Below are positions 1 to 55,292 of a stretch of DNA of 55,292 bases, in pieces. The DNA is taken from assembly GCA_045656985.1 (NCBI GenBank), contig JAZOSH010000076.1, forward strand, positions 1-55,292, in the 5' to 3' direction. Made by a program: the position numbers and the translations under genes. Source of the stretch: Eubacteriales bacterium (GTDB lineage: Bacteria > Bacillota > Clostridia > Oscillospirales > CAG-272). Numbering within the stretch: the first letter of the stretch is position 1; every line of letters starts with the position of its first letter. A model generated the notes under the pieces. It saw only the letters and a program-made list of their open reading frames with translations. It made no database searches and was not told the origin of the DNA.

Positions 1-76
1 TGCTCCGCCCTTGCGTGCTCACAACGGTCATAAACGAATATTGTCTGCACAAGTCCAAAGACAGGAGAGTTTTTGC

Positions 77-98
77 CAAGCTTTTTGCAAAAAGCTTG
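77..98. repeat. Perfect 22-bp palindrome in a REP-like intergenic element
   Basis: CAAGCTTTTTG|CAAAAAGCTTG read directly, followed by GC-rich GCCGCCGGAGGC. Confidence 0.6.
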
Positions 99-185
99 CC
101 GCCGGAGGCTCGCGTCCTCCCCGATAAATCAAAATTTGAAATCCTATTCTAAATCTTTTAATATTACAGAAAGGAACTGATTATT

Positions 186-1463
186 ATGCGTTTAAATGAA
201 GAACAGCAGGCGATACTTGACGGCTCAAAGGGCGAAACTATGGCGAAGGTCATGAAGACTCTCGTGATGTATGGTGATGCCTTCGGAGCAGAGAAGATGG
301 TGCCTGTTACCTCAAAATATAACCATCTTGTAACCTCGTTTGGACTCAAGATGATGACCCCCGTATTTGACCTTATGCAGCAGCTTATAGATGCGGGTGC
401 CGTTTCACAGCAGAAATTCTCGGTAGACCCGAGGCCTGTAGACAAGAATGTTCCCGCAAACATTTTGCAGAAGCTTATTTTCAACAAATTTATGTATAGC
501 ACACAGGAAATGTACGAGGGACAGCTTAAGGAGCTTGGTCTTATGAATGAGGATGCCTTTACCTGCGCGTGTTATCTTTCAGAGGTAGGCAACAGACCCG
601 AGAAGGGAGAGGTGCTTTCCTGGGCAGAGTCAAGCGCGGTGGTTTATGCAAACTCGGTGCTTGGTGCGCGTTGCAACAGAAACTCGGGAATTATGGATAT
701 CATGGGTTCTATCGTGGGCTATGTTCCTTATTTCGGACTCCTCACAGACGAGGGCAGACGCGCTACCTGGATAGTCAAGATAGAGACCGAAAAGAAGCCC
801 GAGGCACAGCTTTTAGGCTCGGCTATCGGTATGAAGGTAATGGAGGCAGTGCCCTACATTTACGGACTTGACAAGTGGCTTGGCAATGAGCTCAATGATT
901 CTGCTTGTGCATATCTCAAGGACTTTGGCGCAGCAACTGCATCAAACGGAGCGGTAGGCCTTTACCATGTTGACGGACTTACCCCCGAGGCAGTTGAGTC
1001 GGGCGACGCTCTTATCGCGGAGGGCGCAGAGGTCTATGTGATTGATGATGCCGAGCTTGAGAGAGTAAAGGCAAATTATCCCGTTATCTGGAAGAACCCC
1101 AATGCAAAGCCCAAGCTTTGCTTTATGGGATGTCCTCATATGTCGCTTGAGCAGCTCAAGGACTGGACAGACAAGATTGAAGCAGGACTTCGTGCGGCAG
1201 GCAACAAGAAGGTGCTTATTCCCACGGTATTCACCGCTTCTCCCGCAGTGCTTCGCGAGTTTGAGGCAACCGAATATGCCGCAAGACTCAAGGCAACAGG
1301 CGTTATCACATCGTATATCTGCCCTCTTATGTATATGAACAATCCGCTTTGCAAGACGATGCCCGTTATAACCTCGTCAAACAAGCTCCGCACATACACA
1401 ACGGCAAGATATTATACAGATGACGAGATACTTGAGGCACTTACAAAAGGAGGTAAGAGATAA
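186..1463 (+). CDS. Aconitase X catalytic (large) subunit, DUF521 family
   Basis: FTCACY, WAESSAVVYANSVLGARCNR, GAATASNGAVGLYHVDGLTPEA and GCPH motifs; paired with swivel subunit. Confidence 0.85.
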   Translation: MRLNEEQQAILDGSKGETMAKVMKTLVMYGDAFGAEKMVPVTSKYNHLVTSFGLKMMTPVFDLMQQLIDAGAVSQQKFSVDPRPVDKNVPANILQKLIFNKFMYSTQEMYEGQLKELGLMNEDAFTCACYLSEVGNRPEKGEVLSWAESSAVVYANSVLGARCNRNSGIMDIMGSIVGYVPYFGLLTDEGRRATWIVKIETEKKPEAQLLGSAIGMKVMEAVPYIYGLDKWLGNELNDSACAYLKDFGAATASNGAVGLYHVDGLTPEAVESGDALIAEGAEVYVIDDAELERVKANYPVIWKNPNAKPKLCFMGCPHMSLEQLKDWTDKIEAGLRAAGNKKVLIPTVFTASPAVLREFEATEYAARLKATGVITSYICPLMYMNNPLCKTMPVITSSNKLRTYTTARYYTDDEILEALTKGGKR

Positions 1464-1906
1464 TGAGAGAATTCAAGGGTAGAGTAGTAACTCCCGGCAC
1501 AGTTACTGCCGAGGCGGTGGTAACACACGGCGGCTTTAACACACTTGCCTCTCTTCAGGGCGCGCTTCAGTTCGGTGACGAGACGGCGACCTGCAAGGAT
1601 CAGAACAATCCCGACCTCTTTGGCAAGCCCACGGCAGGAAAGGCGCTTTGCCTTCCTATGACGATAGGCTCAACCACGGGCGGACTTGTCCTTTATTGCG
1701 CTTGCGCTATGAAGCGTCAACCCGCATGCATGCTCTTTTCGGAGCATATTGACTCGCTCGCAGCGGCAGGAGCTATTCTTGCAGATGTATGGATAGATGA
1801 TGTAACTATGCCCGTTGTTGACTGCCTTGGCGCAGAGTTCCTTGATTATGTCAAGGACGGAATGAAGATAACCGTTAAGGATGACGGCGTAGTAGTCGTT
1901 GAGTGA
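1463..1906 (+). CDS. Aconitase X swivel (small) subunit, DUF126 family
   Basis: GKALCLPMTIGSTTGG motif; TAATG overlap with upstream gene. Confidence 0.85.
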   Translation: MREFKGRVVTPGTVTAEAVVTHGGFNTLASLQGALQFGDETATCKDQNNPDLFGKPTAGKALCLPMTIGSTTGGLVLYCACAMKRQPACMLFSEHIDSLAAAGAILADVWIDDVTMPVVDCLGAEFLDYVKDGMKITVKDDGVVVVE

Positions 1907-1907
1907 T

Positions 1908-1943
1908 AAAAAAGACAGAGAACATTTTGTTCTCTGTCTTTTT
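1908..1943 (+). terminator. Intrinsic terminator
   Basis: AAAAAGACAGAGAACA-TTT-TGTTCTCTGTCTTTTT hairpin. Confidence 0.75.
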
Positions 1944-2034
1944 CTATGTTTTTGCGTCGGCAGAACAACAAGATGTTGATTTTTTCCAACTTGTGTGATA
2001 AAATACAAGAGCAAAGCATTTTTAGGAGAGTAAA

Positions 2035-3306
2035 ATGAAGGCGGAGATAAAAAGAATTTATGCTGATATATTAAGAGAGGAGCTTGTTCCCGCTATGGGA
2101 TGCACCGAGCCCATCTCGGTGGCTTACGCCTCGGCGCTTGCCAGAAAAACACTTGGAGCTATGCCCGAGAGGGTCAAGCTTGCCGTCAGCGCAAATATCA
2201 TAAAGAATGTAAAGAGCGTAGTTGTTCCCAATACGGGAGGGCTTCACGGCATAGAGGCGGCGGTTGCCGCAGGCATTGTCGCAGGAGACTCCGATAGGGA
2301 GCTTGAGGTGCTCTCTTGCGTAAAGGAGCAGGAAATAGAAGGCATAAAGAGTTATCTTTCAAAGACGCCTATAGAGGTCATAGCCACGGGAGGAAACTGC
2401 GTTTTTGAGATAAAGATAACCGTCTTTTGCGATGACAGCCGTGCAACCGTTCATCTTGCAGGTGACCATACCAATATAATCCATATTGAACGCGACTCCG
2501 AGGTGCTTTATCATAAGGAGTATGCTGAGAAGGGTGATGGCGCAAAGCCATACCGCGACAAGCTTGATATTGCCACTATCGTTGAGTTTGCCGACGAAGT
2601 GGAGATAGAAGAAATAAAGGAGCTTCTTTCAAGGCAGATAGAATACAATACCGCTATTGCCGAGGAGGGGCTTCGCGGCAATTGGGGAGCGTGTATCGGT
2701 AAGATATTGCTTTCGTCATACGGAGACAGCGTGTCAAACCGCGCAAAGGCTATGGCGGCGGCAGGCTCTGATGCGCGAATGAGCGGGTGTGAGCTACCCG
2801 TTATTATAAATTCGGGAAGCGGAAATCAGGGAATGACTGTATCTCTTCCTGTGATCGAATATGCCAAGGAGCTTGGTGTCAGCTTTGATACTACACTTCG
2901 CGCGCTCGCGGTTTCAAACCTCGTTGCTATACATATGAAGACAGGTATCGGCTGTCTTTCCGCCTACTGCGGAGCCACAAGTGCCGCTTGCGGCGCGGCG
3001 GCGGGAATAACATATATTTTTGGCGGCAAGGCAGATGAGATATCGCATACGATAGTCAATGCGGTGGCGATAAATTCGGGAATGATCTGCGACGGAGCCA
3101 AGCCCAGCTGCGCTGCAAAGATAGCGTCAGCCGTTGAGGCGGGACTTATCGGAATGCAGATGCAAAGGCACGGCTCGCAGTTCTATGCGGGAGAGGGAAT
3201 TGTTGTCAAAGGTGTTGAGAATACCATACGCAATGTTGGCGAGCTCGCAAGCATAGGCATGAAGGAAACCGATGAGGAGATCATCAGGCTGATGATAAAT
3301 AGCTGA
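2035..3306 (+). CDS. UPF0597 / serine dehydratase-alpha family Fe-S lyase (CyuA/YhaM-like L-cysteine desulfidase)
   Basis: PAMGCTEP, SDARMSG, SGSGNQG, GMICDGAKPSCAAK motifs. Confidence 0.85.
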   Translation: MKAEIKRIYADILREELVPAMGCTEPISVAYASALARKTLGAMPERVKLAVSANIIKNVKSVVVPNTGGLHGIEAAVAAGIVAGDSDRELEVLSCVKEQEIEGIKSYLSKTPIEVIATGGNCVFEIKITVFCDDSRATVHLAGDHTNIIHIERDSEVLYHKEYAEKGDGAKPYRDKLDIATIVEFADEVEIEEIKELLSRQIEYNTAIAEEGLRGNWGACIGKILLSSYGDSVSNRAKAMAAAGSDARMSGCELPVIINSGSGNQGMTVSLPVIEYAKELGVSFDTTLRALAVSNLVAIHMKTGIGCLSAYCGATSAACGAAAGITYIFGGKADEISHTIVNAVAINSGMICDGAKPSCAAKIASAVEAGLIGMQMQRHGSQFYAGEGIVVKGVENTIRNVGELASIGMKETDEEIIRLMINS

Positions 3307-3310
3307 ATTA

Positions 3311-3349
3311 ATGGCGCTGTGTCATAAGAGCACAGCGCCATAGCTTTTT
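3311..3349 (+). terminator. Intrinsic terminator
   Basis: TGGCGCTGTG...CACAGCGCCA stem followed by T-run. Confidence 0.7.
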
Positions 3350-3456
3350 ACCTTTTAATTTCTGCAAAAAAGCTTTGAAATACTGCAGAAAGACACGCGG
3401 ATGCTTGACTCATCCCTCGAGGTATGATAAAATGAAAAAAAACATCGGGGGACAGT

Positions 3457-4950
3457 ATGATAAATATTGGTAACAGAAGAGAATGCTTTTTTGATAATTT
3501 TCTCATTGACGAAGAGAAAACAACTGCCGAGAAGCGACTGCATAAGCCCGTGCGTCGTGGCGTGATACTTGAGCTTGACAAGCCTTGGGAGAGCAATCAT
3601 GTCACCATCTTTACCATAATCTTTGCAGAGGGTAAGTGGCGCATGTACTATGTTGACGCACCAAAGCAGTGTGTCCTCTATGCCGAGAGCGACGATGCGA
3701 TAAATTGGGTGCGCCCCGATCTTGGCATTGTTGAGTTTGAGGGCTCAAAGCACAATAATATTCTTATCAGCAAGGAAATGTTCGCAGAACACGGATTTGC
3801 GATATTTGATAATATGTCGGTCATGTATGACGAAAATCCCGAGTGTCCTGCAGATGAGAAGTATAAGATGGTCGCCCTTTGGTGCGGTCATGCATCCCTT
3901 CTCATGCTTACAAGTGCTGATGGGCTTCATTTTGATAAGTGCCGTCTGCTTACCGACGACGGCGAGTTTGACTCGCAGAACCGTCTTTTCTGGAGTCGCG
4001 AGCACGGCAAGTATTTCTGTTATTTCAGGGGAGAGCATGAGCCTGACAAGACTCGTACCTCGACAGACTATTCCTATACCGATAAGGTAGCAAGAGCGCT
4101 TATTGACCCCGAAAAGTTCCTTCAGCGCGAGCCGGGCGACGGCACGGCGAGCTTTATGAGAGATATAAAAGTTTCGGAGTCGAAGGACTGCATTAACTGG
4201 ACTCCTTCAAGAAAGATAAATACAACAGGACTTGATTTTCAGCTCTATAATAACTGCATCTTCCCCTATCCCCGCGCGCCTCACATCTTTGTTGGTCTTA
4301 CCCTGCGCTATGCTGAACGCAAGGCGTGGACAAAGAACTATGATGAGCTTTGCGGAAGAGAGCAGAGAATAGACAGAATAAGAAAGCAGCTCCGCTTTGG
4401 TCTTGCTGTGACCGACGGCCTCTTTATGACGAGCCGAGACGGGTATGATTTCACAAAATACGATGAGGCAATACTTCCTCCTCCGCCCGAAAATCCCGAT
4501 GCCTTCGTTTATGGCGACGGAACGATGATTCCCGCGCTTATCGAGGTGCCCTCGGATATCCCCGGTGCCGAGAATGAGTATATGATAATAGTTCGTGAGA
4601 GCTTCCGCACGGCAACGGGCTGTTGTAAACTCGTCAAATACACGATACGCCTTGACGGATTCGTTTCAATGCACGCAGGCGGTGAGGAGAGAGTTGCTGC
4701 GACGCATGAGATTGTGTATGACGGCAGCGAGCTTTATGCGAATATCGCGACCTCGGCGCGTGGATACGCGTATTTCACGCTTAAGTGCGGCGACGAGGAA
4801 TACACATCCTGTGAGATGTTTGGAAATTCAACCGATAAGCGAATTCGCTTTGAGGACGATGAAGCGGTAAAGCGTCTTTCAGGCAAGGCAGTCACCCTTG
4901 AGGTCAGAATGTTTGACTGTGATATTTATTCAATAAGATTTGGAAAATAA
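3457..4950 (+). CDS. Putative five-bladed beta-propeller glycosidase-like protein
   Basis: Repeated Asp-box-like motifs (YAESDDAINW, TSADGLHF, SESKDCINW, TSRDGYDF) and C-terminal RLDGFVS. Confidence 0.6.
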   Translation: MINIGNRRECFFDNFLIDEEKTTAEKRLHKPVRRGVILELDKPWESNHVTIFTIIFAEGKWRMYYVDAPKQCVLYAESDDAINWVRPDLGIVEFEGSKHNNILISKEMFAEHGFAIFDNMSVMYDENPECPADEKYKMVALWCGHASLLMLTSADGLHFDKCRLLTDDGEFDSQNRLFWSREHGKYFCYFRGEHEPDKTRTSTDYSYTDKVARALIDPEKFLQREPGDGTASFMRDIKVSESKDCINWTPSRKINTTGLDFQLYNNCIFPYPRAPHIFVGLTLRYAERKAWTKNYDELCGREQRIDRIRKQLRFGLAVTDGLFMTSRDGYDFTKYDEAILPPPPENPDAFVYGDGTMIPALIEVPSDIPGAENEYMIIVRESFRTATGCCKLVKYTIRLDGFVSMHAGGEERVAATHEIVYDGSELYANIATSARGYAYFTLKCGDEEYTSCEMFGNSTDKRIRFEDDEAVKRLSGKAVTLEVRMFDCDIYSIRFGK

Positions 4951-4985
4951 AAAAAGCCATATCGCAAAGCGATATGGCTTTTTTG
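4951..4985. terminator. Bidirectional terminator between convergent genes
   Basis: AAAAAGCCATATCGC-AAA-GCGATATGGCTTTTT. Confidence 0.8.
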
Positions 4986-5681
4986 TCAGAAATATTTTCT
5001 GAGCTTGAATTTATCTTCAAATACAAGGTGCTTCTCAAGAAGGGAGGAGAGGAGCTTTATGAGTGTTCCGTTAAGCAATGCGCAGACAACCGTGCCAAGC
5101 TTTATTCCCTCAAAGTTCCAAAGCCCAAAGAAGGCAAAGGACATCGCAACACTTATAAGGAAGCTCGTGCAGTCATAACATGTCTTAAATTTGTGAAGGT
5201 CGAGACCAAATTTCTGCGAGACCTCCTTGACAAACAGCTCATACACCTCGGGGGATATGTATGTGTGAAAGAGCATCGCCACGCCGAAGGAGCAGGTCAG
5301 CATACCGATAACATAAAGGATAGCATCTATCGCAATGTGTGTCGGCGGCACAAGGGCAAGAAGCGCCATGGCGCCGTCAAGTAAAAAGCCGTAGATCACT
5401 GCTGTAACAAATGAGAAGAAATAGGAAAGCTTCACGCGGCGGAGAAGGATCATCATAAATATGAGAATGATCGCCTGCAGAGTGTATTCAGCCATTCCAA
5501 AGCTGAAAAAGGGAAGGAACTCTGATATTTTAAGGTGAAGAAGATAGGCAGGCGCCACCACCATTGATACGCCGAAGTCGGCGCGCTCCATCAATGCCGT
5601 GCTAACGGCGAGCGCTACAAGTCCGATAATATATGCAAGCTCGGAATAAAATACCTTTTTTGTTTTCATAAGCTCTCCCAA
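4986..5681 (-). CDS. YczE/YyaS/YitT-like (DUF6198) membrane protein
   Basis: Multiple hydrophobic segments; ADFGVSMVVAPAY and GIKLGTVVCALLNG motifs. Confidence 0.75.
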   Translation of the reverse strand: MGELMKTKKVFYSELAYIIGLVALAVSTALMERADFGVSMVVAPAYLLHLKISEFLPFFSFGMAEYTLQAIILIFMMILLRRVKLSYFFSFVTAVIYGFLLDGAMALLALVPPTHIAIDAILYVIGMLTCSFGVAMLFHTYISPEVYELFVKEVSQKFGLDLHKFKTCYDCTSFLISVAMSFAFFGLWNFEGIKLGTVVCALLNGTLIKLLSSLLEKHLVFEDKFKLRKYF

Positions 5682-6080
5682 AATTACTGTCGTTCCGACA
5701 AATTTCTATCGAGAAATTGTACCATAAAAACAGGGAATTGTCAAGAGCAAGACAGGGAGAAAAGTACTACCGCGTAGTGGTATTTGTGTCCAAGTGAGTT
5801 ACAACATATTTGAGTACAGATAGGGGTCTTTCTTGTGTAACTGTTTTGGAAATGATTAACTCAAAATTGACTATACATTTAACTGATTTTATGTTATAAT
5901 TATCATAACGATTTTCTAACTGTTCGGGAATTCTGAACATTTTAGGTAAGGAGCCTTGCAATGACAAAACAAGAATTCCTTGTGAATGCAAGCTTCGAGG
6001 CAACACGAAGAAAGAAGAAACAAACCAAAATCGCGGACAAATAAGAATTTGTAAATGTGAGAATTTAAGGGGAATGTAAA

Positions 6081-6797
6081 GTGCAATATATAAAAACAGA
6101 AAAATACGATATCAATTTAGTCAATCAAAAAATTATGGGACCTAACCCGTTAAAATTGGAAGAAGAACTTGTGAAAGATAATAGAATCAAAGCAGGCGCT
6201 GTTGTTATGGATTTGGGTAGCGGACAAGGAATCACTTCTGTATTTTTGGCAAAAGAATATGGATTTAAGGTTTATGCAACAGACCTTTGGAGTGATGCAG
6301 AAGAAAATCAAAAGTTCTTTGCTGAAATGGGATTGACAGAGCAGGATATTATTGCTGTAAAAGCGGATGCTACGGATTTAAAATACGAAAAAGAATTCTT
6401 TGATGCAGTTGTTAGTACAGATTCCTATAATTATTTTGGAAGAGATGCCGACTATTTAGATAAAAAACTTTTACCCTTTGTTAAGAGAGATGGTTACATT
6501 TATATAGTTGTTCCGGGAATGAAAAAAGACTGTCATAATAATATTCCAAAAGAATTATTATTATCTTGGACCCCTGAACAATTAGACTATATCCATGATG
6601 TAGAATATTGGAAAAACATTGTTTCAAAATCCAAGGACAGTGAGCTTATTTCCATTGGCGAAATGGAAAGCAATGAGGAATGCTGGAACGATTGGATACA
6701 GTGCGATAATGAATATTCTATAAATGACAGAAAAGCCATTGAAGCAGGGGCATGTAAATATTTGAACTTTATTGCCATTGTTTTAAAGAAAAAATAA
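6081..6797 (+). CDS. Class I SAM-dependent methyltransferase
   Basis: VMDLGSGQG motif I, FFDAVVS; GTG start after GGGGA RBS; AT-rich versus flanks. Confidence 0.85.
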   Translation: MQYIKTEKYDINLVNQKIMGPNPLKLEEELVKDNRIKAGAVVMDLGSGQGITSVFLAKEYGFKVYATDLWSDAEENQKFFAEMGLTEQDIIAVKADATDLKYEKEFFDAVVSTDSYNYFGRDADYLDKKLLPFVKRDGYIYIVVPGMKKDCHNNIPKELLLSWTPEQLDYIHDVEYWKNIVSKSKDSELISIGEMESNEECWNDWIQCDNEYSINDRKAIEAGACKYLNFIAIVLKKK

Positions 6798-6842
6798 GTG
6801 CTGATAACAGGCCTGTAAATTCCAATTTTTTGAGGAATTAAA

Positions 6843-7502
6843 ATGATTGATTTTTTAGAAACAGAACGCCTCATCCTTCGCCCGTGGCGCGAGAATGACG
6901 CGGAGGATTTATATAAATATGCGAGCGACCCGGAGGTCGGTCCGCCCGCCGGATGGCCACCGCACACGAGCGTGGAGAATAGCTGCGAGATCATTCGCAC
7001 GGTGCTTTCCGCGCCCGAAACCTTTGCTGTGTGTCAGAAAGAGGACGGCAAACCTATTGGAAGCATAGGATTTCATCGTAACGACCTTGCCGAAGATGAT
7101 GACGAATACGAGCTCGGCTTCTGGATTGGAAAGCCGTTTTGGGGGAGTGGACTTATTCCCGAGGCGTCGCGAGAGATGCTCCGATACGCCTTTGAGGACC
7201 TCAAAATGAATCGAATCTGGTGCGGATATTATGATGGCAATGAGAAAAGCTGTCGCGTACAAGAAAAGCTTGGCTTCGTATATCAGCACAAGACCGAAGG
7301 CATTGAAGTGACTCTCTTGAATGAGATCCGCACGGGGCACTCTAACCTTATGACAAAGGAGCGTTGGCAGAAGGTAGAGCTCTTTCGTAAGCAGAAGAAA
7401 CTGCTCGATACATTTCGTAAAACAAACGCCATCTCTCAAGCGCAGTACGATAAGAGTTTTGGTGATTTGCGTGACTTGATGGAGATGCACGGGGTCGAAT
7501 AA
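6843..7502 (+). CDS. RimJ/RimL-type GNAT N-acetyltransferase with C-terminal helical extension
   Basis: [37 protein letters not shown]. Confidence 0.85.
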
Positions 7503-7612
7503 AAAACTCAAGTTGAATTCAAAATAATGCTGAATTTTCGCTATCTCTTGTGTCACCTTGTTGTGCTATGGGAGGTGGCGATTTACGATGCGCTGACGGA
7601 CTAAAGGAATAG

Positions 7613-7641
7613 AAAAAGGGCTACCGTGAGGTAGCCCTTTT
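7613..7641. terminator. Bidirectional terminator
   Basis: AAAAAGGGCTACC-GTGA-GGTAGCCCTTTT. Confidence 0.75.
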
Positions 7642-7673
7642 GGTGTTTAAATCACCGATAAATTGGGAATTGT

Positions 7674-8423
7674 TTATTTGTGAGCGACTGCTCTTAATCT
7701 TCGATAATCAGCAACCCATGCTTCTCCATTCCAAAGAGGTTCTCTCGTTAATGCTGCAACCTCGTCAATAATCAAAGATTGTATGTGTTCGGGCATTACT
7801 GTTAATTCGGAAGCGAAGAACTGTTTCAGGAAATTGGCCAATCCTTGCTCGCCGTCTTTGAATACGGTTGGTCTATCGAAATCGTAGATTTTATCAATTA
7901 TAAATCCATTTTTCTCTAATATTCCCCCAAAAATCTCTACCGTAGGAAAATTAAACTTAGGTTTATAACTATATCCCAATCTTTCATATACCTTGATAAA
8001 CGCATTTTCAATCGTAGCAATGTTACCATTCGCACCAAACTCACATACAAGTAATCCCTGTGGTTTCAATGCTTTATGTATGTTTTTAAGCAAAGCGTTA
8101 TGGTCGTTTATCCAATGAAAAACGGCGTTTGAAAAAACAACATCAAATTCTTCATCAAAAGGCAACGCAAGTGCATCACATACCGAAAACTCAATGTTTT
8201 CAAACTGTTTTTTTGCTTTATCTATCATGTTTTGTGAGCTATCAACGCCAACAACTTTGCTACACAGATCAGCTAATTGTGCTGTAAGCGTTCCTGTTCC
8301 ACAGCCCAAATCCAAGATATTTTGTTCATTATTCTTGGGGATAAACTCCAACAAGCCTTTGCCGTATTCAGCCACAAAATCGTGTTTTTTATCATACAAC
8401 GATGAATTCCATTCCATTGTCAT
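7674..8423 (-). CDS. Class I SAM-dependent methyltransferase (Tam-like)
   Basis: ILDLGCGTG, FDVVFSNAVFHW, ADYRRLR. Confidence 0.85.
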   Translation of the reverse strand: MTMEWNSSLYDKKHDFVAEYGKGLLEFIPKNNEQNILDLGCGTGTLTAQLADLCSKVVGVDSSQNMIDKAKKQFENIEFSVCDALALPFDEEFDVVFSNAVFHWINDHNALLKNIHKALKPQGLLVCEFGANGNIATIENAFIKVYERLGYSYKPKFNFPTVEIFGGILEKNGFIIDKIYDFDRPTVFKDGEQGLANFLKQFFASELTVMPEHIQSLIIDEVAALTREPLWNGEAWVADYRRLRAVAHK

Positions 8424-8514
8424 TTTCTCCTACAAATTGTTATTTGTCGTATTTATTATTATAGCACAAAATAGTGAAAACCGCAATCCTTTCATCAAGA
8501 GTTGCGGTTGAATA

Positions 8515-8611
8515 GCGCAGAGAGGGATTCGCTCTCGCCTGCGGGCTCGGTCAGGGTGCGTTCTGACAGCCGCACAGGGCTGTCATTCATTTCACACCCG
8601 TTCGAATCCCT
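8515..8611. repeat. tRNA-3'-derived palindromic (REP/MITE-like) unit
   Basis: Ends AGGGATTCG (8523-8531) and CGAATCCCT (8603-8611) are inverted and match the tRNA-Ser T-arm; internal hairpins. Confidence 0.5.
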
Positions 8612-8618
8612 TTCAGAT

Positions 8619-8658
8619 ATAAAAATAACGAGCGGCAAAAGCCACTCGTCATTTTTAT
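8619..8658 (-). terminator. Terminator-like hairpin after the displaced tRNA 3' half
   Basis: ATAAAAATAACGAGCGGC-AAAA-GCCACTCGTCATTTTTAT imperfect stem. Confidence 0.6.
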
Positions 8659-8713
8659 GGCGGAGAGAGAGGGATTCGAACCCTCGTGTGCTTTCGCACA
8701 AACTGATTTCGAG
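8658..8713 (-). pseudogene. 3' half of split host tRNA-Ser(CGA) (anticodon loop to CCA); left att junction
   Basis: Reverse complement CTCGAAA-TCAGTTTGTGCGAAAGCACACGAGGGTTCGAATCCCTCTCTCTCCGCCA; similarity stops at the anticodon loop. Confidence 0.9.
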
Positions 8714-8907
8714 GAAGATTGTTGTTGTGTTATTTTGTCCCTTTTCGTCCCTTTGCGGTGTTTCTTTTCCTAAAAAACAGCCCTTTTTGTAGAAAAAAGG
8801 AATATAAAATGGAAAAGTGATAGAAAACTGCAAGATAGGAAAGTTTTTCAGAACATGAATTTGCACGCAGAAAAACGCCAAAGAGATGGATATGAAAGGA
8901 CTATAAT

Positions 8908-9183
8908 ATGGAACAAAACGAAATGTATAAAGCAATAGAGCACCTGTTAGAAAACTGTCCCGATGTGCTTACTCCAAAAAAGATTGTAAGATGGAGCCCA
9001 CTAGGAAAAAACACTGTATATGAAATTATAAAAAAAGGAGAATTGAGGTCGTTTAAATATAGAGGCACATATCTGATTGCTAAGAGCGACCTTGTACAGT
9101 ATTTGGTGGATCACGCTAATGATAAGCCTCGCAGGAATCTGTTTGTAAAGGAGAAAATGGCAGATGACAAAGAAGCTATCTAA
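8908..9183 (+). CDS. Excisionase-like helix-turn-helix (HTH_17) protein
   Basis: PDVLTPKKI...GKNTVYEIIKKGELRSFKYRGTYLIAKSDL; just inside left att. Confidence 0.75.
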   Translation: MEQNEMYKAIEHLLENCPDVLTPKKIVRWSPLGKNTVYEIIKKGELRSFKYRGTYLIAKSDLVQYLVDHANDKPRRNLFVKEKMADDKEAI

Positions 9184-9682
9184 AACTGTTACCGCCGAGG
9201 AGGCGGCAAAAATATTGCATATAAGTAAGCGGAAGTGTTCTTGGATGTTAGAGAATGGTATAATTCCATGTGAAGACACTGGAAAGAAAACAAGGCGATA
9301 CACAATATATCGCAAGGACGTACTTGAGTGTTCAAAAATAATGGATAGCATTGAATTTCCGCAAATGTTTTCTGCGGTTAAGGGAAACGTCAAAAAGGAA
9401 AACCTAACGGATGAACAAATCGAAAGCTATACCACATATCTTATCAAAAAATGGGAGGGGGTGAACGACGTGTTGACCGCAAAGATAATTTCTGACGTTT
9501 TAGGTTATAATATTGAAAGTGTACGCCGGTGGTTGCGGTCGGGTAAACTGCAAAGTGTTATCGTTCAAGGTGATTTTGTCGTAGCAAAGCTTTGGCTTGC
9601 AGAGTTTTGTTGCCATTATGGATATCGGATAGTAAAGAAAAGCGATAAACACAAGGCAATTGAAGAGGAATTTTTTGTATAA
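9164..9682 (+). CDS. Protein with two excisionase-like HTH domains
   Basis: TAEEAAKILHISKRK and VLTAKIISDVLGYNIESVRRWLRSGKL. Confidence 0.7.
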   Translation: MTKKLSKTVTAEEAAKILHISKRKCSWMLENGIIPCEDTGKKTRRYTIYRKDVLECSKIMDSIEFPQMFSAVKGNVKKENLTDEQIESYTTYLIKKWEGVNDVLTAKIISDVLGYNIESVRRWLRSGKLQSVIVQGDFVVAKLWLAEFCCHYGYRIVKKSDKHKAIEEEFFV

Positions 9683-9869
9683 CAGAAGCCCAGACATCTG
9701 TCAGGGCTTTTCCGAGTTGTTTAATACTTATTTTGCGCTAACGTTTTGTTTGTCTAAATTTGTATTGAGAGTGTACATAGAAGGGAAAAGGATTTCTATT
9801 AGCCAATTTTGAAAAAATATTGATTTTGGCTAATAGATGTGATATAATATGTATGCGAGGTGATGAATT

Positions 9870-11060
9870 ATGAAACTGATCAAAAGAAAGCAATATTTAG
9901 AAAAGTTAATAAGTGTAATTGGAACACCTGATATTAAGGTTATTACGGGCGTGCGACGTAGTGGCAAATCTAAGCTGTTGGATGCATTCAAAAGTTATGT
10001 CGAGGAAAACATAGCGGATTATAACATAATCCAAATTAATTTTAATTTGCCCGAATACGAGCATCTGTTGACATATCGTGCGTTGTATGATTATATCAAT
10101 GAAAGCTACGAGGCAGGAAAAGAGAATTTTGTTCTTATCGACGAGGTTCAGATGTGTGAAAACTTTGAAAAGGCAATCAACGGTTTGCATGCCTCTGAAA
10201 AATTTGATATTTATATTACTGGATCAAATGCTTTTTTGTTGAGCTCAGACCTTGCTACTTTGTTCACGGGAAGAACTTTTGAAGTTAAGGTCTATCCGTT
10301 CTCATTTGCTGAATATATGGAATATTTTGCCATTTCTGACAAATATGTAGCTTGCGACAAATATATGTTGGAAGGCGGTATGGCGGGTTCATACTTGTAT
10401 CGTGATCAAGAGGCTAAATACGATTATATTGCTGACGTTTTTGATACTCTCATAGTGAGGGATATTCGTCAAAAATATAAAATAAGAAATATGTCTCTTA
10501 TGAATCGTGTTGTTGATTTTTTGATGGACAATATCTCTAATCTTTCCTCTGCGAGAAGTATAACGGATGCTTTGACAGGAGCAAAGGAAAAGGTTAATCA
10601 CACAACGGTTAGCTCATATATTCAGTATCTTTGCAACGCATTTGCCTTTTACAAAATTCGAAGATATGACATCAAGGGTAAAAAATATTTATCAACCAAT
10701 GATAAATACTATTTAAGTGACCATACCTTCAGATATGCAAAACTTGGAACAAAGAATATGGACTATGGAAGAATTCTCGAAAACATTGTTGCGATGGAGC
10801 TTTTGCGCAGAGGTTACGAGGTTTACGCTGGTGTTCTATATAAAAAAGAAATTGATTTTGTGGCAATAAAGCGTAACGAAAAGATGTATATTCAGGTGTC
10901 TGACAATATAAGTGATGAAAAAACATTTGCTAGAGAGGTTGCACCTTTGTTAGAGATTAAAGATGCTTATCCCAAAATGGTAATTGCGAGAACAAGGCAC
11001 GATGAATATCAGCACGAAGGTATTCGCATTGTTGATGTTTCTGATTGGCTGCTTTCGTAA
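9870..11060 (+). CDS. AAA_14 ATPase with DUF4143 domain
   Basis: GVRRSGKS Walker A, LIDEVQ Walker B, ITGSNA, ENIVAMELLRRGY, EIDFVA. Confidence 0.9.
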   Translation: MKLIKRKQYLEKLISVIGTPDIKVITGVRRSGKSKLLDAFKSYVEENIADYNIIQINFNLPEYEHLLTYRALYDYINESYEAGKENFVLIDEVQMCENFEKAINGLHASEKFDIYITGSNAFLLSSDLATLFTGRTFEVKVYPFSFAEYMEYFAISDKYVACDKYMLEGGMAGSYLYRDQEAKYDYIADVFDTLIVRDIRQKYKIRNMSLMNRVVDFLMDNISNLSSARSITDALTGAKEKVNHTTVSSYIQYLCNAFAFYKIRRYDIKGKKYLSTNDKYYLSDHTFRYAKLGTKNMDYGRILENIVAMELLRRGYEVYAGVLYKKEIDFVAIKRNEKMYIQVSDNISDEKTFAREVAPLLEIKDAYPKMVIARTRHDEYQHEGIRIVDVSDWLLS

Positions 11061-11094
11061 ATATAATTTGTGATAAAATTAAAGAAAATGACAG

Positions 11095-11128
11095 AAAACG
11101 AGAGGGAAAATCCCTCTCGTTTTTCTTT
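11095..11128. terminator. Bidirectional terminator
   Basis: AAAACGAGAGGGA-AAA-TCCCTCTCGTTTT. Confidence 0.75.
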
Positions 11129-11139
11129 TGGTTGTTATA

Positions 11140-11400
11140 TTAACTATTAATGCTCTTTGCCTTGGCCTTATATCTTTTAAGAGAAGCCTCAATTTTGCTT
11201 GAAAGATAAGTCATTTGCTCTTGAGTTAATTTAACTCCTTGCTCTGAAAGATACGATATGTAGGCACCTGCAAGAGCACTTTCTGCCGTATTTGATTTGC
11301 TAAAGTAAGCAGTATTATTGTTTTTTTGGCCGAGTTTCTCTATTTCTTTTTCAGAAATGTTGTTGCCAATGATTGCCGTAAATGTTTTTTCAAGATTCAT
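11140..11400 (-). CDS. Hypothetical protein (86 aa)
   Basis: ORF with GGGGA RBS, upstream TATAAT and a downstream terminator. Confidence 0.55.
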   Translation of the reverse strand: MNLEKTFTAIIGNNISEKEIEKLGQKNNNTAYFSKSNTAESALAGAYISYLSEQGVKLTQEQMTYLSSKIEASLKRYKAKAKSINS

Positions 11401-11513
11401 TATAAATCCCCCTGTTTTTGTTTTTATTATAATACTATTTTTGCAATAATTAAACTATCATTTGTAAAGTGTTTTTTAACTAATGGTAAATGTTTGAAAC
11501 CTATTATTGATGT

Positions 11514-11990
11514 TTATTCAACAAAAAATACCTTGCGTATTATTTGCTCCTCGTCAATGATACTTACGTATGGGTATCGGCTGTCTAGGCTATCAGCTCG
11601 ATTATCACCGAGGACAAAGTAACGTCCCTCTCCGAGCGGGAAGGGAATGACTACAAGCCCTGCGTAGTCGGTCTGGCGGTCATCAAAAACGACTTCGTTG
11701 ACGTAAACACGGCCGTCGTGAATGTGTACCCAATCGTTTGGAATGCCGATTACACGCTTAATTATCTTGGTGCCGTCGTCAAGCTTTATAATCACGATGT
11801 CGCCCCTCTCGATTTGAGTGGGCTTGGCACAGAACAGGACCTGCTTGTCTTTGAGTGTAGGAGTCATTGACGTGCCCTGTACTATGCATATTCCTGGTGT
11901 ATGCACAAACATAATGGCAACGTAGATGGCGAAGAAAACAGTTACGATTATGTTTGTCCTTGTTAGCATTGATTGTAATCTGCCTATCAT
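11514..11990 (-). CDS. lepB: Signal peptidase I (S26A)
   Basis: N-terminal TM, GTSMTPTL (Ser), IIKRVIG (Lys), GDNRADSLDSR. Confidence 0.88.
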   Translation of the reverse strand: MIGRLQSMLTRTNIIVTVFFAIYVAIMFVHTPGICIVQGTSMTPTLKDKQVLFCAKPTQIERGDIVIIKLDDGTKIIKRVIGIPNDWVHIHDGRVYVNEVVFDDRQTDYAGLVVIPFPLGEGRYFVLGDNRADSLDSRYPYVSIIDEEQIIRKVFFVE

Positions 11991-12166
11991 ATCCAGTCAT
12001 CGTCAAGGTCAATGTCCGGTGTATCGTATATGGCATCTATAATGTCATAGTAGTCGGCAGAGCGATTCATCCGCTCTTCTTTGAGCCTGTTATAGTCCTC
12101 TTGTGTGATAATCAACACACCATCAAGGTAATTTGGTGTTATAGTAATCATTTCGTTTTTATCCAT
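11987..12166 (-). CDS. Small acidic hypothetical protein (59 aa), not in the ORF track
   Basis: Translated by hand: MDKNEMITITPNYLDG...DIDLDDDWI*; AAGGGGA RBS; ATGA overlap with the signal peptidase start. Confidence 0.6.
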   Translation of the reverse strand: MDKNEMITITPNYLDGVLIITQEDYNRLKEERMNRSADYYDIIDAIYDTPDIDLDDDWI

Positions 12167-12185
12167 CTGTCATTTCCCCTTTCAT

Positions 12186-12468
12186 TTATTCTAAGTTAAA
12201 GTTTTCCTGCATTACTTCTATCGCTGTTCTCATGCCTAAACGGTAGGCATAGGAGAAGATTGCTTCCTCATTTAAGCTGATGTACTCGGTGATGCAGCAT
12301 TCAAGCTTGTCGAACCCCTCAAGGTGTTCGTTTGTAAGTGTATGGTTAAATCAGTCTTGCGTCTTAAAATGTATTCTGTCAGTTGTTTATACTCGTCGGT
12401 TTGCGGTCGGCAATCGGTTTGCGGCGCGATGTTGCCGTGCCATATTTCTTTCGTTATCTCTCTCTCAT
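12186..12468 (-). pseudogene. Frameshifted DUF6809-like small protein
   Basis: GAGG RBS + ATG; across two frameshifts reads MREITKEIWHGNIAPQ...EEAIFSYAYRLGMRTAIEVM. Confidence 0.55.
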
Positions 12469-12819
12469 TCTTACCTCTTTATCTGAAAATTGAGAGAAAA
12501 ATACCGCCACAAAAAACAATCAAAAGTGGCGGTATATCTCCCCTGCCGAGCAGGGATTATATATATACAAAACAAAAAAGGAACTAAGAATCGGCATTCC
12601 GCCTCATCTGCTATAATTATATCACAAACAAGATATACTGTCAAATTTCGAACCCAAATAATCGCTTTTATATAAAGAAAAATCAACTTTTTTAGAAAAA
12701 TAATAAATTTTTTTGAAAATTTTACTTTAGAGTAGCTTGGGTCCGGATTTTTGACTGTTCAAAACGAAATAAATCGTTGCATTAGGTTGGTGAGTAATAG
12801 AAAAGAAGTATAATATATA

Positions 12820-13191
12820 TCAATATTTTTCCGGTGTGATGCCTGTGTGCTTTTTGAAAATTCGGTTGAAATAATATACGTTCTGAACTCCGTATGCAGA
12901 TGATACCTCATCTATGCTGAACATTTCGAATCGGATCATTTGTTTTGCACGCTTTACGGGATTTCTTTGAGAATAAAGGAGCATCGAATAATATTTATCA
13001 ATAATGTTACACAAATTTTTTTGAACCAATGTGCGCAATGGAGTTTTATTGCAAATGCCGTGAGAGCCAAACAGACGCGTTGCTCCCTCAAATGTGAGGC
13101 GGTATCTTACAAAATATTCTGAATAGCAAAGTATGTCGTTTCTTTTGAAATTTATCGGTACTGTTTGGCAGTAACACCTTGTTTTTTGCAA
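12820..13191 (-). pseudogene. Truncated AraC-family regulator remnant
   Basis: C-terminal SIDEVSSAYGVQNVYYFNRIFKKHTGITPEKY is the second AraC HTH; most of the protein is missing. Confidence 0.6.
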
Positions 13192-13244
13192 GATCTTGTG
13201 TTATACTACAACAGTATAACACCGTCTAATAGGAGAGTTGTAAA

Positions 13245-16169
13245 ATGCTACGAGAGGGTCATATTATTAAGCAATGGATCTCAGATATTAAAGCAAATGC
13301 GATTCGCTACGGCAGTCTGCCGTTCTGGTCTTGGAACGATAAGCTACAGGAGAATGAGCTTCGCCGTCAGATTCGCAGGATACATGAGCTTGGGATGAAC
13401 GGTTTTTTTATGCACGCAAGAGGCGGCCTGGAAACCGAATATCTCAGCGATGAGTGGTATGAGCTTACGCGTGCATGCGTTGATGAGGCCCAAAAACTCG
13501 GTATGGAGGCGTGGGCGTACGACGAGAATGGCTGGCCCAGCGGTTTTGCGGGCGGTAAACTCCTTGAGGACGAGAGAAACCACGCCGTTTTTCTGAGTTG
13601 TGTGCAAACTGACGAGTTTCCAACGGATGATGACGTGCTTGGTGTCTATACACTTGTGGATGGTGTGCCGACTCTCGTTACCGCACCGAAAAATGCTCCA
13701 TACACAGTCATCCGCATGGGCAGAGATTCCTCTTATGTCGATACACTCGATGCAGACGTTACGAGAAAGTTCATCGAACAAACGCATGAACAGTATCGGA
13801 AGCGAGTTGGCTTCTCTGAAAATATGCCCGGTTTCTTCACCGACGAGCCTCAGTATTACCGCTACTGCACGCCGTGGTCGCTTAAAATGCCTGCGGAATT
13901 TGAGCGCGCCTACGGCTACAGTGTGCTTTTCGCTCTGCCTGCGCTCTTCTTGGACTTTGATGGCGCTGAGGAGCTTCGCTATGACTACTATCTGCTTTGC
14001 CATAAGCTTTTTATACATAATTTTATCAAAGTAATCTACGATTGGTGCGAAGAAAACGGTTGTATGCTTACGGGTCATGCTGTCGAGGAGCGAAGTCTTA
14101 GCACGCAGATGTGGTGCTGCGGTGGTGTTATGCCATTCTACGAGTATGAGCATATCCCCGGCATCGACTATCTCACCCGACGCATCGACCACGATCTGGC
14201 GGCAAAGCAGCTTGGCTCTGCTTGCGCGCAGCTTGGTAGAAAAAAGGCGTTGTCCGAAATGTTTGGCTGCTGCGGTTGGGACGTCACGCCCCGGGAGCTC
14301 AAGCGTATCGCCGAACTCCAATACGCAAACGGCGTGAATTTGATGTGTCAGCATCTCTACCCATACTCTGAGCGCGGTCAGAGAAAAAACGACTACCCTG
14401 CACACTACTCCGAGCACCTGCCGTGGCAGGACTCGATGAAAGACTTCAATGCTTATTTCAGCAATCTTGGCTATACACTCTCTCGTGGAGATGAGCTTGT
14501 GACGACCTTGATAGTTCACCCCATTCACAGTGCATATTTGCATTACAAGCGCGAACAGAACACAGAATCTATCCGTCGTCTGGAGGATGAAACTCTCGCC
14601 ATTTCTAACCGTTTTTCCTCTCATCAGGTTCCATATCATTGGGGTGATGAGACCATGATGGCAAAGATGGCGCATGTAGAGGGTGACACGCTTTGTGTTG
14701 GCCTCTGCCGCTACCGCTTCGTCGTGATCCCGTACTGCGAGACTCTGGATGCTTTCACAGTCGCTCTTCTGAAGCAATATGTGGAGGGCGGCGGACGTCT
14801 CTTCATTGCAAGTGACGCGCCCTCGCGCATTGACGGTAAGCGGGCAGACCTATCCTTCCTCGTGGGCAACTGTACGTTTGAAGATATCTGCGCGGCGTCT
14901 CCTGTTGTGCTTAACAAGGACGGGAAGTATATTTCGGAGTTACGTATGCAGATCCGCACGACCGACCGTGGCAGGATCGTCTATATCACCAATCCTTCGG
15001 AGCACTCCTTCGTCGATGTGAGCGTCGATATCCGCGAGAGTACTTCCTTCTGCGAATTAGATATGCTCACGCTTATACCGCACGCTGTGCGTGGCGAAGA
15101 TGGCACATTTCTTCTTAATTTCGCATCGGGAGAATCCCACGTTCTTTTTGAGAGCGATGAAATCCCCATGCTTCCCACAGAGCCAACACCCATATCAAAG
15201 GAGAGTGTTCGCCTACCCGAGATATGGCACCTTGTCAATCAGCCCGAAAATGCTATGACGCTTGATTACGTCAGTGTCTCCTACGATGGCGTTCACTTTG
15301 AAAAAAAGGAACCCCTGACTGCCCTAAAAAATCGTCTTTATGAGATGCGTTATCGCGGTGAACTGTGGCTACGCTTTGAATTTGACGTTGAGGAGCTGCC
15401 CGATAGCCTCTGCGTTGCCGCAGAGCCGCTCCGTTACACGAGCTTTTCTGTCAACGGCTCTCCCGTTACGCTGACGGATAAGCCGTGGTTCGACAAAAGC
15501 TTTCTTTCTGCCGACGTTCGCCCTTACGTGAAGGTAGGAAAAAATGAGATCGTCTTTTCTGTTTCCTACTTCCAGAGAGATTACGTGTATTACGTACTTT
15601 TCGGTGACGTCAGCGAATCGCTGAGAAATTGTCTTTGGTTTGATACGGAACTTGAAAATATTTATCTTTTCGGTGATTTTGCGCTGAAAACAGATCGTGC
15701 ACGCTTCGTATACGGCGAGAAAAACAGCGTATGCTACGACGGTTCGTTTGCCGTATGCCGATCGAGAGACGAGGTCCGCCCCTATGACCTTGTCACCGAG
15801 GGCTATCCCTTCTTTGCGGGAAGTGTTACGCTTTGCACAGAGTACACGCACGTATCGGGCGGTCCGACACTCCTTGAGCTTGACGGTCGCTATGCCACGG
15901 CACGAATCCGTCTGAACGGTGCGGACGCAGGCGAGCTTTTCTTCTCGCAGAGCATTGACCTTTCGGGACTGCTTCGTGAGGGCAAAAACGAGCTGACCGT
16001 TACGGTCACAAGTTCAAACCGCAACCTTATGGGACCGCATCATCGTCCTGATCCTGAGCCTTACAGTGTTGGCCCGAGTACTTTCTCGTATGAAGGCGAG
16101 TGGAAAAAAGGTGTATACGATGAAAATTATCTCGAACGATATGCCTTTGTTCGCTTCGGTTTCCAATAA
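13245..16169 (+). CDS. Large glycoside hydrolase (GH106/alpha-L-rhamnosidase-like TIM barrel + beta-sandwich)
   Basis: PFWSWND, FFMHARGG, YDENGWPSG, FFTDEP, PGIDYL, SEMFGC; exact start uncertain. Confidence 0.75.
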   Translation: MLREGHIIKQWISDIKANAIRYGSLPFWSWNDKLQENELRRQIRRIHELGMNGFFMHARGGLETEYLSDEWYELTRACVDEAQKLGMEAWAYDENGWPSGFAGGKLLEDERNHAVFLSCVQTDEFPTDDDVLGVYTLVDGVPTLVTAPKNAPYTVIRMGRDSSYVDTLDADVTRKFIEQTHEQYRKRVGFSENMPGFFTDEPQYYRYCTPWSLKMPAEFERAYGYSVLFALPALFLDFDGAEELRYDYYLLCHKLFIHNFIKVIYDWCEENGCMLTGHAVEERSLSTQMWCCGGVMPFYEYEHIPGIDYLTRRIDHDLAAKQLGSACAQLGRKKALSEMFGCCGWDVTPRELKRIAELQYANGVNLMCQHLYPYSERGQRKNDYPAHYSEHLPWQDSMKDFNAYFSNLGYTLSRGDELVTTLIVHPIHSAYLHYKREQNTESIRRLEDETLAISNRFSSHQVPYHWGDETMMAKMAHVEGDTLCVGLCRYRFVVIPYCETLDAFTVALLKQYVEGGGRLFIASDAPSRIDGKRADLSFLVGNCTFEDICAASPVVLNKDGKYISELRMQIRTTDRGRIVYITNPSEHSFVDVSVDIRESTSFCELDMLTLIPHAVRGEDGTFLLNFASGESHVLFESDEIPMLPTEPTPISKESVRLPEIWHLVNQPENAMTLDYVSVSYDGVHFEKKEPLTALKNRLYEMRYRGELWLRFEFDVEELPDSLCVAAEPLRYTSFSVNGSPVTLTDKPWFDKSFLSADVRPYVKVGKNEIVFSVSYFQRDYVYYVLFGDVSESLRNCLWFDTELENIYLFGDFALKTDRARFVYGEKNSVCYDGSFAVCRSRDEVRPYDLVTEGYPFFAGSVTLCTEYTHVSGGPTLLELDGRYATARIRLNGADAGELFFSQSIDLSGLLREGKNELTVTVTSSNRNLMGPHHRPDPEPYSVGPSTFSYEGEWKKGVYDENYLERYAFVRFGFQ

Positions 16170-16263
16170 TTCTTTATGTAATATCTTAACAGTAAAAAAA
16201 CCAAAGATGGCAGGACTGATCCCTTAATATTCTCTGGTTTAAGTGAATTCCTATCATTAGAAA

Positions 16264-16303
16264 ATATCGGCTGTATTTACCGAAAGGCAAATACAGCCGA
16301 TAT
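16264..16303. terminator. Hairpin between convergent genes
   Basis: AATATCGGCTGTATTT...AAATACAGCCGATATT 16-bp stem. Confidence 0.7.
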
Positions 16304-16397
16304 TACTATGTTCAATCTAAAGGTTTATACTCGGTATTGCAATAGATATTTCAATATTGCTGTAAAGTAGTTGTCGCAATCGCTTTGCCGACGAAAT

Positions 16398-17198
16398 TTA
16401 CTGATTATCAGTCTTGGATGGAGGGCAACCGAAAAATGCAATGTAATTCCGGTAAAATGTGGTATAGTCCGAAAAGCCGCAACAGGTGCTGACAACGGTG
16501 GGGCATTCCCCCTCTAAAAGCATTTTCTGTGCCATCATGAGTCGCTTTTCGCGAATATATTTGTGAGGAGTTTGGTGCAGCTCCTTTTTAAAGAGGCGAT
16601 AAAGATAGCTTTCACTTACAAAAAGACGGGCAGCTACCGCACCTATGTCGATAGGGGAGTTAAGATGCTGATTGACGTATTGCAAAAAATCGGATATTAT
16701 AGGAGAGAGCTTCGCACCTTCACTGGGAGGGTTAGAGCCCCAAAAAGCGTGTAGATTATAGAAAAGCTCGGAGATCAGGTGGGGAAGAATTCTTAAAAAT
16801 GTTTCCTCGGAGCAGCTTTGACGATATATATCACATTTTCTGAAAATGTCATCGGCTATACGGTTGCCCTCAAGGTTGATGACCTCAAGCTCTTCGGGAA
16901 TAAGCTGCACGCCCTCGACACCATGTATGGTGGGGTCGAACAGTATATTGTATCTTTCATACCTGGCTCTTCCGTCTATATGTATGAAATGATAACTCAT
17001 CGGACGGATCAGTATTAGATCACCCTTTTTCAGCTTATATTTTCTATCCTCAATAACGTGACTCGCATCACCGTCTAGAAAATATATCAGCTCATAGGCA
17101 TTATGTGTGTGCATCGAATATGCGTCATAGGCGAGATCCTCGGAAACCTCGTGTTTGAAAAACATGCGGTCGGTTGAAAAGATATAATCGTTTATCAT
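16398..17198 (-). CDS. AraC-family transcriptional regulator with cupin domain
   Basis: HTHNAYELIYF cupin; SESYLYRLFKK, GFSDYTTFYR HTH; start moved to the ATG after GGAG. Confidence 0.88.
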   Translation of the reverse strand: MINDYIFSTDRMFFKHEVSEDLAYDAYSMHTHNAYELIYFLDGDASHVIEDRKYKLKKGDLILIRPMSYHFIHIDGRARYERYNILFDPTIHGVEGVQLIPEELEVINLEGNRIADDIFRKCDIYRQSCSEETFLRILPHLISELFYNLHAFWGSNPPSEGAKLSPIISDFLQYVNQHLNSPIDIGAVAARLFVSESYLYRLFKKELHQTPHKYIREKRLMMAQKMLLEGECPTVVSTCCGFSDYTTFYRNYIAFFGCPPSKTDNQ

Positions 17199-17342
17199 TT
17201 TTTTTGCTCCGTTTTTTTTTGGATATATTATAGCACATCTGTTCATTTTTTGCAATATTAAAGTGAAGATTTTGCCATTTACATTTCAAAAATTTCGATT
17301 TATAATGTTTACTGTAAAGAAATATTATCAAGGAGCAGTATT

Positions 17343-18413
17343 ATGAAAAGATTAAATCTTGCAATTATCGGTCAGGGAAGAAGCGGAAAAGATATTCACG
17401 GAAAATACTTTCGGAGTGTGGATAATCAGTATTATAACGTGAAGTACGTAGTTGATGCCGATGAATTCAGAAGAAAAGTATCCGAGGAAATATATCCGGG
17501 GTGCAAAACATTCTCTGATTACGAGGAGCTGTTCACCCTTGATGACATAGATCTTGTGGTAAACGCGACGTATTCTGAGATGCATTATCCGATAACGAGG
17601 GAGCTTCTTTTGCGCGGATACAACGTACTCGTTGAGAAACCCTTTGGTCGCTCCCGCTACGAATGCGATGAGCTTATAAAAATAGCTAAAGAAAAAAACG
17701 TTGTTCTTGCGGTATTTCAGCAGACGTTTCTTGCTCCCTTTTACAGGTTCATATATGACGTTATTAATTCGGGAAAATTGGGAGATATTAAGCAGATCAG
17801 CATTCGTTATAATGCCTTTGCACGCCGCTGGGACTGGCAGACCTTGCAGAAGAAATGCGCGGGAAGCACTTACAATACAGGCCCTCATCCGATAGGCATG
17901 GGACTTGGATTTTTGGATTTTGATAAGAACGCAAGAGTTGTTTACAGCAAGCTCGGTACAGCACTTACGAGTGGAGATGCTGACGATTATGCAAAGATAC
18001 TAATCTCCGCACCGAATAAGCCCTTGATTGATATCGAGATGTCGTCGATCGACGCGTATTCCGACTATAACGTAAAGGTTCAGGGCACAAAAGGTACACT
18101 AAAATCAACCACAAATAAATATGAAATGACCTATATATGCGACGGAGAAAATCCGGACCGTCCCGTTCGTGAGAATTTTCTCAAGGATGATGATGGAAAT
18201 CCTTGCTTTTGCAGTGAAAAGCTTGTGAAGCATACGGTGTCGGAAAGCTATGAGGGAACGGCGTTTGATATAGGAACTGCGAAGCTTTACGAACAGCTGT
18301 ATTTCAAAATTACAGAAGGTAAGGAAATGACGGTAACGCCCGAAATGGCAGCGGATATTATTTCTGTCATTGAAGAAGTCCACGCAGAGAATCCGTTGCC
18401 GTTAAAATATTGA
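17343..18413 (+). CDS. Gfo/Idh/MocA family oxidoreductase
   Basis: IIGQGRSG Rossmann motif, VLVEKP. Confidence 0.88.
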   Translation: MKRLNLAIIGQGRSGKDIHGKYFRSVDNQYYNVKYVVDADEFRRKVSEEIYPGCKTFSDYEELFTLDDIDLVVNATYSEMHYPITRELLLRGYNVLVEKPFGRSRYECDELIKIAKEKNVVLAVFQQTFLAPFYRFIYDVINSGKLGDIKQISIRYNAFARRWDWQTLQKKCAGSTYNTGPHPIGMGLGFLDFDKNARVVYSKLGTALTSGDADDYAKILISAPNKPLIDIEMSSIDAYSDYNVKVQGTKGTLKSTTNKYEMTYICDGENPDRPVRENFLKDDDGNPCFCSEKLVKHTVSESYEGTAFDIGTAKLYEQLYFKITEGKEMTVTPEMAADIISVIEEVHAENPLPLKY

Positions 18414-18414
18414 G

Positions 18415-19293
18415 GTGAATGACATGAAGAGGGTCGTAATACTCGGTTGTGAGAATTCGCACGCAAATGCGTTTTTGAAATTCATAAGGGAAAGGGAAGA
18501 ATTTTGTGACGTTGAGGTCGTTGGCGTATATAGTGACACAAGGGAAGCGGCAGAAAAGCTAAATGTCGAATTCGGTGTTCACGTGATGGACGATTATTCG
18601 GAGGCTGTCGGAAAAATAGACGGTCTGATAATCACCGCACGTCACGGAGATAATCACTATAAGTATGCCAAACCCTATATTGACAGCGGAATCCCGATGT
18701 TTATAGATAAGCCTATCACGATAAACGAGGACGAGGCCGTAGAGTTTATGAGAAGACTTCGGGATAAAAATATTCGGATATCGGGTGGTTCGTCATTGAA
18801 GCAGGACGTATTTGTGCGTCAGCTGAGACAGGACGCGAAAAATAATGTCGGAGGTAGCACTTTCGGCGGTTATATTCGTGCTCCTTATCAAAGCGAGAAT
18901 GAATACGGAGGTTTTTTCTTCTACTCTCAGCATCTTGTGGAAATGGTCTGCGAGATTTTCGGTAGATTTCCGCTGTCTGTGAGTGCAAGGCAGAACGGTC
19001 GTCAAATACATGTTCTCTTTCATTATGGGGAATACGATTGCGTGGGGCTGTTTTGTGATAAAAACAATTTTTATTACGCTTCACGTATGGCGGAATCGGA
19101 TGCGAAGAGCTTTGTTATTCCGATGACGGAGGATTGGTTTTATAACGAATTCAAGGAGTTCTACGGTATCCTTTCAGGGGATAGCCAAACTGTAGAATAC
19201 GAAGAATTTATTTCCCCCGTATTTATAATGAACGCTATCCAACGCTCGTTATGTAGCGGTAAGGAAGAACTTGTGAGAAAGATAGAGCTTTAA
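18415..19293 (+). CDS. Gfo/Idh/MocA family oxidoreductase (DKP variant)
   Basis: ILGCENSHA, PMFIDKPI, GGSSL. Confidence 0.75.
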   Translation: MNDMKRVVILGCENSHANAFLKFIREREEFCDVEVVGVYSDTREAAEKLNVEFGVHVMDDYSEAVGKIDGLIITARHGDNHYKYAKPYIDSGIPMFIDKPITINEDEAVEFMRRLRDKNIRISGGSSLKQDVFVRQLRQDAKNNVGGSTFGGYIRAPYQSENEYGGFFFYSQHLVEMVCEIFGRFPLSVSARQNGRQIHVLFHYGEYDCVGLFCDKNNFYYASRMAESDAKSFVIPMTEDWFYNEFKEFYGILSGDSQTVEYEEFISPVFIMNAIQRSLCSGKEELVRKIEL

Positions 19294-19302
19294 GGAGATA
19301 AC

Positions 19303-20145
19303 ATGGGTAATTTAAGACTTTCGGCATTTGCCGATGAATATTCCGAATCCTTTGAGGAGCAATTAAAGGGACTTTTAGGGTTTGGTATTTCGAATATTGA
19401 GATCAGACATCTCGATGGGAAAAACGTATCGGTTTTGGAAAAGAAAGAGGCTGTCGAGGCAAAAAAACTGCTCGATGCTTATGGTGTGAGGGCTTCCGCG
19501 ATCGGATCGCCTCTCGGAAAGATCCGACTTGACGGAAATATGGGTGAGCATCTTGAAACTGCAAGGAGGATTTTCGAGTATGCAAATCTTTTCGATACGA
19601 AGCTCATAAGAATTTTCAGCTTTTATGCTCCTGAGGGAAGAAAAATAACCGAAATGAAGGGTGAAGTGTTCGATGCGCTCGAAAAACTTGTCGTTCTTGC
19701 GAGAAATTTCGGTGTTACGCTATGTCACGAAAATGAGGCGAGGATCTATGGGGATATCCCGAGCCGTTGCCGGGAACTGATTGACCACTTTGACGGAGAG
19801 CTTAAGTGTGTTTTCGATATGGGCAACTTTGTTCTTGAGGGGGTTGATCCTTATCCTGAGGCTTATGAGCTCTTGAGGGAACACGTGGCTTATTTTCATA
19901 TCAAGGACGCCTGCTCAAACGGAGCTATTGTGCCCGCGGGCAAGGGAGAATCGAGGATAAGAGAGATACTTTCTGCTCACAGGGAATACTCGAGAGAGGA
20001 CTTTTTTGTCTCCCTTGAGCCGCATCTTAAGATATTTTCGGGACTCAACTCTCTCACCGACAGAGCCTGGAATAATCCATATCAATATCCCGATCAAAAA
20101 TCCTCTTTCGCCGACGCGGTGGCTAAGTTCAAGGAGATGATTTGA
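19303..20145 (+). CDS. Sugar phosphate isomerase/epimerase (xylose isomerase-like TIM barrel)
   Basis: LCHENE, FDMGNF, FHIKD, SLEPH metal ligands. Confidence 0.85.
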   Translation: MGNLRLSAFADEYSESFEEQLKGLLGFGISNIEIRHLDGKNVSVLEKKEAVEAKKLLDAYGVRASAIGSPLGKIRLDGNMGEHLETARRIFEYANLFDTKLIRIFSFYAPEGRKITEMKGEVFDALEKLVVLARNFGVTLCHENEARIYGDIPSRCRELIDHFDGELKCVFDMGNFVLEGVDPYPEAYELLREHVAYFHIKDACSNGAIVPAGKGESRIREILSAHREYSREDFFVSLEPHLKIFSGLNSLTDRAWNNPYQYPDQKSSFADAVAKFKEMI

Positions 20146-20904
20146 ATGCAGACGTTTTATAAAGATCTTTTGACGGTAAATATCTATAAAACAAGAAAAG
20201 AAATGGGGGAGGCTGCCGCGAGGGATATAAGGTCGCGTATACTTTCACTTCTGAAAGAAAAGGAAAGTATAAATATGATCTTTGCTGCCGCACCGTCACA
20301 AAATGAGGTGCTGTCGGCTCTGGTTAATGATAAGGAGATCCCGTGGAGCAGAATCAATGCCTTTCACATGGATGAGTACATAGGGCTTTCTGCCCAAGCA
20401 CCGCAGGGCTTCGGTAATTTTCTAAAGAATAATATTTTCGGGCTCGTCGATTTTAGAAGCATTTCCTATATCGACGTTACCGCAATAGATGCCGAAAAGG
20501 AATGTGAGCGTTATGCACAGCTTCTGGCAAGAGAGCCTATAGACATCGTGGTTATGGGGATCGGAGAGAACGGACATATTGCCTTTAACGATCCGCCCGT
20601 CGCTGACTTTAACGATAAAAAGTCGGTAAAAGCGGTAATGCTCGACGAGATCTGCCGTAATCAGCAGGTAAATGACGGTTGTTTTGAAAGGCTCGAGGAC
20701 GTACCCAAGACCGCCATAACCCTTACAGTGCCTACACTTTTTTCTGCAGATCACCTTTTCTGCATCGTGCCCGCAAGGTCTAAGGCGGTAGCCGTAAGAG
20801 CAACGCTTTGCGACAGTATAAACGAAAAATGTCCCGCAACAGTCCTTCGCCGTCATAAGAGTGCCGTTCTTTATCTTGACAGCGACAGTAGCTCACTTTT
20901 GTAA
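20146..20904 (+). CDS. nagB: Glucosamine-6-phosphate deaminase family protein
   Basis: AFHMDEY, MGIGENGHIAFNDP, CPATVLRRH. Confidence 0.8.
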   Translation: MQTFYKDLLTVNIYKTRKEMGEAAARDIRSRILSLLKEKESINMIFAAAPSQNEVLSALVNDKEIPWSRINAFHMDEYIGLSAQAPQGFGNFLKNNIFGLVDFRSISYIDVTAIDAEKECERYAQLLAREPIDIVVMGIGENGHIAFNDPPVADFNDKKSVKAVMLDEICRNQQVNDGCFERLEDVPKTAITLTVPTLFSADHLFCIVPARSKAVAVRATLCDSINEKCPATVLRRHKSAVLYLDSDSSSLL

Positions 20905-20911
20905 TCAGATT

Positions 20912-22066
20912 ATGAAAAAAATAAAATCAGATAAAATAATCCTCGATGATCGCATATTCAGCGGATGTATCTATTTTGAAAACGGAAGGATCATAGAGGT
21001 GACCGAAAAAGAATATCCCGTCGCTGAAGTGTACGATATGACGGGATATTACGTCAGCGCGGGATTTATTGATATCCATACTCATGGCGGAGGAGGGAAT
21101 GCCTTTGAAGGAAGTATGGAACAAATCGTCGACGGTTGTAATTTTCACTTGATGCACGGTACTACGTCTATTTGCCCCACCGTTTCCGCCGCAGAATTTG
21201 ACAGTATGGCGTGCTCGGTAGAAAACATAGGTCGAGCGATGACAGATCCCCGTATAAAAGGGACGATAATCGGCGCACACCTTGAGGGACCGTATCTTTC
21301 AAGAAAACAAACGGGGGCGCAGTGCGCGGATTTTATTACTGAACCGAAGAAGGAGGAATACATACCTCTACTTGAGCGCTATTCCAATACGATCGCACGT
21401 TGGAGCTATGCTCCGGAGAACGACAGCGGCGAGCAATTCGCTAAAACGCTGAGGAGGTACGGTATAGTGGCCTCCGCAGGTCATACCAACGCAACGTACG
21501 ACGAGATGACACGCGCGATGGAAAATGGCTGCGAGCTTGTGACGCATTTATATTCCTGCACTTCTACCGTAACTCGCGATCACGGTTTTCGCAGACTTGG
21601 TGTGATAGAGACGGCGTATCTTCACGACGATATGTACGTGGAGATAATTTGCGACGGGAAGCACCTGCCGCCCGAGCTTATACAGCTTATCTACAAGATC
21701 AAGGGCGCAGACAGGATCGCGCTTGTAACCGATAGCCTCGCGCTTGCAGGAACAGACAAAACGCACGGATTTATGCAGAATACCGAGTTTATTATCGAGG
21801 ATGGGGTGTGCAAGCTCATGGACAGAAGTGCCTTCGCAGGCAGTATTGCCACGGCCGACAGATTGGTTCGTGTTGCGGTGAGGGAGGCGGGAATACCTCT
21901 TATTGAGGCAATAAAAATGATCACTCTCACACCCGCGAAAATTATGAAGCTTGATAATAAGGGAAGGATCGCGCCCAATACGGATGCTGATCTTGTGGTT
22001 TTTGATGATGATATTAACGTCAAGAAGGTGTTTACAAAGGACACCGTGACTGATATAACATTTTAG
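20912..22066 (+). CDS. nagA: N-acetylglucosamine-6-phosphate deacetylase
   Basis: GFIDIHTHG, HLEGPY, AGHT, THLY, DGKHLPP, AGS; start set at MKKIK. Confidence 0.88.
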   Translation: MKKIKSDKIILDDRIFSGCIYFENGRIIEVTEKEYPVAEVYDMTGYYVSAGFIDIHTHGGGGNAFEGSMEQIVDGCNFHLMHGTTSICPTVSAAEFDSMACSVENIGRAMTDPRIKGTIIGAHLEGPYLSRKQTGAQCADFITEPKKEEYIPLLERYSNTIARWSYAPENDSGEQFAKTLRRYGIVASAGHTNATYDEMTRAMENGCELVTHLYSCTSTVTRDHGFRRLGVIETAYLHDDMYVEIICDGKHLPPELIQLIYKIKGADRIALVTDSLALAGTDKTHGFMQNTEFIIEDGVCKLMDRSAFAGSIATADRLVRVAVREAGIPLIEAIKMITLTPAKIMKLDNKGRIAPNTDADLVVFDDDINVKKVFTKDTVTDITF

Positions 22067-22102
22067 TAAAAGTATGGATTTGGAATCGAAGGAGAAAGTG
22101 AT

Positions 22103-23188
22103 ATGTCATCTTTTGGAATTAACGTTTTTGATTTTGGTGCGAAGGGAGACGGTGTAACCGACGATACCGCCGCTATACAGGCTGCCATTAATTTTGCGGC
22201 TGAACGGGGAGGAGGAAAGATCCTGTTTCCCTATACCAAGGGAGGATACCGTATAGCATCTCCCGCTATAGAGGAGTTCGATGGAAAGCCCGTTCGAGCG
22301 CAACTCGTTATTCCTCCTGGGGAGACCAACATTCAGCTTGAGGGAGAGATGCCTTGCCGTATGATGCACTCATACGTCGTTCGTCCTCTCGAGATGGTAA
22401 AGCAGAATTATCTTCCCACCTTGTTTGGAATGATGAGCACACACAATACAAGGATATTCTCTGATTGGGAGGCTCCAGAGGAGCACGATCCCTGCGCGCG
22501 TCCGTGGTCAATATTGGCGGCACCCGAGGGAACGCTTCATAAGGGGCGCTTCAGCGTTCGTCAGTTCTCCATTTCAAATCTTGATTTCAGAGTGCCGCTT
22601 GATCGCGAAAAAATGTATCCTACTCAGTCAGCGGTAAATCTGCAAAACGTAACGCGCGTTAATATTTCCGATTGTCAGTTCTGCTTGAACGAGATGATAG
22701 GAGACGCGGTTCTCGGTAAGGAGCTTCAGCCTAATCCGTGTCACGTTGCGGGACTTATTACATCGGGAGATCAAAATGACAACAACGTTCTTCGGAACGT
22801 TTCAGTGCAGGGCTTCAAATATGGCTTCGTGCTTGGTGAGCACGTGGTTGCTGACTATCTCTACGTTCATAATTGCGAGGAGGCTATCACCTTCCACGAC
22901 TCTTCTCATTTGTCGGTTATAAATCACGTCGTTGCCCAGCATAATACGGTGATACTTTCTTCGGCCACGTCCGCTATTTTTGGTATGCCAAAGGGGCCAT
23001 GCAATGTTTTGGTCCTGACGGTGGATTTTGAGTGCGGATCGGACCTTAAGCCTGCGGTCTCGCAATTAAAATACGGTGTTTATGATCCCGAGGGACGCTT
23101 GCATGGTTCTCTTACGTGGCATAAGCCCGGCGGTAAGCAGATATTTCCCGCAGTGTGTAGCGAGAAATTTGAGATCAAGCATTTTTAA
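22103..23188 (+). CDS. Pectate lyase superfamily / parallel beta-helix protein
   Basis: NVFDFGAKGDGVTDDTAAIQAAI N-terminal motif. Confidence 0.75.
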   Translation: MSSFGINVFDFGAKGDGVTDDTAAIQAAINFAAERGGGKILFPYTKGGYRIASPAIEEFDGKPVRAQLVIPPGETNIQLEGEMPCRMMHSYVVRPLEMVKQNYLPTLFGMMSTHNTRIFSDWEAPEEHDPCARPWSILAAPEGTLHKGRFSVRQFSISNLDFRVPLDREKMYPTQSAVNLQNVTRVNISDCQFCLNEMIGDAVLGKELQPNPCHVAGLITSGDQNDNNVLRNVSVQGFKYGFVLGEHVVADYLYVHNCEEAITFHDSSHLSVINHVVAQHNTVILSSATSAIFGMPKGPCNVLVLTVDFECGSDLKPAVSQLKYGVYDPEGRLHGSLTWHKPGGKQIFPAVCSEKFEIKHF

Positions 23189-23421
23189 TCTACCCATGAA
23201 TTGTAGGTAGCTATCGGCACCTTTGCAATATCAGTAAACGTCAAGAAGGAAAGCTGAGCTTAGCCAGAGCAATCGATGCTTCACAGGCAAAGATTAACGT
23301 GCCGGTTCAGGCAAGACAGCAGTTCGGCAGTAGCGGTGGCGGTGTTACCGTTATCAGTCATGAGGAAGCATAATAGGAAGATCTTTTTGGTTGTGATCAG
23401 ACCATTTATCTTTAATGAATT

Positions 23422-23488
23422 AAGCAGGAGATAATCTCCTGCTTTTTCTTTGGTATAACGAAAGGCAGGATAAAATCCTGCCTTTTTT
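23422..23488 (+). terminator. Two tandem terminator hairpins
   Basis: AGCAGGAGAT-A-ATCTCCTGCTTTTT and AAGGCAGGAT-AAA-ATCCTGCCTTTTTT. Confidence 0.7.
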
Positions 23489-23701
23489 GTGATTAATAAT
23501 AAAATGTTACAGAGATACCCTAAACATCATAATTATAATAGAACCATATACACAGTTGGAGAATAACAAAACGAGTGCTTATGAAAAAACAATAAGGAGG
23601 ACGAGCCAATGTTATAATTTATCTAGCAACAAAATTGAAAAAATTAAAAACAAAAATTATCAAACAACAAAAACAAAACCAATTGAAAAGGAGAGAACAA
23701 A

Positions 23702-24178
23702 ATGAAAACAAACGTTATTTTTAAGACAATCAGAGAGTTGAAGTCAATGGATGAAAAGAGAGAAGTTCCCGAGTATATCGAGGTCGCGGGCCACAACCCT
23801 TGCCCCTGCTGTGGCGGAGACGTTCACGGCGTTGTGTCAACGGAAGGTATCTATCACGTAGAGTGCAAGGCGTGTGGTTACAGGCGTGATAAGAGTTTTT
23901 CGTTCTGTAGCCAGGAGCCATCCATTGCAATGGATGAGATCAAATACGATTGGAACCGCGGGTTCCTACTTTCGAGCTTTACTCCCGAGGCACTTTCTGC
24001 AATGGGACTCGAGGAAGGTGACTACCTTGCAGTTGACAGCGTTGAAGATCTTGTTCTTCTGGTAGCGTCGAGCAAGAAAGAGATTTGGGATTATTTCTTT
24101 TATTCATCAGACGACACATATTATAACATATATGTCGTCAATGACGGAGCTCTTGTTGCTATCGACAAAACAATTTGA
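23702..24178 (+). CDS. Zn-ribbon protein (Lar-like N-terminal domain)
   Basis: PCPCCGG...YHVECKACG...WNR pattern; AAGGAG RBS; followed by a terminator at ~24200-24245. Confidence 0.55.
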   Translation: MKTNVIFKTIRELKSMDEKREVPEYIEVAGHNPCPCCGGDVHGVVSTEGIYHVECKACGYRRDKSFSFCSQEPSIAMDEIKYDWNRGFLLSSFTPEALSAMGLEEGDYLAVDSVEDLVLLVASSKKEIWDYFFYSSDDTYYNIYVVNDGALVAIDKTI

Positions 24179-24524
24179 CAAAACAACACAAATTATTTCG
24201 GTATAGCCCTCTCGAGTTTTAGAGAGGGCTATACCCCTTTTTTTCTTTCTTTTTTTACTTTTATTTTGCTATTACGACATTTTCTGATATCTGGGCAAGT
24301 CAAATAGCATAATTATAAATGAAAGGGATACAAGGTTGGAGAAGAGAAAACACTTTCTCTATGAAGACATGAAAAACAAAAGAAAAATTAAAGGAGAATA
24401 AAACGATGGAGAGGGATGAAGAAAAATGACAGAGGGAGTGTAGAGGGAAACATAACGGTTACTCTGCATGAAATGCTAGAGTAAACGCTTATGTTTCGTG
24501 CTTGATTGAATTTTGAACCGCTTT

Positions 24525-24679
24525 TTATATAAAGAAATTTTGAAACTTAGAAATTTCTTATATAGGAGAGGGCTTGATTTAACCGAGAAGCGCTATGCGC
24601 ACGGCGGTCCTACCGCGCCGTATATCAGGTGGGGATGCTTCGCTTTAACAGACAATGGCACAAAAATTTCTTTATATAA
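24525..24679. repeat. 17-bp inverted repeat plus a third copy, around a GC-rich hairpin (candidate recombination site or oriT)
   Basis: TTATATAAAGAAATTTT (24525-24541) versus AAAATTTCTTTATATAA (24663-24679); AAATTTCTTATATA at 24551-24564; ACGGCG...CGCCGT at 24601-24621. Confidence 0.6.
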
Positions 24680-24691
24680 CGGAGGTTAATC

Positions 24692-25732
24692 ATGGGACGT
24701 CACAAGTCAACAAAATCGCTTATACAACAGGTCAAGGAAACACTTGACTCCAAGCTTTCAATAGGAGAAAGCAAGTATCTCGCCAAACTTAACGGTACAT
24801 ACACTAATTATATCTTTTCTTGGGAGACGTATCGCAGTTATTTGAAGCACTCGTGCTATTTCATTCGCTGGGTAAAGGAACAGCCTATTGACCCTGTTCT
24901 CGGACACAAACCGCGAACACTTGAAGAGTGTAGAAAAGCGGGTTTTGTGGAGAAATGGATTCAATACAACATTGATCGAGGATTATCGAACTACACCGTG
25001 AAACTTGAGCTTGCCTCGCTCAGTAAGCTCTACGGTTGTAAAAGCACCGATTTTAACATAAAGACTCATCCAAGGAAGAGAGCAAGCATCAAGCGTAGCC
25101 GTCGTAATGACGTTGCGATGGACAAGCACTTTAGTATTACAAAAAACAAAGATCTTATTACATTTTGTCGTTGCACCGGGCTTCGTCGCTCTGAACTTGA
25201 GCAGATTCGTGGTACAGATCTTATTGAACACGAAGGTAAGCTTTTCCTTGACGTGCACAAGGGAACTAAGGGAGGGCGTCTTCGTATCAGCGAAATTTGC
25301 GGATCAGAAGAGGAACTTGAGACAGTAAAAAGACTTTGTGCTGAAGCTGGTTCAAATAAAATTTTCCCTAACCCTCACACTAATGCGGACATTCATTCGT
25401 ATCGTGCTGACTATGCTAAAAGAATTTATAACAAGTACAAAAGGGAATACAGCGAGTTTAAGCACGAAAGGCTTATAGTATACAAAAATAAGATTATCGC
25501 CTCTTATACAACGAAAAATGGAAGAAGAGACGTTAACAAATTCCCTGAACTTTACAAAACGGAAGGGAACCGCAAAAGAATGCTTCCTGGTTATAGGGAT
25601 GTATCAAGTGTCTATTACTGTAGAGTTGATAGAAAAGGGGAGTGTTTCGATAGAAAAGCGTTGTTCGCAGCGAGTAGTTCGTTAGGTCATTCAAGGGAAT
25701 GTTTGGTCGCGGAGCATTATTTATATAGCTAG
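24692..25732 (+). CDS. Atypical tyrosine recombinase
   Basis: TGLRRSEL (R), TKGGRLR (K), IHSYR (HxxR), LGHSR...HYL (H, Y) catalytic set. Confidence 0.8.
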   Translation: MGRHKSTKSLIQQVKETLDSKLSIGESKYLAKLNGTYTNYIFSWETYRSYLKHSCYFIRWVKEQPIDPVLGHKPRTLEECRKAGFVEKWIQYNIDRGLSNYTVKLELASLSKLYGCKSTDFNIKTHPRKRASIKRSRRNDVAMDKHFSITKNKDLITFCRCTGLRRSELEQIRGTDLIEHEGKLFLDVHKGTKGGRLRISEICGSEEELETVKRLCAEAGSNKIFPNPHTNADIHSYRADYAKRIYNKYKREYSEFKHERLIVYKNKIIASYTTKNGRRDVNKFPELYKTEGNRKRMLPGYRDVSSVYYCRVDRKGECFDRKALFAASSSLGHSRECLVAEHYLYS

Positions 25733-26028
25733 AAAACACAATATTTTGATGTGCTACATTTGCGTCGTTTTAGAATTCTTCTTTGGCAACGTTTATGAAC
25801 AAAGCGTTGGCGCTTTGTGTATATTTTATGAATGAAAAAATTTTTTTGCAAAAAAAATTAGTTTTTTAATTTTTAAAAACCTAGTTTTTTCAAGGCTTGC
25901 GAGGAATTTTTGAAAAAAAGCTTATATAATAAAGCCTAATTTTTTGAGTAAAAATCATAATTATAGTGTACGGACAAGTAAAAAACCAATTGAAATTTTG
26001 TGCAAAATTTATGTTAAAGGAGAGTTTT

Positions 26029-26295
26029 ATGACGAAAGCAAAAAGTCAAAAGATAATTAAAAATACCAAACAACTTCAGGAAGTTAATCAACCTACTGCA
26101 GTTGCTAACGAGTGTGTTATTTTAGCAAACGAAAATGACGTCCTGCTTGTTGAGGATGTTCAGCGCATTTTGCGCATTGGCAGAAACAAGGCGTATGAGC
26201 TTGTCTCTAGCGGTAGGATTAAGAGCATCAAAATTGGTACAAAAAGAATCATCCCTAAAACATGTTTGATCGAGTTCCTTAAAAATACAAGTTAG
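26029..26295 (+). CDS. Excisionase-like HTH_17 protein
   Basis: DVLLVEDVQRILRIGRNKAYELVSSGRIKSIKIG; AAGGAG RBS. Confidence 0.8.
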   Translation: MTKAKSQKIIKNTKQLQEVNQPTAVANECVILANENDVLLVEDVQRILRIGRNKAYELVSSGRIKSIKIGTKRIIPKTCLIEFLKNTS

Positions 26296-26322
26296 AGTGG
26301 AATCAATGCTCAAACAAAAAAA

Positions 26323-26448
26323 TTGACAAATTAGCGGCTTTATGGTATAATGATAAAAAAGTCAAGATAACTTGACCACATATTGTTATATTATTGAGGG
26401 TGCCATAAGGCCGTTACACTACAAATCTGCGTGTAACGGCCTTTTTTT
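26323..26448 (+). promoter_or_regulatory. SigA promoter followed by a terminator hairpin upstream of xis-int
   Basis: TTGACA (26323)-17 bp-TATAAT (26346); AAGGCCGTTACAC...GTGTAACGGCCTTTTTTT at 26407-26448. Confidence 0.65.
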
Positions 26449-26476
26449 CCAGTGGGAGAAAAAGAGGGGGTATGAG

Positions 26477-26755
26477 GTGAAAAAAATACAATTTAAGTTG
26501 CCTGTTAGGGAGGGCAGAAGAAGAACAATAGCGATTGACATGAGAAAACACCTCAAAAAATATCCTGATGCAATGAGAGTGTGTGACATAGCCGAAGCAC
26601 TTTCGTGTAGCAAAAACACGATTTACGAGTGGATCGAAAGCGGAGAGCTCTTTAGCGTTACTATGGGAAGGACTATTATTATTCCCAAAAACACGCTAAT
26701 CGAGCATTTAATCAATAAAAAATACTATGTTATAAGAACAAAGGAGAATAATTAA
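26477..26755 (+). CDS. Excisionase-like HTH_17 protein
   Basis: YPDAMRVCDIAEALSCSKNTIYEWIESGEL; directly upstream of the integrase; GTG start chosen from the RBS. Confidence 0.75.
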   Translation: MKKIQFKLPVREGRRRTIAIDMRKHLKKYPDAMRVCDIAEALSCSKNTIYEWIESGELFSVTMGRTIIIPKNTLIEHLINKKYYVIRTKENN

Positions 26756-26756
26756 A

Positions 26757-27953
26757 ATGAAAAGAATTACAGGTCATCTTGAAAAGAAGAACGGCAAGTA
26801 CTATGCCGTGATAAATTTGTACGTGGAAGGCAAGCGAAAGCCCAAGTGGATTAACTTGGATCTTGAGGTGAAAAAAGGAAACAAGAGGAAAGCTGATGCT
26901 CGTCTTGCAGAGGTCCTTGAGAAGTACAATCAAAACAGATCGTATCTTGTAGAGGCTATGAATCCAAAGGAAAGGGAGGCATATAGGATATCCAATTTAT
27001 CCATTTTGGAGTTCCTTGCCGAGTGGTTGGAAGGCCATAAATTGAGCATTGCGTCCTTAACGTATGCCAATTATCAAGGTTATTTGAACGGTCGTATTAA
27101 AGAATACTTTAGTCAAAACAACATTAAAGTTTGCGATGTTACGGAAGAAACTATTACGGGGTTTTATAATTTCCTTCACGATAAAAATCTGTCTAACAAT
27201 AGCATCATAAGATACCACAGCTTTATGCATGTAGCATTTGCGTCGCTCATTCCAAAAAAGGTGCTCGTTTGCAACCCTGTGGGGTTGGTGGATAAGCCCA
27301 AGCCAGAAAAACCTAGAGTTAACTACTACAACAAAAGAGAGCTGATAAAACTCTTAGAGGTATCGAAGAACACAGATCAGTATCTTATTGTACTCATGGC
27401 CGTTTTTTACGGTTTGAGACGCAGTGAGATTATTGGCATTAAGTGGTCGGCAATAGATTTCTCGGACGAAGGAACGATAACTATTAGCCACACTGTAACC
27501 CAGAAAAATGGGGAATTGTTCAAAGCGGATGTGAACAAAAATGACTCGTCGTATAGAACTATGCCCCTTTTGCCAAATGTGCGTGAAGCGCTTATTAGAG
27601 AGAAAGAAAATCAGCAGAGAATGAAGGGGCTCTTTAACAGTGGGTATTGTTTGGAAGACTCGGAATACGTTTTTGTTGATGCTTTGGGGCATCTAATTAA
27701 GCCTGATGACGCAACAAATCACTTTTCTTCCTTTATAGAAAAGAATATGGATAAGAGAATAACGTTGCACGGGCTTCGTCATTCTTGTGCGACTTGTATG
27801 CTCACAAGCAAAACACCCATGAAAAACATTCAGGTTTGGCTTGGGCATTCTGATATGGGGACAACTGCCAATACATACAGCCATGTTGACAGTCACAGCA
27901 TGGATGAAATGGCAAAAACCATTTATGACGTACTTAATGTCGCAGAAAAATAA
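26757..27953 (+). CDS. int: Site-specific tyrosine integrase (Tn916/ICEBs1-type)
   Basis: N-terminal arm-binding region, GLRRSEIIG, LHGLRHSCAT, WLGHSD...NTYSH. Confidence 0.92.
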   Translation: MKRITGHLEKKNGKYYAVINLYVEGKRKPKWINLDLEVKKGNKRKADARLAEVLEKYNQNRSYLVEAMNPKEREAYRISNLSILEFLAEWLEGHKLSIASLTYANYQGYLNGRIKEYFSQNNIKVCDVTEETITGFYNFLHDKNLSNNSIIRYHSFMHVAFASLIPKKVLVCNPVGLVDKPKPEKPRVNYYNKRELIKLLEVSKNTDQYLIVLMAVFYGLRRSEIIGIKWSAIDFSDEGTITISHTVTQKNGELFKADVNKNDSSYRTMPLLPNVREALIREKENQQRMKGLFNSGYCLEDSEYVFVDALGHLIKPDDATNHFSSFIEKNMDKRITLHGLRHSCATCMLTSKTPMKNIQVWLGHSDMGTTANTYSHVDSHSMDEMAKTIYDVLNVAEK

Positions 27954-27981
27954 AAGGACTGAAGCAAAAGCTTCAGTCCTT
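27952..27981. terminator. Terminator hairpin after the integrase
   Basis: AAGGACTGAAGC-AAAA-GCTTCAGTCCTT. Confidence 0.75.
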
Positions 27982-27983
27982 GA

Positions 27984-28007
27984 TGGCGGAGAGAGGGATT
28001 CAAAACC
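27984..28007 (-). repeat. Degenerate copy of the tRNA-Ser 3' end (possible nested att remnant)
   Basis: TGGCGGAGAGAGGGATTCAAAACC versus tRNA TGGCGGAGAGAGAGGGATTCGAACC. Confidence 0.6.
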
Positions 28008-28126
28008 TTAAACAACTTGGTATAATTAAAAAACTTGAACCGTTTCTTTTGAAGGTGTTTTTCTGTATAACAAATTGTATTGCACTCTGAAAAATATGAG
28101 CAATATATTTTCGTTTGATATACTTA

Positions 28127-28155
28127 TTGTATTTTTTGTCGAATTATGATATAAT
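28127..28155 (+). promoter_or_regulatory. SigA-type promoter of the NTPase-synthetase pair
   Basis: TTGTAT-17 bp-TATAAT with extended -10 TG. Confidence 0.55.
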
Positions 28156-28238
28156 TAAATATATTTTATAGTTACTTGCATGTTTGCAAGTCGTTTAAAA
28201 TTTGTTTCGATAAGATTGAAAGATTGGAGAGAGACCAA

Positions 28239-30365
28239 ATGTTAAGAAAAAGTGAAGTCGTAGAATTATACTTAAAATACGGATTTGAATTGGGTGAAGA
28301 AAATGAAAAGAACCTCGTGTTTTTCTCTCAATCCGGATATTTCCAAAATGCGGAAATAGTAATTTTAGATGAAAAAGTTAAAGAAGATAGTATTAATAAA
28401 AAGGAAATAGAAGATATTGGCTATTCCGTAAGAGTAAGAAGATATTCTGATATTAATGAGGTACATGATGCACTTTTTAACGGGTTCTTCTCTACCGCTA
28501 TTTCTAACAAAAAATTCAATCATACATATACTCGGTTTTGTGAGCAACAGAAAAACAAATTAGGTAATAACTACGAATATATAAGTGGGGATTATGTTGA
28601 AAATGGTTCTTTGCAGTCTAATAATGTAATAGACCGTATTGTCGAAATTCTTAACAAAGATGATAGACAATTAATCATACTTGAAGCATCAGCTGGTTTT
28701 GGAAAAACTTGTACTTCTTTTGAAGTTGTTAAAACTTTGATAGATAAAATACCAACAAAAATCCCGCTTCTTACGGAATTATCAAAAAATCGTAAAGCAA
28801 GAGTATTTAGGTATGTTTTGTTATCTGAGATTGATCAAAAATTTCCTTCTTTATCATCAGAATTGGTAACTAGTGAAATAATGGCTGGTCGTATTATTTT
28901 GGTTATTGATGGTTTTGACGAATTGTTGTCAAAAGGATCAACAGAGCTAAGTGATTCTGATAAAACAGTCGGTAAAAATGCTCAAACAATGCTTGACACG
29001 ATTGCTCAATTGATACCCGAAGGTTCAAAAACAAAAATATTACTTACATCAAGAAAAAGTTCAATTTTTGTGGGTGATAATTTTGATAATTGGGTTACAC
29101 AGTATTTAATAGGGTGTAATATAACTAGATTACAATTATCACAACCATCTTTAAAAGATTGGATTGGAACGAAAAAAATAGAGGTATTAAGAAAAAATAA
29201 TATTAATTTAAATAATATTCTCAATCCAGTTTTATTGACTATACTTAGAAATGATTCATTAGAAGAATTCGAAAGCAAATATACAAGTAACGAAAGATTA
29301 ATTGAACAGTATTTGGAGGTTTTGCTTCAAAGAGAAAAGACAAGACAGTCTCTTCCTTTATCAGTAGAGGAACAGCTGTTTATAATGAGAGGGTTATCGG
29401 CAGAAATGGTTAAATTGGATATAACGGCCGATGATGTTGATCTTATAAAATTGATACTGACAGACGTAGTTTCCACAAAAATAGATGATTACTTAAATCG
29501 TTATGACACATTGGGGGATTCATCAGAAACTAAACCAACAGAAGTAGAATTTATAAATAAACTTTCACAGCATGCCTTGCTGGATCGCATTTCTATGCAA
29601 AACAATCAAATTGGATTTATTAACGATTTTATTTTTGGCTTAATGATAGCTCAATCAGCTTTAAAAGGACAATTATCAGTTAACGAATTAAGTGGGAAGT
29701 ATATTGATATTGCTACTACTGCATTTTCTGCTCATGATTTTGATAAGCGCAAAGAGTTATATGATTTAATTACACCATCATTATCCAAAGAATCTGCTCA
29801 ACGCCAAATAGGAGTTTCGTTAAATTTACTTGGAACAATAGCTGGGAAATATGAAAATGAATATTTTGATGGTATGCTTTTTGGAAAAAACATATCGATT
29901 GTAGACGACAATATATTTAACAATTGTATATTCTCCGACTGTGTATTTGATACTTGTAATATTAATGTTAAAGCGTTTAAAACATGTCAATTTTATAATT
30001 GTTCATTTTATAATAATTCATTTGAAGGAAGAGAAGATGTCGACTGCGAATTAACTTTCCTTGCTTGTACAGGTCATGAACAATTTGCGTCATTGGCTTA
30101 CTTTGATAAAAAAAGCAATTTACCGGATAATTCAATTGATTATGAGCGTGTTATATTAGAGCAATTTTGGAAGCCCGGCTATTACAGGGCAGAACCAAAC
30201 CGCTCTTTCCAAGCATTGTTCAAGGGAGTGCCTAACAGTGATAGAGCTAAACTTGTTGATGCTATTGAACTGTTAGTTAAAAAGGGAATCTTAATTAAAA
30301 GAATTCGTGTGTATGAGTTGAATGTTGAAAAAATTGATAGTATCAAAAGTATCATTGGTAGATAA
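28239..30365 (+). CDS. NACHT/STAND-type P-loop NTPase with pentapeptide-repeat region and C-terminal winged-helix-like tail
   Basis: ASAGFGKT Walker A, LVIDGFDEL Walker B, LLTSR sensor, NPVLL; FNNCIFSDCVFDTCN...FYNCSF repeats; start at the ATG after GGAGAG. Confidence 0.8.
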   Translation: MLRKSEVVELYLKYGFELGEENEKNLVFFSQSGYFQNAEIVILDEKVKEDSINKKEIEDIGYSVRVRRYSDINEVHDALFNGFFSTAISNKKFNHTYTRFCEQQKNKLGNNYEYISGDYVENGSLQSNNVIDRIVEILNKDDRQLIILEASAGFGKTCTSFEVVKTLIDKIPTKIPLLTELSKNRKARVFRYVLLSEIDQKFPSLSSELVTSEIMAGRIILVIDGFDELLSKGSTELSDSDKTVGKNAQTMLDTIAQLIPEGSKTKILLTSRKSSIFVGDNFDNWVTQYLIGCNITRLQLSQPSLKDWIGTKKIEVLRKNNINLNNILNPVLLTILRNDSLEEFESKYTSNERLIEQYLEVLLQREKTRQSLPLSVEEQLFIMRGLSAEMVKLDITADDVDLIKLILTDVVSTKIDDYLNRYDTLGDSSETKPTEVEFINKLSQHALLDRISMQNNQIGFINDFIFGLMIAQSALKGQLSVNELSGKYIDIATTAFSAHDFDKRKELYDLITPSLSKESAQRQIGVSLNLLGTIAGKYENEYFDGMLFGKNISIVDDNIFNNCIFSDCVFDTCNINVKAFKTCQFYNCSFYNNSFEGREDVDCELTFLACTGHEQFASLAYFDKKSNLPDNSIDYERVILEQFWKPGYYRAEPNRSFQALFKGVPNSDRAKLVDAIELLVKKGILIKRIRVYELNVEKIDSIKSIIGR

Positions 30366-30377
30366 AATGGGGGATTT

Positions 30378-31292
30378 ATGATGTCAATAGATAAAGATTT
30401 TTTAGAAAAACAAATTGGAGCAATATCCCCAGCAATAGCACATGAATTAGAACGAGAAATATCACAAAAATTTGACAAATGTGGTATATTTTATAGGATT
30501 TTTTCTCGATGCAAAAGTGCTGCATCAACTGTTGAAAAACTAACAAAAAAAGAAGAAGAATACAAAAAAAAGAATAAAAAGATGCAAGATTTGCTTGGAG
30601 TTAGAGTAGCACTTTATTTTAAAGATGATATTGATTTATGTATAAAAATAATTGAAAACTGTTTTAACACAGTGGAAATAGTAAGAGATGAGGAGAAAAG
30701 CGAGGAATTTAGTCCTATGCGACTTAATATGGTGTGTAAAATGCCTGATTCTATCATTTCTTCCTTTTCGTCAGAAATTTGGGAGTTTCCCATTGATAAA
30801 ACATTTGAAATACAGATTCGAACAATATTTTCGGAGGGGTGGCACGAAGTAGAACATGATTTGAGATATAAGCATAAGAGCGATTGGAAAGCACATATAG
30901 ATTTGTCACGTAACTTAAATGGTATTTTTGCAACATTAGAGACATGTGATTGGGCGATACTTAATGTCTTGGATCAACTAGCATATCAAAAATATAAAGC
31001 CAAAGATTGGGATGCAATGCTTCGTAATCACCTTAGAATACGTATGGATAATAGCAATCTTTCAGATAAAATAATAAAATTATTTAATGAAGATATTAAC
31101 TTGGCCAAAGAGTTCTTTAAGGTTGACAGAAAAAGGTTGTTATTATATTTAAGTAATCCATCTATGCGATTTGTACCAAAAAAACTGGACAATATAGTTT
31201 TTTTAATCAATGAGTTAATTATTAAGAATCCCAAATTATCAGAAATAGTACCGACAACTATTAAGAATCTTGTTAGAAAAATGGATGATTAA
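30378..31292 (+). CDS. RelA/SpoT-type nucleotidyltransferase (small alarmone synthetase-like)
   Basis: SRCKS, QDLLGVRV, FEIQIRT, WHEVEHDLRYK; no hydrolase domain. Confidence 0.85.
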   Translation: MMSIDKDFLEKQIGAISPAIAHELEREISQKFDKCGIFYRIFSRCKSAASTVEKLTKKEEEYKKKNKKMQDLLGVRVALYFKDDIDLCIKIIENCFNTVEIVRDEEKSEEFSPMRLNMVCKMPDSIISSFSSEIWEFPIDKTFEIQIRTIFSEGWHEVEHDLRYKHKSDWKAHIDLSRNLNGIFATLETCDWAILNVLDQLAYQKYKAKDWDAMLRNHLRIRMDNSNLSDKIIKLFNEDINLAKEFFKVDRKRLLLYLSNPSMRFVPKKLDNIVFLINELIIKNPKLSEIVPTTIKNLVRKMDD

Positions 31293-31439
31293 TGAAGATT
31301 ACATAAGGAAAATAAGCTTTGCTTGCAAGGCTTATTTTTCTTATACGGTGATATAATATTGTTTAATCGTGTGTTAGATTTTACTTGATAAGGAGGATTC
31401 ATATGATAGTTCCCAAAGATTTTAATGTTGTTTCTAGAG

Positions 31440-31475
31440 AAAAAACGGAGTTTTTGCTTGCAACAAAAACTCCGT
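31440..31475 (-). terminator. Terminator of the element-borne tRNA
   Basis: ACGGAGTTTTTG...CAAAAACTCCGT stem with T-run on the minus strand. Confidence 0.75.
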
Positions 31476-31478
31476 AAA

Positions 31479-31567
31479 TGGCGGAGAGAGAGGGATTCGA
31501 ACCCTCGTGGGATTGCTCCCAAACGCATTTCGAGTGCGCCCCGTTATGACCACTTCGATATCTCTCC
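31479..31567 (-). tRNA. tRNA-Ser(CGA), intact, element-borne
   Basis: GGAGAGATATCGAAGTGGTCATAACGGG-GCGCA-CTCGAAA-TGCGT-long variable arm-GGTTCGAATCC-CTCTCTCTCC-G-CCA. Confidence 0.95.
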
Positions 31568-31698
31568 GTAGTATTAAATTGTAAAGAAATTTGAAAGGAA
31601 ACTGAAAGATGGACTTTGTAAAATCTGCACACAAAATTCAAAAAAATCCAGATTTCACCGCAGTTTGAAAGGAGAGAAGTGTGACGACATTGAAACTC

Positions 31699-31738
31699 TT
31701 TCGAGTCAGCCCCGTTATGACCACTTCGATATCTCTCC
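31699..31738 (-). pseudogene. 5' half of split host tRNA-Ser(CGA); right att junction
   Basis: Reverse complement GGAGAGATATCGAAGTGGTCATAACGGGGCTGA-CTCGAAA; its GCTGA stem pairs with TCAGT of the 8658-8713 half. Confidence 0.9.
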
Positions 31739-31905
31739 ATAGTAATGATGCACAAGTGTGCATCATTACTATGGAGCTTGATGAGACGAGGCTCAATGAG
31801 CTTTGCTCATTGAATCCACTTCGCATACCCCACCCGAAGATCGACAAGCTCGCTTGTCAGGCGCAGGGTGTGGGTATCCTCGCCATAGGCGAAATATCTC
31901 TCCAT
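31729..31905. repeat. Palindrome-rich insertion flanked by a 12-bp direct repeat of the tRNA 5' end
   Basis: ATATCTCTCCAT at 31729-31740 and 31894-31905; perfect 20-bp inverted repeat at 31735-31776. Confidence 0.6.
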
Positions 31906-31954
31906 GATGCATACTGTACATATTTAATGATACTGTCTTTTTAACAGCTCCCAC

Positions 31955-31983
31955 ATTATATCATACCTTTGAGCGAATTGCAA
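31955..31983 (-). promoter_or_regulatory. SigA promoter of the host tRNA-Ser(CGA) locus
   Basis: TTGCAA-17 bp-TATAAT with extended TG on the minus strand. Confidence 0.65.
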
Positions 31984-32077
31984 GACTTTTTTTAAAAAAG
32001 AGGCAAAAATCTTGATAAATAGGCGCAAGAGTGATATAATTCTCTTATACAGATCGTCAAAAAATTTGGAGGCAGAA

Positions 32078-32920
32078 ATGCGAGAAATAAATGTTCTTCT
32101 TATAGCCGATGCACTTGAGCGTCTTTCAATCTCGGCAAACATTCATCTTCCTTGCGACATAAGGTGTGCGCTTGAGGATAGCCGTGCTCACGAGAGCAGC
32201 CATCTTGCCGCCGAGGTGCTTGACAGCATTATTGAAAATTACAGGCTTGCCGAGAGTGAGAGCATGCCTATCTGTCAGGATACGGGAATGGCGTGCGTTT
32301 TTCTTGAGGTAGGTCAGGATGTTCACCTTGTGGGCGGCTCGCTTGCTGATGCCGTTAACGAAGGTGTTCGCCGCGGATATGAAAAGGGTTTTTTGAGAAA
32401 ATCTGTTGTACGCGACCCAATTCGTCGGGGAAATACGGGCGATAACACGCCGGCGATGATATATACAGACATAGTTCCGGGCGATAGTGTGAGGATAACC
32501 CTTGCGCCAAAGGGCTTTGGAAGTGAAAATATGAGTGCTATCAGGATGCTCAAGCCCTCGGACGGACTGGAGGGAATAAAGCGCTTCGTGCTTGACACCG
32601 TTCTTGCGGCAGGTCCTAATCCTTGCCCACCAATAGTTGTAGGCGTTGGCATTGGCGGCACATTTGACAAGGCGGCGCTTCTTGCAAAAAAGGCGCTTCT
32701 GCGCCCTATTGATGAGCGCAATTCCGATGAATTCTATGCTTCTCTTGAGCGCGAGCTTCTTGCCGAGATAAATGCGCTTGGCATAGGCCCGCAGGGCTTC
32801 GGAGGGGCAACAACAGCGCTCGGGCTTAACATCGAGACTATGCCAACGCACATTGCGGGAATGCCCTGTGCTGTTAATATCAACTGCCATGTAACAAGGC
32901 ACGAAAGCGAGGTGCTTTGA
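32078..32920 (+). CDS. Fe-S fumarate hydratase (class I) alpha subunit
   Basis: PICQDTG, KGFGSEN, AGPNPCPP, GIGPQGFGG, NCH. Confidence 0.92.
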   Translation: MREINVLLIADALERLSISANIHLPCDIRCALEDSRAHESSHLAAEVLDSIIENYRLAESESMPICQDTGMACVFLEVGQDVHLVGGSLADAVNEGVRRGYEKGFLRKSVVRDPIRRGNTGDNTPAMIYTDIVPGDSVRITLAPKGFGSENMSAIRMLKPSDGLEGIKRFVLDTVLAAGPNPCPPIVVGVGIGGTFDKAALLAKKALLRPIDERNSDEFYASLERELLAEINALGIGPQGFGGATTALGLNIETMPTHIAGMPCAVNINCHVTRHESEVL

Positions 32921-32921
32921 T

Positions 32922-33458
32922 ATGCCGAGAAGGATAACACTTCCTCTGACTGAGGAGACGGCGCGCTCACTCACCGTCGGGGAGAGCGTTCTGCTCACGG
33001 GATACATATATACCGCGCGTGACGAGGGGCATAAGAGAATGTGTGCCTCGCTGGCTCGCGGCGAGGAGCTTCCCTTTGACACACGGGACGCAACTGTATA
33101 TTATGTTGGACCTACCCCCGCTCGCGAGGGACAGGTCATAGGCTCGGCGGGTCCCACAACAAGTTGCAGAATGGACGCATATTCGCCCACGCTTCTCTCG
33201 GTTGGAGTTCGCGGAATGATAGGGAAGGGCGAGCGCAGCGATGAGGTAATAGATGCGATAAAGCGCTATTCGGGTGTTTATTTCGGTGCTATCGGAGGTG
33301 CGGGCGCACTCATTTCAAGGTGCGTTAAATCAGCGGAGCTTATCGCCTATGAGGACCTTGGTACCGAGGCGCTCCGCAGACTCTATGTCGAAGATATGCC
33401 ACTTGTGGTGGTGATTGACTGCGAGGGAAGAGACCTCTATCGCCAGCGTCAAAGTTGA
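32922..33458 (+). CDS. Fe-S fumarate hydratase (class I) beta subunit
   Basis: YTARDEGHKR, GPTTSCRMD, MIGKG, EDLGTEA. Confidence 0.92.
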   Translation: MPRRITLPLTEETARSLTVGESVLLTGYIYTARDEGHKRMCASLARGEELPFDTRDATVYYVGPTPAREGQVIGSAGPTTSCRMDAYSPTLLSVGVRGMIGKGERSDEVIDAIKRYSGVYFGAIGGAGALISRCVKSAELIAYEDLGTEALRRLYVEDMPLVVVIDCEGRDLYRQRQS

Positions 33459-33525
33459 CAAATTCTCAAAAAGTGGTATAATATTACGGTAAGGTATTTT
33501 TCTTTATGCTTTAAGGAGCTTTATT

Positions 33526-34911
33526 ATGAAAAGAAACACAAAGACCGAAACATCAATGAATATAATTATCGTTGGCTGTGGCAAGATAGGACAGAATCTT
33601 GCGGAACAGCTCAATGAAAAGGGAAATAACATAACTGTTGTTGACACATCGCCTCAAAAGGTCAGCGAGGTGTCTACCCGTTGCGACTGCCTTGGCGTTG
33701 TTGGTAACGGAGCTACACATGCAACGCTTTCGGAGGCGGGCATCGAGAATGCCGACCTTCTTATTGCTGTGACAGGCTCTGATGAGCTTAATATTCTTTG
33801 CTGTCTTATCGCAAAGAAATCAAGCGATTGCCAGACTATAGCGCGCGTTAAAAATCCCGAATACAGCAGTGAAACAGAGTATCTCAAAGATGAGCTTGGC
33901 CTTGCGATGGTGATAAATCCGCAGTATGCAACTGCTGAGGAGATAGCTCGTGTTCTGCGTTTCCCCTCTGCTATAAAGATAGACACCTTTGCGGGCGGAA
34001 AGGTGGAGCTCGTTAAGTTCCGTCTGCCCGAGACCAGCCCTCTTGTCGGCTTGACTGTTCGTGAGGTCGTCTCAAAGCTTCATTGTGATGTCCTTATATG
34101 TACAATTGAGCGAGGAGACGAGGCGTATATCGCAAGTGCCGACTTTACCTTTGAGGGAAAGGATGTCATTTCGCTTGTTTCAACACCGAAGAATGCCGTA
34201 TCCTTCTTCAGAAAGATAGCCTACAGTGCACATTCGGTCAAGGATGTCATAATCGCGGGCGGCGGAGACACTGCAAACTATCTTACAAGTCTTCTGCTCC
34301 GTGACGGAATTGCCGTCAAGATAATAGAAAAGAGTGCAGAGGTGTGCGACGAGCTTTGTGAAAGCTTCCCTTCTGCGACGGTGATTCACGGAAATGCAGG
34401 CGATCAGGAGACCCTTATAGAGGAAGGAATAGACAAGGCAGGTGCCTTTGTTGCCCTTACAAATCTTGATGAAGAGAATATTCTTATTTCACTCTATGCA
34501 AGAAGCATCGGTCGTGGAAAGCTTGTCACAAAGATAAACCGCTTTGATTTCTCCGATGTTGTTTCTCACCTTGACCTTGACTCAATAGTATATCCGAAGA
34601 ACATTACTGCCGATATCATCGTGCGTTATGTTCGTGCCATGAAGAACTCAATGGGTAGCAATGTTGAGACACTTTACAATATAATCAAGGGTAAGATAGA
34701 GGCGGCGGAGTTTATCGTGAGAGAGGAATCAGAGGTCACGGGAGTACCGCTTGCCCAGCTTGAATTCAAGGAAAATATCCTCGTTGCCTCGATCCTGCGT
34801 GGCAAGAAGGTCATTATCCCGAGAGGTAATGACGAGATAAGGCTTGGTGACAGAGTTGTCATCGTTTCGGGAGCTGTGGCTCTGCACGACATCACTGATG
34901 TTTTGAGGTAA
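33526..34911 (+). CDS. trkA: Trk potassium uptake NAD-binding subunit
   Basis: Two RCK units (IVGCGKIG, IAGGG); TTGACA/TATAAT promoter at 33455-33482. Confidence 0.92.
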   Translation: MKRNTKTETSMNIIIVGCGKIGQNLAEQLNEKGNNITVVDTSPQKVSEVSTRCDCLGVVGNGATHATLSEAGIENADLLIAVTGSDELNILCCLIAKKSSDCQTIARVKNPEYSSETEYLKDELGLAMVINPQYATAEEIARVLRFPSAIKIDTFAGGKVELVKFRLPETSPLVGLTVREVVSKLHCDVLICTIERGDEAYIASADFTFEGKDVISLVSTPKNAVSFFRKIAYSAHSVKDVIIAGGGDTANYLTSLLLRDGIAVKIIEKSAEVCDELCESFPSATVIHGNAGDQETLIEEGIDKAGAFVALTNLDEENILISLYARSIGRGKLVTKINRFDFSDVVSHLDLDSIVYPKNITADIIVRYVRAMKNSMGSNVETLYNIIKGKIEAAEFIVREESEVTGVPLAQLEFKENILVASILRGKKVIIPRGNDEIRLGDRVVIVSGAVALHDITDVLR

Positions 34912-34915
34912 TGGT

Positions 34916-36352
34916 ATGAATTACAGAATGATAATTCACACTCTCGGCAGAATGCTGATGTTTGAGGCGGTATTTCTGCTCGCCCCATCGATAACGTCAC
35001 TTGTTTATTCCGAGTGGCGCTCACTCTGGGCTTTCCTTGCGACGGCGCTTATCTGTACCGCTGTTGGCGTTCTGTGTAGCTTCAAAAGCCCAAGGAACAA
35101 AACTCTTCGGGCGAGAGACGGCTTTGTTATCGTTTCGCTAAGCTGGATATTTTTGAGTCTTTTTGGCTCCTTACCTTTTCTGTTCAGTGGGGTTATAAAT
35201 AACTTTGTAGATGCCCTCTTTGAAACAACCTCGGGATTTTCTACAACCGGTGCTACTATTTTTGCCGATGTTGAGGTGCTTCCTCGAGCGATAATTATGT
35301 GGCGAAGTGTCACTCACTGGGTCGGAGGAATGGGCGTGCTTGTGTTTGTTATGGCATTTCTGCCCCTTGGTGGCGGTCAGAATATGCATATAATGAAGGC
35401 GGAGAGCCCCGGTCCCTCTGTTTCAAAGCTTGTTCCGAGGGTGAGAACAACGGCGCTTTTGCTTTATTCAATTTACGGCGTGCTCACACTTGTTCAATTC
35501 ATTCTTCTGCTTTTTGGCGATATGGATGTGTTTTATGCTGTCGTTACAGCACTTGCAACGGCAGGCACGGGTGGCTTTGGCTTCCTTAATGACAGTATGG
35601 CAAGCTTTTCAAGCTATATACAGATAGTTATTGCCGTCTTTATGCTGATATTCTCAATAAATTTCAACTCTTATTTCCTTGTTTTGAGAGGAAGATTTAA
35701 GGAGTTCTTCACCGAGGAGGTAAGGGCATTTCTGATAATGGTCGGCGTTTGTGTAGCACTCATTGCATTTGATATAAGAGGAATGTATTCAAGCTTTGGA
35801 GAGGGGCTAAAGCATGCCTTATTCAATGTCTCGGCAATCGTTTCAACAACGGGCTTTACAAGCGCAGATTTTGACCTTTGGCCCACACTTTCAAAGACTC
35901 TTATAGTGATACTTATGTTTATAGGTGCCTGCGCGGGAAGTACGGGTGGTGGCATCAAGATGTCAAGAATTCTTATTATTGTCAAGACTATGGTCAGAGA
36001 GCTTGGCGCGGCGATCCGTCCCAAGCAGATAAAGAAGATACGCGTTGATGGGGATATACAGGACGCAAGTGTTGTGAGCTCGGTCTGCGGATATATGTTC
36101 TGCTTTGTTTCGGTGTTCGTTGTGTCACTCGTGCTTATTTCGCTTGATGGGGCAGACCTTGTTACAAACTTTACCGCTGTTACTGCTGCAATAGGCAACA
36201 TTGGTCCCGGACTCTCAAAGGTAGGCCCTGTAATGAATTTTGGATTCTTCTCTCCACTTTCAAAGCTTGTGCTTATTTTTGATATGCTTGCGGGCAGACT
36301 TGAGTTTTTCCCGATGCTACTTCTCTTTGTTCCGTCGGTCTGGAAAAAATAA
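34916..36352 (+). CDS. trkH: Trk potassium uptake membrane subunit
   Basis: FETTSGFSTTGA, TGGF, STTGF, GACAGSTGGGIK, GNIGPGL. Confidence 0.92.
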   Translation: MNYRMIIHTLGRMLMFEAVFLLAPSITSLVYSEWRSLWAFLATALICTAVGVLCSFKSPRNKTLRARDGFVIVSLSWIFLSLFGSLPFLFSGVINNFVDALFETTSGFSTTGATIFADVEVLPRAIIMWRSVTHWVGGMGVLVFVMAFLPLGGGQNMHIMKAESPGPSVSKLVPRVRTTALLLYSIYGVLTLVQFILLLFGDMDVFYAVVTALATAGTGGFGFLNDSMASFSSYIQIVIAVFMLIFSINFNSYFLVLRGRFKEFFTEEVRAFLIMVGVCVALIAFDIRGMYSSFGEGLKHALFNVSAIVSTTGFTSADFDLWPTLSKTLIVILMFIGACAGSTGGGIKMSRILIIVKTMVRELGAAIRPKQIKKIRVDGDIQDASVVSSVCGYMFCFVSVFVVSLVLISLDGADLVTNFTAVTAAIGNIGPGLSKVGPVMNFGFFSPLSKLVLIFDMLAGRLEFFPMLLLFVPSVWKK

Positions 36353-36438
36353 AGACAACAAATATCTATCCACCGCGACAGCTTTTGCCGCGGTGGATAT
36401 TTCTTTTGCAGCATCTGTCACATAATTTGTGAAAACGC

Positions 36439-36467
36439 TTGACAAGTTGCATCTTTTGTGTTAAAAT
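36439..36467 (+). promoter_or_regulatory. SigA promoter of tRNA-Ser(TGA)
   Basis: TTGACA-17 bp-TAAAAT. Confidence 0.7.
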
Positions 36468-36482
36468 ACATAGGTCAAATAC

Positions 36483-36571
36483 GGAGGCATATCGAAGTGG
36501 TCATAACGAGGCGGTCTTGAAAACCGTTTGGGCGAAAGCCCACGGGGGTTCGAATCCCTCTGCCTCCGCCA
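36483..36571 (+). tRNA. tRNA-Ser(TGA)
   Basis: GGAGGCA acceptor, GCGGT-CTTGAAA-ACCGT anticodon arm, long variable arm, GGTTCGAATCC, GCCA end. Confidence 0.96.
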
Positions 36572-36599
36572 AACAAATAAAGGCTATCGCAACGCGATA

Positions 36600-36784
36600 G
36601 CCTTTATTTGTTTAGTGAAGCTCTGCGATGAAGAACCCCGCTATTCGCTTTGCGAATAGCAAGCCCCGAGCAAGGGAGTGCATTAAACCAGGATAAACTT
36701 TAGCGAGGGGAGGGTTCAGAATCCCTCTGCCTTTATTTGTTTAGTGAAGCTCTACGATGAAGAAGCCCGCTATTCGCTTTGCGA
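36600..36784 (+). repeat. 56-bp direct repeat downstream of tRNA-Ser(TGA)
   Basis: Copies at 36600-36655 and 36729-36784 with 2 mismatches; second copy preceded by a tRNA T-arm mimic GGGTTCAGAATCCCTCTGCCT. Confidence 0.75.
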
Positions 36785-36845
36785 CAATCAAAGCAAAATA
36801 TAAGCTCCATCAAATAATGATGGAGCTTTTTGTATTTTTGATATT

Positions 36846-37529
36846 TTACGGCTCGCCCTCACGCCATGTTTCGGGGTCAAACGAGGGATACTGTAGCCAG
36901 CTTCCTGTAATTCTGTTGTCATACCACGCGGAATTTGCATAACCAACCTTCGTTGATACCGCCTCATAGTGTCCCTCCGAATTTTTCTGAAGCACAGTTT
37001 GGTATATCGGATATATCGGCTTACCTATGGGCGTCACGGGATTACCGGTATCACCAAGCTCTTCGCTTGTTGTGTAGAGATAATATGTATCTGAAACTCC
37101 GTCGGGGAAGTAAAGAATAAAGGAAACATTTGCCGTATTTGTATTAAAGTAATTATTTATGTCACTGCTTTCCCAGAAGTCCATACTTCCAAGAGTGTCT
37201 GATGACGAGAACCAACCTGCGTTTGAACGGTCCTCAATCTCATTGTTGATATACGAATCCGGAGAATTAAGACCGAGCTCGGTAACAGAGCCGTTGCTGT
37301 TCGTTTTTTTACCGTTAAGGATGTTTTCAATAAGCATCCTGTGGTTTTCACCCAGCTGGTTGTCATCGGGAAGCACATCGGAGCCCTCCCAAGGGAATAT
37401 GTTAAGTGAGAGATGCGTGAAGGAGTGCGTTGCCTCTCCGTTGGCGTAATCCCAAGTTGCCAGCGTGCCTCCTATCGTGAGCGACAGCGCAAGGATAAGC
37501 AGAATGAGCAAAAGAATAGTCCTTCTCAT
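36846..37529 (-). CDS. Secreted protein with SipW-type signal peptide
   Basis: MRR-hydrophobic-IGGTLA|TWDY N-terminus. Confidence 0.6.
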   Translation of the reverse strand: MRRTILLLILLILALSLTIGGTLATWDYANGEATHSFTHLSLNIFPWEGSDVLPDDNQLGENHRMLIENILNGKKTNSNGSVTELGLNSPDSYINNEIEDRSNAGWFSSSDTLGSMDFWESSDINNYFNTNTANVSFILYFPDGVSDTYYLYTTSEELGDTGNPVTPIGKPIYPIYQTVLQKNSEGHYEAVSTKVGYANSAWYDNRITGSWLQYPSFDPETWREGEP

Positions 37530-37537
37530 AGTGCGCC

Positions 37538-38392
37538 TTATTCCTCTTCATCGGCCGATATGTCGTCGGCGGATGGCTCTGTGTCGGTGGATTCTTCGGA
37601 CAATTTCGTCTCGGGCTCAACGATGCCAAGCTCAATGAGTCTTATGTTCTTTTCTTTAGCAAGACTTTTCTCAATAATGGGAATAGCCACGAGTGCGAAC
37701 AATACCAGCAGTATGCAGAGATAGCCCGCAGGGGACTGCATAAAGGATACAAAGCTTCCTGCGAAGGGAATTCTCTGTCCCGTATATATGCCACGCATCT
37801 GGCTGTAGTAAACAGGCAGGGTGTCGGGGTAGCCAACGGCATCTCCCTGAAGCGTGAATTTGCGGCAGTCGGGGTGGTATATATTCGGCTCCTCTATCGC
37901 TACTATTCTGTGTATGATAAACTCGCCCTCGTACTCGTACATTACGATGTCATAGAGCTCAAGCTCATATTCATGGGGAATGTGGTGGGTAACGATTATA
38001 TCAAAGGTCTGTATCTGGTCTGTAAGACCGTTTTCCTGAATGTATGTGTTTTTATCGTGCGCATAGGACATAGAAGCGCTCTGTACCACCTTCAGTGACG
38101 GAATGCCATTCGGTGACTTGTATTCTGTCGCGTTCATATAAAGCGAGAAGATAAAGACGGCGCAAACTATAAGCAGCAAAGCCGCCGAAGCTATTTTGTC
38201 AACTATCTTGAGTGCTTTAGAGCTCTGCTTGTCCTTGAGATATTCAGTTGTTATCCTGTCATCCTCTGCTCCAAGCTGTATGAGTCTCTTGTACAACCTG
38301 TAAATATATGCAAGCATTGTCGTGCACAGTGCAGTAAGCAGTGTAAACACTATAAAGCAAAGGACAAAGACATATATTTCAAAATGTGACAT
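37538..38392 (-). CDS. SipW-like (S26B/ER-type) signal peptidase
   Basis: VVQSASMS (Ser), IIHRIV (His), LQGDA; flanking TM segments. Confidence 0.7.
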   Translation of the reverse strand: MSHFEIYVFVLCFIVFTLLTALCTTMLAYIYRLYKRLIQLGAEDDRITTEYLKDKQSSKALKIVDKIASAALLLIVCAVFIFSLYMNATEYKSPNGIPSLKVVQSASMSYAHDKNTYIQENGLTDQIQTFDIIVTHHIPHEYELELYDIVMYEYEGEFIIHRIVAIEEPNIYHPDCRKFTLQGDAVGYPDTLPVYYSQMRGIYTGQRIPFAGSFVSFMQSPAGYLCILLVLFALVAIPIIEKSLAKEKNIRLIELGIVEPETKLSEESTDTEPSADDISADEEE

Positions 38393-38467
38393 TATTGCCT
38401 CGCTTGATTACGGCTTTAGCGCCCAAAGGAGATTGGGCGCTAAAGCGATATCTGTTATTCAGTAAAA

Positions 38468-39016
38468 TTACGGAGTGGTAGTAGTCTCGCTTACAACGAT
38501 TGCAATGGAGCCCGAGTGGAGCGAAGACTTGAATGCGGTATACTCATCGGGAGTAGAAAGTGTGATAGTTCCGTTGAGCGAAATGAGGTTTGCAAGCTCT
38601 GCTCCGGTAATGGTTACAGTGTTAGTAGCAGTGCCGCTGTTGAGTACTTGAGTGGTTGTATCTATAACAAAGATAGGTTTGCTGTTATAGTTCCAGTTAT
38701 CTGTCAAAGAAAGAGTATACTGCATGGGGATCTGTGCAACATCTGCTGCGGGAGTGTACTTAAAGGTGATCTCGCCTGTAATTATAAGCTCTGCAACATG
38801 GTTGTTGTCTGCGTCGTCAATAGTGATAGCAAGTGTGTTGCTGTCAACAGTGATCTTACCCTTTGCAAGACCTTCCACCTTTTCGGTGATCTTGGTCACC
38901 TCGTCAAGATAAGCCTCGCCCTTGGTAGCCGTTCCGTTTGCGTAGTTCCATGTAGCATAAACTCCGCCGATGGTGACGATAAGTGCCAAAGCGATAAGAA
39001 TGGTTAATTTTTTCAT
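38468..39016 (-). CDS. Secreted Thr-rich protein with SipW-type signal peptide (candidate fibre subunit)
   Basis: MKK-hydrophobic-IGGVYA|TWNY; hairpin at 38414-38447 after the gene. Confidence 0.6.
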   Translation of the reverse strand: MKKLTILIALALIVTIGGVYATWNYANGTATKGEAYLDEVTKITEKVEGLAKGKITVDSNTLAITIDDADNNHVAELIITGEITFKYTPAADVAQIPMQYTLSLTDNWNYNSKPIFVIDTTTQVLNSGTATNTVTITGAELANLISLNGTITLSTPDEYTAFKSSLHSGSIAIVVSETTTTP

Positions 39017-39225
39017 AGCTGTATAGCCTCCTTGATTGTCTTTTCTATTGGGCGATGCCCTTGTGAATATATTTTAGCACTATTTTTTGTGAAATTCAAT
39101 AGTTTTGTGAATTTTTTTTGCCTATTTTACGAAATAAATTGCACAGTATCTGAAAAATGATCGAAATAAGTTATATTTAAAATAGAGCCCACACTTTTTT
39201 GAAGCATGAGCTCTATATTCTTTCA

Positions 39226-40032
39226 TTATGCAGTTGCCTTTACCGTCCGTTTGTTTTTTATAAAGTAGGGGATATAGGGCAGAGCGTGGATAACGAGGTA
39301 TATGAGGTATACTAAAATTACCGAGAGCCAGTCGGGCGTTGCCGCACCGAGAGGGGCAAAGAAGAAGGACTCAAGCTTGAAGAACATATAGTCCGAGTCA
39401 ATGCGGGAGAAGTTTACAAGATTCGCAAGAATAGAGACCGATAAGGCAGGCATAGCGGGGAGCAGAAGGTCATACCAGCGGTGTGCCTTTTTATAAGTGT
39501 GGTAGCCCGACTTTATCATGACTATAGTACAGAAAACAAGCGAGCCGTGATACAGGAAGGTGTGAAAGCCTGCAAAGGATATGCAAGAATAATTTCCGAG
39601 AATATTTGCAGGATATATGAAGTTGATAGCTCCGCCAAGCAGACCAAGGGAGCAACAATAGCCGCACGCCGCATAGCGCACACGCTCCTTGCCCCAGATA
39701 GCGAAGGGCAAAGCATACATAAAGACACTACAGGGATAGAGAGGAAGAACGCCTGTCCATTCAAAGCTTACTACTGCCCCTGAAAGGGATTCCCATGTTA
39801 TTTTTGATATTTCAAGTATAACGAGCGATATCCATAATACTGCAAGTATCTTGCGAATGGTCTCCTCGCTCCTTTTTGAGACGGCGCGTGCAAGGAATAC
39901 TATCGCCAGCGCGCAAACAATGGCAAAAACGATATGAAGCGGAGAGAAAAGAGTTCCCGCTATCTCGTTGGCAGGCGGAAGAAAATCCTTGTGTGTAAAA
40001 AAGTTTTCAATAAGTCCCGAGAGTGTCGTCAT
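39226..40032 (-). CDS. YwaF/TMEM164-like integral membrane protein
   Basis: LPLYPCS, FHTFLYHG, DYMF motifs; multiple TM segments. Confidence 0.7.
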   Translation of the reverse strand: MTTLSGLIENFFTHKDFLPPANEIAGTLFSPLHIVFAIVCALAIVFLARAVSKRSEETIRKILAVLWISLVILEISKITWESLSGAVVSFEWTGVLPLYPCSVFMYALPFAIWGKERVRYAACGYCCSLGLLGGAINFIYPANILGNYSCISFAGFHTFLYHGSLVFCTIVMIKSGYHTYKKAHRWYDLLLPAMPALSVSILANLVNFSRIDSDYMFFKLESFFFAPLGAATPDWLSVILVYLIYLVIHALPYIPYFIKNKRTVKATA

Positions 40033-40122
40033 TATGTCACTTCCTTTTCTGAAACAGTATTGTAAAAATTATGATAGCACAAAGCAATGCATCTGTCAAG
40101 TAATGGTGCAAAAAAGAGGGAG

Positions 40123-40809
40123 CTATGCTCCCTCTCGATCGTTAGTAATATCGCCGTTTCCGCTTACCGGAATAACTTCACCGAGATAGGTGGGCTTTGG
40201 CTTTATGAGTGCAAGAGCAAAGTCCTTTACTCTTGCAAGCACCTCTCGCGCATCTCGCACTATCTGCCCCGAGTAGTCGCGAATGTCTGCCGAGACGCCG
40301 TATGCCTCAATTCCCAGAGCCGTTGCGATATACAGGGCTCTTTTCAGGTGATAGCTTTGTGTTACAATAATTATTTTATCAGCACCGAAGATTTCCTTTG
40401 CTCGGTAGATGCTTTCATAGGTTGAAAAACCGGCGTGGTCCATGAAAATGTTCTCTGACGGTACGCCTGCCGTGGTTGCGAATGCTTTCATGGTTCCAAC
40501 CTCGTTATATTCCTTTTGCCCGTGGTCGCCGCTCATCAGAAGCTTCCGAGAGGCAGACGAAAAATAGAGGTCTATTGCCGTTGTCAGTCGGTCGGCAAGC
40601 ATGTCACTTGGTGTTCCGTCGTGCTTTACAAGACAACCCAGCACAAGGATGCAGTCAACATCCTCAAGCTCTGTGGCTTCACTCGGTGTAAGTGTTCTTG
40701 CGTCTCCGTGTGTGACCATGGCTATGTTTATTCCCGCCACCAGCGCACTACCGATAATAACAAGTGAAAGGCAGATGCAAACGAGTGACTTAAATGTTTC
40801 CTTTTTCAT
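40123..40809 (-). CDS. SanA/YdcF (DUF218) family protein
   Basis: ILVLG, LLMSGD, DHAGFSTYES, VTQSYHLKRA. Confidence 0.85.
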   Translation of the reverse strand: MKKETFKSLVCICLSLVIIGSALVAGINIAMVTHGDARTLTPSEATELEDVDCILVLGCLVKHDGTPSDMLADRLTTAIDLYFSSASRKLLMSGDHGQKEYNEVGTMKAFATTAGVPSENIFMDHAGFSTYESIYRAKEIFGADKIIIVTQSYHLKRALYIATALGIEAYGVSADIRDYSGQIVRDAREVLARVKDFALALIKPKPTYLGEVIPVSGNGDITNDREGA

Positions 40810-41452
40810 TTTTATCCTCCTTGTATAGAGCGCGCAGAGCCTTGAAGCGCTCCTTTGTGGCAGAGTCTATTCTGTATGAGTCACAAATTTTTTGTATCGC
40901 GCGTCCTGCTATATTATAGCTGAAGGGCTTTGATGCGAGATAGTCATGCGTTTGTTTTGGTTCATAGACAGCAAGATAGGAAAGAAGCCACGCCTCTGCC
41001 ATGATTACATAATATTCGCTGTCCTCGTGGAAGAGTTGAATGAGGCGCGCGGTTGCACCCTTTTCTTTTACAAGCGTTGGCATAAAGAGGACATAACCCC
41101 AGCGACGCGCAAAGGGAAGGGGGCTTTTTACATATTTTTGCGCTCTTGAAAGTGCTGACCCAAAGCTCGGAGTGCCGCCAAGAAACTGTGTGAGCTGGTC
41201 AACATGCCACCAGTCGTTAAGCTTGTCAAAATTTGCTTCAATAAAATCAAGTCGTGCCTCAACACTGGGCAAGAGGGCAAGCGAGACCTGAAAATATGTG
41301 CGGTGATATTTCTGCTCGTCAAGTATTATAGGGGCAAGGCAGGATACATCTGCGCGGCGCGCGATAAGTCGGCGGTTGAGCCTGTCAAGGTCGGCAGTTT
41401 TATAGCTCATCGGCAGAGCTGAAAATTCCTTTTTTATCTCATCAAGCGTCAC
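40790..41452 (-). CDS. DNA alkylation repair (AlkD-like HEAT-repeat) protein
   Basis: DWWHVD, RRWGYV, YYVIMAEAWLLS, AIQKICDSYRI. Confidence 0.75.
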   Translation of the reverse strand: MTLDEIKKEFSALPMSYKTADLDRLNRRLIARRADVSCLAPIILDEQKYHRTYFQVSLALLPSVEARLDFIEANFDKLNDWWHVDQLTQFLGGTPSFGSALSRAQKYVKSPLPFARRWGYVLFMPTLVKEKGATARLIQLFHEDSEYYVIMAEAWLLSYLAVYEPKQTHDYLASKPFSYNIAGRAIQKICDSYRIDSATKERFKALRALYKEDKNEKGNI

Positions 41453-41684
41453 GGTAGAGCCTCCTTTTTGTATGTAAAATAATTATAACTCATTTGATTG
41501 CTTCTTTCAATGGGGCGAAAAATTTTCGTTGAGTTTACCAAAAGAAAAAGTCACATTTTGGTAAAGTGTACAAAAAAGCTTAAAAGGAGCTAATTCTGTT
41601 TACAAAAAAAAAGTGATGTGGTATAATGATTTGAATGATTATCGCGCTATGAAGCGTAAAAAGCTTATATAAGGAGAAGATAAT

Positions 41685-44189
41685 ATGAAAAAATTTTTAG
41701 CATTGTTGCTCGTACTTCTTTTTCTCGTCTCGGCTATCGGATGTACTCCCAATATGCCCCCTGTTGATAAAGAGTCCGACTCTGATCCCGTAAGTGTTAC
41801 CGATCCCGTTGACAGTGATCCTGCCGACAGCGATCCTGTGGAGAGCGATCCCATTGAGATCAAGGAGGGCGGAATAACTCTTTCTGACGAGTTCAGCTTC
41901 GTTGCCCGCAACGATGATGACAAAATAAAATTTGAGGCTGATTTTACAATGATTTGCGATGTTGATTCAGAATATCTCAGAGTTGACAACGGTATCAATT
42001 ATGTAAGCTATCTCGCTCCTCAGATCGAGGTTGGCGGTGCTGCTGTTATTGAGAATAACGAGCTCTTTCGTCTTCCCTCGTCTGTTGTAAACAGCACCGG
42101 GAATCCTGACATAAAGAAGTATGCTGACAACTCCGCAGGAGCAACCGTTCGCTTCGCTACCACTGCGGGCAGAATAAAGATAAAGGCAAAGTTCTCTGAT
42201 AAGTATACATCGGTTATAACAGCCGGAAGAGGTTCTTACGGTATCGAGGTCTTCGTTGGCTCGGGCACCGACAGACAGTATGTTTACTCAAATGTGCTCC
42301 GTCCAAAGCTCGACGCTATGGCAGATCTTAATTTTGAGAGAGAGTATTCGCTTCCCAGCGGTTACAAGGAAGTGCTTATCCTTCTTCCTCAGGGCGCTAC
42401 CGTTGATTCCTTTGAGATAGGCTTTACAAACATCTATGACGGAATCGCTGTTCCGCTTGAGCGTGACCTTGCTCCCGTTGTATTCTATGGCTCGAAGATC
42501 ACACAGGGTATCTCAGCGACAAAGCCCGGCACATCCTATACAAACCTTGTTTCGCGTATGCTTAATGCAGATGCCATCAACCTCGGCTTTATTGGCGAGG
42601 TAAAGGGCGAGAAGGCCATCGCTGAGTACATCGCAAGCCTTGATGAGATCTCGGCATTTGTTATGGAATTTGATAATGCGGCATCTATTGAGGATCTCAA
42701 GGCTAACCACTATAACTTCTACAAGACAGTAAGAGATGCTCATTCCGACATTCCGATCATCATTATGTCCGACCCCTGCTTCTCTGACAAGCAGATCAAG
42801 GAGGCAACAGAGAGAGTTCAGATAATTTCTGACACATACAACAAGGCTCTTGAGGCGGGCGACACTAATATATACTTCCTTGACGGAAGAAGCTCACTCC
42901 CTTATGCCGGTGACCTTGCAGAGCTTCTTACTACCGATAACGAGTGTCCGAGCGATACAGGTATGTACTTTATCGCAGCTGCGGTATACGACATAATCAA
43001 GAGCGCTTACACTCCCGATTTTGCTAAGAGCGGTGTAGACAGAAAGCCCGGTGACCCCAATTACCTTGAGCTTAACCCCATCGCAGCAGATGATGATGTT
43101 TCGGCATTTTCGTATACAAAGGTTTCAGATATAGATTCTAAGTATGTTGACAGCACCAAAAACGGTGTTACATATCTTAAGTTTAACACACCGCAGTTTG
43201 AGCTTGCCGGAGTTAAGGCTCTCAAGACTCCTAATTCAAAGAGTGACTTCATCCGTATTGAAGAGTCAAGAGCAAATGAGTTCTTCAATACTCTTCTCGA
43301 TGGAGCAAACTACAGATCCCTTGTCTATCAGACATCCGGCGGAACACTTCGTTTCTGCACAAATGCCGATGAGATAGTTATTAAGGCAAAGCTTACCGAC
43401 TGGTCAACAGAGGGCAAGCATATGGCTGCAAGTAACTATGCAAGCTTCAGTGTATATGTTGGAACGGGTACAGAGAGAGAATTCGTTGAAATGGTAAGTG
43501 CTAGCTCGCTTAATGCGACAGTTAAGCTTCCTGAGGGATATAAAGAGGTCATGATCGACTTCCCGCTCTACTCGGGAGTTAAGAATCTCTCTATCGGCTT
43601 TAAGTCTGGTGATGAGATCGCGGCTCCCACAGAGAGAGATATGAAGCAGATCTGCTTCTACGGTTCTTCTATCACTCAGGGTTGTAGCGCATCCCGTTCG
43701 GGTCTCCACTATCCCAATATCGTAACAAGAATGCTCAATGCCGATAACAAGGGTCTCGGATTCTCGGGATCGGCTCGCGGCGAGCAGATCATGGCTGAGT
43801 ATATTGCGTCTCTTGATCTTTCGATCTTCGTAATGGACTATGACGAGAACAGTAGTGCGGCAGAACTCAAACAGAACCACTATAACTTCTATAAGACGAT
43901 TCGTGAAGCTAATCCCGATCTTCCCATCCTTATGCTTACCTGTCCTAAGTTCACAGAGCAGTGGAACTCCGACGATAGTGCAAGAGTAAAGGTTATCCGT
44001 GATACCTACGAGAAGGCGATCAAGGAAGGCGATACAAATATCTATATCTTTGAGGCAAGCGGATACTTCCCGCATCAGTCTACAATGCCCGATATTTATG
44101 CGGCAGACATGATCCATCCGAACACCATGGCTATGTACTACATGGCAAAGGCCGTATATGAGAATATTTGCGATATTCTTGCAGAGTAA
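41685..44189 (+). CDS. Lipoprotein with tandem SGNH/GDSL hydrolase modules
   Basis: Lipobox AIGC; Asp/Pro linker; YGSKITQG and YGSSITQG, LGFSG, DMIHP. Confidence 0.8.
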   Translation: MKKFLALLLVLLFLVSAIGCTPNMPPVDKESDSDPVSVTDPVDSDPADSDPVESDPIEIKEGGITLSDEFSFVARNDDDKIKFEADFTMICDVDSEYLRVDNGINYVSYLAPQIEVGGAAVIENNELFRLPSSVVNSTGNPDIKKYADNSAGATVRFATTAGRIKIKAKFSDKYTSVITAGRGSYGIEVFVGSGTDRQYVYSNVLRPKLDAMADLNFEREYSLPSGYKEVLILLPQGATVDSFEIGFTNIYDGIAVPLERDLAPVVFYGSKITQGISATKPGTSYTNLVSRMLNADAINLGFIGEVKGEKAIAEYIASLDEISAFVMEFDNAASIEDLKANHYNFYKTVRDAHSDIPIIIMSDPCFSDKQIKEATERVQIISDTYNKALEAGDTNIYFLDGRSSLPYAGDLAELLTTDNECPSDTGMYFIAAAVYDIIKSAYTPDFAKSGVDRKPGDPNYLELNPIAADDDVSAFSYTKVSDIDSKYVDSTKNGVTYLKFNTPQFELAGVKALKTPNSKSDFIRIEESRANEFFNTLLDGANYRSLVYQTSGGTLRFCTNADEIVIKAKLTDWSTEGKHMAASNYASFSVYVGTGTEREFVEMVSASSLNATVKLPEGYKEVMIDFPLYSGVKNLSIGFKSGDEIAAPTERDMKQICFYGSSITQGCSASRSGLHYPNIVTRMLNADNKGLGFSGSARGEQIMAEYIASLDLSIFVMDYDENSSAAELKQNHYNFYKTIREANPDLPILMLTCPKFTEQWNSDDSARVKVIRDTYEKAIKEGDTNIYIFEASGYFPHQSTMPDIYAADMIHPNTMAMYYMAKAVYENICDILAE

Positions 44190-44357
44190 TCAAACATTTA
44201 ATGCCGCCCGTGCAAACGGGCGGTATTTTGCTGAATACGATTTTTACAAATATGTTATAATTGCAATATCTCACACTATTTTTGCACATTATGCATTAAA
44301 ATGGTCAAGATGAAATGATATAATGAACTTATCGTACTATATTAAAAGGAGAAAACA

Positions 44358-46733
44358 ATGAAAAGAATTTTAGCATTGCTTTTGAGTGTATTGTTAGTAC
44401 TCTCTCTTGTGGCTTGCGGCGACACAACAGATAATGACGCGGACAGTGACCTGCCGGCGGATAGTGAGAGTGAAAAAGAGAGCTTGAAGGACGAGGAGGA
44501 AACATCTGTGCTTCGAAATAGAATAAAGCTTACGGATAGCTTTTCCTTTGTTGCGAGAAGCGACATTGACATGATAAAAAAAGACGCAGAATTTATAAAG
44601 ATCTCCGATATAGATGAACAATACCTTCGCAAAGAAGACGGATATATTTATGTCAGCTGTGAAGCGCCCGTGTTTGAGGTTATAGATGCCGGCAGAAGCG
44701 GAAGCATTCGGTTTGCTACCACCGCAGACTCAATAGTGGTAAAGGGAAGCTTTACCGATTATTATGTGTCAGCTACCACCGTTGACAGAGCCGTTTTCGG
44801 TGTTGATGTTTACGAGGGCTCGGGAACTGACAGAGTCTGGGTAAACAGAAAGCTCCAGAAATTCACGGGAGCTTCGCTTGCCGAGACCGCAACGCTCGCA
44901 GGCGGCTATAACGAGGTGCTTATAAATCTTCCTGTATTTTCAAAGACAGCTTCTTTTGAGATAGGATTTTTGCATGATTATGACGGAATCGCGCTCCCTT
45001 CTGCGCGCGATCACGCTCCCGTGGTTTTCTTCGGCTCGGAGATAACGCAGGGCGCATCGGCATCCCGACCGGGTGATGCTTATGCAAACCTCGCATCAAG
45101 AATGCTTAATGTTGATGCGATAAATCTCGGCGGGTATGCTGTTGATGAGGCAAAGGAATATATTTCCTCGCTTGGAGAGGTATCTGCCTTTGTTATAGAG
45201 CTTGACAGGGGCTTTGATATTGAGGAGCTTCGCACCGAGCATTATAGCTTTTATGAAGCCGTAAGGGAGAAATATCCCGATGCTCCCATTGTATTTATTA
45301 CCGATCCCGTCTTTACCGAGGCACAGGCAGAGGCGGCAACAGAGAGAGTCGGTATTATAGCAGAAAGCTGTATTCGTGCGGCAGAGGCCGGTGACAATAA
45401 GATATATCTTCTCAACGGCAAGGATATTTTCCCGATGTTCGAAGAGCTTGCAGATCTTGCTACCTCTGACCTTGAAACACCTAATGACCTCGGTCATTAC
45501 TATCTTGCGCTTGCCGTTTACGATATACTTAACAGTGCCTTCACACCCGATTCTGAGAAGCACGGAACAGAGCGTCTTGCAGGTCTTGGCGACAGAATAG
45601 ATTTTGCCAAGAGGAGCGATAACTCGGCTATTATGGAGGGTGAGTATATAAAGGTCAGCGATGTTGACAGTGCTTATGTAAAATCAACACGAAACGGCGT
45701 CACTCTTCTTAACTATGATCTGCCCCAGTTCGAGCTTGGCGGAATAAATGACCCTGCGAATAACGACGGAAAGTTCTACAGACTTGACATAAACAACAGG
45801 GATGCGTATTCAAAGGAAGTGTATGCATGGCAGACTGTAGATGGTCTTGCATATAATACCTCGGGTGGAACTATCCGCTTCCGTACCAATGCCGAGGAAA
45901 TAGTTATCAAGTCTGTAATGAAGCACACAGACCTTTATCCGCATATGAGTGTGCTTGGAGAGTCAGGATTTGATGTTTATGTTGGCACGGGAACAGACAA
46001 GGTGCTTTGCGGCACTGTAGCTGCAAACCGTACTGCAGACAGAAGAACCTTTGAGGGAACCGTGGCGCTTGGTGAGGGATATAAGGAGGTCACTATAGAG
46101 CTTCCGCTTTACAATGGTCCAACATCGCTTATGATAGGCTTTACAGATGAAAATGCCGAGATAGCTGCACCACTCGCGCGCGATTACGATGCTCCCATTG
46201 TATTCTATGCGGGTTCTGTAACACAGGGCTGCGCTGCAACCCGTCCGGGACTTTCTTATCCGAATATGATTTGCCGTATGCTTAATGCCGACTGCAAGAA
46301 CCTTGCCTTCTCGGGCTCGGGACGCGGTGAGCAGATAATGGCTGAATATATAGCATCGCTCGAAATGACGGCATTTGTCAGTGAGTATGATGACAACAGC
46401 TCAATACCCGAGCTTCGCCAGAATCATTATAATTTCTATAAGACGATACGCGAGGCACAGCCCGATCTCCCGATAATCATTCTTTCTCACCCTGTTTACA
46501 CCCGTGTTCCTAATGCGGAGGAAACAGAAAGAGCTGCTATTATCCGTGAGACATACACAAGGGCTATTGCCGAGGGCGATAAGAATGTGTATTTCATTGA
46601 GCCTATGGACTTTTATCCGATGCTCTATATTGCCGATATTCATGCAATAGATTTTGCCCATCCCACAGACACAGGCTTCTATTACATGGCAAAGGCGGTT
46701 TACGAGCTCCTTGATGATATCCTTGCAAAGTAA
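44358..46733 (+). CDS. Paralogous lipoprotein with tandem SGNH/GDSL hydrolase modules
   Basis: Lipobox LVAC; FGSEITQG and YAGSVTQG, LAFSG, DFAHP. Confidence 0.8.
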   Translation: MKRILALLLSVLLVLSLVACGDTTDNDADSDLPADSESEKESLKDEEETSVLRNRIKLTDSFSFVARSDIDMIKKDAEFIKISDIDEQYLRKEDGYIYVSCEAPVFEVIDAGRSGSIRFATTADSIVVKGSFTDYYVSATTVDRAVFGVDVYEGSGTDRVWVNRKLQKFTGASLAETATLAGGYNEVLINLPVFSKTASFEIGFLHDYDGIALPSARDHAPVVFFGSEITQGASASRPGDAYANLASRMLNVDAINLGGYAVDEAKEYISSLGEVSAFVIELDRGFDIEELRTEHYSFYEAVREKYPDAPIVFITDPVFTEAQAEAATERVGIIAESCIRAAEAGDNKIYLLNGKDIFPMFEELADLATSDLETPNDLGHYYLALAVYDILNSAFTPDSEKHGTERLAGLGDRIDFAKRSDNSAIMEGEYIKVSDVDSAYVKSTRNGVTLLNYDLPQFELGGINDPANNDGKFYRLDINNRDAYSKEVYAWQTVDGLAYNTSGGTIRFRTNAEEIVIKSVMKHTDLYPHMSVLGESGFDVYVGTGTDKVLCGTVAANRTADRRTFEGTVALGEGYKEVTIELPLYNGPTSLMIGFTDENAEIAAPLARDYDAPIVFYAGSVTQGCAATRPGLSYPNMICRMLNADCKNLAFSGSGRGEQIMAEYIASLEMTAFVSEYDDNSSIPELRQNHYNFYKTIREAQPDLPIIILSHPVYTRVPNAEETERAAIIRETYTRAIAEGDKNVYFIEPMDFYPMLYIADIHAIDFAHPTDTGFYYMAKAVYELLDDILAK

Positions 46734-46740
46734 ATAATTT

Positions 46741-46775
46741 AAAGGCTTGACTCAAAATGAGTCAAGCCTTTTTTA
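46741..46775. terminator. Bidirectional terminator
   Basis: AAAGGCTTGACTCA-AAA-TGAGTCAAGCCTTTT. Confidence 0.75.
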
Positions 46776-48251
46776 TTCCTTTGGTATGCTTATTGCAGAA
46801 AAGCCAAGCTGCTTTGCGAGGGAAATATTGTCCTCTGTTGGCACTGACTCAAACGAGAGAATGATCGGCTTTGCCGACGCGCGTGCGCTCTTTGCGATAC
46901 TTTTCAGCAGAGTTGAAAGAGCATCAAGCTCAAGCTCGCTCGGTTCTTCCTTTTCAAAGGGAAGAATGTCTTTGTGCTTCACCACCGTATAATCTCCAAG
47001 GGGGATAAGGTTATCGGCACAAATTGCTGCGGCAGGTGTGTCTATGATAACGCCAAGCTCTATTTTTGAAAATTCGCGTTGCTCTCGAGATAGCTCCTCG
47101 GCACATTCGGTCGCAAGCGAGGCGAGTGCGGCATCTCCTCTTGCGGCAAGAGAGAGCCTTCCGTAAACGGCGGCACGCATAACGGCGCGTAGCTGCCGTT
47201 TAAGTGTTTCATCGTGCTTTACATATACCGACTCTTGCGAATCTCCTTCGGAGCGCAGCTTGCTTATCCTTGTGCCGAGGCTACATTTAAATGCCCTTAT
47301 GTTTACCTTTTTGTCCCTGAATGTCTCGCCAAGCGCACGGTAGACCTCAAAAAGAGTTTCCTCGTCGGGCGGTGCAAGCTCACGCAGATAGAGACATTCA
47401 CTGCCAACAAGCCCTATTCCGTCGCATACGGTGGATGCCTCCCGTAAAGCGGAGAAGATGTCGTCGGGCTCGAGGTAAAGGGTCAGCTCGTCTCGGTCTG
47501 TAATTTGTCGGGGGGTGCCCTTGTGCTCTGTATATCTCTCTACCGTCTCGAGCGACGGCTCAATATAAAGCGCACCGCGTGCCGAGTCAATTATAGCGTT
47601 TCTTCCGGAGATCTCCTCTGTTATATCACTGCGGGTGAAAACAGCAGGAATTCCAAGTGCGCGCACAAGTCTCTCGGCTGAGCTATCCTGCCAGGAAACA
47701 TCGGCAAGTACACCGAGAAGGTGTGTGCGGTGGAAATATATGTCGGAGGGCAGGGGATAGCGCGAAAGAAGAATGTAGTCCTCCCCATCATCAGAGCTTT
47801 CTTTTTCATGTCCACGAAGATTGTCCGAAAGCCTTGAGATAAGGTCGCGCATCTCTCCCTGTACCTCTGCGAGAAAACCCTTGTGAGACTCTCTTGAGAG
47901 AAAATATTCAAGTGTTAAGGAAAGAGCATCCTCGGCACTTTTTCCCGCCTCAATAAAGGCGCGCGCACAAAGCACGGTGAAGTCACTTGAAAGTAATTCT
48001 GCTTCAAGCAAAAATGGAAATGATGCTCGCTCGCCAAGCTCTGCCGAGAGCTCTCTGTATATTGCCCGAAGCTCCTCAAGGCTAACTTTCATTGCTTCCT
48101 CAAGGCGAAATAGCTCTCTTTTGGGCTCGCCTGCAGGAGAGAAGGCAAAGACAGGCTTTGGTGCAAGATATTTTGTTTTTCCCGCCGCACTTCCGCGCCC
48201 GTTGCCCTGTCCTGTAAGTGTTAAGGGTCTCTCACATACTGTTTTGTGCAT
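46773..48251 (-). CDS. Divergent PTS enzyme I (PtsI)-like protein
   Basis: RALGIPAV, DGIGLVGSECLYL, PDEETLF, QLRAVMRA, GVIIDTPAAA; active-site His absent. Confidence 0.7.
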   Translation of the reverse strand: MHKTVCERPLTLTGQGNGRGSAAGKTKYLAPKPVFAFSPAGEPKRELFRLEEAMKVSLEELRAIYRELSAELGERASFPFLLEAELLSSDFTVLCARAFIEAGKSAEDALSLTLEYFLSRESHKGFLAEVQGEMRDLISRLSDNLRGHEKESSDDGEDYILLSRYPLPSDIYFHRTHLLGVLADVSWQDSSAERLVRALGIPAVFTRSDITEEISGRNAIIDSARGALYIEPSLETVERYTEHKGTPRQITDRDELTLYLEPDDIFSALREASTVCDGIGLVGSECLYLRELAPPDEETLFEVYRALGETFRDKKVNIRAFKCSLGTRISKLRSEGDSQESVYVKHDETLKRQLRAVMRAAVYGRLSLAARGDAALASLATECAEELSREQREFSKIELGVIIDTPAAAICADNLIPLGDYTVVKHKDILPFEKEEPSELELDALSTLLKSIAKSARASAKPIILSFESVPTEDNISLAKQLGFSAISIPKE

Positions 48252-48407
48252 CTTTTTCCTCCAAGGCTTCGTTTATATATATTTTGAAATAAAAGGGAGC
48301 AAAATATTCAATAAGCTCTCTCTCCATCCAATTTATTTTTGGGGCGACTGCATAAGACAATTTTTTTGCGGTGTGAGGTTTATAATTATCGTGATGGGAG
48401 GGATAAA

Positions 48408-49265
48408 ATGGAGCAAACTGTATACATAGACCTTCTGTTTCTGATAAATTTCAGTATGGACTTTCTCTGCTTTTTTCTTGCTTCGCGAATACTTTCGTGG
48501 CGTATAAGTCTACCTCGTACACTCATGGCGGCTGTCGTTGGCGGGATTTATTCGTCGGCGGCGCTGTTTTTGCCAAAGCTTTACTTTTTGTCGTTTGTTA
48601 TTGATGTCGCGGTGAGCTTTTTTATGGTGCTCATCGTTACACTTGGACGAAGATTTGCCGATATAATACTCTCTTGGGTAGTTTTTTTTGCCGTTTCCAT
48701 GGCCCTTGGCGGCTTCATGACAGCAATATTCAATCTGCTCAATAAGGCAGGGCTTGGCGGAGCTGACCCGTCGGGCGAGGAGGGAATATCGGTCTGGCTT
48801 TTTCTTCTTATCGCTCTTGTAAGTGGGGCAATAACGCTTTTCTCGGGGCGCTTTTTCAGAAAAAAGGCGGCAACGCGCACCGCAAGGGTGACTGTAAGCT
48901 ACTGCGGCAGAAGTATTGTGCTTGAGGGGCTCGTTGACAGCGGAAATTTTCTGCGTGAGCCGATAAGTGCACGACTCTGCGTGGTTGCAGACAGAGGCGT
49001 GCTCTCGGGCTTTCTTCCAAGCGAGCTACTCTCTGCATCAGGCAATGCGGTGCATATTGATATACTCTCGCCCGAGCATGCAAAAAGCGTTCGTCTTGTT
49101 CCAACAAGGAGCGCAACGGGGGAGGGAGTTCTTCTTGCGATAAGGCCCGATAAAATGTACATTGATGTTGGTAAGGGTGAGGTTTCTGTTGACGCTATGC
49201 TTGCGATAAGCACGCTTGGCGGCGGTGAGAGAAGCGCTCTTGTGCCTGCAGAGCTTATAGAATAG
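48408..49265 (+). CDS. spoIIGA: Sigma-E processing peptidase
   Basis: VYIDLLFLINF, TM segments, GLVDSGNFLREP; directly upstream of sigE. Confidence 0.9.
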   Translation: MEQTVYIDLLFLINFSMDFLCFFLASRILSWRISLPRTLMAAVVGGIYSSAALFLPKLYFLSFVIDVAVSFFMVLIVTLGRRFADIILSWVVFFAVSMALGGFMTAIFNLLNKAGLGGADPSGEEGISVWLFLLIALVSGAITLFSGRFFRKKAATRTARVTVSYCGRSIVLEGLVDSGNFLREPISARLCVVADRGVLSGFLPSELLSASGNAVHIDILSPEHAKSVRLVPTRSATGEGVLLAIRPDKMYIDVGKGEVSVDAMLAISTLGGGERSALVPAELIE

Positions 49266-49274
49266 GGGGATTTT

Positions 49275-49976
49275 ATGATAGGATTTTTGAGAGGTATTTG
49301 GTGCCGTGTGCTTTTGTTCTTTCGACGGCGCGGCATATATTATATAAACGGCCCCGAGGTGCTTCCTGCGCCTCTTTCAAAGGAGGAGGAGCGCAAGGTG
49401 ATAGCCCTTCTGGATGTTGACGAGGGGGCAAGACAGCGACTCATAGAGCATAATTTGCGACTTGTGGTATATATTGCCAAGCGCTTTGAAAACACGGGAA
49501 CGGGACTTGAGGACCTTATATCTATAGGAACGATAGGCCTTATTAAGGCGATAAACACCTTCCGTGCCGACAAAAACATCAAGCTTGCTACATATGCCTC
49601 GCGATGCATAGAAAATGAGATACTTATGTATATCCGCAAATACTCGGGCGCACGCAACGAGATATCTATTGATGAGCCGCTGAATACCGATCTTGACGGC
49701 AACGAGCTACTTCTTTCCGATGTGCTCGGCAGTGATGAGGAGAGCATTTCCTTTGAAATAGAGCAGCTTGAGGAGAGGGTTGTCATTCGCCGTGCGGTAG
49801 CCGCCCTTGAGACAAGGGAGAGGGAGATAATTGAGCTTCGTTACGGGATGCGCGGGGATAGGGAGCTGACACAAAAGGAGGTTGCTGACAGGCTTGGCAT
49901 CTCGCAGTCATATATCTCGCGCCTTGAGAAGAAGATCATAGCGCGACTTCGTGACGAGATAGCGGCTAAACTATAA
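49275..49976 (+). CDS. sigE: Sporulation sigma factor E
   Basis: [48 protein letters not shown]. Confidence 0.93.
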
Positions 49977-50000
49977 AATGAAAAAAATTTCAAAAAACAC

Positions 50001-50029
50001 TTGCAAAATCAAAAATAGTGTGATATAAT
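50001..50029 (+). promoter_or_regulatory. SigA promoter of rpmE
   Basis: TTGCAA-17 bp-TATAAT with extended TG. Confidence 0.7.
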
Positions 50030-50090
50030 ACCTCTGTTCGTGAACCGATGTCAAAGAACATCGAGATTAATTAAGCGAGGAGAAATTAAA

Positions 50091-50300
50091 ATGAAGACAG
50101 ACATTCAGCCTAAATACGAAGAGTGCGTAATCAAGTGCGCATGCGGCGAAACAGTAACAACAAAGTCCACAAAGGGCGGCGAGATCAGAGTAGAAATCTG
50201 CTCCAAGTGCCATCCCTTCTTTACAGGTAAGCAGAAGTTCGTTGATGCGGGCGGACGCGTTGACAAGTTCAAGAAGAGACTTGCAAGCTCTGGCAAATAA
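50091..50300 (+). CDS. rpmE: 50S ribosomal protein L31 (Zn-binding type)
   Basis: CACG...[26 protein letters not shown]. Confidence 0.95.
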
Positions 50301-50325
50301 TAGGCCGAGAGGACTTTCAGAAAAA

Positions 50326-50358
50326 GAGGCTGTTGCGTTACGCAACAGCCTCATTTTT
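50326..50358 (+). terminator. Intrinsic terminator after rpmE
   Basis: GAGGCTGTTGCG-TTA-CGCAACAGCCTC followed by T-rich tail. Confidence 0.75.
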
Positions 50359-50376
50359 CTTTTTGGAGGTGAATAT

Positions 50377-51666
50377 ATGAAGGAACAAAATATAGAGATG
50401 TCGCGTGCTGCCCTTGTTGGCATCGTGACAAGAGACGAGAGCGCCGAGGAGGTAGAAAGCTCACTTGACGAGCTTGCGCGCCTTGCCGATACGGCGGGTG
50501 CAGAGAGCGTGGTGAGACTTGTGCAAAACAAGGAGACACCCGATCCCCGAACCATGATAGGAAGCGGAAAGGTGGCAGAGCTTGCCATGCTTTGCGAGAC
50601 CAATGGCGTTGATATCGTTATTTTTGACTGTGATCTCTCGCCTTCACAGATAAGAAATCTTGAGGACGCGATGACGGGCGAGGTTAGAGTGATTGACCGC
50701 TCAATGCTCATTCTGGATATCTTCGCACTTCACGCCGTTACAGGTGAGGGAAAGCTTCAGGTAGAGCTTGCACAGCTCAAATATACCGCACCGAGACTTT
50801 ACGGAAAGGGAACAGAGCTCTCAAGGCTTGGCGGCGGTATCGGTACACGAGGCCCCGGAGAGTCAAAGCTTGAGACCGATAAGAGACATATAAACAGACG
50901 GATCCACGCTCTTGAGGAGCAGATAGCGGAGCTTGAAAAGAATCGCAGGACCATGCGTGCCGCAAGAGACAGAAGCGGACTTCAGAAGATCGCGATAGTG
51001 GGATACACTAATGCAGGAAAGTCAACACTTCTCAACCGTCTTACTGATGCGGGAATTCTTGCAGAGGACAAGCTTTTTGCAACGCTTGATCCAACCACGC
51101 GTAAGTTTGAGCTTCCCTCGGGCGAGAGTGTGCTTCTCACCGATACGGTAGGATTTATCAAGAAGCTTCCTCACCATCTTGTAAAGGCATTCCGTTCAAC
51201 ACTTGAGGAGGCGTGCTATGCCGACATTCTTATGATAGTTATAGATGCCTCTGACCCTGAAAGTCCCGCGCAGACCGAGGTGACACTTGATCTGCTTGAG
51301 GAGCTTGGCGCGGGTGGAAAGGAAATGCTTTTTGTGTACAACAAGTGCGACAAGGGAATTTACGAGTTTGGCAGAGTAGGACAGCCTGCGAGAGAAAATG
51401 TGGTTTATATGTCCGCACTCACAGGTCAGGGAACAGAGCTTCTTGTGGCAAAGCTTGAGGAGCTTTTGCTTGCTGCGAAGCGTTCTGTGGTATTCACCAT
51501 TCCCAATAGTGAGGCGGGCGCACTCAATACCCTTTACAAGAACGCGACTGTTCAGGATGTTGAATACGGTGCCGAGGCAATAAAGGTGACTGCCCTTGCC
51601 GACGCAAAAACGATAGGAATGCTCCGTAAATATACCGATATTCCCGAGGAGAAAGAGGAGTATTGA
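50377..51666 (+). CDS. hflX: Ribosome-splitting GTPase HflX
   Basis: GIGTRGPGE, GYTNAGKS, LFATLDPT, DTVGF, NKCD. Confidence 0.95.
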   Translation: MKEQNIEMSRAALVGIVTRDESAEEVESSLDELARLADTAGAESVVRLVQNKETPDPRTMIGSGKVAELAMLCETNGVDIVIFDCDLSPSQIRNLEDAMTGEVRVIDRSMLILDIFALHAVTGEGKLQVELAQLKYTAPRLYGKGTELSRLGGGIGTRGPGESKLETDKRHINRRIHALEEQIAELEKNRRTMRAARDRSGLQKIAIVGYTNAGKSTLLNRLTDAGILAEDKLFATLDPTTRKFELPSGESVLLTDTVGFIKKLPHHLVKAFRSTLEEACYADILMIVIDASDPESPAQTEVTLDLLEELGAGGKEMLFVYNKCDKGIYEFGRVGQPARENVVYMSALTGQGTELLVAKLEELLLAAKRSVVFTIPNSEAGALNTLYKNATVQDVEYGAEAIKVTALADAKTIGMLRKYTDIPEEKEEY

Positions 51667-51700
51667 AAAAGAGCAGATAGTAACTACTATCTGCTCTTTT
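51666..51700. terminator. Bidirectional terminator at the left edge of the AT-rich island
   Basis: AAAAGAGCAGATAGTA-AC-TACTATCTGCTCTTTT. Confidence 0.8.
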
Positions 51701-51705
51701 ATGCT

Positions 51706-52986
51706 TTATATTTTTGTCGTTTCCAACAAAGCTTCCCGATACATATTTTTATTGGTCAAATATATATCATAGTCATCAGATATTTCCCACAAAAAATCGA
51801 AATATTCTGATAGTGCTATGAAAAAGTTATTGGCTTGAGATGGAGTTGAAACTTTCTGATGCTCGACTCTCATTTCAAAAGCGTTCATTCCGCGTTCTGA
51901 GCCAACACAATGTAGATAAGGTTCAATATAAGCTACATTGTCAACTATAAGTATTGTAGAATTCATTTCATATGGACACATTTTTAGATGAATTTTACCT
52001 GGATATTCCTCTTCTAGTTCTTCATAGCCCTCGAGTGCTGCTTCTAATTTTCGTTTTACCCAAGGGGAACTGTCAATTTTTTGAACCAACTCGGAAAGCG
52101 GTATTTCCTTTAAGCACTCTGTAAGATTTTTGCTTTTTATTTTGGTAAGAGACACATCTCCCGCAGTGATGTAACTGCCCATTTTGCTATATGGATTTGC
52201 AAGTAATATATTTACGATACCATCACGGCGTAGACAAGCTTCTACTTCTTCAAAGAATCTTGAAGACATTGGATTTAGGTAGGAATTTCCGCTATGAGCC
52301 ATTAAACGAATACTTTTTGCGTTTTCAAGGTCAGCTTTTTTGCTTGAGTTGCGTTCATCATTGTCACTACGGAGAAACAAATTAGTTATTCCACTGTTGG
52401 AATAGTGTTGAGAAAGAATAGTGCGTCGTTCTGATTTGACAATATAATCAAAAATGAAACATTGTATTTTTTCTTCAAAATCACTGTCATTTTCAAACTC
52501 ATAGTAAATTCCTGGGTGAGCCCCATCTGCGCAAAAATCATCAAGAAATTTGGTTACTTTTTTGTATTGAACATAGTCATTGTTGTCTTCGTTAATTTGT
52601 TCAATTACTTTTTTATGCATGAACTTTATTGATGGTTTTCCTGTTTTTTTCCAAGAGTCATAAGCTAGTTTGAATTCCGTTTCTGTACCTGATTCGCAAG
52701 GAAGTCCTGTTAATTTATCTTGTTCACCAGTAGGAGTGCCAAAACGCTTCCACAAGATTCCTATATACAGATCATATCCGGCGGGAGATGGTGTAAGTGA
52801 TTGAGGAAGCCCCATCTCTACGGTTGATGAAGAATGTTCCCAAAGAAATGGGTCCAAGTGAATGCCATAAGATTGACCTAACATTTTGTTTAGATTGTTT
52901 ATGCTTTTTTCACATATTAGGCGTTGTTGTTTAACATCATTTGGAGAGGAAATAAATATTTTAATTATTTTTTTTGTTTTGCCCAT
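51706..52986 (-). CDS. DUF4062 (TIR/nucleoside deoxyribosyltransferase-like) domain fused to a PLD-like (DUF5919-like) domain
   Basis: KIFISSPNDV...YDLYIGILWKRFGTP...SGTETEF; C-terminal IRLMAHSG, VNILLANP, ILIVDN, YFDFLW. Confidence 0.7.
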   Translation of the reverse strand: MGKTKKIIKIFISSPNDVKQQRLICEKSINNLNKMLGQSYGIHLDPFLWEHSSSTVEMGLPQSLTPSPAGYDLYIGILWKRFGTPTGEQDKLTGLPCESGTETEFKLAYDSWKKTGKPSIKFMHKKVIEQINEDNNDYVQYKKVTKFLDDFCADGAHPGIYYEFENDSDFEEKIQCFIFDYIVKSERRTILSQHYSNSGITNLFLRSDNDERNSSKKADLENAKSIRLMAHSGNSYLNPMSSRFFEEVEACLRRDGIVNILLANPYSKMGSYITAGDVSLTKIKSKNLTECLKEIPLSELVQKIDSSPWVKRKLEAALEGYEELEEEYPGKIHLKMCPYEMNSTILIVDNVAYIEPYLHCVGSERGMNAFEMRVEHQKVSTPSQANNFFIALSEYFDFLWEISDDYDIYLTNKNMYREALLETTKI

Positions 52987-52994
52987 CTTTGTTT

Positions 52995-53849
52995 TTATCC
53001 TTTGTCATCATTTTTTATTTCTCGCTCTATTTTATTAATTAGTATCTTTTCAGCGAATTTTGGGTTACTCCAATTTTTCCATTTTTCATATATATCAATG
53101 TCAAAAATATTTCCAAGGATTTTATATTCTCCTATTTTTTTGTTTAATGTTGTGTACACAAGACCCGTGCTTGAAACAAAAAAATATCCGTTTGCTCGGT
53201 TCTCATAGGGGACATATTCAAAGTCTAGCCTATTATCAATGTAGTGTTCAATTTCTTTTCCTCTAGTGACAAATTCCTTTTTTGTGCAGCAAAAATCCGA
53301 GTCATTTTTTATAAGGTTAAATGGCCAAAACTGATATAAGCTCCAGGTTTTTATGTTGTGTAACAAAAGAGTATCTGCAATTTGTTCTAAATAATTTGAA
53401 TTTCTTTTTGAAAACAATGTATGAACCACTAATTTTGGGAAGTGATTAGCCGCAAAAGTAAAGTTTTCCATAAAAGTTTCAAGTTTTTTTTGTGAATACC
53501 TCTGAAAAACAGGCATATCTGGCACATCATCTAACGAGGTTGATAATTGATCTATCTTAGAAGCGCAACTCAAAAATGCTGATCTGTTTAACCAAATTAA
53601 AGAAGAATCTACTCCCCAATAACATGTTTTGTTTGTGTCGGTTAGCAAGGAATAAAAGTCTTCATAGAAAAAAGGATCACATCCGGAAAAAGAAATCATG
53701 TTAGGACTAAATTCATTGGCACGAGCTAATATGTCTTTCCATAAAGAAAGGGTGCCGCTTCCTTTTTTATCAAAAGGAATGAAGCAAAAGGAACAATTAT
53801 TTAAGCACACATCGTTGAAATTAAATATGATTCGAGGTATTTTTTTCAT
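52995..53849 (-). CDS. Radical SAM enzyme, viperin-like
   Basis: CLNNCSFC (CxxxCxxC), ISFSGCDPF, STSLD, WSLYQF, GYFFVSSTG; no SPASM cysteines. Confidence 0.8.
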   Translation of the reverse strand: MKKIPRIIFNFNDVCLNNCSFCFIPFDKKGSGTLSLWKDILARANEFSPNMISFSGCDPFFYEDFYSLLTDTNKTCYWGVDSSLIWLNRSAFLSCASKIDQLSTSLDDVPDMPVFQRYSQKKLETFMENFTFAANHFPKLVVHTLFSKRNSNYLEQIADTLLLHNIKTWSLYQFWPFNLIKNDSDFCCTKKEFVTRGKEIEHYIDNRLDFEYVPYENRANGYFFVSSTGLVYTTLNKKIGEYKILGNIFDIDIYEKWKNWSNPKFAEKILINKIEREIKNDDKG

Positions 53850-54472
53850 AGAGCATCTCTTTTTAAAATATTAATTATTTGATAAAAATTTTCAACTTCA
53901 AAGTCAGCGTAAACATTTGTTTTTTTATTTATTAAAAACGACATGTTGGCAAGTGAAAAAATTCCTTCATCAGCTATTGAATCGCCAATTGCGATAATAT
54001 TTTCTTTTGCTATATTATGTTCTTTTATATACAAATTTGCACTCAAATATTTATCTACACAACGACAAACATTGTTGTTCCACTTTTGAATAATTCCATT
54101 GTTTATAGAAATGGTGCTTCCATAAAATTTACGAAAGCCTAATTTTTTTGAAAAAAAATCAAGTACAAACGAGGCATTACCAGAAAGCACAAGAACCTCA
54201 ATTTTATTAGCTGATGCAAAAGAAAAAAAATCATGCACCCCTTCTGTTAACGGAATTGAACCTAAGGTAGTAAATATATCTGTTACCTTTATACCTTCAA
54301 GCATGGAAAATCGGTGTATAAGGGCATCCCTTCCATTAATTTTTCCTGATTGGTATCTACTATTTATGGCTGCACTTTCTTTTCCTTGTCCTACCAGATC
54401 GCATAAAGCATCTAGGACATCAGTTGATGTTATAGTACCATCGAAATCGCATAAAATAAGTTTAGTTTTCAT
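53846..54472 (-). CDS. HAD-IB family phosphatase (SerB/MtnX-like)
   Basis: CDFDGT motif I, LSG motif II, GDSIAD motif IV; ATGA overlap with the radical SAM gene. Confidence 0.88.
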   Translation of the reverse strand: MKTKLILCDFDGTITSTDVLDALCDLVGQGKESAAINSRYQSGKINGRDALIHRFSMLEGIKVTDIFTTLGSIPLTEGVHDFFSFASANKIEVLVLSGNASFVLDFFSKKLGFRKFYGSTISINNGIIQKWNNNVCRCVDKYLSANLYIKEHNIAKENIIAIGDSIADEGIFSLANMSFLINKKTNVYADFEVENFYQIINILKRDAL

Positions 54473-54899
54473 AGGCAATATATTCGTTATAAAAATGTTT
54501 AAGATAGTCCATGCAGTTTACATTTGGTAAGTCGCAAGGATTTATCCACATATATTGGCAATGTTCTCTCGGGTTAATGGTTATAGGAGAGTGTTCGTCT
54601 TTAATAGTACAGCTTACCACGAGCTGTATGTCTTTGCGATCAGGAAGCTGTTCGCGATTAACATATACGCTCAAGGGAGAAGTTATTTTCTCAATTTCCA
54701 ACCCGGTTTCTTCCTTTACTTCCCGTATTATAGTTTCGTTTATATCTTCATGTAATAACATTTTGCCACCAGGAATATCCCAAAACAAAGGTTTATATTT
54801 ATTTGATGACGCGCGTTGAAGGATTAGTGTTTCACCATTTCCGTTAAGAAAAAAAGCGTGTACTGCAAAGTAATTTGTAATATAAGGTTCTTTTTTCAT
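54462..54899 (-). CDS. NUDIX hydrolase
   Basis: Complete Nudix box GGKMLLHEDINETIIREVKEETGL; overlaps the HAD gene start. Confidence 0.9.
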   Translation of the reverse strand: MKKEPYITNYFAVHAFFLNGNGETLILQRASSNKYKPLFWDIPGGKMLLHEDINETIIREVKEETGLEIEKITSPLSVYVNREQLPDRKDIQLVVSCTIKDEHSPITINPREHCQYMWINPCDLPNVNCMDYLKHFYNEYIAYEN

Positions 54900-54940
54900 T
54901 ACATTTAAGCCTTTCAAAGAAAAATATACTCTACAACTAT

Positions 54941-54969
54941 AGTATATCATTCTAAAAAAAAAAAGTCAA
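54941..54969 (-). promoter_or_regulatory. SigA promoter of the NUDIX-HAD-rSAM-DUF4062 operon with a T11 tract
   Basis: TTGACT-17 bp-TATACT with extended TG; 11 A at 54954-54964 on the plus strand. Confidence 0.7.
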
Positions 54970-55070
54970 CTTATAAACTAATTTGTTAGAAGGAATTTTT
55001 GAAATAGGATAGATCTATTGACATAATGCTATCTAGTATGGTAAAATTTTAAAAAATAGGAGGTGAGCTT

Positions 55071-55292
55071 GTGGCACAAATGAGCTATACGACCGTCAGG
55101 CGCGAGGCGTCAGACGAGTTTGAGGAAAAGCGCTCGGTCTTTATCGGACACGCAAGGCATATAGATTGCGAGAACGATGCGCTTGAGTTTATAAAGGCCA
55201 AGAAAAAAGAATACTACGATGCGCGCCACAATGTCTATGCCTATGTGCTTGAGGGCGGAAATATCATGCGCTATTCCGATGACGGAGAGCCG
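55071..55292 (+). CDS. yigZ: YigZ/IMPACT family protein (partial, runs off the window)
   Basis: Translated by hand: EEKRSVFIG...ARHNVYAY...RYSDDGEP; AGGAGG RBS. Confidence 0.9.
   Translation, partial: MAQMSYTTVRREASDEFEEKRSVFIGHARHIDCENDALEFIKAKKKEYYDARHNVYAYVLEGGNIMRYSDDGEP

Follow-up and report, generated by a model that had tools for sequence, protein, structure and literature searches.

A predicted integrative element of Clostridia that splits a host tRNA-Ser(CGA) gene at the anticodon loop and carries a complete tRNA-Ser(CGA)

Examining a 55,292-nt contig (JAZOSH010000076.1; assembly GCA_045656985.1, 103 contigs, 93.8% complete) of an Eubacteriales bacterium (CAG-272), hereafter the window, we found that the host tRNA-Ser(CGA) gene is split at its anticodon loop by a 23-kb island that carries an intact tyrosine integrase and a complete tRNA-Ser(CGA) gene (Table 1). 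The element was very probably inserted by its own integrase through the 7-bp loop, leaves the host gene broken, and supplies a whole tRNA. The 56-nt 3' half of the host gene comprises the anticodon loop, 3' stem strand, variable arm, T arm, acceptor 3' strand, and CCA, and the 40-nt 5' stub comprises the acceptor 5' strand, D arm, 5' stem strand, and loop. The two halves have in common only the 7-nt loop, present as perfect core copies at 8707-8713 (left junction) and 31699-31705 (right junction), and the bases flanking it differ at both junctions.

Rejoined, the halves match the intact tRNA-Ser(CGA) of two relatives (L004, L005) at every base and differ by one base from that of four others (L006, L007, L009, L010), so the split is not due to chance. 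In island-free congeners (L006/L028, L020, L024, L026, L033, and others), the counterpart of window positions 8654-8713 is contiguous with that of 31699-31926/31928, with a 7-nt overlap, and L033 and L026 additionally match the left flank of the window further out. This comparison had been proposed in a preliminary description of the window, whose main structural claims hold: coordinates and relatives' intact tRNAs agree on a split with only the loop in common, and the intact integrase and perfect cores agree with splitting of the gene by an integrase-bearing element through a 7-bp core. Its claim that neither junction restores a tRNA also stands, since ARAGORN finds none at either junction and the loop is followed by non-tRNA DNA on the right and preceded by it on the left.

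Table 1. Features of the split tRNA gene and the island, in window coordinates
Feature	Position	Strand	Evidence
Host tRNA-Ser(CGA) 3' half	8658-8713	-	Identical to 3' part of intact tRNA in L004 and L005
Left arm (P arm)	8714-8900		Aligns with conserved left arms of L003, L008, L012, L030, L011
Two HTH_17 genes, excisionase or regulator-like	8908-9183 and 9164-9682	+	Pfam HTH_17 2.1e-7 and 4.4e-10
AAA_14/DUF4143 ATPase, candidate defence protein (PDC-S01)	9870-11060	+	Pfam; PADLOC PDLC04787 4e-149
S26/S24-type peptidase	11514-11990	-	Pfam Peptidase_S26 9.5e-30
Sugar-catabolism cargo, host-like G+C 0.40-0.52	12820-23188		Pfam; composition profile
Truncated AraC piece (cargo region)	12820-13191		Pfam
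GH106-like glycosidase (cargo region)	13245-16169		Pfam
AraC regulator (cargo region)	16398-17255		Pfam
Lar-like small protein	23702-24178	+	Pfam Lar_restr_allev 6.7e-6, 26.7 bits, below Pfam cut-off 28.6
Divergent tyrosine-recombinase-like ORF with GLRRSE box	24692-25732	+	PHROG integrase 1.7e-9
Two HTH_17 genes, candidate excisionase or regulator	25966-26295 and 26372-26755	+	Pfam HTH_17 2.4e-11 and 1.6e-9
Tyrosine integrase, convergent with element tRNA	26757-27953	+	Pfam Phage_integrase 1.7e-21 and SAM-like domains
Low-G+C (0.29-0.32) insert between integrase and tRNA	28176-31292	+	Pfam; composition profile
NACHT-type NTPase, inactive restriction-endonuclease-like N-terminus	28176-30365	+	NA-iREase2 1e-27, NACHT 1.4e-4
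RelA_SpoT-domain protein	30378-31292	+	Pfam RelA_SpoT 1.4e-17
Terminator-like hairpin, 14 pairs then T run	31445-31475	-	Directly after element tRNA
Element complete tRNA-Ser(CGA), anticodon stem GCGCA/TGCGT	31479-31567	-	ARAGORN; Rfam tRNA 53 bits
131-nt spacer, right arm (P' arm)	31568-31698		Aligns with relatives' 131-nt type A spacers
Host tRNA-Ser(CGA) 5' stub	31699-31738	-	Adjoins same upstream flank as congeners' intact genes
Host upstream region	31739-31983	-	Promoter scan; congener comparison

The island spans 8714-31698 (22,985 bp), and adding one core copy gives 22,992 bp, the circle size predicted earlier. Judged by its ends, it is a single integrative element, because its left arm aligns with the left arms of relatives and its right spacer with their right arms; no arm motifs or tRNA pieces were found in its interior. 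The left arm carries GTCCCTTTTCGTCCCT at 8737-8752 and AAGTGATAGAAAA at 8815-8827, neither of which occurs elsewhere in the island. A single element is also indicated by the relative L177, an apparently free attP in which the order HTH_17, HTH_17, arm, core, arm, tRNA, integrase, HTH_17 around an uninterrupted core equals the two ends of the window joined, with a whole tRNA but a tRNA half on neither side of the core. By gene content the element is not a prophage, with no structural, packaging, or lysis families among 23 island ORFs (Pfam) or 13 ORFs (PHROGs).

The integrase has R221, K261, H338, R341, H364, and Y374 at the usual catalytic positions, invariant in eight aligned members. Homologues with 33-48% identity are convergent with the stub-following tRNA in six genomes (G075, G081, G021, G089, G091, G092), and another adjoins the tRNA in G052. 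One HTH_17 pair lies directly upstream of the integrase gene, where small genes are also found in L165 and L163, and HTH_17 genes stand beside the integrase in L171, L169, L177, and L175. The other pair runs away from the left junction and matches a PHROG excisionase (1.7e-8); the 172-aa protein of that region shows remote homology to the HTH_17 protein next to the arm in L177 (E 1e-8). The divergent recombinase-like ORF, which reaches Pfam Phage_integrase only at E 0.013 and the main integrase at E 0.009 in BLASTP, may be a relic.

The element tRNA begins 131 nt from the core in the same orientation as the 5' stub, matching the earlier description of a complete tRNA-Ser(CGA) with a different stem, about 130 bp in from the right end and reading in the direction of the host promoter. 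Nine positions set it apart from the host halves: two plus two compensatory ones in the anticodon stem and five in the variable arm. No other of the assembly's 37 tRNAs is a tRNA-Ser(CGA), and a second copy on unassembled DNA is conceivable, given the 93.8% completeness. The 18 distinct element tRNA copies of the family all keep the cloverleaf and an invariant loop, and 18 of the 26 predicted pairs are preserved in one or more sequences despite changes on both sides, while several stubs have decayed, which argues that the element tRNAs are real genes. Across 752 long ORFs of the genome, the codon UCG accounts for 12.5 of every 1000 codons and for 19% of those specifying Ser. A tRNA-Ser(UGA) lies 5 kb away at 36483-36571 (ARAGORN) and might read UCG by wobble, and the replacement may therefore be helpful rather than essential.

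According to simple consensus scans, on which all our promoter readings rest, the element tRNA is most likely transcribed from the host promoter. Upstream of the host stub is a promoter-like site at 31983-31955 (TTGCAA, 17 nt, TATAAT, with TG), followed by a leader of about 190 nt (31739-31928) that is 83-94% identical in congeners and has no Rfam match. The scan found no consensus promoter in the 131-nt spacer. The relative L165 has the same layout, with a promoter-like site upstream of the stub, none in the spacer, and a matching terminator hairpin after the tRNA, whereas L171 has a weak promoter-like site within the spacer. In L177, the matching hairpin follows the tRNA and the scanned stretch holds no promoter-like site; its free-form tRNA may use a promoter invisible to the scan.

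We propose that the integrase encoded at 26757-27953 inserted the element into the anticodon loop by site-specific recombination between an attachment site and a target that have only the 7-bp loop sequence in common. Since the element's site holds no tRNA half, the host gene stays broken. The element tRNA, which has the attachment site on one side and the integrase module on the other and ends in its own terminator, lies downstream of the host tRNA promoter once the element is integrated. Transcription would then most likely run from that promoter through the stub and spacer, with normal tRNA-processing enzymes cutting out the tRNA that would replace the lost tRNA-Ser(CGA). Excision, by the integrase with one of the HTH_17 proteins as partner, would leave the host gene precisely as it was before.

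Whether such excision would still occur is a matter of present activity rather than origin, and it is quite possible, if somewhat short of probable, that after such an integration the element has lost the ability to excise or transfer, its tRNA having become the host's gene. Neither excision nor a circle nor an empty site in the same strain came to light in contigs of four runs (the source sample not among them), in which nothing of the same strain spans the right junction, the one junction covered. Repeats common to the two arms of the window are not above chance (7 versus 3.6 expected; 34 of 200 shuffles reach 7), unlike those of type A relatives (21 versus 1.7 expected; none of 200 shuffles reaches the count), so the arms may be diverged or decaying and the island fixed in place. 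Such fixation would also fit the roughly 10 kb of cargo with host-like G+C and a truncated AraC piece, the low-G+C insert that parts the integrase from the tRNA (a gap of about 100-870 bp in relatives), and the failure of a Pfam search to find relaxase, replication, or partition genes in the window. Moreover, in some relatives we found the stub, spacer, and tRNA without a separate 3' half, among them G075, which gave no 3'-half match and has a mutated stub loop. However, the integrase ORF runs its full length and retains all six catalytic-type residues, the four HTH_17 ORFs are open, and the perfect core copies, together with a stub and 3' half free of mutations relative to L004 and L005, favour a recent event.

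Many Clostridia have the same module of 5' stub, spacer of about 130-160 nt, complete tRNA, and convergent integrase. Species genomes scanned for the pattern gave at least 130 matches at no fewer than 120 loci, and the matches listed include 96 intact genes, 2 cut or damaged ones, and 32 stubs. Among these listed matches, 23 stubs have at least 200 nt downstream, and 17 of them are followed by a complete same-strand tRNA-Ser(CGA) at 37-415 nt (median 147); three others lead to another stub or a damaged tRNA and three to nothing. Complete elements lie on single contigs in the isolate genome G089, with about 17 kb between the tRNA halves, and in G091, where a minimal version spans about 4.5 kb. 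Relatives carry MobV, ParA/ParB, RepA_N, CRISPR-Cas, or toxin genes. In L175, which has the same integrase family, only the 3' half stands at the core, and the classical reconstructing mode thus exists within this family.

It is improbable that the element tRNA serves something other than complementation, such as escape from anticodon nucleases or other defences directed at tRNAs, codon supply for the element itself, or no function as a passenger of imprecise excision, with a host that tolerates the loss because tRNA-Ser(UGA) reads UCG. That tRNA is indeed present, defence-type genes occur both in the island and in its relatives, the anticodon stem of an element tRNA is often not that of the host copy, and counter-defence has been raised as a possible selective force (PMC10865867, in the text available). 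Yet the element tRNA always has the anticodon of the destroyed gene, every complete tRNA-Ser(CGA) found at most 600 nt from a stub points the same way as that stub, with no opposite-strand copy found in that range, and the tight distance from the core among the matches listed is more in keeping with a replacement cassette than with an independent accessory gene. The island does not use UCG more heavily (11.0 per 1000) than the genome does, and complementation was shown experimentally in the phage system of that same account.

An artefact or secondary rearrangement, either a contig chimeric at a repeated tRNA or a classical island later rearranged so as to leave a stub before a regenerated tRNA, is very unlikely: although the assembly is fragmented, the stub and lone 3' half each share 30 nt with the element tRNA and could confuse an assembler, and L175 attests the classical mode, a mis-join at 30-mers would give hybrid tRNAs rather than loop-ended pieces with homologous arm sequence, both halves of the element tRNA differ compensatorily from the host's, L177 joins core and whole tRNA with no half on either side, and the same layout occurs in the isolate genome G089 and many other independent assemblies.

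Replacement of the lost tRNA remains our preferred reading. One part of the preliminary description gains no general support, namely the suggestion that the altered stem may stop the integrase from recognizing the element tRNA. As a general feature this is disfavoured by six type A junction relatives (L014, L016-L019, L163) whose tRNA is identical to the genus's commonest intact tRNA, and by split GCGCA-stem tRNAs in other lineages (at least 10 junction-type stubs and one cut at a contig end). Stubs are stacked in L022/L165 and L100, and L047 has two near-identical junctions, one after a GCGCA stub and one after a GCTGA stub; an element copy identical to the commonest genus tRNA appears to have been hit again, giving stacked stubs. 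Since GCGCA is a common native stem (37 of the 96 intact genes among the matches listed), foreign origin explains the differing stem of the element tRNA more simply.

The principle of splitting and replacing a tRNA gene had already been described in 2024 for actinobacteriophages, under the name tRNA-dependent lysogeny (Guerrero-Bustamante and Hatfull, mBio 2024, PMC10865867), including Fionnbharth/subcluster K4, cluster L, Cain, Gaia, and Gordonia CQ2/DL phages; what follows reflects the portions of that text available. As in the island, a tyrosine integrase uses an attB inside a host tRNA gene, the common core is very short (8-17 bp in the phages, 7 bp in the island), neither junction has a functional tRNA, and close relatives of the integrase follow the classical mode that rebuilds the tRNA (Boilgate and Ximenita among the phages, L175 in the present family). 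In that system the host tRNA was shown to be essential. The phages differ in host (Actinobacteria versus gut Clostridia) and target (tRNA-Lys, tRNA-Ile2, or tRNA-Leu versus tRNA-Ser(CGA)), and they are temperate phages, whereas no phage gene was found in the island. The Fionnbharth tRNA overlaps gene 37, apart from attP-int, and has its own strong promoter, in contrast to the island tRNA, which lies 131 nt from the core with no consensus promoter before it and a terminator after it. Stubs stacked by repeated hits are found here, and those portions hold no mention of them that we could find. A Firmicutes element, the Lactobacillus johnsonii prophage Lj965, is described in the discussion of PMC10865867 as not rebuilding the junction tRNA and encoding a cognate tRNA; by that description it resembles the island but is a prophage.

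With Islander-type islands, as far as the available text of PMC4383910 goes, the element shares a tyrosine integrase within the island, crossover at the anticodon loop, a displaced 3' tRNA fragment at the far end, and tandem or nested arrays at one tRNA gene. However, canonical islands carry a tRNA fragment in attP and regenerate the target on integration, whereas here the 7-bp loop is all that attP contains and a complete tRNA gene comes in cis, so that a 5' stub is left as well. A search for a tRNA plus displaced fragment would presumably take the element tRNA for the regenerated target and set the boundary about 170 bp too far in.

The cargo of the island adds metabolic and defence-type functions. 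The sugar-catabolism region also encodes two GFO/IDH/MocA oxidoreductases, a xylose-isomerase-like TIM barrel, a glucosamine-6-P isomerase-like protein, an amidohydrolase, and a pectate-lyase-like protein. The S26/S24-type peptidase has weak matches to PHROG repressor families, and the low-G+C insert has no PADLOC match. What is new in the variant described here is that the elements are not phages, that their tRNA stands next to the core and apparently relies on the host promoter, and that the stubs stack. The element is one of a family of small integrative elements from gut Clostridia that collect defence and metabolic cargo, and some members of this family are plasmid-like or mobilizable.

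Two tRNA genes are recognized in the window by ARAGORN, with Rfam concurring, a tRNA-Ser(CGA) inside the island and a tRNA-Ser(UGA) outside it, and in addition two halves of a further tRNA-Ser(CGA) flank the island (Table). The 5' half, or stub, and the lone 3' half overlap only in the anticodon loop (8707-8713 and 31699-31705), which forms a 7-bp core, and when combined they are identical to the intact tRNA-Ser(CGA) at two loci of relatives (L004 and L005) and one base off that of four more relatives. In congeners without the island, window segments 8654-8713 and 31699-31926/31928 are contiguous, with an exact 7-nt overlap (L006/L028, L020, L024, L026, L033, and others), and in L033 and L026 the match to the left flank of the window extends further out. 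The insert measures 22,985 bp; one core copy brings it to 22,992 bp, the size that the preliminary description had predicted for the excised circle. ARAGORN finds no functional tRNA at either junction, and the element side of the core is non-tRNA DNA at both, so attP holds no tRNA fragment to regenerate the gene as in canonical islands; other marks of such islands are present, namely a tyrosine integrase inside (26757-27953) and a displaced 3' half (8658-8713) on the same strand as the element tRNA. The preliminary claims that the host gene is split at the anticodon loop into halves sharing 7 nt and that neither junction rebuilds a tRNA are borne out, and the rejoined gene that it expected in relatives is found there, with contiguous flanks. 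The split-tRNA observation is real and well delimited.

Features of the island and its junctions, in window order
Feature	Position	Strand	Remarks
Lone 3' half of host tRNA-Ser(CGA)	8713-8658	minus	loop, 3' stem strand, variable arm, T arm, acceptor 3' strand, CCA; non-tRNA DNA before the loop
Left arm	left end of island		
Two HTH_17 genes	after left arm		directed inward
PDC-S01-type AAA_14/DUF4143 ATPase	9870-11060		PADLOC candidate defence family PDC-S01, 4e-149
S26/S24 peptidase	after PDC-S01 ATPase		
Truncated AraC piece	after S26/S24 peptidase		
Sugar-catabolism genes	~10 kb		G+C host-like
Lar-like ORF	after sugar-catabolism genes		
Recombinase-like ORF	24692-25732		346 aa, very divergent, GLRRSE box; PHROG 1.7e-9; Pfam only E 0.013
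Two further HTH_17 genes	directly before integrase		
Tyrosine integrase	26757-27953		
Low-G+C pair (0.29-0.32)	28176-31292		NACHT NTPase with inactive restriction-endonuclease-like N-terminus, and RelA_SpoT-domain protein
Terminator hairpin	directly after element tRNA		14 pairs; simple consensus scan
Element tRNA-Ser(CGA)	31479-31567	minus	
5' stub of host tRNA-Ser(CGA)	31738-31699	minus	acceptor 5' strand, D arm, anticodon-stem 5' strand, 7-nt loop; non-tRNA DNA beyond the loop
Promoter-like site	31983-31955	minus	upstream of host gene; simple consensus scan
tRNA-Ser(UGA)	36483-36571		

Among the island ORFs searched (23 with Pfam, 13 with PHROGs), no capsid, tail, terminase, portal, or lysis family was found. 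Pfam likewise found no relaxase family in the island, which, as regards the relaxase, places it outside the IME definition of an own relaxase and/or oriT. In an alignment of the integrase with seven relatives, all six catalytic-type residues (R221, K261, H338, R341, H364, and Y374) are invariant and an N-terminal module of ~60 residues is conserved across the family; a Pfam arm-binding domain was not detected. The low-G+C pair separates the integrase from the element tRNA, an interval that spans only 100-870 bp in relatives, and it has no PADLOC match; we regard the NACHT NTPase and RelA_SpoT protein as a candidate defence pair. The recombinase-like ORF, whose similarity to tyrosine recombinases is weak, may have been left by another element or may act as an accessory recombinase.

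Searching 72 genomes of the genus and scanning the best 29 loci of relatives for these motifs, we found that at least 12 of the 29 fetched loci have a stub followed by a spacer and then a complete tRNA or a further stub; in two more loci (L021 and L029), the alignment runs through the spacer into a decayed stub. The junctions fall into two types. In type A, the spacer is 131 nt long and the tRNA matches the commonest intact one of the genus exactly; in type B, the spacer is 151 nt long and the anticodon stem is GCGCA/TGCGT. At the window junction, a type B-like tRNA goes with a spacer of diverged type A. One locus (L022/L165) shows a type A stub, a type B stub, and then a tRNA and integrase, an order that we read as a type B element probably inserted in the tRNA delivered by a type A element. 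Integrase homologues (E <=1e-30) are present in 16 of 71 congeners, the closest being 39-48% identical in the alignment, and where the contig permits they are convergent with the element tRNA, ~100 bp off in genomes G081 and G021 and ~870 bp off in G075. No complete element was recovered within the genus (G075, G003, G005, and G055 were tried) because the contigs end inside the elements. At another locus (L031, G024:C6, ~1359-1450), the stub carries an insertion of ~50 nt in the D loop, and a similar truncated stub occurs in L016.

The arrangement extends beyond the genus. A pattern scan with one genome per species returned at least 130 matches at at least 120 loci, and the 130 matches listed comprise 96 intact genes, 2 cut or damaged genes, and 32 stubs. 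Among these listed matches, 23 stubs have at least 200 nt downstream, and 17 of them are followed by a complete same-strand tRNA-Ser(CGA) at 37-415 nt (median 147), 3 by another stub or damaged tRNA, and 3 by nothing. Record titles of the scan loci name Lachnospiraceae, Oscillospiraceae, Acutalibacteraceae, Ruminococcaceae, and others, and the isolates include Eubacterium coprostanoligenes ATCC 51222 and a Flavonifractor strain. On a single contig of this Flavonifractor isolate (G089) lie a stub, a tRNA, a convergent integrase, and, ~17 kb away, a lone 3' half, whose acceptor-stem strand is complementary to that of the stub. This element (L169, G089:C11, locus 7384-14548) encodes a Mob_Pre relaxase (9.4e-54) and the type I-C CRISPR-Cas genes Cas3, Cas5d, Csd1, and Cas1 and so looks, from its gene content, like a mobilizable element with a CRISPR-Cas system. 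At the small end, a whole element of ~4.5 kb (G091) has an integrase, two HTH_17 genes, and a DUF6017/HTH_36 protein; in relatives, either a relaxase or ParA/ParB and RepA_N genes are present.

Four small records from faecal samples, unannotated and titled “Bacteriophage sp.”, gave the best integrase matches in the phage collection. We rejected these as excised circles, since none has a terminal overlap and two (L174 and L176) are integrated copies with stacked stubs. In another of the four (L177), the core is followed by 141 nt, a complete tRNA, and the integrase, with HTH_17 genes and ParA/ParB on its other side; we read it as a free, unintegrated attP only because non-tRNA DNA flanks the core on both sides. 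Its gene order around the core is that of the two window ends joined, and the arm-proximal HTH_17 proteins of L177 and the window are remote homologues (E 1e-8). In a further record (L175, MT840019.1, ~2815-2903), the loop core continues into a tRNA-Ser 3' half and no other tRNA part, next to an integrase sharing 37% identity with that of the window; it shows the classical reconstructing design, and therefore both designs occur in one integrase family. The plasmid collection gave only distant integrase matches (<=37% identity).

Within this family, the left arm of the island aligns with a ~170-nt arm conserved in five relatives having a lone 3' half, with two motifs in common, and its right spacer aligns with the 131-nt spacers of relatives. 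The window has one stub and one 3' half, and no arm motifs, loop-plus-stem pieces, or tRNA end fragments were found within 8714-31698. From this arrangement, we read the island as a single insertion with accumulated cargo. A composite or tandem island was rejected on the lack of internal arm motifs and tRNA pieces, its sole hint being the weak recombinase-like ORF at 24692-25732. As for age, a stub and 3' half without mutations and an intact integrase argue for a recent event. On the other side, arm repeats at chance level and transfer genes that were not found tell against an island that is still active: the window arms share seven 10-mers versus 3.6 expected, a number reached in 34 of 200 shuffles, while the arms of a type A relative (G003) share 21 versus 1.7 expected (0 of 200 shuffles), and L177 has paired repeats on both arms, as judged by eye. 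Matches in a public-run search were small (<=0.19 of sampled words). When contigs of four gut metagenome runs were compared with 13000-32990, one run (X1) yielded, at low depth, short pieces nearly identical to parts of the sugar cluster and of 30749-31403, and no same-strain contig in the four runs bridged the right junction, the one junction in the stretch compared. Joints in these runs from 31509/31570 to 31699 were rejected as junction evidence, as their short sides are 19-28 letters with other letters between, and we read them as tRNAs of other organisms.

These features suggest how the insertion would work. The integrase at 26757-27953 probably made the insertion, judging by its conserved position beside the tRNA in relatives, and the overlap at which it recombined would be the 7 bp of the anticodon loop. 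The strands of the anticodon stem presumably act as inverted core-type binding sites in attB, as we assume for tyrosine recombinases at anticodon-loop sites. As both core copies have the same sequence, excision aided by an HTH_17 directionality factor would give back the original host gene.

While integrated, the element tRNA would take over from the lost host tRNA. As first described, a whole tRNA-Ser(CGA) with a different anticodon stem and variable arm lies inside the right end; it starts 131 nt from the core and differs from the host halves at nine positions, including 2+2 compensatory changes in the anticodon stem. It is the sole tRNA-Ser(CGA) among the 37 tRNAs of the assembly (103 contigs, 93.8% complete), in a genome where UCG accounts for 12.5 per 1000 codons and 19% of Ser codons and where a tRNA-Ser(UGA) is also present, in the window itself. 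Across the family, 18 distinct element-borne tRNAs share one cloverleaf with an invariant loop, and at 18 of the 26 predicted pairs at least one sequence has changed on both sides with pairing kept. Because the copies come from diverse lineages, this shows the element tRNAs to be intact, not to have evolved inside elements. In contrast, stubs show decay: the loop of L019 is mutated, L027 has changed at several positions, and L031 has gained an insertion.

The element tRNA would be read from the host promoter. Simple consensus scans, which are weak evidence on this point, found no consensus promoter in the 131-nt spacer of the window, and in the same scans L165 has the layout of the window, with an upstream promoter-like site, a terminator after the tRNA, and a spacer without consensus promoter. 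L177 has the terminator after its tRNA and no promoter-like site in the stretch scanned, and another locus (L171) has a weak promoter-like candidate within the spacer.

The preliminary description had further suggested that the altered stem shields the element tRNA from the integrase. As a general rule, this has four findings against it: the tRNA of six type A elements is identical to the commonest intact tRNA of the genus; such type A copies have apparently been hit again (L022/L165 and L100); L047 has two near-identical junctions, one after a GCGCA stub and one after a GCTGA stub; and split GCGCA-stem tRNAs occur in other lineages, as at least 10 stubs of junction type and one more that is cut off by the end of its contig. 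No GCGCA stub was found among the fetched loci of this genus, where numbers are too small for a test. With GCGCA in 37 of the 96 intact genes among the matches listed, this is a common native stem, and so a foreign origin is the simpler explanation of the difference between element and host stems.

A bolder idea, which we hold to be rather improbable, is that the elements drive the turnover of tRNA-Ser(CGA): each arrival would kill the working copy and install its own under the resident promoter, so that the “host” gene of a lineage would often be the relic of an earlier element. Hints of this are stubs stacked upstream of the working copy (L022/L165, L100, L047, L174, and L176), the six type A elements whose tRNA equals the commonest intact one of the genus, and the leader of ~190 nt (31739-31928) between the promoter-like site and the host tRNA. 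The opening of this leader repeats the first 10 tRNA nucleotides and lies 165 nt ahead of the point where the host tRNA begins, close to the stub-to-tRNA period of 171 nt. This leader is 83-94% identical in congeners, has a perfect 15-bp palindrome adjoining the tRNA, and gives no Rfam match. At three loci (L023, L027, and L100), a block of leader plus tRNA comes after a stub and spacer of type A, so the block can be element-borne. On these sequence resemblances, the leader may be what an older “split and replace” event left behind. On the same speculative view, a whole tRNA in cis would also spare the element a match to the acceptor and anticodon stems of the host and would thereby widen its host range across families.

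Other repeats lie on the 3' side of the gene. A stretch of ~125 nt just downstream of the host tRNA 3' end (8519-8642, query 920-1043) is single-copy in the window and has two opposed T-arm-like pieces; in some congeners it matches at many places, at 71-92% identity, supplying most of 10 matches in G027, many of 11 in G005, and several in G021, and it could be a small repeat element or be left over from other attachment sites. In L012 (G005:C60), the final ~21 nt of the tRNA, from the T loop to CCA, recur twice beyond the lone 3' half, on its downstream side and ~190 nt apart (~1116 and ~1308); these extra copies look like remains of classical elements using the 3' end of the same tRNA gene.

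The closest known system is the tRNA-dependent lysogeny of actinobacteriophages, in which, according to PMC10865867, a tyrosine integrase uses an 8-17 bp core in a tRNA gene without reconstruction, and a phage-borne cognate tRNA is needed for viable lysogens. As in that account, the present island has a tyrosine integrase and an insertion point in the anticodon loop of a host tRNA, here tRNA-Ser(CGA), a short core (7 bp), no functional tRNA at either junction, and an element-borne tRNA (31479-31567) with a full cloverleaf. However, the island is no temperate phage, so that the mechanism is alike while membership in the strict phage sense is lacking, and the host group and target tRNA differ. 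Moreover, its tRNA is fixed beside the core and apparently depends on the host promoter, whereas that of phage Fionnbharth, as the same text describes it, lies elsewhere in the genome with its own strong promoter; stacked stubs, set against the same account, are a feature of the present family. Unlike canonical tRNA-targeting islands as presented in the Islander paper (PMC4383910), the attP lacks a gene-regenerating tRNA fragment, and likewise the free attP of L177 has no tRNA half at the core. The authors of PMC10865867 expected tRNA-dependent lysogeny beyond actinophages, citing prophage Lj965, and already suggested a self-complementing integration vector design for mycobacteria; both integration designs within one integrase group are also reported for mycobacteriophage cluster K. 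A literature search, with subscription journals largely outside it, found no description of this tRNA-Ser(CGA) family or of non-phage elements with this strategy. Since the mechanism class is already known, the present case is a variant whose novelty lies in the kind of element and in the host group; its distribution is wide and apparently has not been described before.

The strategy of destroying a tRNA gene and bringing one's own has been shown experimentally only for actinobacteriophages; here it appears as the norm across a large family of small integrative elements of gut Clostridia that are not phages and whose members carry defence systems, in one relative a whole type I-C CRISPR-Cas, and metabolic genes. 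A tRNA apparently read from the promoter of the gene it replaces is a testable difference from the phage systems. The integrase, short-core attP, and tRNA cassette together offer a ready design of self-complementing integration vector for hard-to-engineer Clostridia. Island finders that look for a regenerated tRNA and a displaced fragment would misplace the boundary and score the element gene as a host gene, and tRNA phylogenies and counts in these bacteria partly record mobile elements.

Follow-up and report, generated by a model that had tools for sequence, protein, structure and literature searches.

A rare, foreign four-gene block joining a NIR/PLD-fold fusion protein to NUDIX, HAD and viperin-fold radical SAM enzymes: a candidate anti-phage module

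In CBASS (SAVED), type III CRISPR (CARF) and Thoeris, a single sensor domain is fused to any of a range of effectors that can replace one another, TIR, SIR2, PNP and caspase-like domains among them. According to the accessible text of three 2026 preprints, DUF4062, which can no longer be called uncharacterised, is a TIR-like NADase domain ("NIR") acting in phage defence. All DUF4062 proteins tested there are NADases, the enzymes release ADP-ribose, the reported catalytic residues are Glu87, Glu97, Glu98, Glu103 and Glu108, and Swarozyc, Evangelion and Vulcan are single-protein DUF4062 defence systems. Vesta, in the available part of its preprint (bioRxiv 10.64898/2026.09.04.749371), combines a NIR protein that has an uncharacterised C-terminal domain with a phosphatase. 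In Metis, as far as the available text describes it (bioRxiv 10.1101/2025.11.05.686725), a HAD phosphatase breaks down the basal nucleotide signal. Ophion (bioRxiv 10.1101/2025.09.30.679545, likewise available in part) is a defence operon around OpnA, a radical SAM enzyme related to viperin but distinct from it. The pVip proteins are covered by PADLOC models PDLC02903/02904 and NCBIfam NF038283. Here we analyse a locus that resembles each of these in some respects. It lies in a 55,292-nt stretch of an Eubacteriales genome (the window; contig JAZOSH010000076.1) and is most likely a rare conflict module of four genes, gained by horizontal transfer and with an anti-phage role.

A foreign four-gene block between hflX and yigZ

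The block spans 3.3 kb and contains four tightly coupled minus-strand ORFs, encoding a NUDIX hydrolase, a HAD-IB phosphatase, a radical SAM enzyme and a DUF4062 fusion protein (Table 1). An ORF check returned these co-oriented genes with the positions and content given in the original prediction, which had also described an operon with its own promoter and terminator. Reading the sequence directly, we found the 11-nt overlap between the NUDIX and HAD genes (with ATG 54472), the ATGA overlap between the HAD and radical SAM genes and the gap of 8 nt before the fusion gene, all as described. The promoter and terminator are upheld at the level of a consensus match and of a hairpin placed where the hflX and fusion genes converge. 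Because of the position of the promoter-like site, ATG 54902 is favoured as the NUDIX start.

Table 1. Features of the block and its flanks (positions in the window)
Feature	Position	Strand	Remarks
Promoter-like site TTGACT-17-TATACT, extended -10 TG	54969-54941	-	10/12 consensus matches; consensus match only
NUDIX hydrolase, 146 aa	54462..54902	-	Likelier start ATG 54902 behind GAAAGG; ORF open to ATG 54950
HAD-IB family phosphatase, 208 aa	53846..54472	-	ORF to 54478; ATG 54472 used
Viperin-fold radical SAM enzyme, 284 aa	52995..53849	-	CX3CX2C at C15/C19/C22
Fusion protein gene, DUF4062 and PLD-fold halves	51706-52986	-	Last of the four genes
DUF4062/NIR domain, N-terminal, residues 1-189	52420..52986	-	Invariant Glu104 in SGTxxEF
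PLD-fold domain, C-terminal, residues 190-426 and stop codon	51706..52419	-	Without HKD motif
Perfect 16-bp hairpin, likely bidirectional terminator (function inferred)	51667..51700	.	100% complementary
hflX, host flank, ~50% GC	50242..51666	+	GTP-bdg_N/M, MMR_HSR1, HflX_C
yigZ (UPF0029), host flank, cut by window end	55071..55292	+	UPF0029/YigZ-type protein

The AT-rich block had been taken for foreign DNA at a site that might be empty in relatives, and the comparison with other genomes bears this out. GC content is 0.27-0.38 within the block and about 0.42-0.53 in the flanks. Homologues of hflX are present in 18/18 genomes of the genus; in four of them (G001-G004) hflX and yigZ directly adjoin, leaving an empty site, and in another three (G013, G014 and G018) other cargo, which is not defence-like, lies between the two genes. 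The island DNA had no match in any of the 30 other genomes in a set of 31 relatives. A radical SAM profile run against 401 genomes of the family found the source genome (G000) only, besides one weak match in an unrelated 454-aa ORF, and a sensor-domain profile run against 401 genomes of the phylum again found the source genome only. The block is a foreign, horizontally acquired, mobile module.

Could these be ordinary nucleotide housekeeping or salvage genes, AT-rich by chance? Housekeeping is the usual role of NUDIX and HAD families and also of the genes on either side, and the lack of a surrounding defence island counts against a defence role. However, the block is missing from all other relatives searched, its families are tiny worldwide, GC drops sharply at its borders, and the DUF4062 domain, like the fusion partners of the sensor domain, points to conflict systems, making a housekeeping origin very improbable.

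With about 15-24 protein clusters the module is rare, and outside the source genome it is visible only in part. Beyond the query, we found 23 clusters for the radical SAM enzyme, 14 for the fusion protein and 12 for the HAD protein, families of similarly small size. Metagenome locus L015 contains NUDIX, HAD and radical SAM genes in the same order, joined by an ATGA overlap and a 1-nt gap, with 43% (NUDIX) and 41% (HAD) identity to the window proteins. Its host neighbour is a different one, dCMP deaminase, at 57-60% GC, and GC drops again at the module genes. The fusion protein has 14 close homologues, and for 8 of them the longest contig is equal in size to that of a radical SAM homologue; two HAD homologues match likewise. 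For five radical SAM homologues on long contigs (26.7, 17.0, 51.0, 8.3 and 31.0 kb) there is no fusion partner on a size-matched contig, and the converse holds for four fusion homologues (4.5, 4.7, 68.9 and 6.1 kb). Co-occurrence elsewhere is thus suggested by three genes in the partial locus L015 and by matching contig sizes; all four genes were observed directly together only here. The claim of novelty stands in one respect: PADLOC 2.0, Pfam, NCBIfam and the papers searched yielded no named system with the NUDIX-HAD-radical SAM-DUF4062 set. Taken singly, however, three of the four proteins are matched by PADLOC models (pVip, PDC-S07 and PDC-S60).

The two halves of the fusion protein

The N-terminal half scored 17.3 bits against Pfam DUF4062, below the cut-off of 24.7; 14 of the 15 members of the fusion family match DUF4062 at E<=0.01, and PADLOC PDC-S60 covers residues 5-186 (2.7e-26). 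Its fold matches TIR domains (Z about 10), RCL (9.5), MilB (9.5) and 2'-deoxyribosyltransferase (8.4), confirming the TIR/nucleoside deoxyribosyltransferase-like fold first assigned to it. The putative catalytic Glu104 is invariant in 15/15 family members and close to the catalytic positions that the available preprint text reports for DUF4062 proteins. We treat this half as a predicted NADase, an effector that, judged by its family matches, fold and Glu104, looks intact.

The C-terminal half had been called PLD-like, and as to its fold this is correct: structure matches are NucT (Z 12.8), TrmBL2 (12.5), FAM83B (12.4), Nuc (11.5) and the sugar-binding domain of TrmB (11.1). The HKD motif is absent from the domain, however, and a canonical PLD phosphodiesterase is therefore unlikely. 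No Pfam, NCBIfam or PADLOC model covers this half, and the domain searched alone against Pfam gave no match. Its conserved residues are R212, K216, E355-P356-Y357 and E371. A profile search detected the unnamed domain in 245 representative proteins. Among 107 PLD-fold proteins scanned, the partners were DUF4062 (29), TCAD9 (8), APH-type kinase (7), NUDIX (6) and PNP_UDP_1 (2), plus SIR2_2, TIR_2, caspase, NDT, EAD11 and HD in one protein each; none was fused to a radical SAM or HAD domain. By BLAST, 47/144 representatives carry a NIR domain.

The PLD-fold domain is, then, mobile, occurring in fusions with many different conflict effectors and with the NUDIX family of the operon, a distribution that gives real support to the earlier idea of a sensor-effector protein. 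We propose that it acts as a sensor and binds a nucleotide-derived ligand; its conserved residues could equally form a new catalytic site instead of a binding pocket. The sensor family, with 245 representatives, far exceeds the 24 clusters of the radical SAM family, and most sensor-domain proteins therefore work without this radical SAM enzyme, which weakens the case for this enzyme as the maker of the ligand.

The same folds would suit a small set of biosynthetic genes whose product is a nucleoside analogue, an antibiotic or a signal that leaves the cell. The TIR/NDT-like domain would then release or exchange a base, like MilB or BlsM in the pathways of peptidyl-nucleoside antibiotics, and the radical SAM, NUDIX and HAD enzymes would together give a modified nucleoside. 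The likeness of the N-terminal domain to MilB, RCL and 2'-deoxyribosyltransferase agrees with this, as does the match of the radical SAM profile to BlsE (1.4e-5; Z 16.6 in the fold comparison), and stepwise removal of phosphate suits release of a nucleoside. We nevertheless consider such a cluster quite unlikely: TIR domains score at least as high as MilB, the DUF4062 proteins tested in the accessible preprint text were NADases without exception, no transporter, glycosyltransferase, ligase or self-resistance gene is found within the block, and the SIR2, TIR, PNP, caspase and TCAD9 kinase partners of the PLD-fold domain belong to conflict and not to biosynthesis.

The NUDIX, HAD and radical SAM enzymes

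The NUDIX protein matches PF00293 (E 7.6e-16) and PADLOC PDC-S07 (4.3e-13), and direct reading shows an intact NUDIX box, GX5EX7REVXEEXGL, at G45-L67 of the 146-aa form. Its relatives are found at the C-terminal side of the PLD-fold domain in 7/144 representatives (BLAST), with 33-41% identity to the operon NUDIX. Six of these fusions have E values of 1e-22 to 1e-27, and the seventh, P0153, aligns over 48 residues only (E 3.9e-5). One is a NIR-sensor-NUDIX triple fusion, and together they sit in two separate clades of the PLD-fold domain tree.

A NUDIX fused right after the effector-sensor unit would also fit the hand-over of a substrate, with NUDIX and HAD as part of the killing line rather than signal handlers, so that phage NAD+ reconstitution is left with nothing to rebuild from, and the radical SAM enzyme adding a further, unspecified step. 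ADP-ribose is indeed the product of DUF4062 enzymes in the available preprint text, and the phage NARP1 pathway needs ADP-ribose and nicotinamide, according to the accessible part of the Metis preprint (bioRxiv 10.1101/2025.11.05.686725). However, in NCBIfam the NUDIX protein matches enzymes of nucleoside-triphosphate type best (PRK08999, NudB, NudG, MutT) and the NadM-type ADP-ribose enzymes rank lower, all far below their cut-offs. In addition, four NUDIX fusions (P0100, P0113, P0125 and P0118) have no NIR domain detectable by BLAST, and the radical SAM enzyme is left without a role. On balance we find this explanation unlikely.

The HAD protein scored 65 bits against TIGR01488 (cut-off 45) and keeps both catalytic motifs, DxDxT (DFDGT) and GDxxxD (GDSIAD). 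Close homologues number only 12, with 50-53% identity, and the next match falls to 26%.

The radical SAM enzyme scored 31 bits against the Radical_SAM family (cut-off 29.5). With its AF2 model (pLDDT 93.8), Foldseek placed viperins at the top (best E 8.2e-12, best TM 0.79), and in VIA viperins took ranks 1-10 (Z 25.1-21.6), the Z of 25 extending over 267-270 residues with the C-terminal part included. Viperins were also best in the profile search against the PDB (E 4.5e-11), and 22/23 family members match the PADLOC pVip models. The viperin-like character first proposed is therefore upheld along the whole length, but the production of ddhNTP is not. With the NCBIfam viperin model the enzyme reaches 26.2 bits, where the cut-off is 180, and M/L, V and T occupy the positions aligned with viperin's phosphate-binding Lys, Lys and Arg; in the family, position 51 is M/L in 23/23, and a basic residue occurs at 141 in 1/23 and at 168 in 0/23. 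The C-terminal RxxxY clamp of viperin is not conserved in the family either. Because of the low score and the phosphate-binding positions, we rejected a canonical viperin identity, and a product of ddhNTP type is unsupported.

The viperin fold invites another explanation, namely two adjacent defence arms. In one, the radical SAM enzyme would behave as a prokaryotic viperin and produce a nucleotide analogue that terminates chains, while NUDIX and HAD would recycle this analogue or shield the host from it; in the other, the NIR-PLD-fold protein would be an independent abortive infection system sensing, for example, a phage protein or DNA. The whole-length fold and the pVip matches agree with this, single-protein DUF4062 systems exist (in the accessible preprint text), and most PLD-fold proteins lack this radical SAM partner. 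The viperin phosphate-binding positions and RxxxY are not kept, however, and the adjoining hydrolases would destroy a triphosphate product, whereas known pVips are paired with kinases (to judge from the PADLOC model name). The genes are tightly coupled, with the 8-nt gap and a single promoter-like/terminator-like pair, 8/14 fusion homologues size-match radical SAM contigs, and NUDIX is tied by fusion to the PLD-fold domain, not to the radical SAM enzyme. We regard two independent arms as doubtful.

Proposed mode of action and comparison with known systems

The explanation that we prefer, with about even confidence, is a conflict system in which the three enzymes set the level of a nucleotide-derived ligand, and the PLD-fold domain, on sensing it, switches on NAD+ depletion. 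The effector would be the fusion protein, with the NIR domain as NADase and the PLD-fold domain, which has lost HKD and has invariant residues of its own, as the small-molecule sensor that gates it. The NUDIX, HAD and radical SAM enzymes would share one nucleotide-derived compound, the ligand of the sensor: the radical SAM enzyme may alter a ribose-bearing substrate, NUDIX may cut a pyrophosphate bond and HAD-IB may take off the terminal phosphate. Together they could either make the ligand or hold its resting level low, as MisB does in Metis, the NADase firing only on infection; NAD+ depletion and abortive infection would be the outcome. In this reading the gene structure, the foreign origin, the folds, the residue conservation, the spread of the sensor as a module and the NUDIX fusions are direct results, and the role of DUF4062 domains as anti-phage NADases is that given in the preprints; the NADase activity of this copy, the binding and identity of a ligand, the order of the enzymes and a phage phenotype are inferred. 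If correct, the module would be a variant of bacterial immunity against viruses that has not been described before.

Compared with pVip, the locus shares CX3CX2C and the whole-length viperin fold, viperins being the best matches in both sequence and fold, but it falls far short of the family score, does not keep the phosphate-binding residues at the aligned positions or a conserved clamp, and has hydrolases and a predicted NADase as partners instead of nucleotide kinases. Ophion, in the available text, likewise joins its radical SAM enzyme to a phosphoesterase and an enzyme acting on N-glycosidic bonds; these are OpnB (PHP) and OpnC (PRTase), where the present locus has NUDIX, HAD and NIR-PLD-fold proteins, and the radical SAM enzymes are compared by description only.

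Metis, by the accessible part of its preprint, follows the logic proposed here: a modified mononucleotide triggers an NAD+-destroying effector, and the basal signal is held down by a HAD phosphatase, the HAD proteins again being compared by description only. Its effector MisA, however, is a PUA and calcineurin-like NAD+ diphosphatase, not NIR plus PLD-fold, and its signal comes from degraded host DNA, without a radical SAM or NUDIX enzyme. In Vesta, as described in the available text, the small protein VstA has an N-terminal NIR NADase with catalytic Glu103, against the invariant Glu104 here, and a C-terminal domain for which ligand binding is proposed; this half is uncharacterised in both proteins and compared for VstA by description only. 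The NIR gene again shares an operon with a phosphate-removing enzyme, VstB, which is dispensable for Vesta defence; VstB is an alkaline phosphatase, and NUDIX, HAD-IB and a viperin-fold radical SAM enzyme are found here instead.

Non-catalytic PLD folds, those of TrmB/TrmBL2 and of FAM83 (DUF1669), are among the best matches of the C-terminal domain, showing that the fold can serve binding; there is no detectable sequence similarity to them, and the context here is one of conflict and not of a transcription factor. With the signal-sensor-effector systems, finally, the PLD-fold domain shares the pattern of fusion to many effectors. The sensor here is PLD-like instead of SAVED, CARF or SLOG, and in place of a cyclase or TIR signal-maker, the candidate signal-maker would be the radical SAM enzyme.

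A variable chromosomal site and the block that occupies it

The genes for the NUDIX, HAD-IB phosphatase, radical SAM and DUF4062 fusion proteins are closely packed between hflX and yigZ. Direct reading of the DNA bears out the gene junctions of the original prediction: the HAD ATG at 54472 overlaps the end of the NUDIX gene by 11 nt, an ATGA joins the HAD stop to the radical SAM start, and the last gene begins 8 nt beyond the radical SAM stop. The block is AT-rich as had been described, with a GC content of 0.27-0.38 against about 0.42-0.53 outside it, and by Pfam the proteins on either side of it are confirmed to be HflX and a member of UPF0029/YigZ. As for the promoter and terminator attributed to the block, a promoter-like site and a hairpin are indeed present, both as consensus matches only. 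Because of the position of the promoter-like site, the NUDIX gene more likely starts at the ATG at 54902, which lies behind GAAAGG, than at the ATG at 54950.

Genes and putative signals of the four-gene block, by position in the window
Feature	Position	Strand	Basis
Four consecutive ORFs (NUDIX, HAD phosphatase, radical SAM, 426-aa protein)	51706-54950	-	ORF reading
Promoter-like TTGACT-17-TATACT with extended -10	54969-54941	-	consensus match only
Perfect 16-bp hairpin in the interval where hflX and the last gene converge	51667-51700		consensus match only

The 5-kb stretch carrying the block was searched by BLAST in 31 genomes (the window's own, 18 of the same genus and 12 of the same order). 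We found hflX in all 18 genus relatives, and the island part of the query matched no genome but the window's own. The hflX-yigZ junction, which the original prediction had put forward as a possible empty site, is empty in four relatives (G001, G002, G003 and G004), where the two genes lie about 100-220 bases apart on the same contig and where, in G004, yigZ begins directly after the hflX stop. Other relatives carry different cargo. In G013 (locus L009, G013:C5) the site is occupied by a 719-aa protein, in which ricin-type lectin, CBM96 and peptidase-C39-like domains were identified, beside a small lipoprotein-like ORF. In G014 (L010, G014:C49) and G018 (L011, G018:C37) it holds an ORF of 150-154 aa, translationally coupled to hflX, and a lipoprotein-like ORF of 410-418 aa, neither with a Pfam match; a "ParB-like" label for the smaller protein was dropped on that account. 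In G011 (L012) the gap measures 0.76 kb. The junction is thus a variable site in the genus, and its other cargo is not defence-like.

Wider searches gave a similarly narrow distribution. A radical SAM profile run against 401 genomes of the family found the window's own genome, plus one weak match in an unrelated 454-aa ORF, and a profile of the fusion protein's C-terminal domain, the putative sensor, run against 401 genomes of the phylum found the window's own genome alone. Within 51400-55292 we saw no integrase or mobility genes, and no flanking repeats beyond short, chance-like ones. Judged from sequence, the block is foreign. Pattern scans of genome contigs with the radical SAM profile and the fusion-protein alignment detected no relative within the limits of pattern and sensitivity. 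The metagenome scan returned one locus (L015), which is cut. Scans of viral contigs with the radical SAM profile and the sensor-domain alignment gave no match, a result bounded by the same limits and not to be read as absence. Within their sensitivity, tblastn searches also gave nothing: plasmids and phages did not match the radical SAM protein, and plasmids matched neither the sensor domain nor a sensor-NUDIX fusion (P0118).

Two further features of the contig were recorded. ORFs resembling those for SpoIIGA, the protease that processes sporulation sigma-E, and for a sigma-E/K-type sigma factor lie at 48339-49976, directly upstream of rpmE/hflX (translations judged by eye); from these spoIIGA and sigE genes the host would be a spore-forming, gut-type Firmicute, a description and not a taxonomic call. 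The final 141 bases (55152-55292) recur at 100% identity, on the opposite strand, in the terminal region of a second contig of that assembly (G000:C86:26673-26813), and the two contigs probably join there.

The three enzymes of the block

The NUDIX protein matches PF00293 at 7.6e-16 (58.8 bits, cut-off 21.1), and its translation contains an intact NUDIX box, GX5EX7REUXEEXGU. In NCBIfam it comes closest to nucleoside-triphosphate-type enzymes, every score being well under the cut-off. The second protein passes the 45-bit cut-off of TIGR01488 (HAD-IB) with 65 bits and contains, by direct reading, the motifs DFDGT (DxDxT nucleophile) and GDSIAD (GDxxxD); in its family, identity falls from 50% to 26% after 12 matches.

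The radical SAM protein was compared with viperins by motif, profile and predicted structure. Two cysteines of its CX3CX2C cluster motif, C19 and C22, are present in 23/23 family members and the third, C15, in 22/23. An AlphaFold model built from 23 relatives reached a pLDDT of 93.8, and a Foldseek search with it placed viperins first (E 8.2e-12, best TM 0.79). In VIA, ranks 1 to 10 were all occupied by viperins or viperin-like enzymes (Z 25.1-21.6), the best alignments covering 267-270 of 284 residues with the C-terminal extension included; SuiB followed as the next family (Z 21.2). The family profile, searched against solved structures, also found viperin-like enzymes best (4.5e-11), and 22 of the 23 members matched PADLOC pVip models. 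With the NCBIfam viperin model NF038283, 13 of the 23 members scored at E<=0.001 (best E 1.9e-20).

Viperin residues were mapped onto the family indirectly: a printed alignment with the T. virens enzyme was combined with distances from the cluster cysteines, anchored on what we take to be the numbering of Cys83 in human viperin. According to a 2026 preprint, the residues of human viperin that coordinate phosphate are Lys119, Lys219, Arg244, Arg346 and Tyr350 (bioRxiv 10.64898/2026.09.10.750538). By this indirect mapping, the position aligned to Lys119 (51) is M or L in all 23 members, that aligned to Lys219 (141) is basic in one of 23, and that aligned to Arg244 (168) is basic in none, the adjacent 167 being basic in 16. 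A conserved C-terminal RxxxY clamp was not found in the last 60 residues of the 23 members; an incidental RGxVY occurs at about residue 230 in three. These results lean towards a loss of the core viperin phosphate-binding residues, and suggest that the substrate may not be held as an NTP in the manner of viperin. Since the phosphate-binding positions appear changed, we do not claim a ddhNTP product. The description of the enzyme as viperin-like holds for its fold, its CX3CX2C motif and its pVip matches and does not extend to a canonical viperin: judged by a score of 26.2 bits on NF038283, against a cut-off of 180, and by phosphate-binding positions that appear changed, it is not one despite a viperin fold over its whole length.

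Two relatives deviate from the rest of the radical SAM family. In P0023 a Lys replaces the first cluster cysteine. P0024, the most divergent member (32% identity), still has a Lys where the second phosphate-binding Lys of viperin aligns and reads G-G-D, not G-C-D, and because of these two features it appears nearer to the canonical viperins.

The two halves of the fusion protein

The product of the last gene was modelled with a pLDDT of 83.1. Its N-terminal 189 residues are, by profile and predicted fold, a DUF4062 domain. The window protein itself scores 17.3 bits with PF13271 (DUF4062), under the cut-off of 24.7, and 14 of 15 members of its family match at E<=0.01 (best E 7e-9); the DUF4062-bearing PADLOC model PDC-S60 covers residues 5-186 at 2.7e-26. 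The fold of residues 5-187 resembles the TIR domains of RPS4 (Z 10.3), MAL (10.1) and TIR-STING (10.1), values that are middling by the tool's own note, and also RCL and MilB. DUF4062, renamed NIR, is described in three 2026 preprints as a TIR-like NADase of phage defence that acts in Swarozyc, Evangelion, Avs2, Vulcan and Vesta; the catalytic Glu of the enzymes tested is given there as Glu87, 97, 98, 103 or 108. Glu104 of the window protein, in an SGTxxEF motif, is invariant in 15/15 family members and is a putative catalytic Glu, as judged from its position and from the end of the Pfam profile, not from alignment to the tested enzymes.

The 237 residues of the C-terminal half have a phospholipase D fold. 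Structure comparison of residues 197-408 returned NucT (Z 12.8), TrmBL2 (12.5), FAM83B (12.4), Nuc (11.5), the TrmB sugar-binding domain (11.1) and Zucchini (10.9), and the best Foldseek matches among catalytic PLD enzymes were vaccinia F13 (E 3.7e-6) and NucT (1.4e-5). The HxKxxxxD (HKD) motif of those enzymes is absent from the domain; the site reads AHSGxS, with no Lys or Asp. The PLD-type His231 is kept in 15/15 close relatives but in only 57/126 other representatives. Among these same 126 representatives outside the close family, a different set of residues is conserved: Arg212 (124), Lys216 (121), Gly233 (118), Pro265 (116), Glu355 (123), Pro356 (124), Tyr357 (123) and Glu371 (121). For this domain there is no model in NCBIfam, PADLOC or Pfam, the last giving nothing credible even at E<=10, and the ESM Atlas offered sub-0.9 leads only, to unnamed clusters and to one cluster with DUF5919 on 15% of its members.

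A profile made from six copies of the domain was searched against 1.84 billion representative proteins and found 245 at E<=0.001; the count falls to 166 at 1e-10 and to 69 at 1e-30. Pfam scans of 107 proteins among the best 150 of these 245 identified as partners DUF4062 (29), TCAD9 (8), APH-type kinase (7), TPR_12 (7), NUDIX (6) and PNP_UDP_1 (2), and, once each, SIR2_2, TIR_2, caspase, nucleoside deoxyribosyltransferase, EAD11, HD, LRR and a winged-helix regulator; none of the 107 had a radical SAM or HAD domain fused to the PLD-fold domain. By BLAST, a NIR domain is present in 47/144 representatives. TrmB and FAM83 are cases of PLD folds in binding roles, to which the window's domain can be likened. 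From this binding-type fold, the lost HKD motif, the pocket-like residues of its own and the many effector partners, we infer that the domain is a sensor; a new catalytic activity in place of sensing is the alternative. With 245 representatives and no name, the domain is widespread, and over many effector types it behaves as an exchangeable, sensor-like module.

The partner of this presumed sensor that also occurs in the block is NUDIX. It follows the domain at the C-terminus in 7/144 representatives, 33-41% identical to the operon NUDIX; six of these match at E 1e-22 to 1e-27 and the seventh, P0153, over 48 residues only (E 3.9e-5). One, P0103, is a NIR-sensor-NUDIX triple fusion. In a midpoint-rooted FastTree phylogeny of the domain the NUDIX fusions fall into two separate clades, so the NUDIX-sensor association would be older and wider than the radical SAM association, and the clade to which the window protein belongs branches terminally within a large NIR-sensor radiation. 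A complex prediction of the sensor domain with the NUDIX protein scored 0.00, which is no verdict, neither for nor against binding. The NUDIX fusions of other lineages would offer a direct handle on the proposed ligand.

The tree contains two other groups of distinct architecture. In one (P0142, P0148, P0154, P0167, P0171, P0172, P0177, P0182 and P0205) the proteins are about 1000-1100 aa long, with a central PLD-fold domain and about 430 residues beyond it; in the three scanned singly (P0142, P0148 and P0171) a TCAD9/APH-type kinase-like region precedes the domain. In the other, of about 570 aa, the N-terminal part of about 340 residues is without family assignment.

Gene association, a possible mechanism and relation to known systems

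The metagenome locus L015 (2.1 kb, cut) carries NUDIX, HAD and the beginning of a radical SAM gene, arranged as in the window, with 43% (NUDIX) and 41% (HAD) identity to the window's proteins and junctions formed by an ATGA overlap and a 1-nt gap; its radical SAM fragment is the first 111 residues of the homologue P0020. The GC content of this module is 39-49%, against 57-60% in an adjoining dCMP/cytidine deaminase gene (126-647; PF00383, 5.9e-27), which lies 66 nt upstream of NUDIX on the same strand. That GC content suggests that the deaminase belongs to the host flank, a role in the module being the alternative.

Linkage of the fourth gene was approached through contig sizes. For 8 of the 14 close homologues of the fusion protein, the longest contig equals in size that of a radical SAM homologue (2854, 3850, 5315, 3439, 3651, 45520 for P0020, 19764 and 11413), and two HAD homologues match likewise (3850 and 5347). 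Two fusion homologues lie on contigs too short for linkage to be judged. Against strict linkage, four others, including the two most divergent, have no radical SAM counterpart, and for five radical SAM homologues, whose contigs measure 8-51 kb, there is no fusion protein to match. The families are tiny, with 24 (radical SAM), 15 (fusion) and 13 (HAD) clusters at E<=0.001, query included. The co-occurrence expected from the original prediction is seen in part, directly for three genes at L015 and indirectly in the eight size matches, with no such match for the four fusion and five radical SAM homologues left unpaired.

In the reading that we favour, the fusion protein would act as a ligand-gated NADase whose ligand derives from a nucleotide, and NUDIX, HAD and the radical SAM enzyme would govern how much of that ligand is present. 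The last of these enzymes may synthesize the ligand, mark a host compound or serve as a separate antiviral arm. We speculate that dephosphorylation could come first and the radical SAM enzyme act on a nucleoside or monophosphate, a route that fits the gene order and the apparent loss of phosphate-binding residues. It is conceivable, if rather improbable, that the three enzymes make a radical-derived second messenger, a nucleotide or nucleoside, which the PLD-fold sensor reads, switching on the NIR NADase. In a bolder version with the opposite sign, the product would be an "all is well" ligand that keeps the NADase inactive, and the system would be set off when a phage takeover deprives the cell of SAM or nucleotides.

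Should the sensor be supplied by the radical SAM enzyme, viperin-type chemistry would reach beyond chain terminators to signals. Were the messenger reading true, this would be the first immune signalling pathway with a radical SAM-made messenger and, with either sign, the PLD-fold domain would be a new nucleotide-sensor family for NIR, SIR2, TIR, PNP, caspase and kinase effectors. It was not until 2026 that DUF4062/NIR NADases were identified as immune effectors, and their switching-on is known for a few protein-sensing cases and not for the ligand-type ones that resemble Vesta; the locus is a compact four-gene case, with likely ligand-handling enzymes beside the effector. Even on the least novel reading it would be a new arrangement joining a viperin-like enzyme with NAD+-depleting immunity in what we take to be a gut-type lineage of Firmicutes, one with few tested defence systems.

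In the literature searched we found no description of a viperin-like radical SAM enzyme combined with Nudix and an anti-phage NADase, which agrees with the original prediction that the combination is not a named system; Figure S1 of the Swarozyc preprint, which reportedly shows DUF4062 operons with "diverse enzymes", may already depict it. The ligand-level logic of our proposal follows from the precedents of Metis and Vesta. The HAD phosphatase of Metis reportedly removes basal m6dAMP, so that an NAD+-cleaving effector fires only on infection (bioRxiv 10.1101/2025.11.05.686725). Vesta pairs a small NIR protein, whose C-terminal domain is uncharacterised, with a phosphatase that defence does not require (bioRxiv 10.64898/2026.09.04.749371); unlike Vesta, the block has no alkaline phosphatase, and HAD and NUDIX stand in its place. 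In the defence system Ophion, a phosphoesterase and a PRTase work alongside a radical SAM enzyme related to viperins (bioRxiv 10.1101/2025.09.30.679545). The NIR effector, the viperin-like enzyme and the phosphatases in signal control are thus of known kinds, and it is their combination, together with the family of PLD-fold sensors, that appears to be undescribed.
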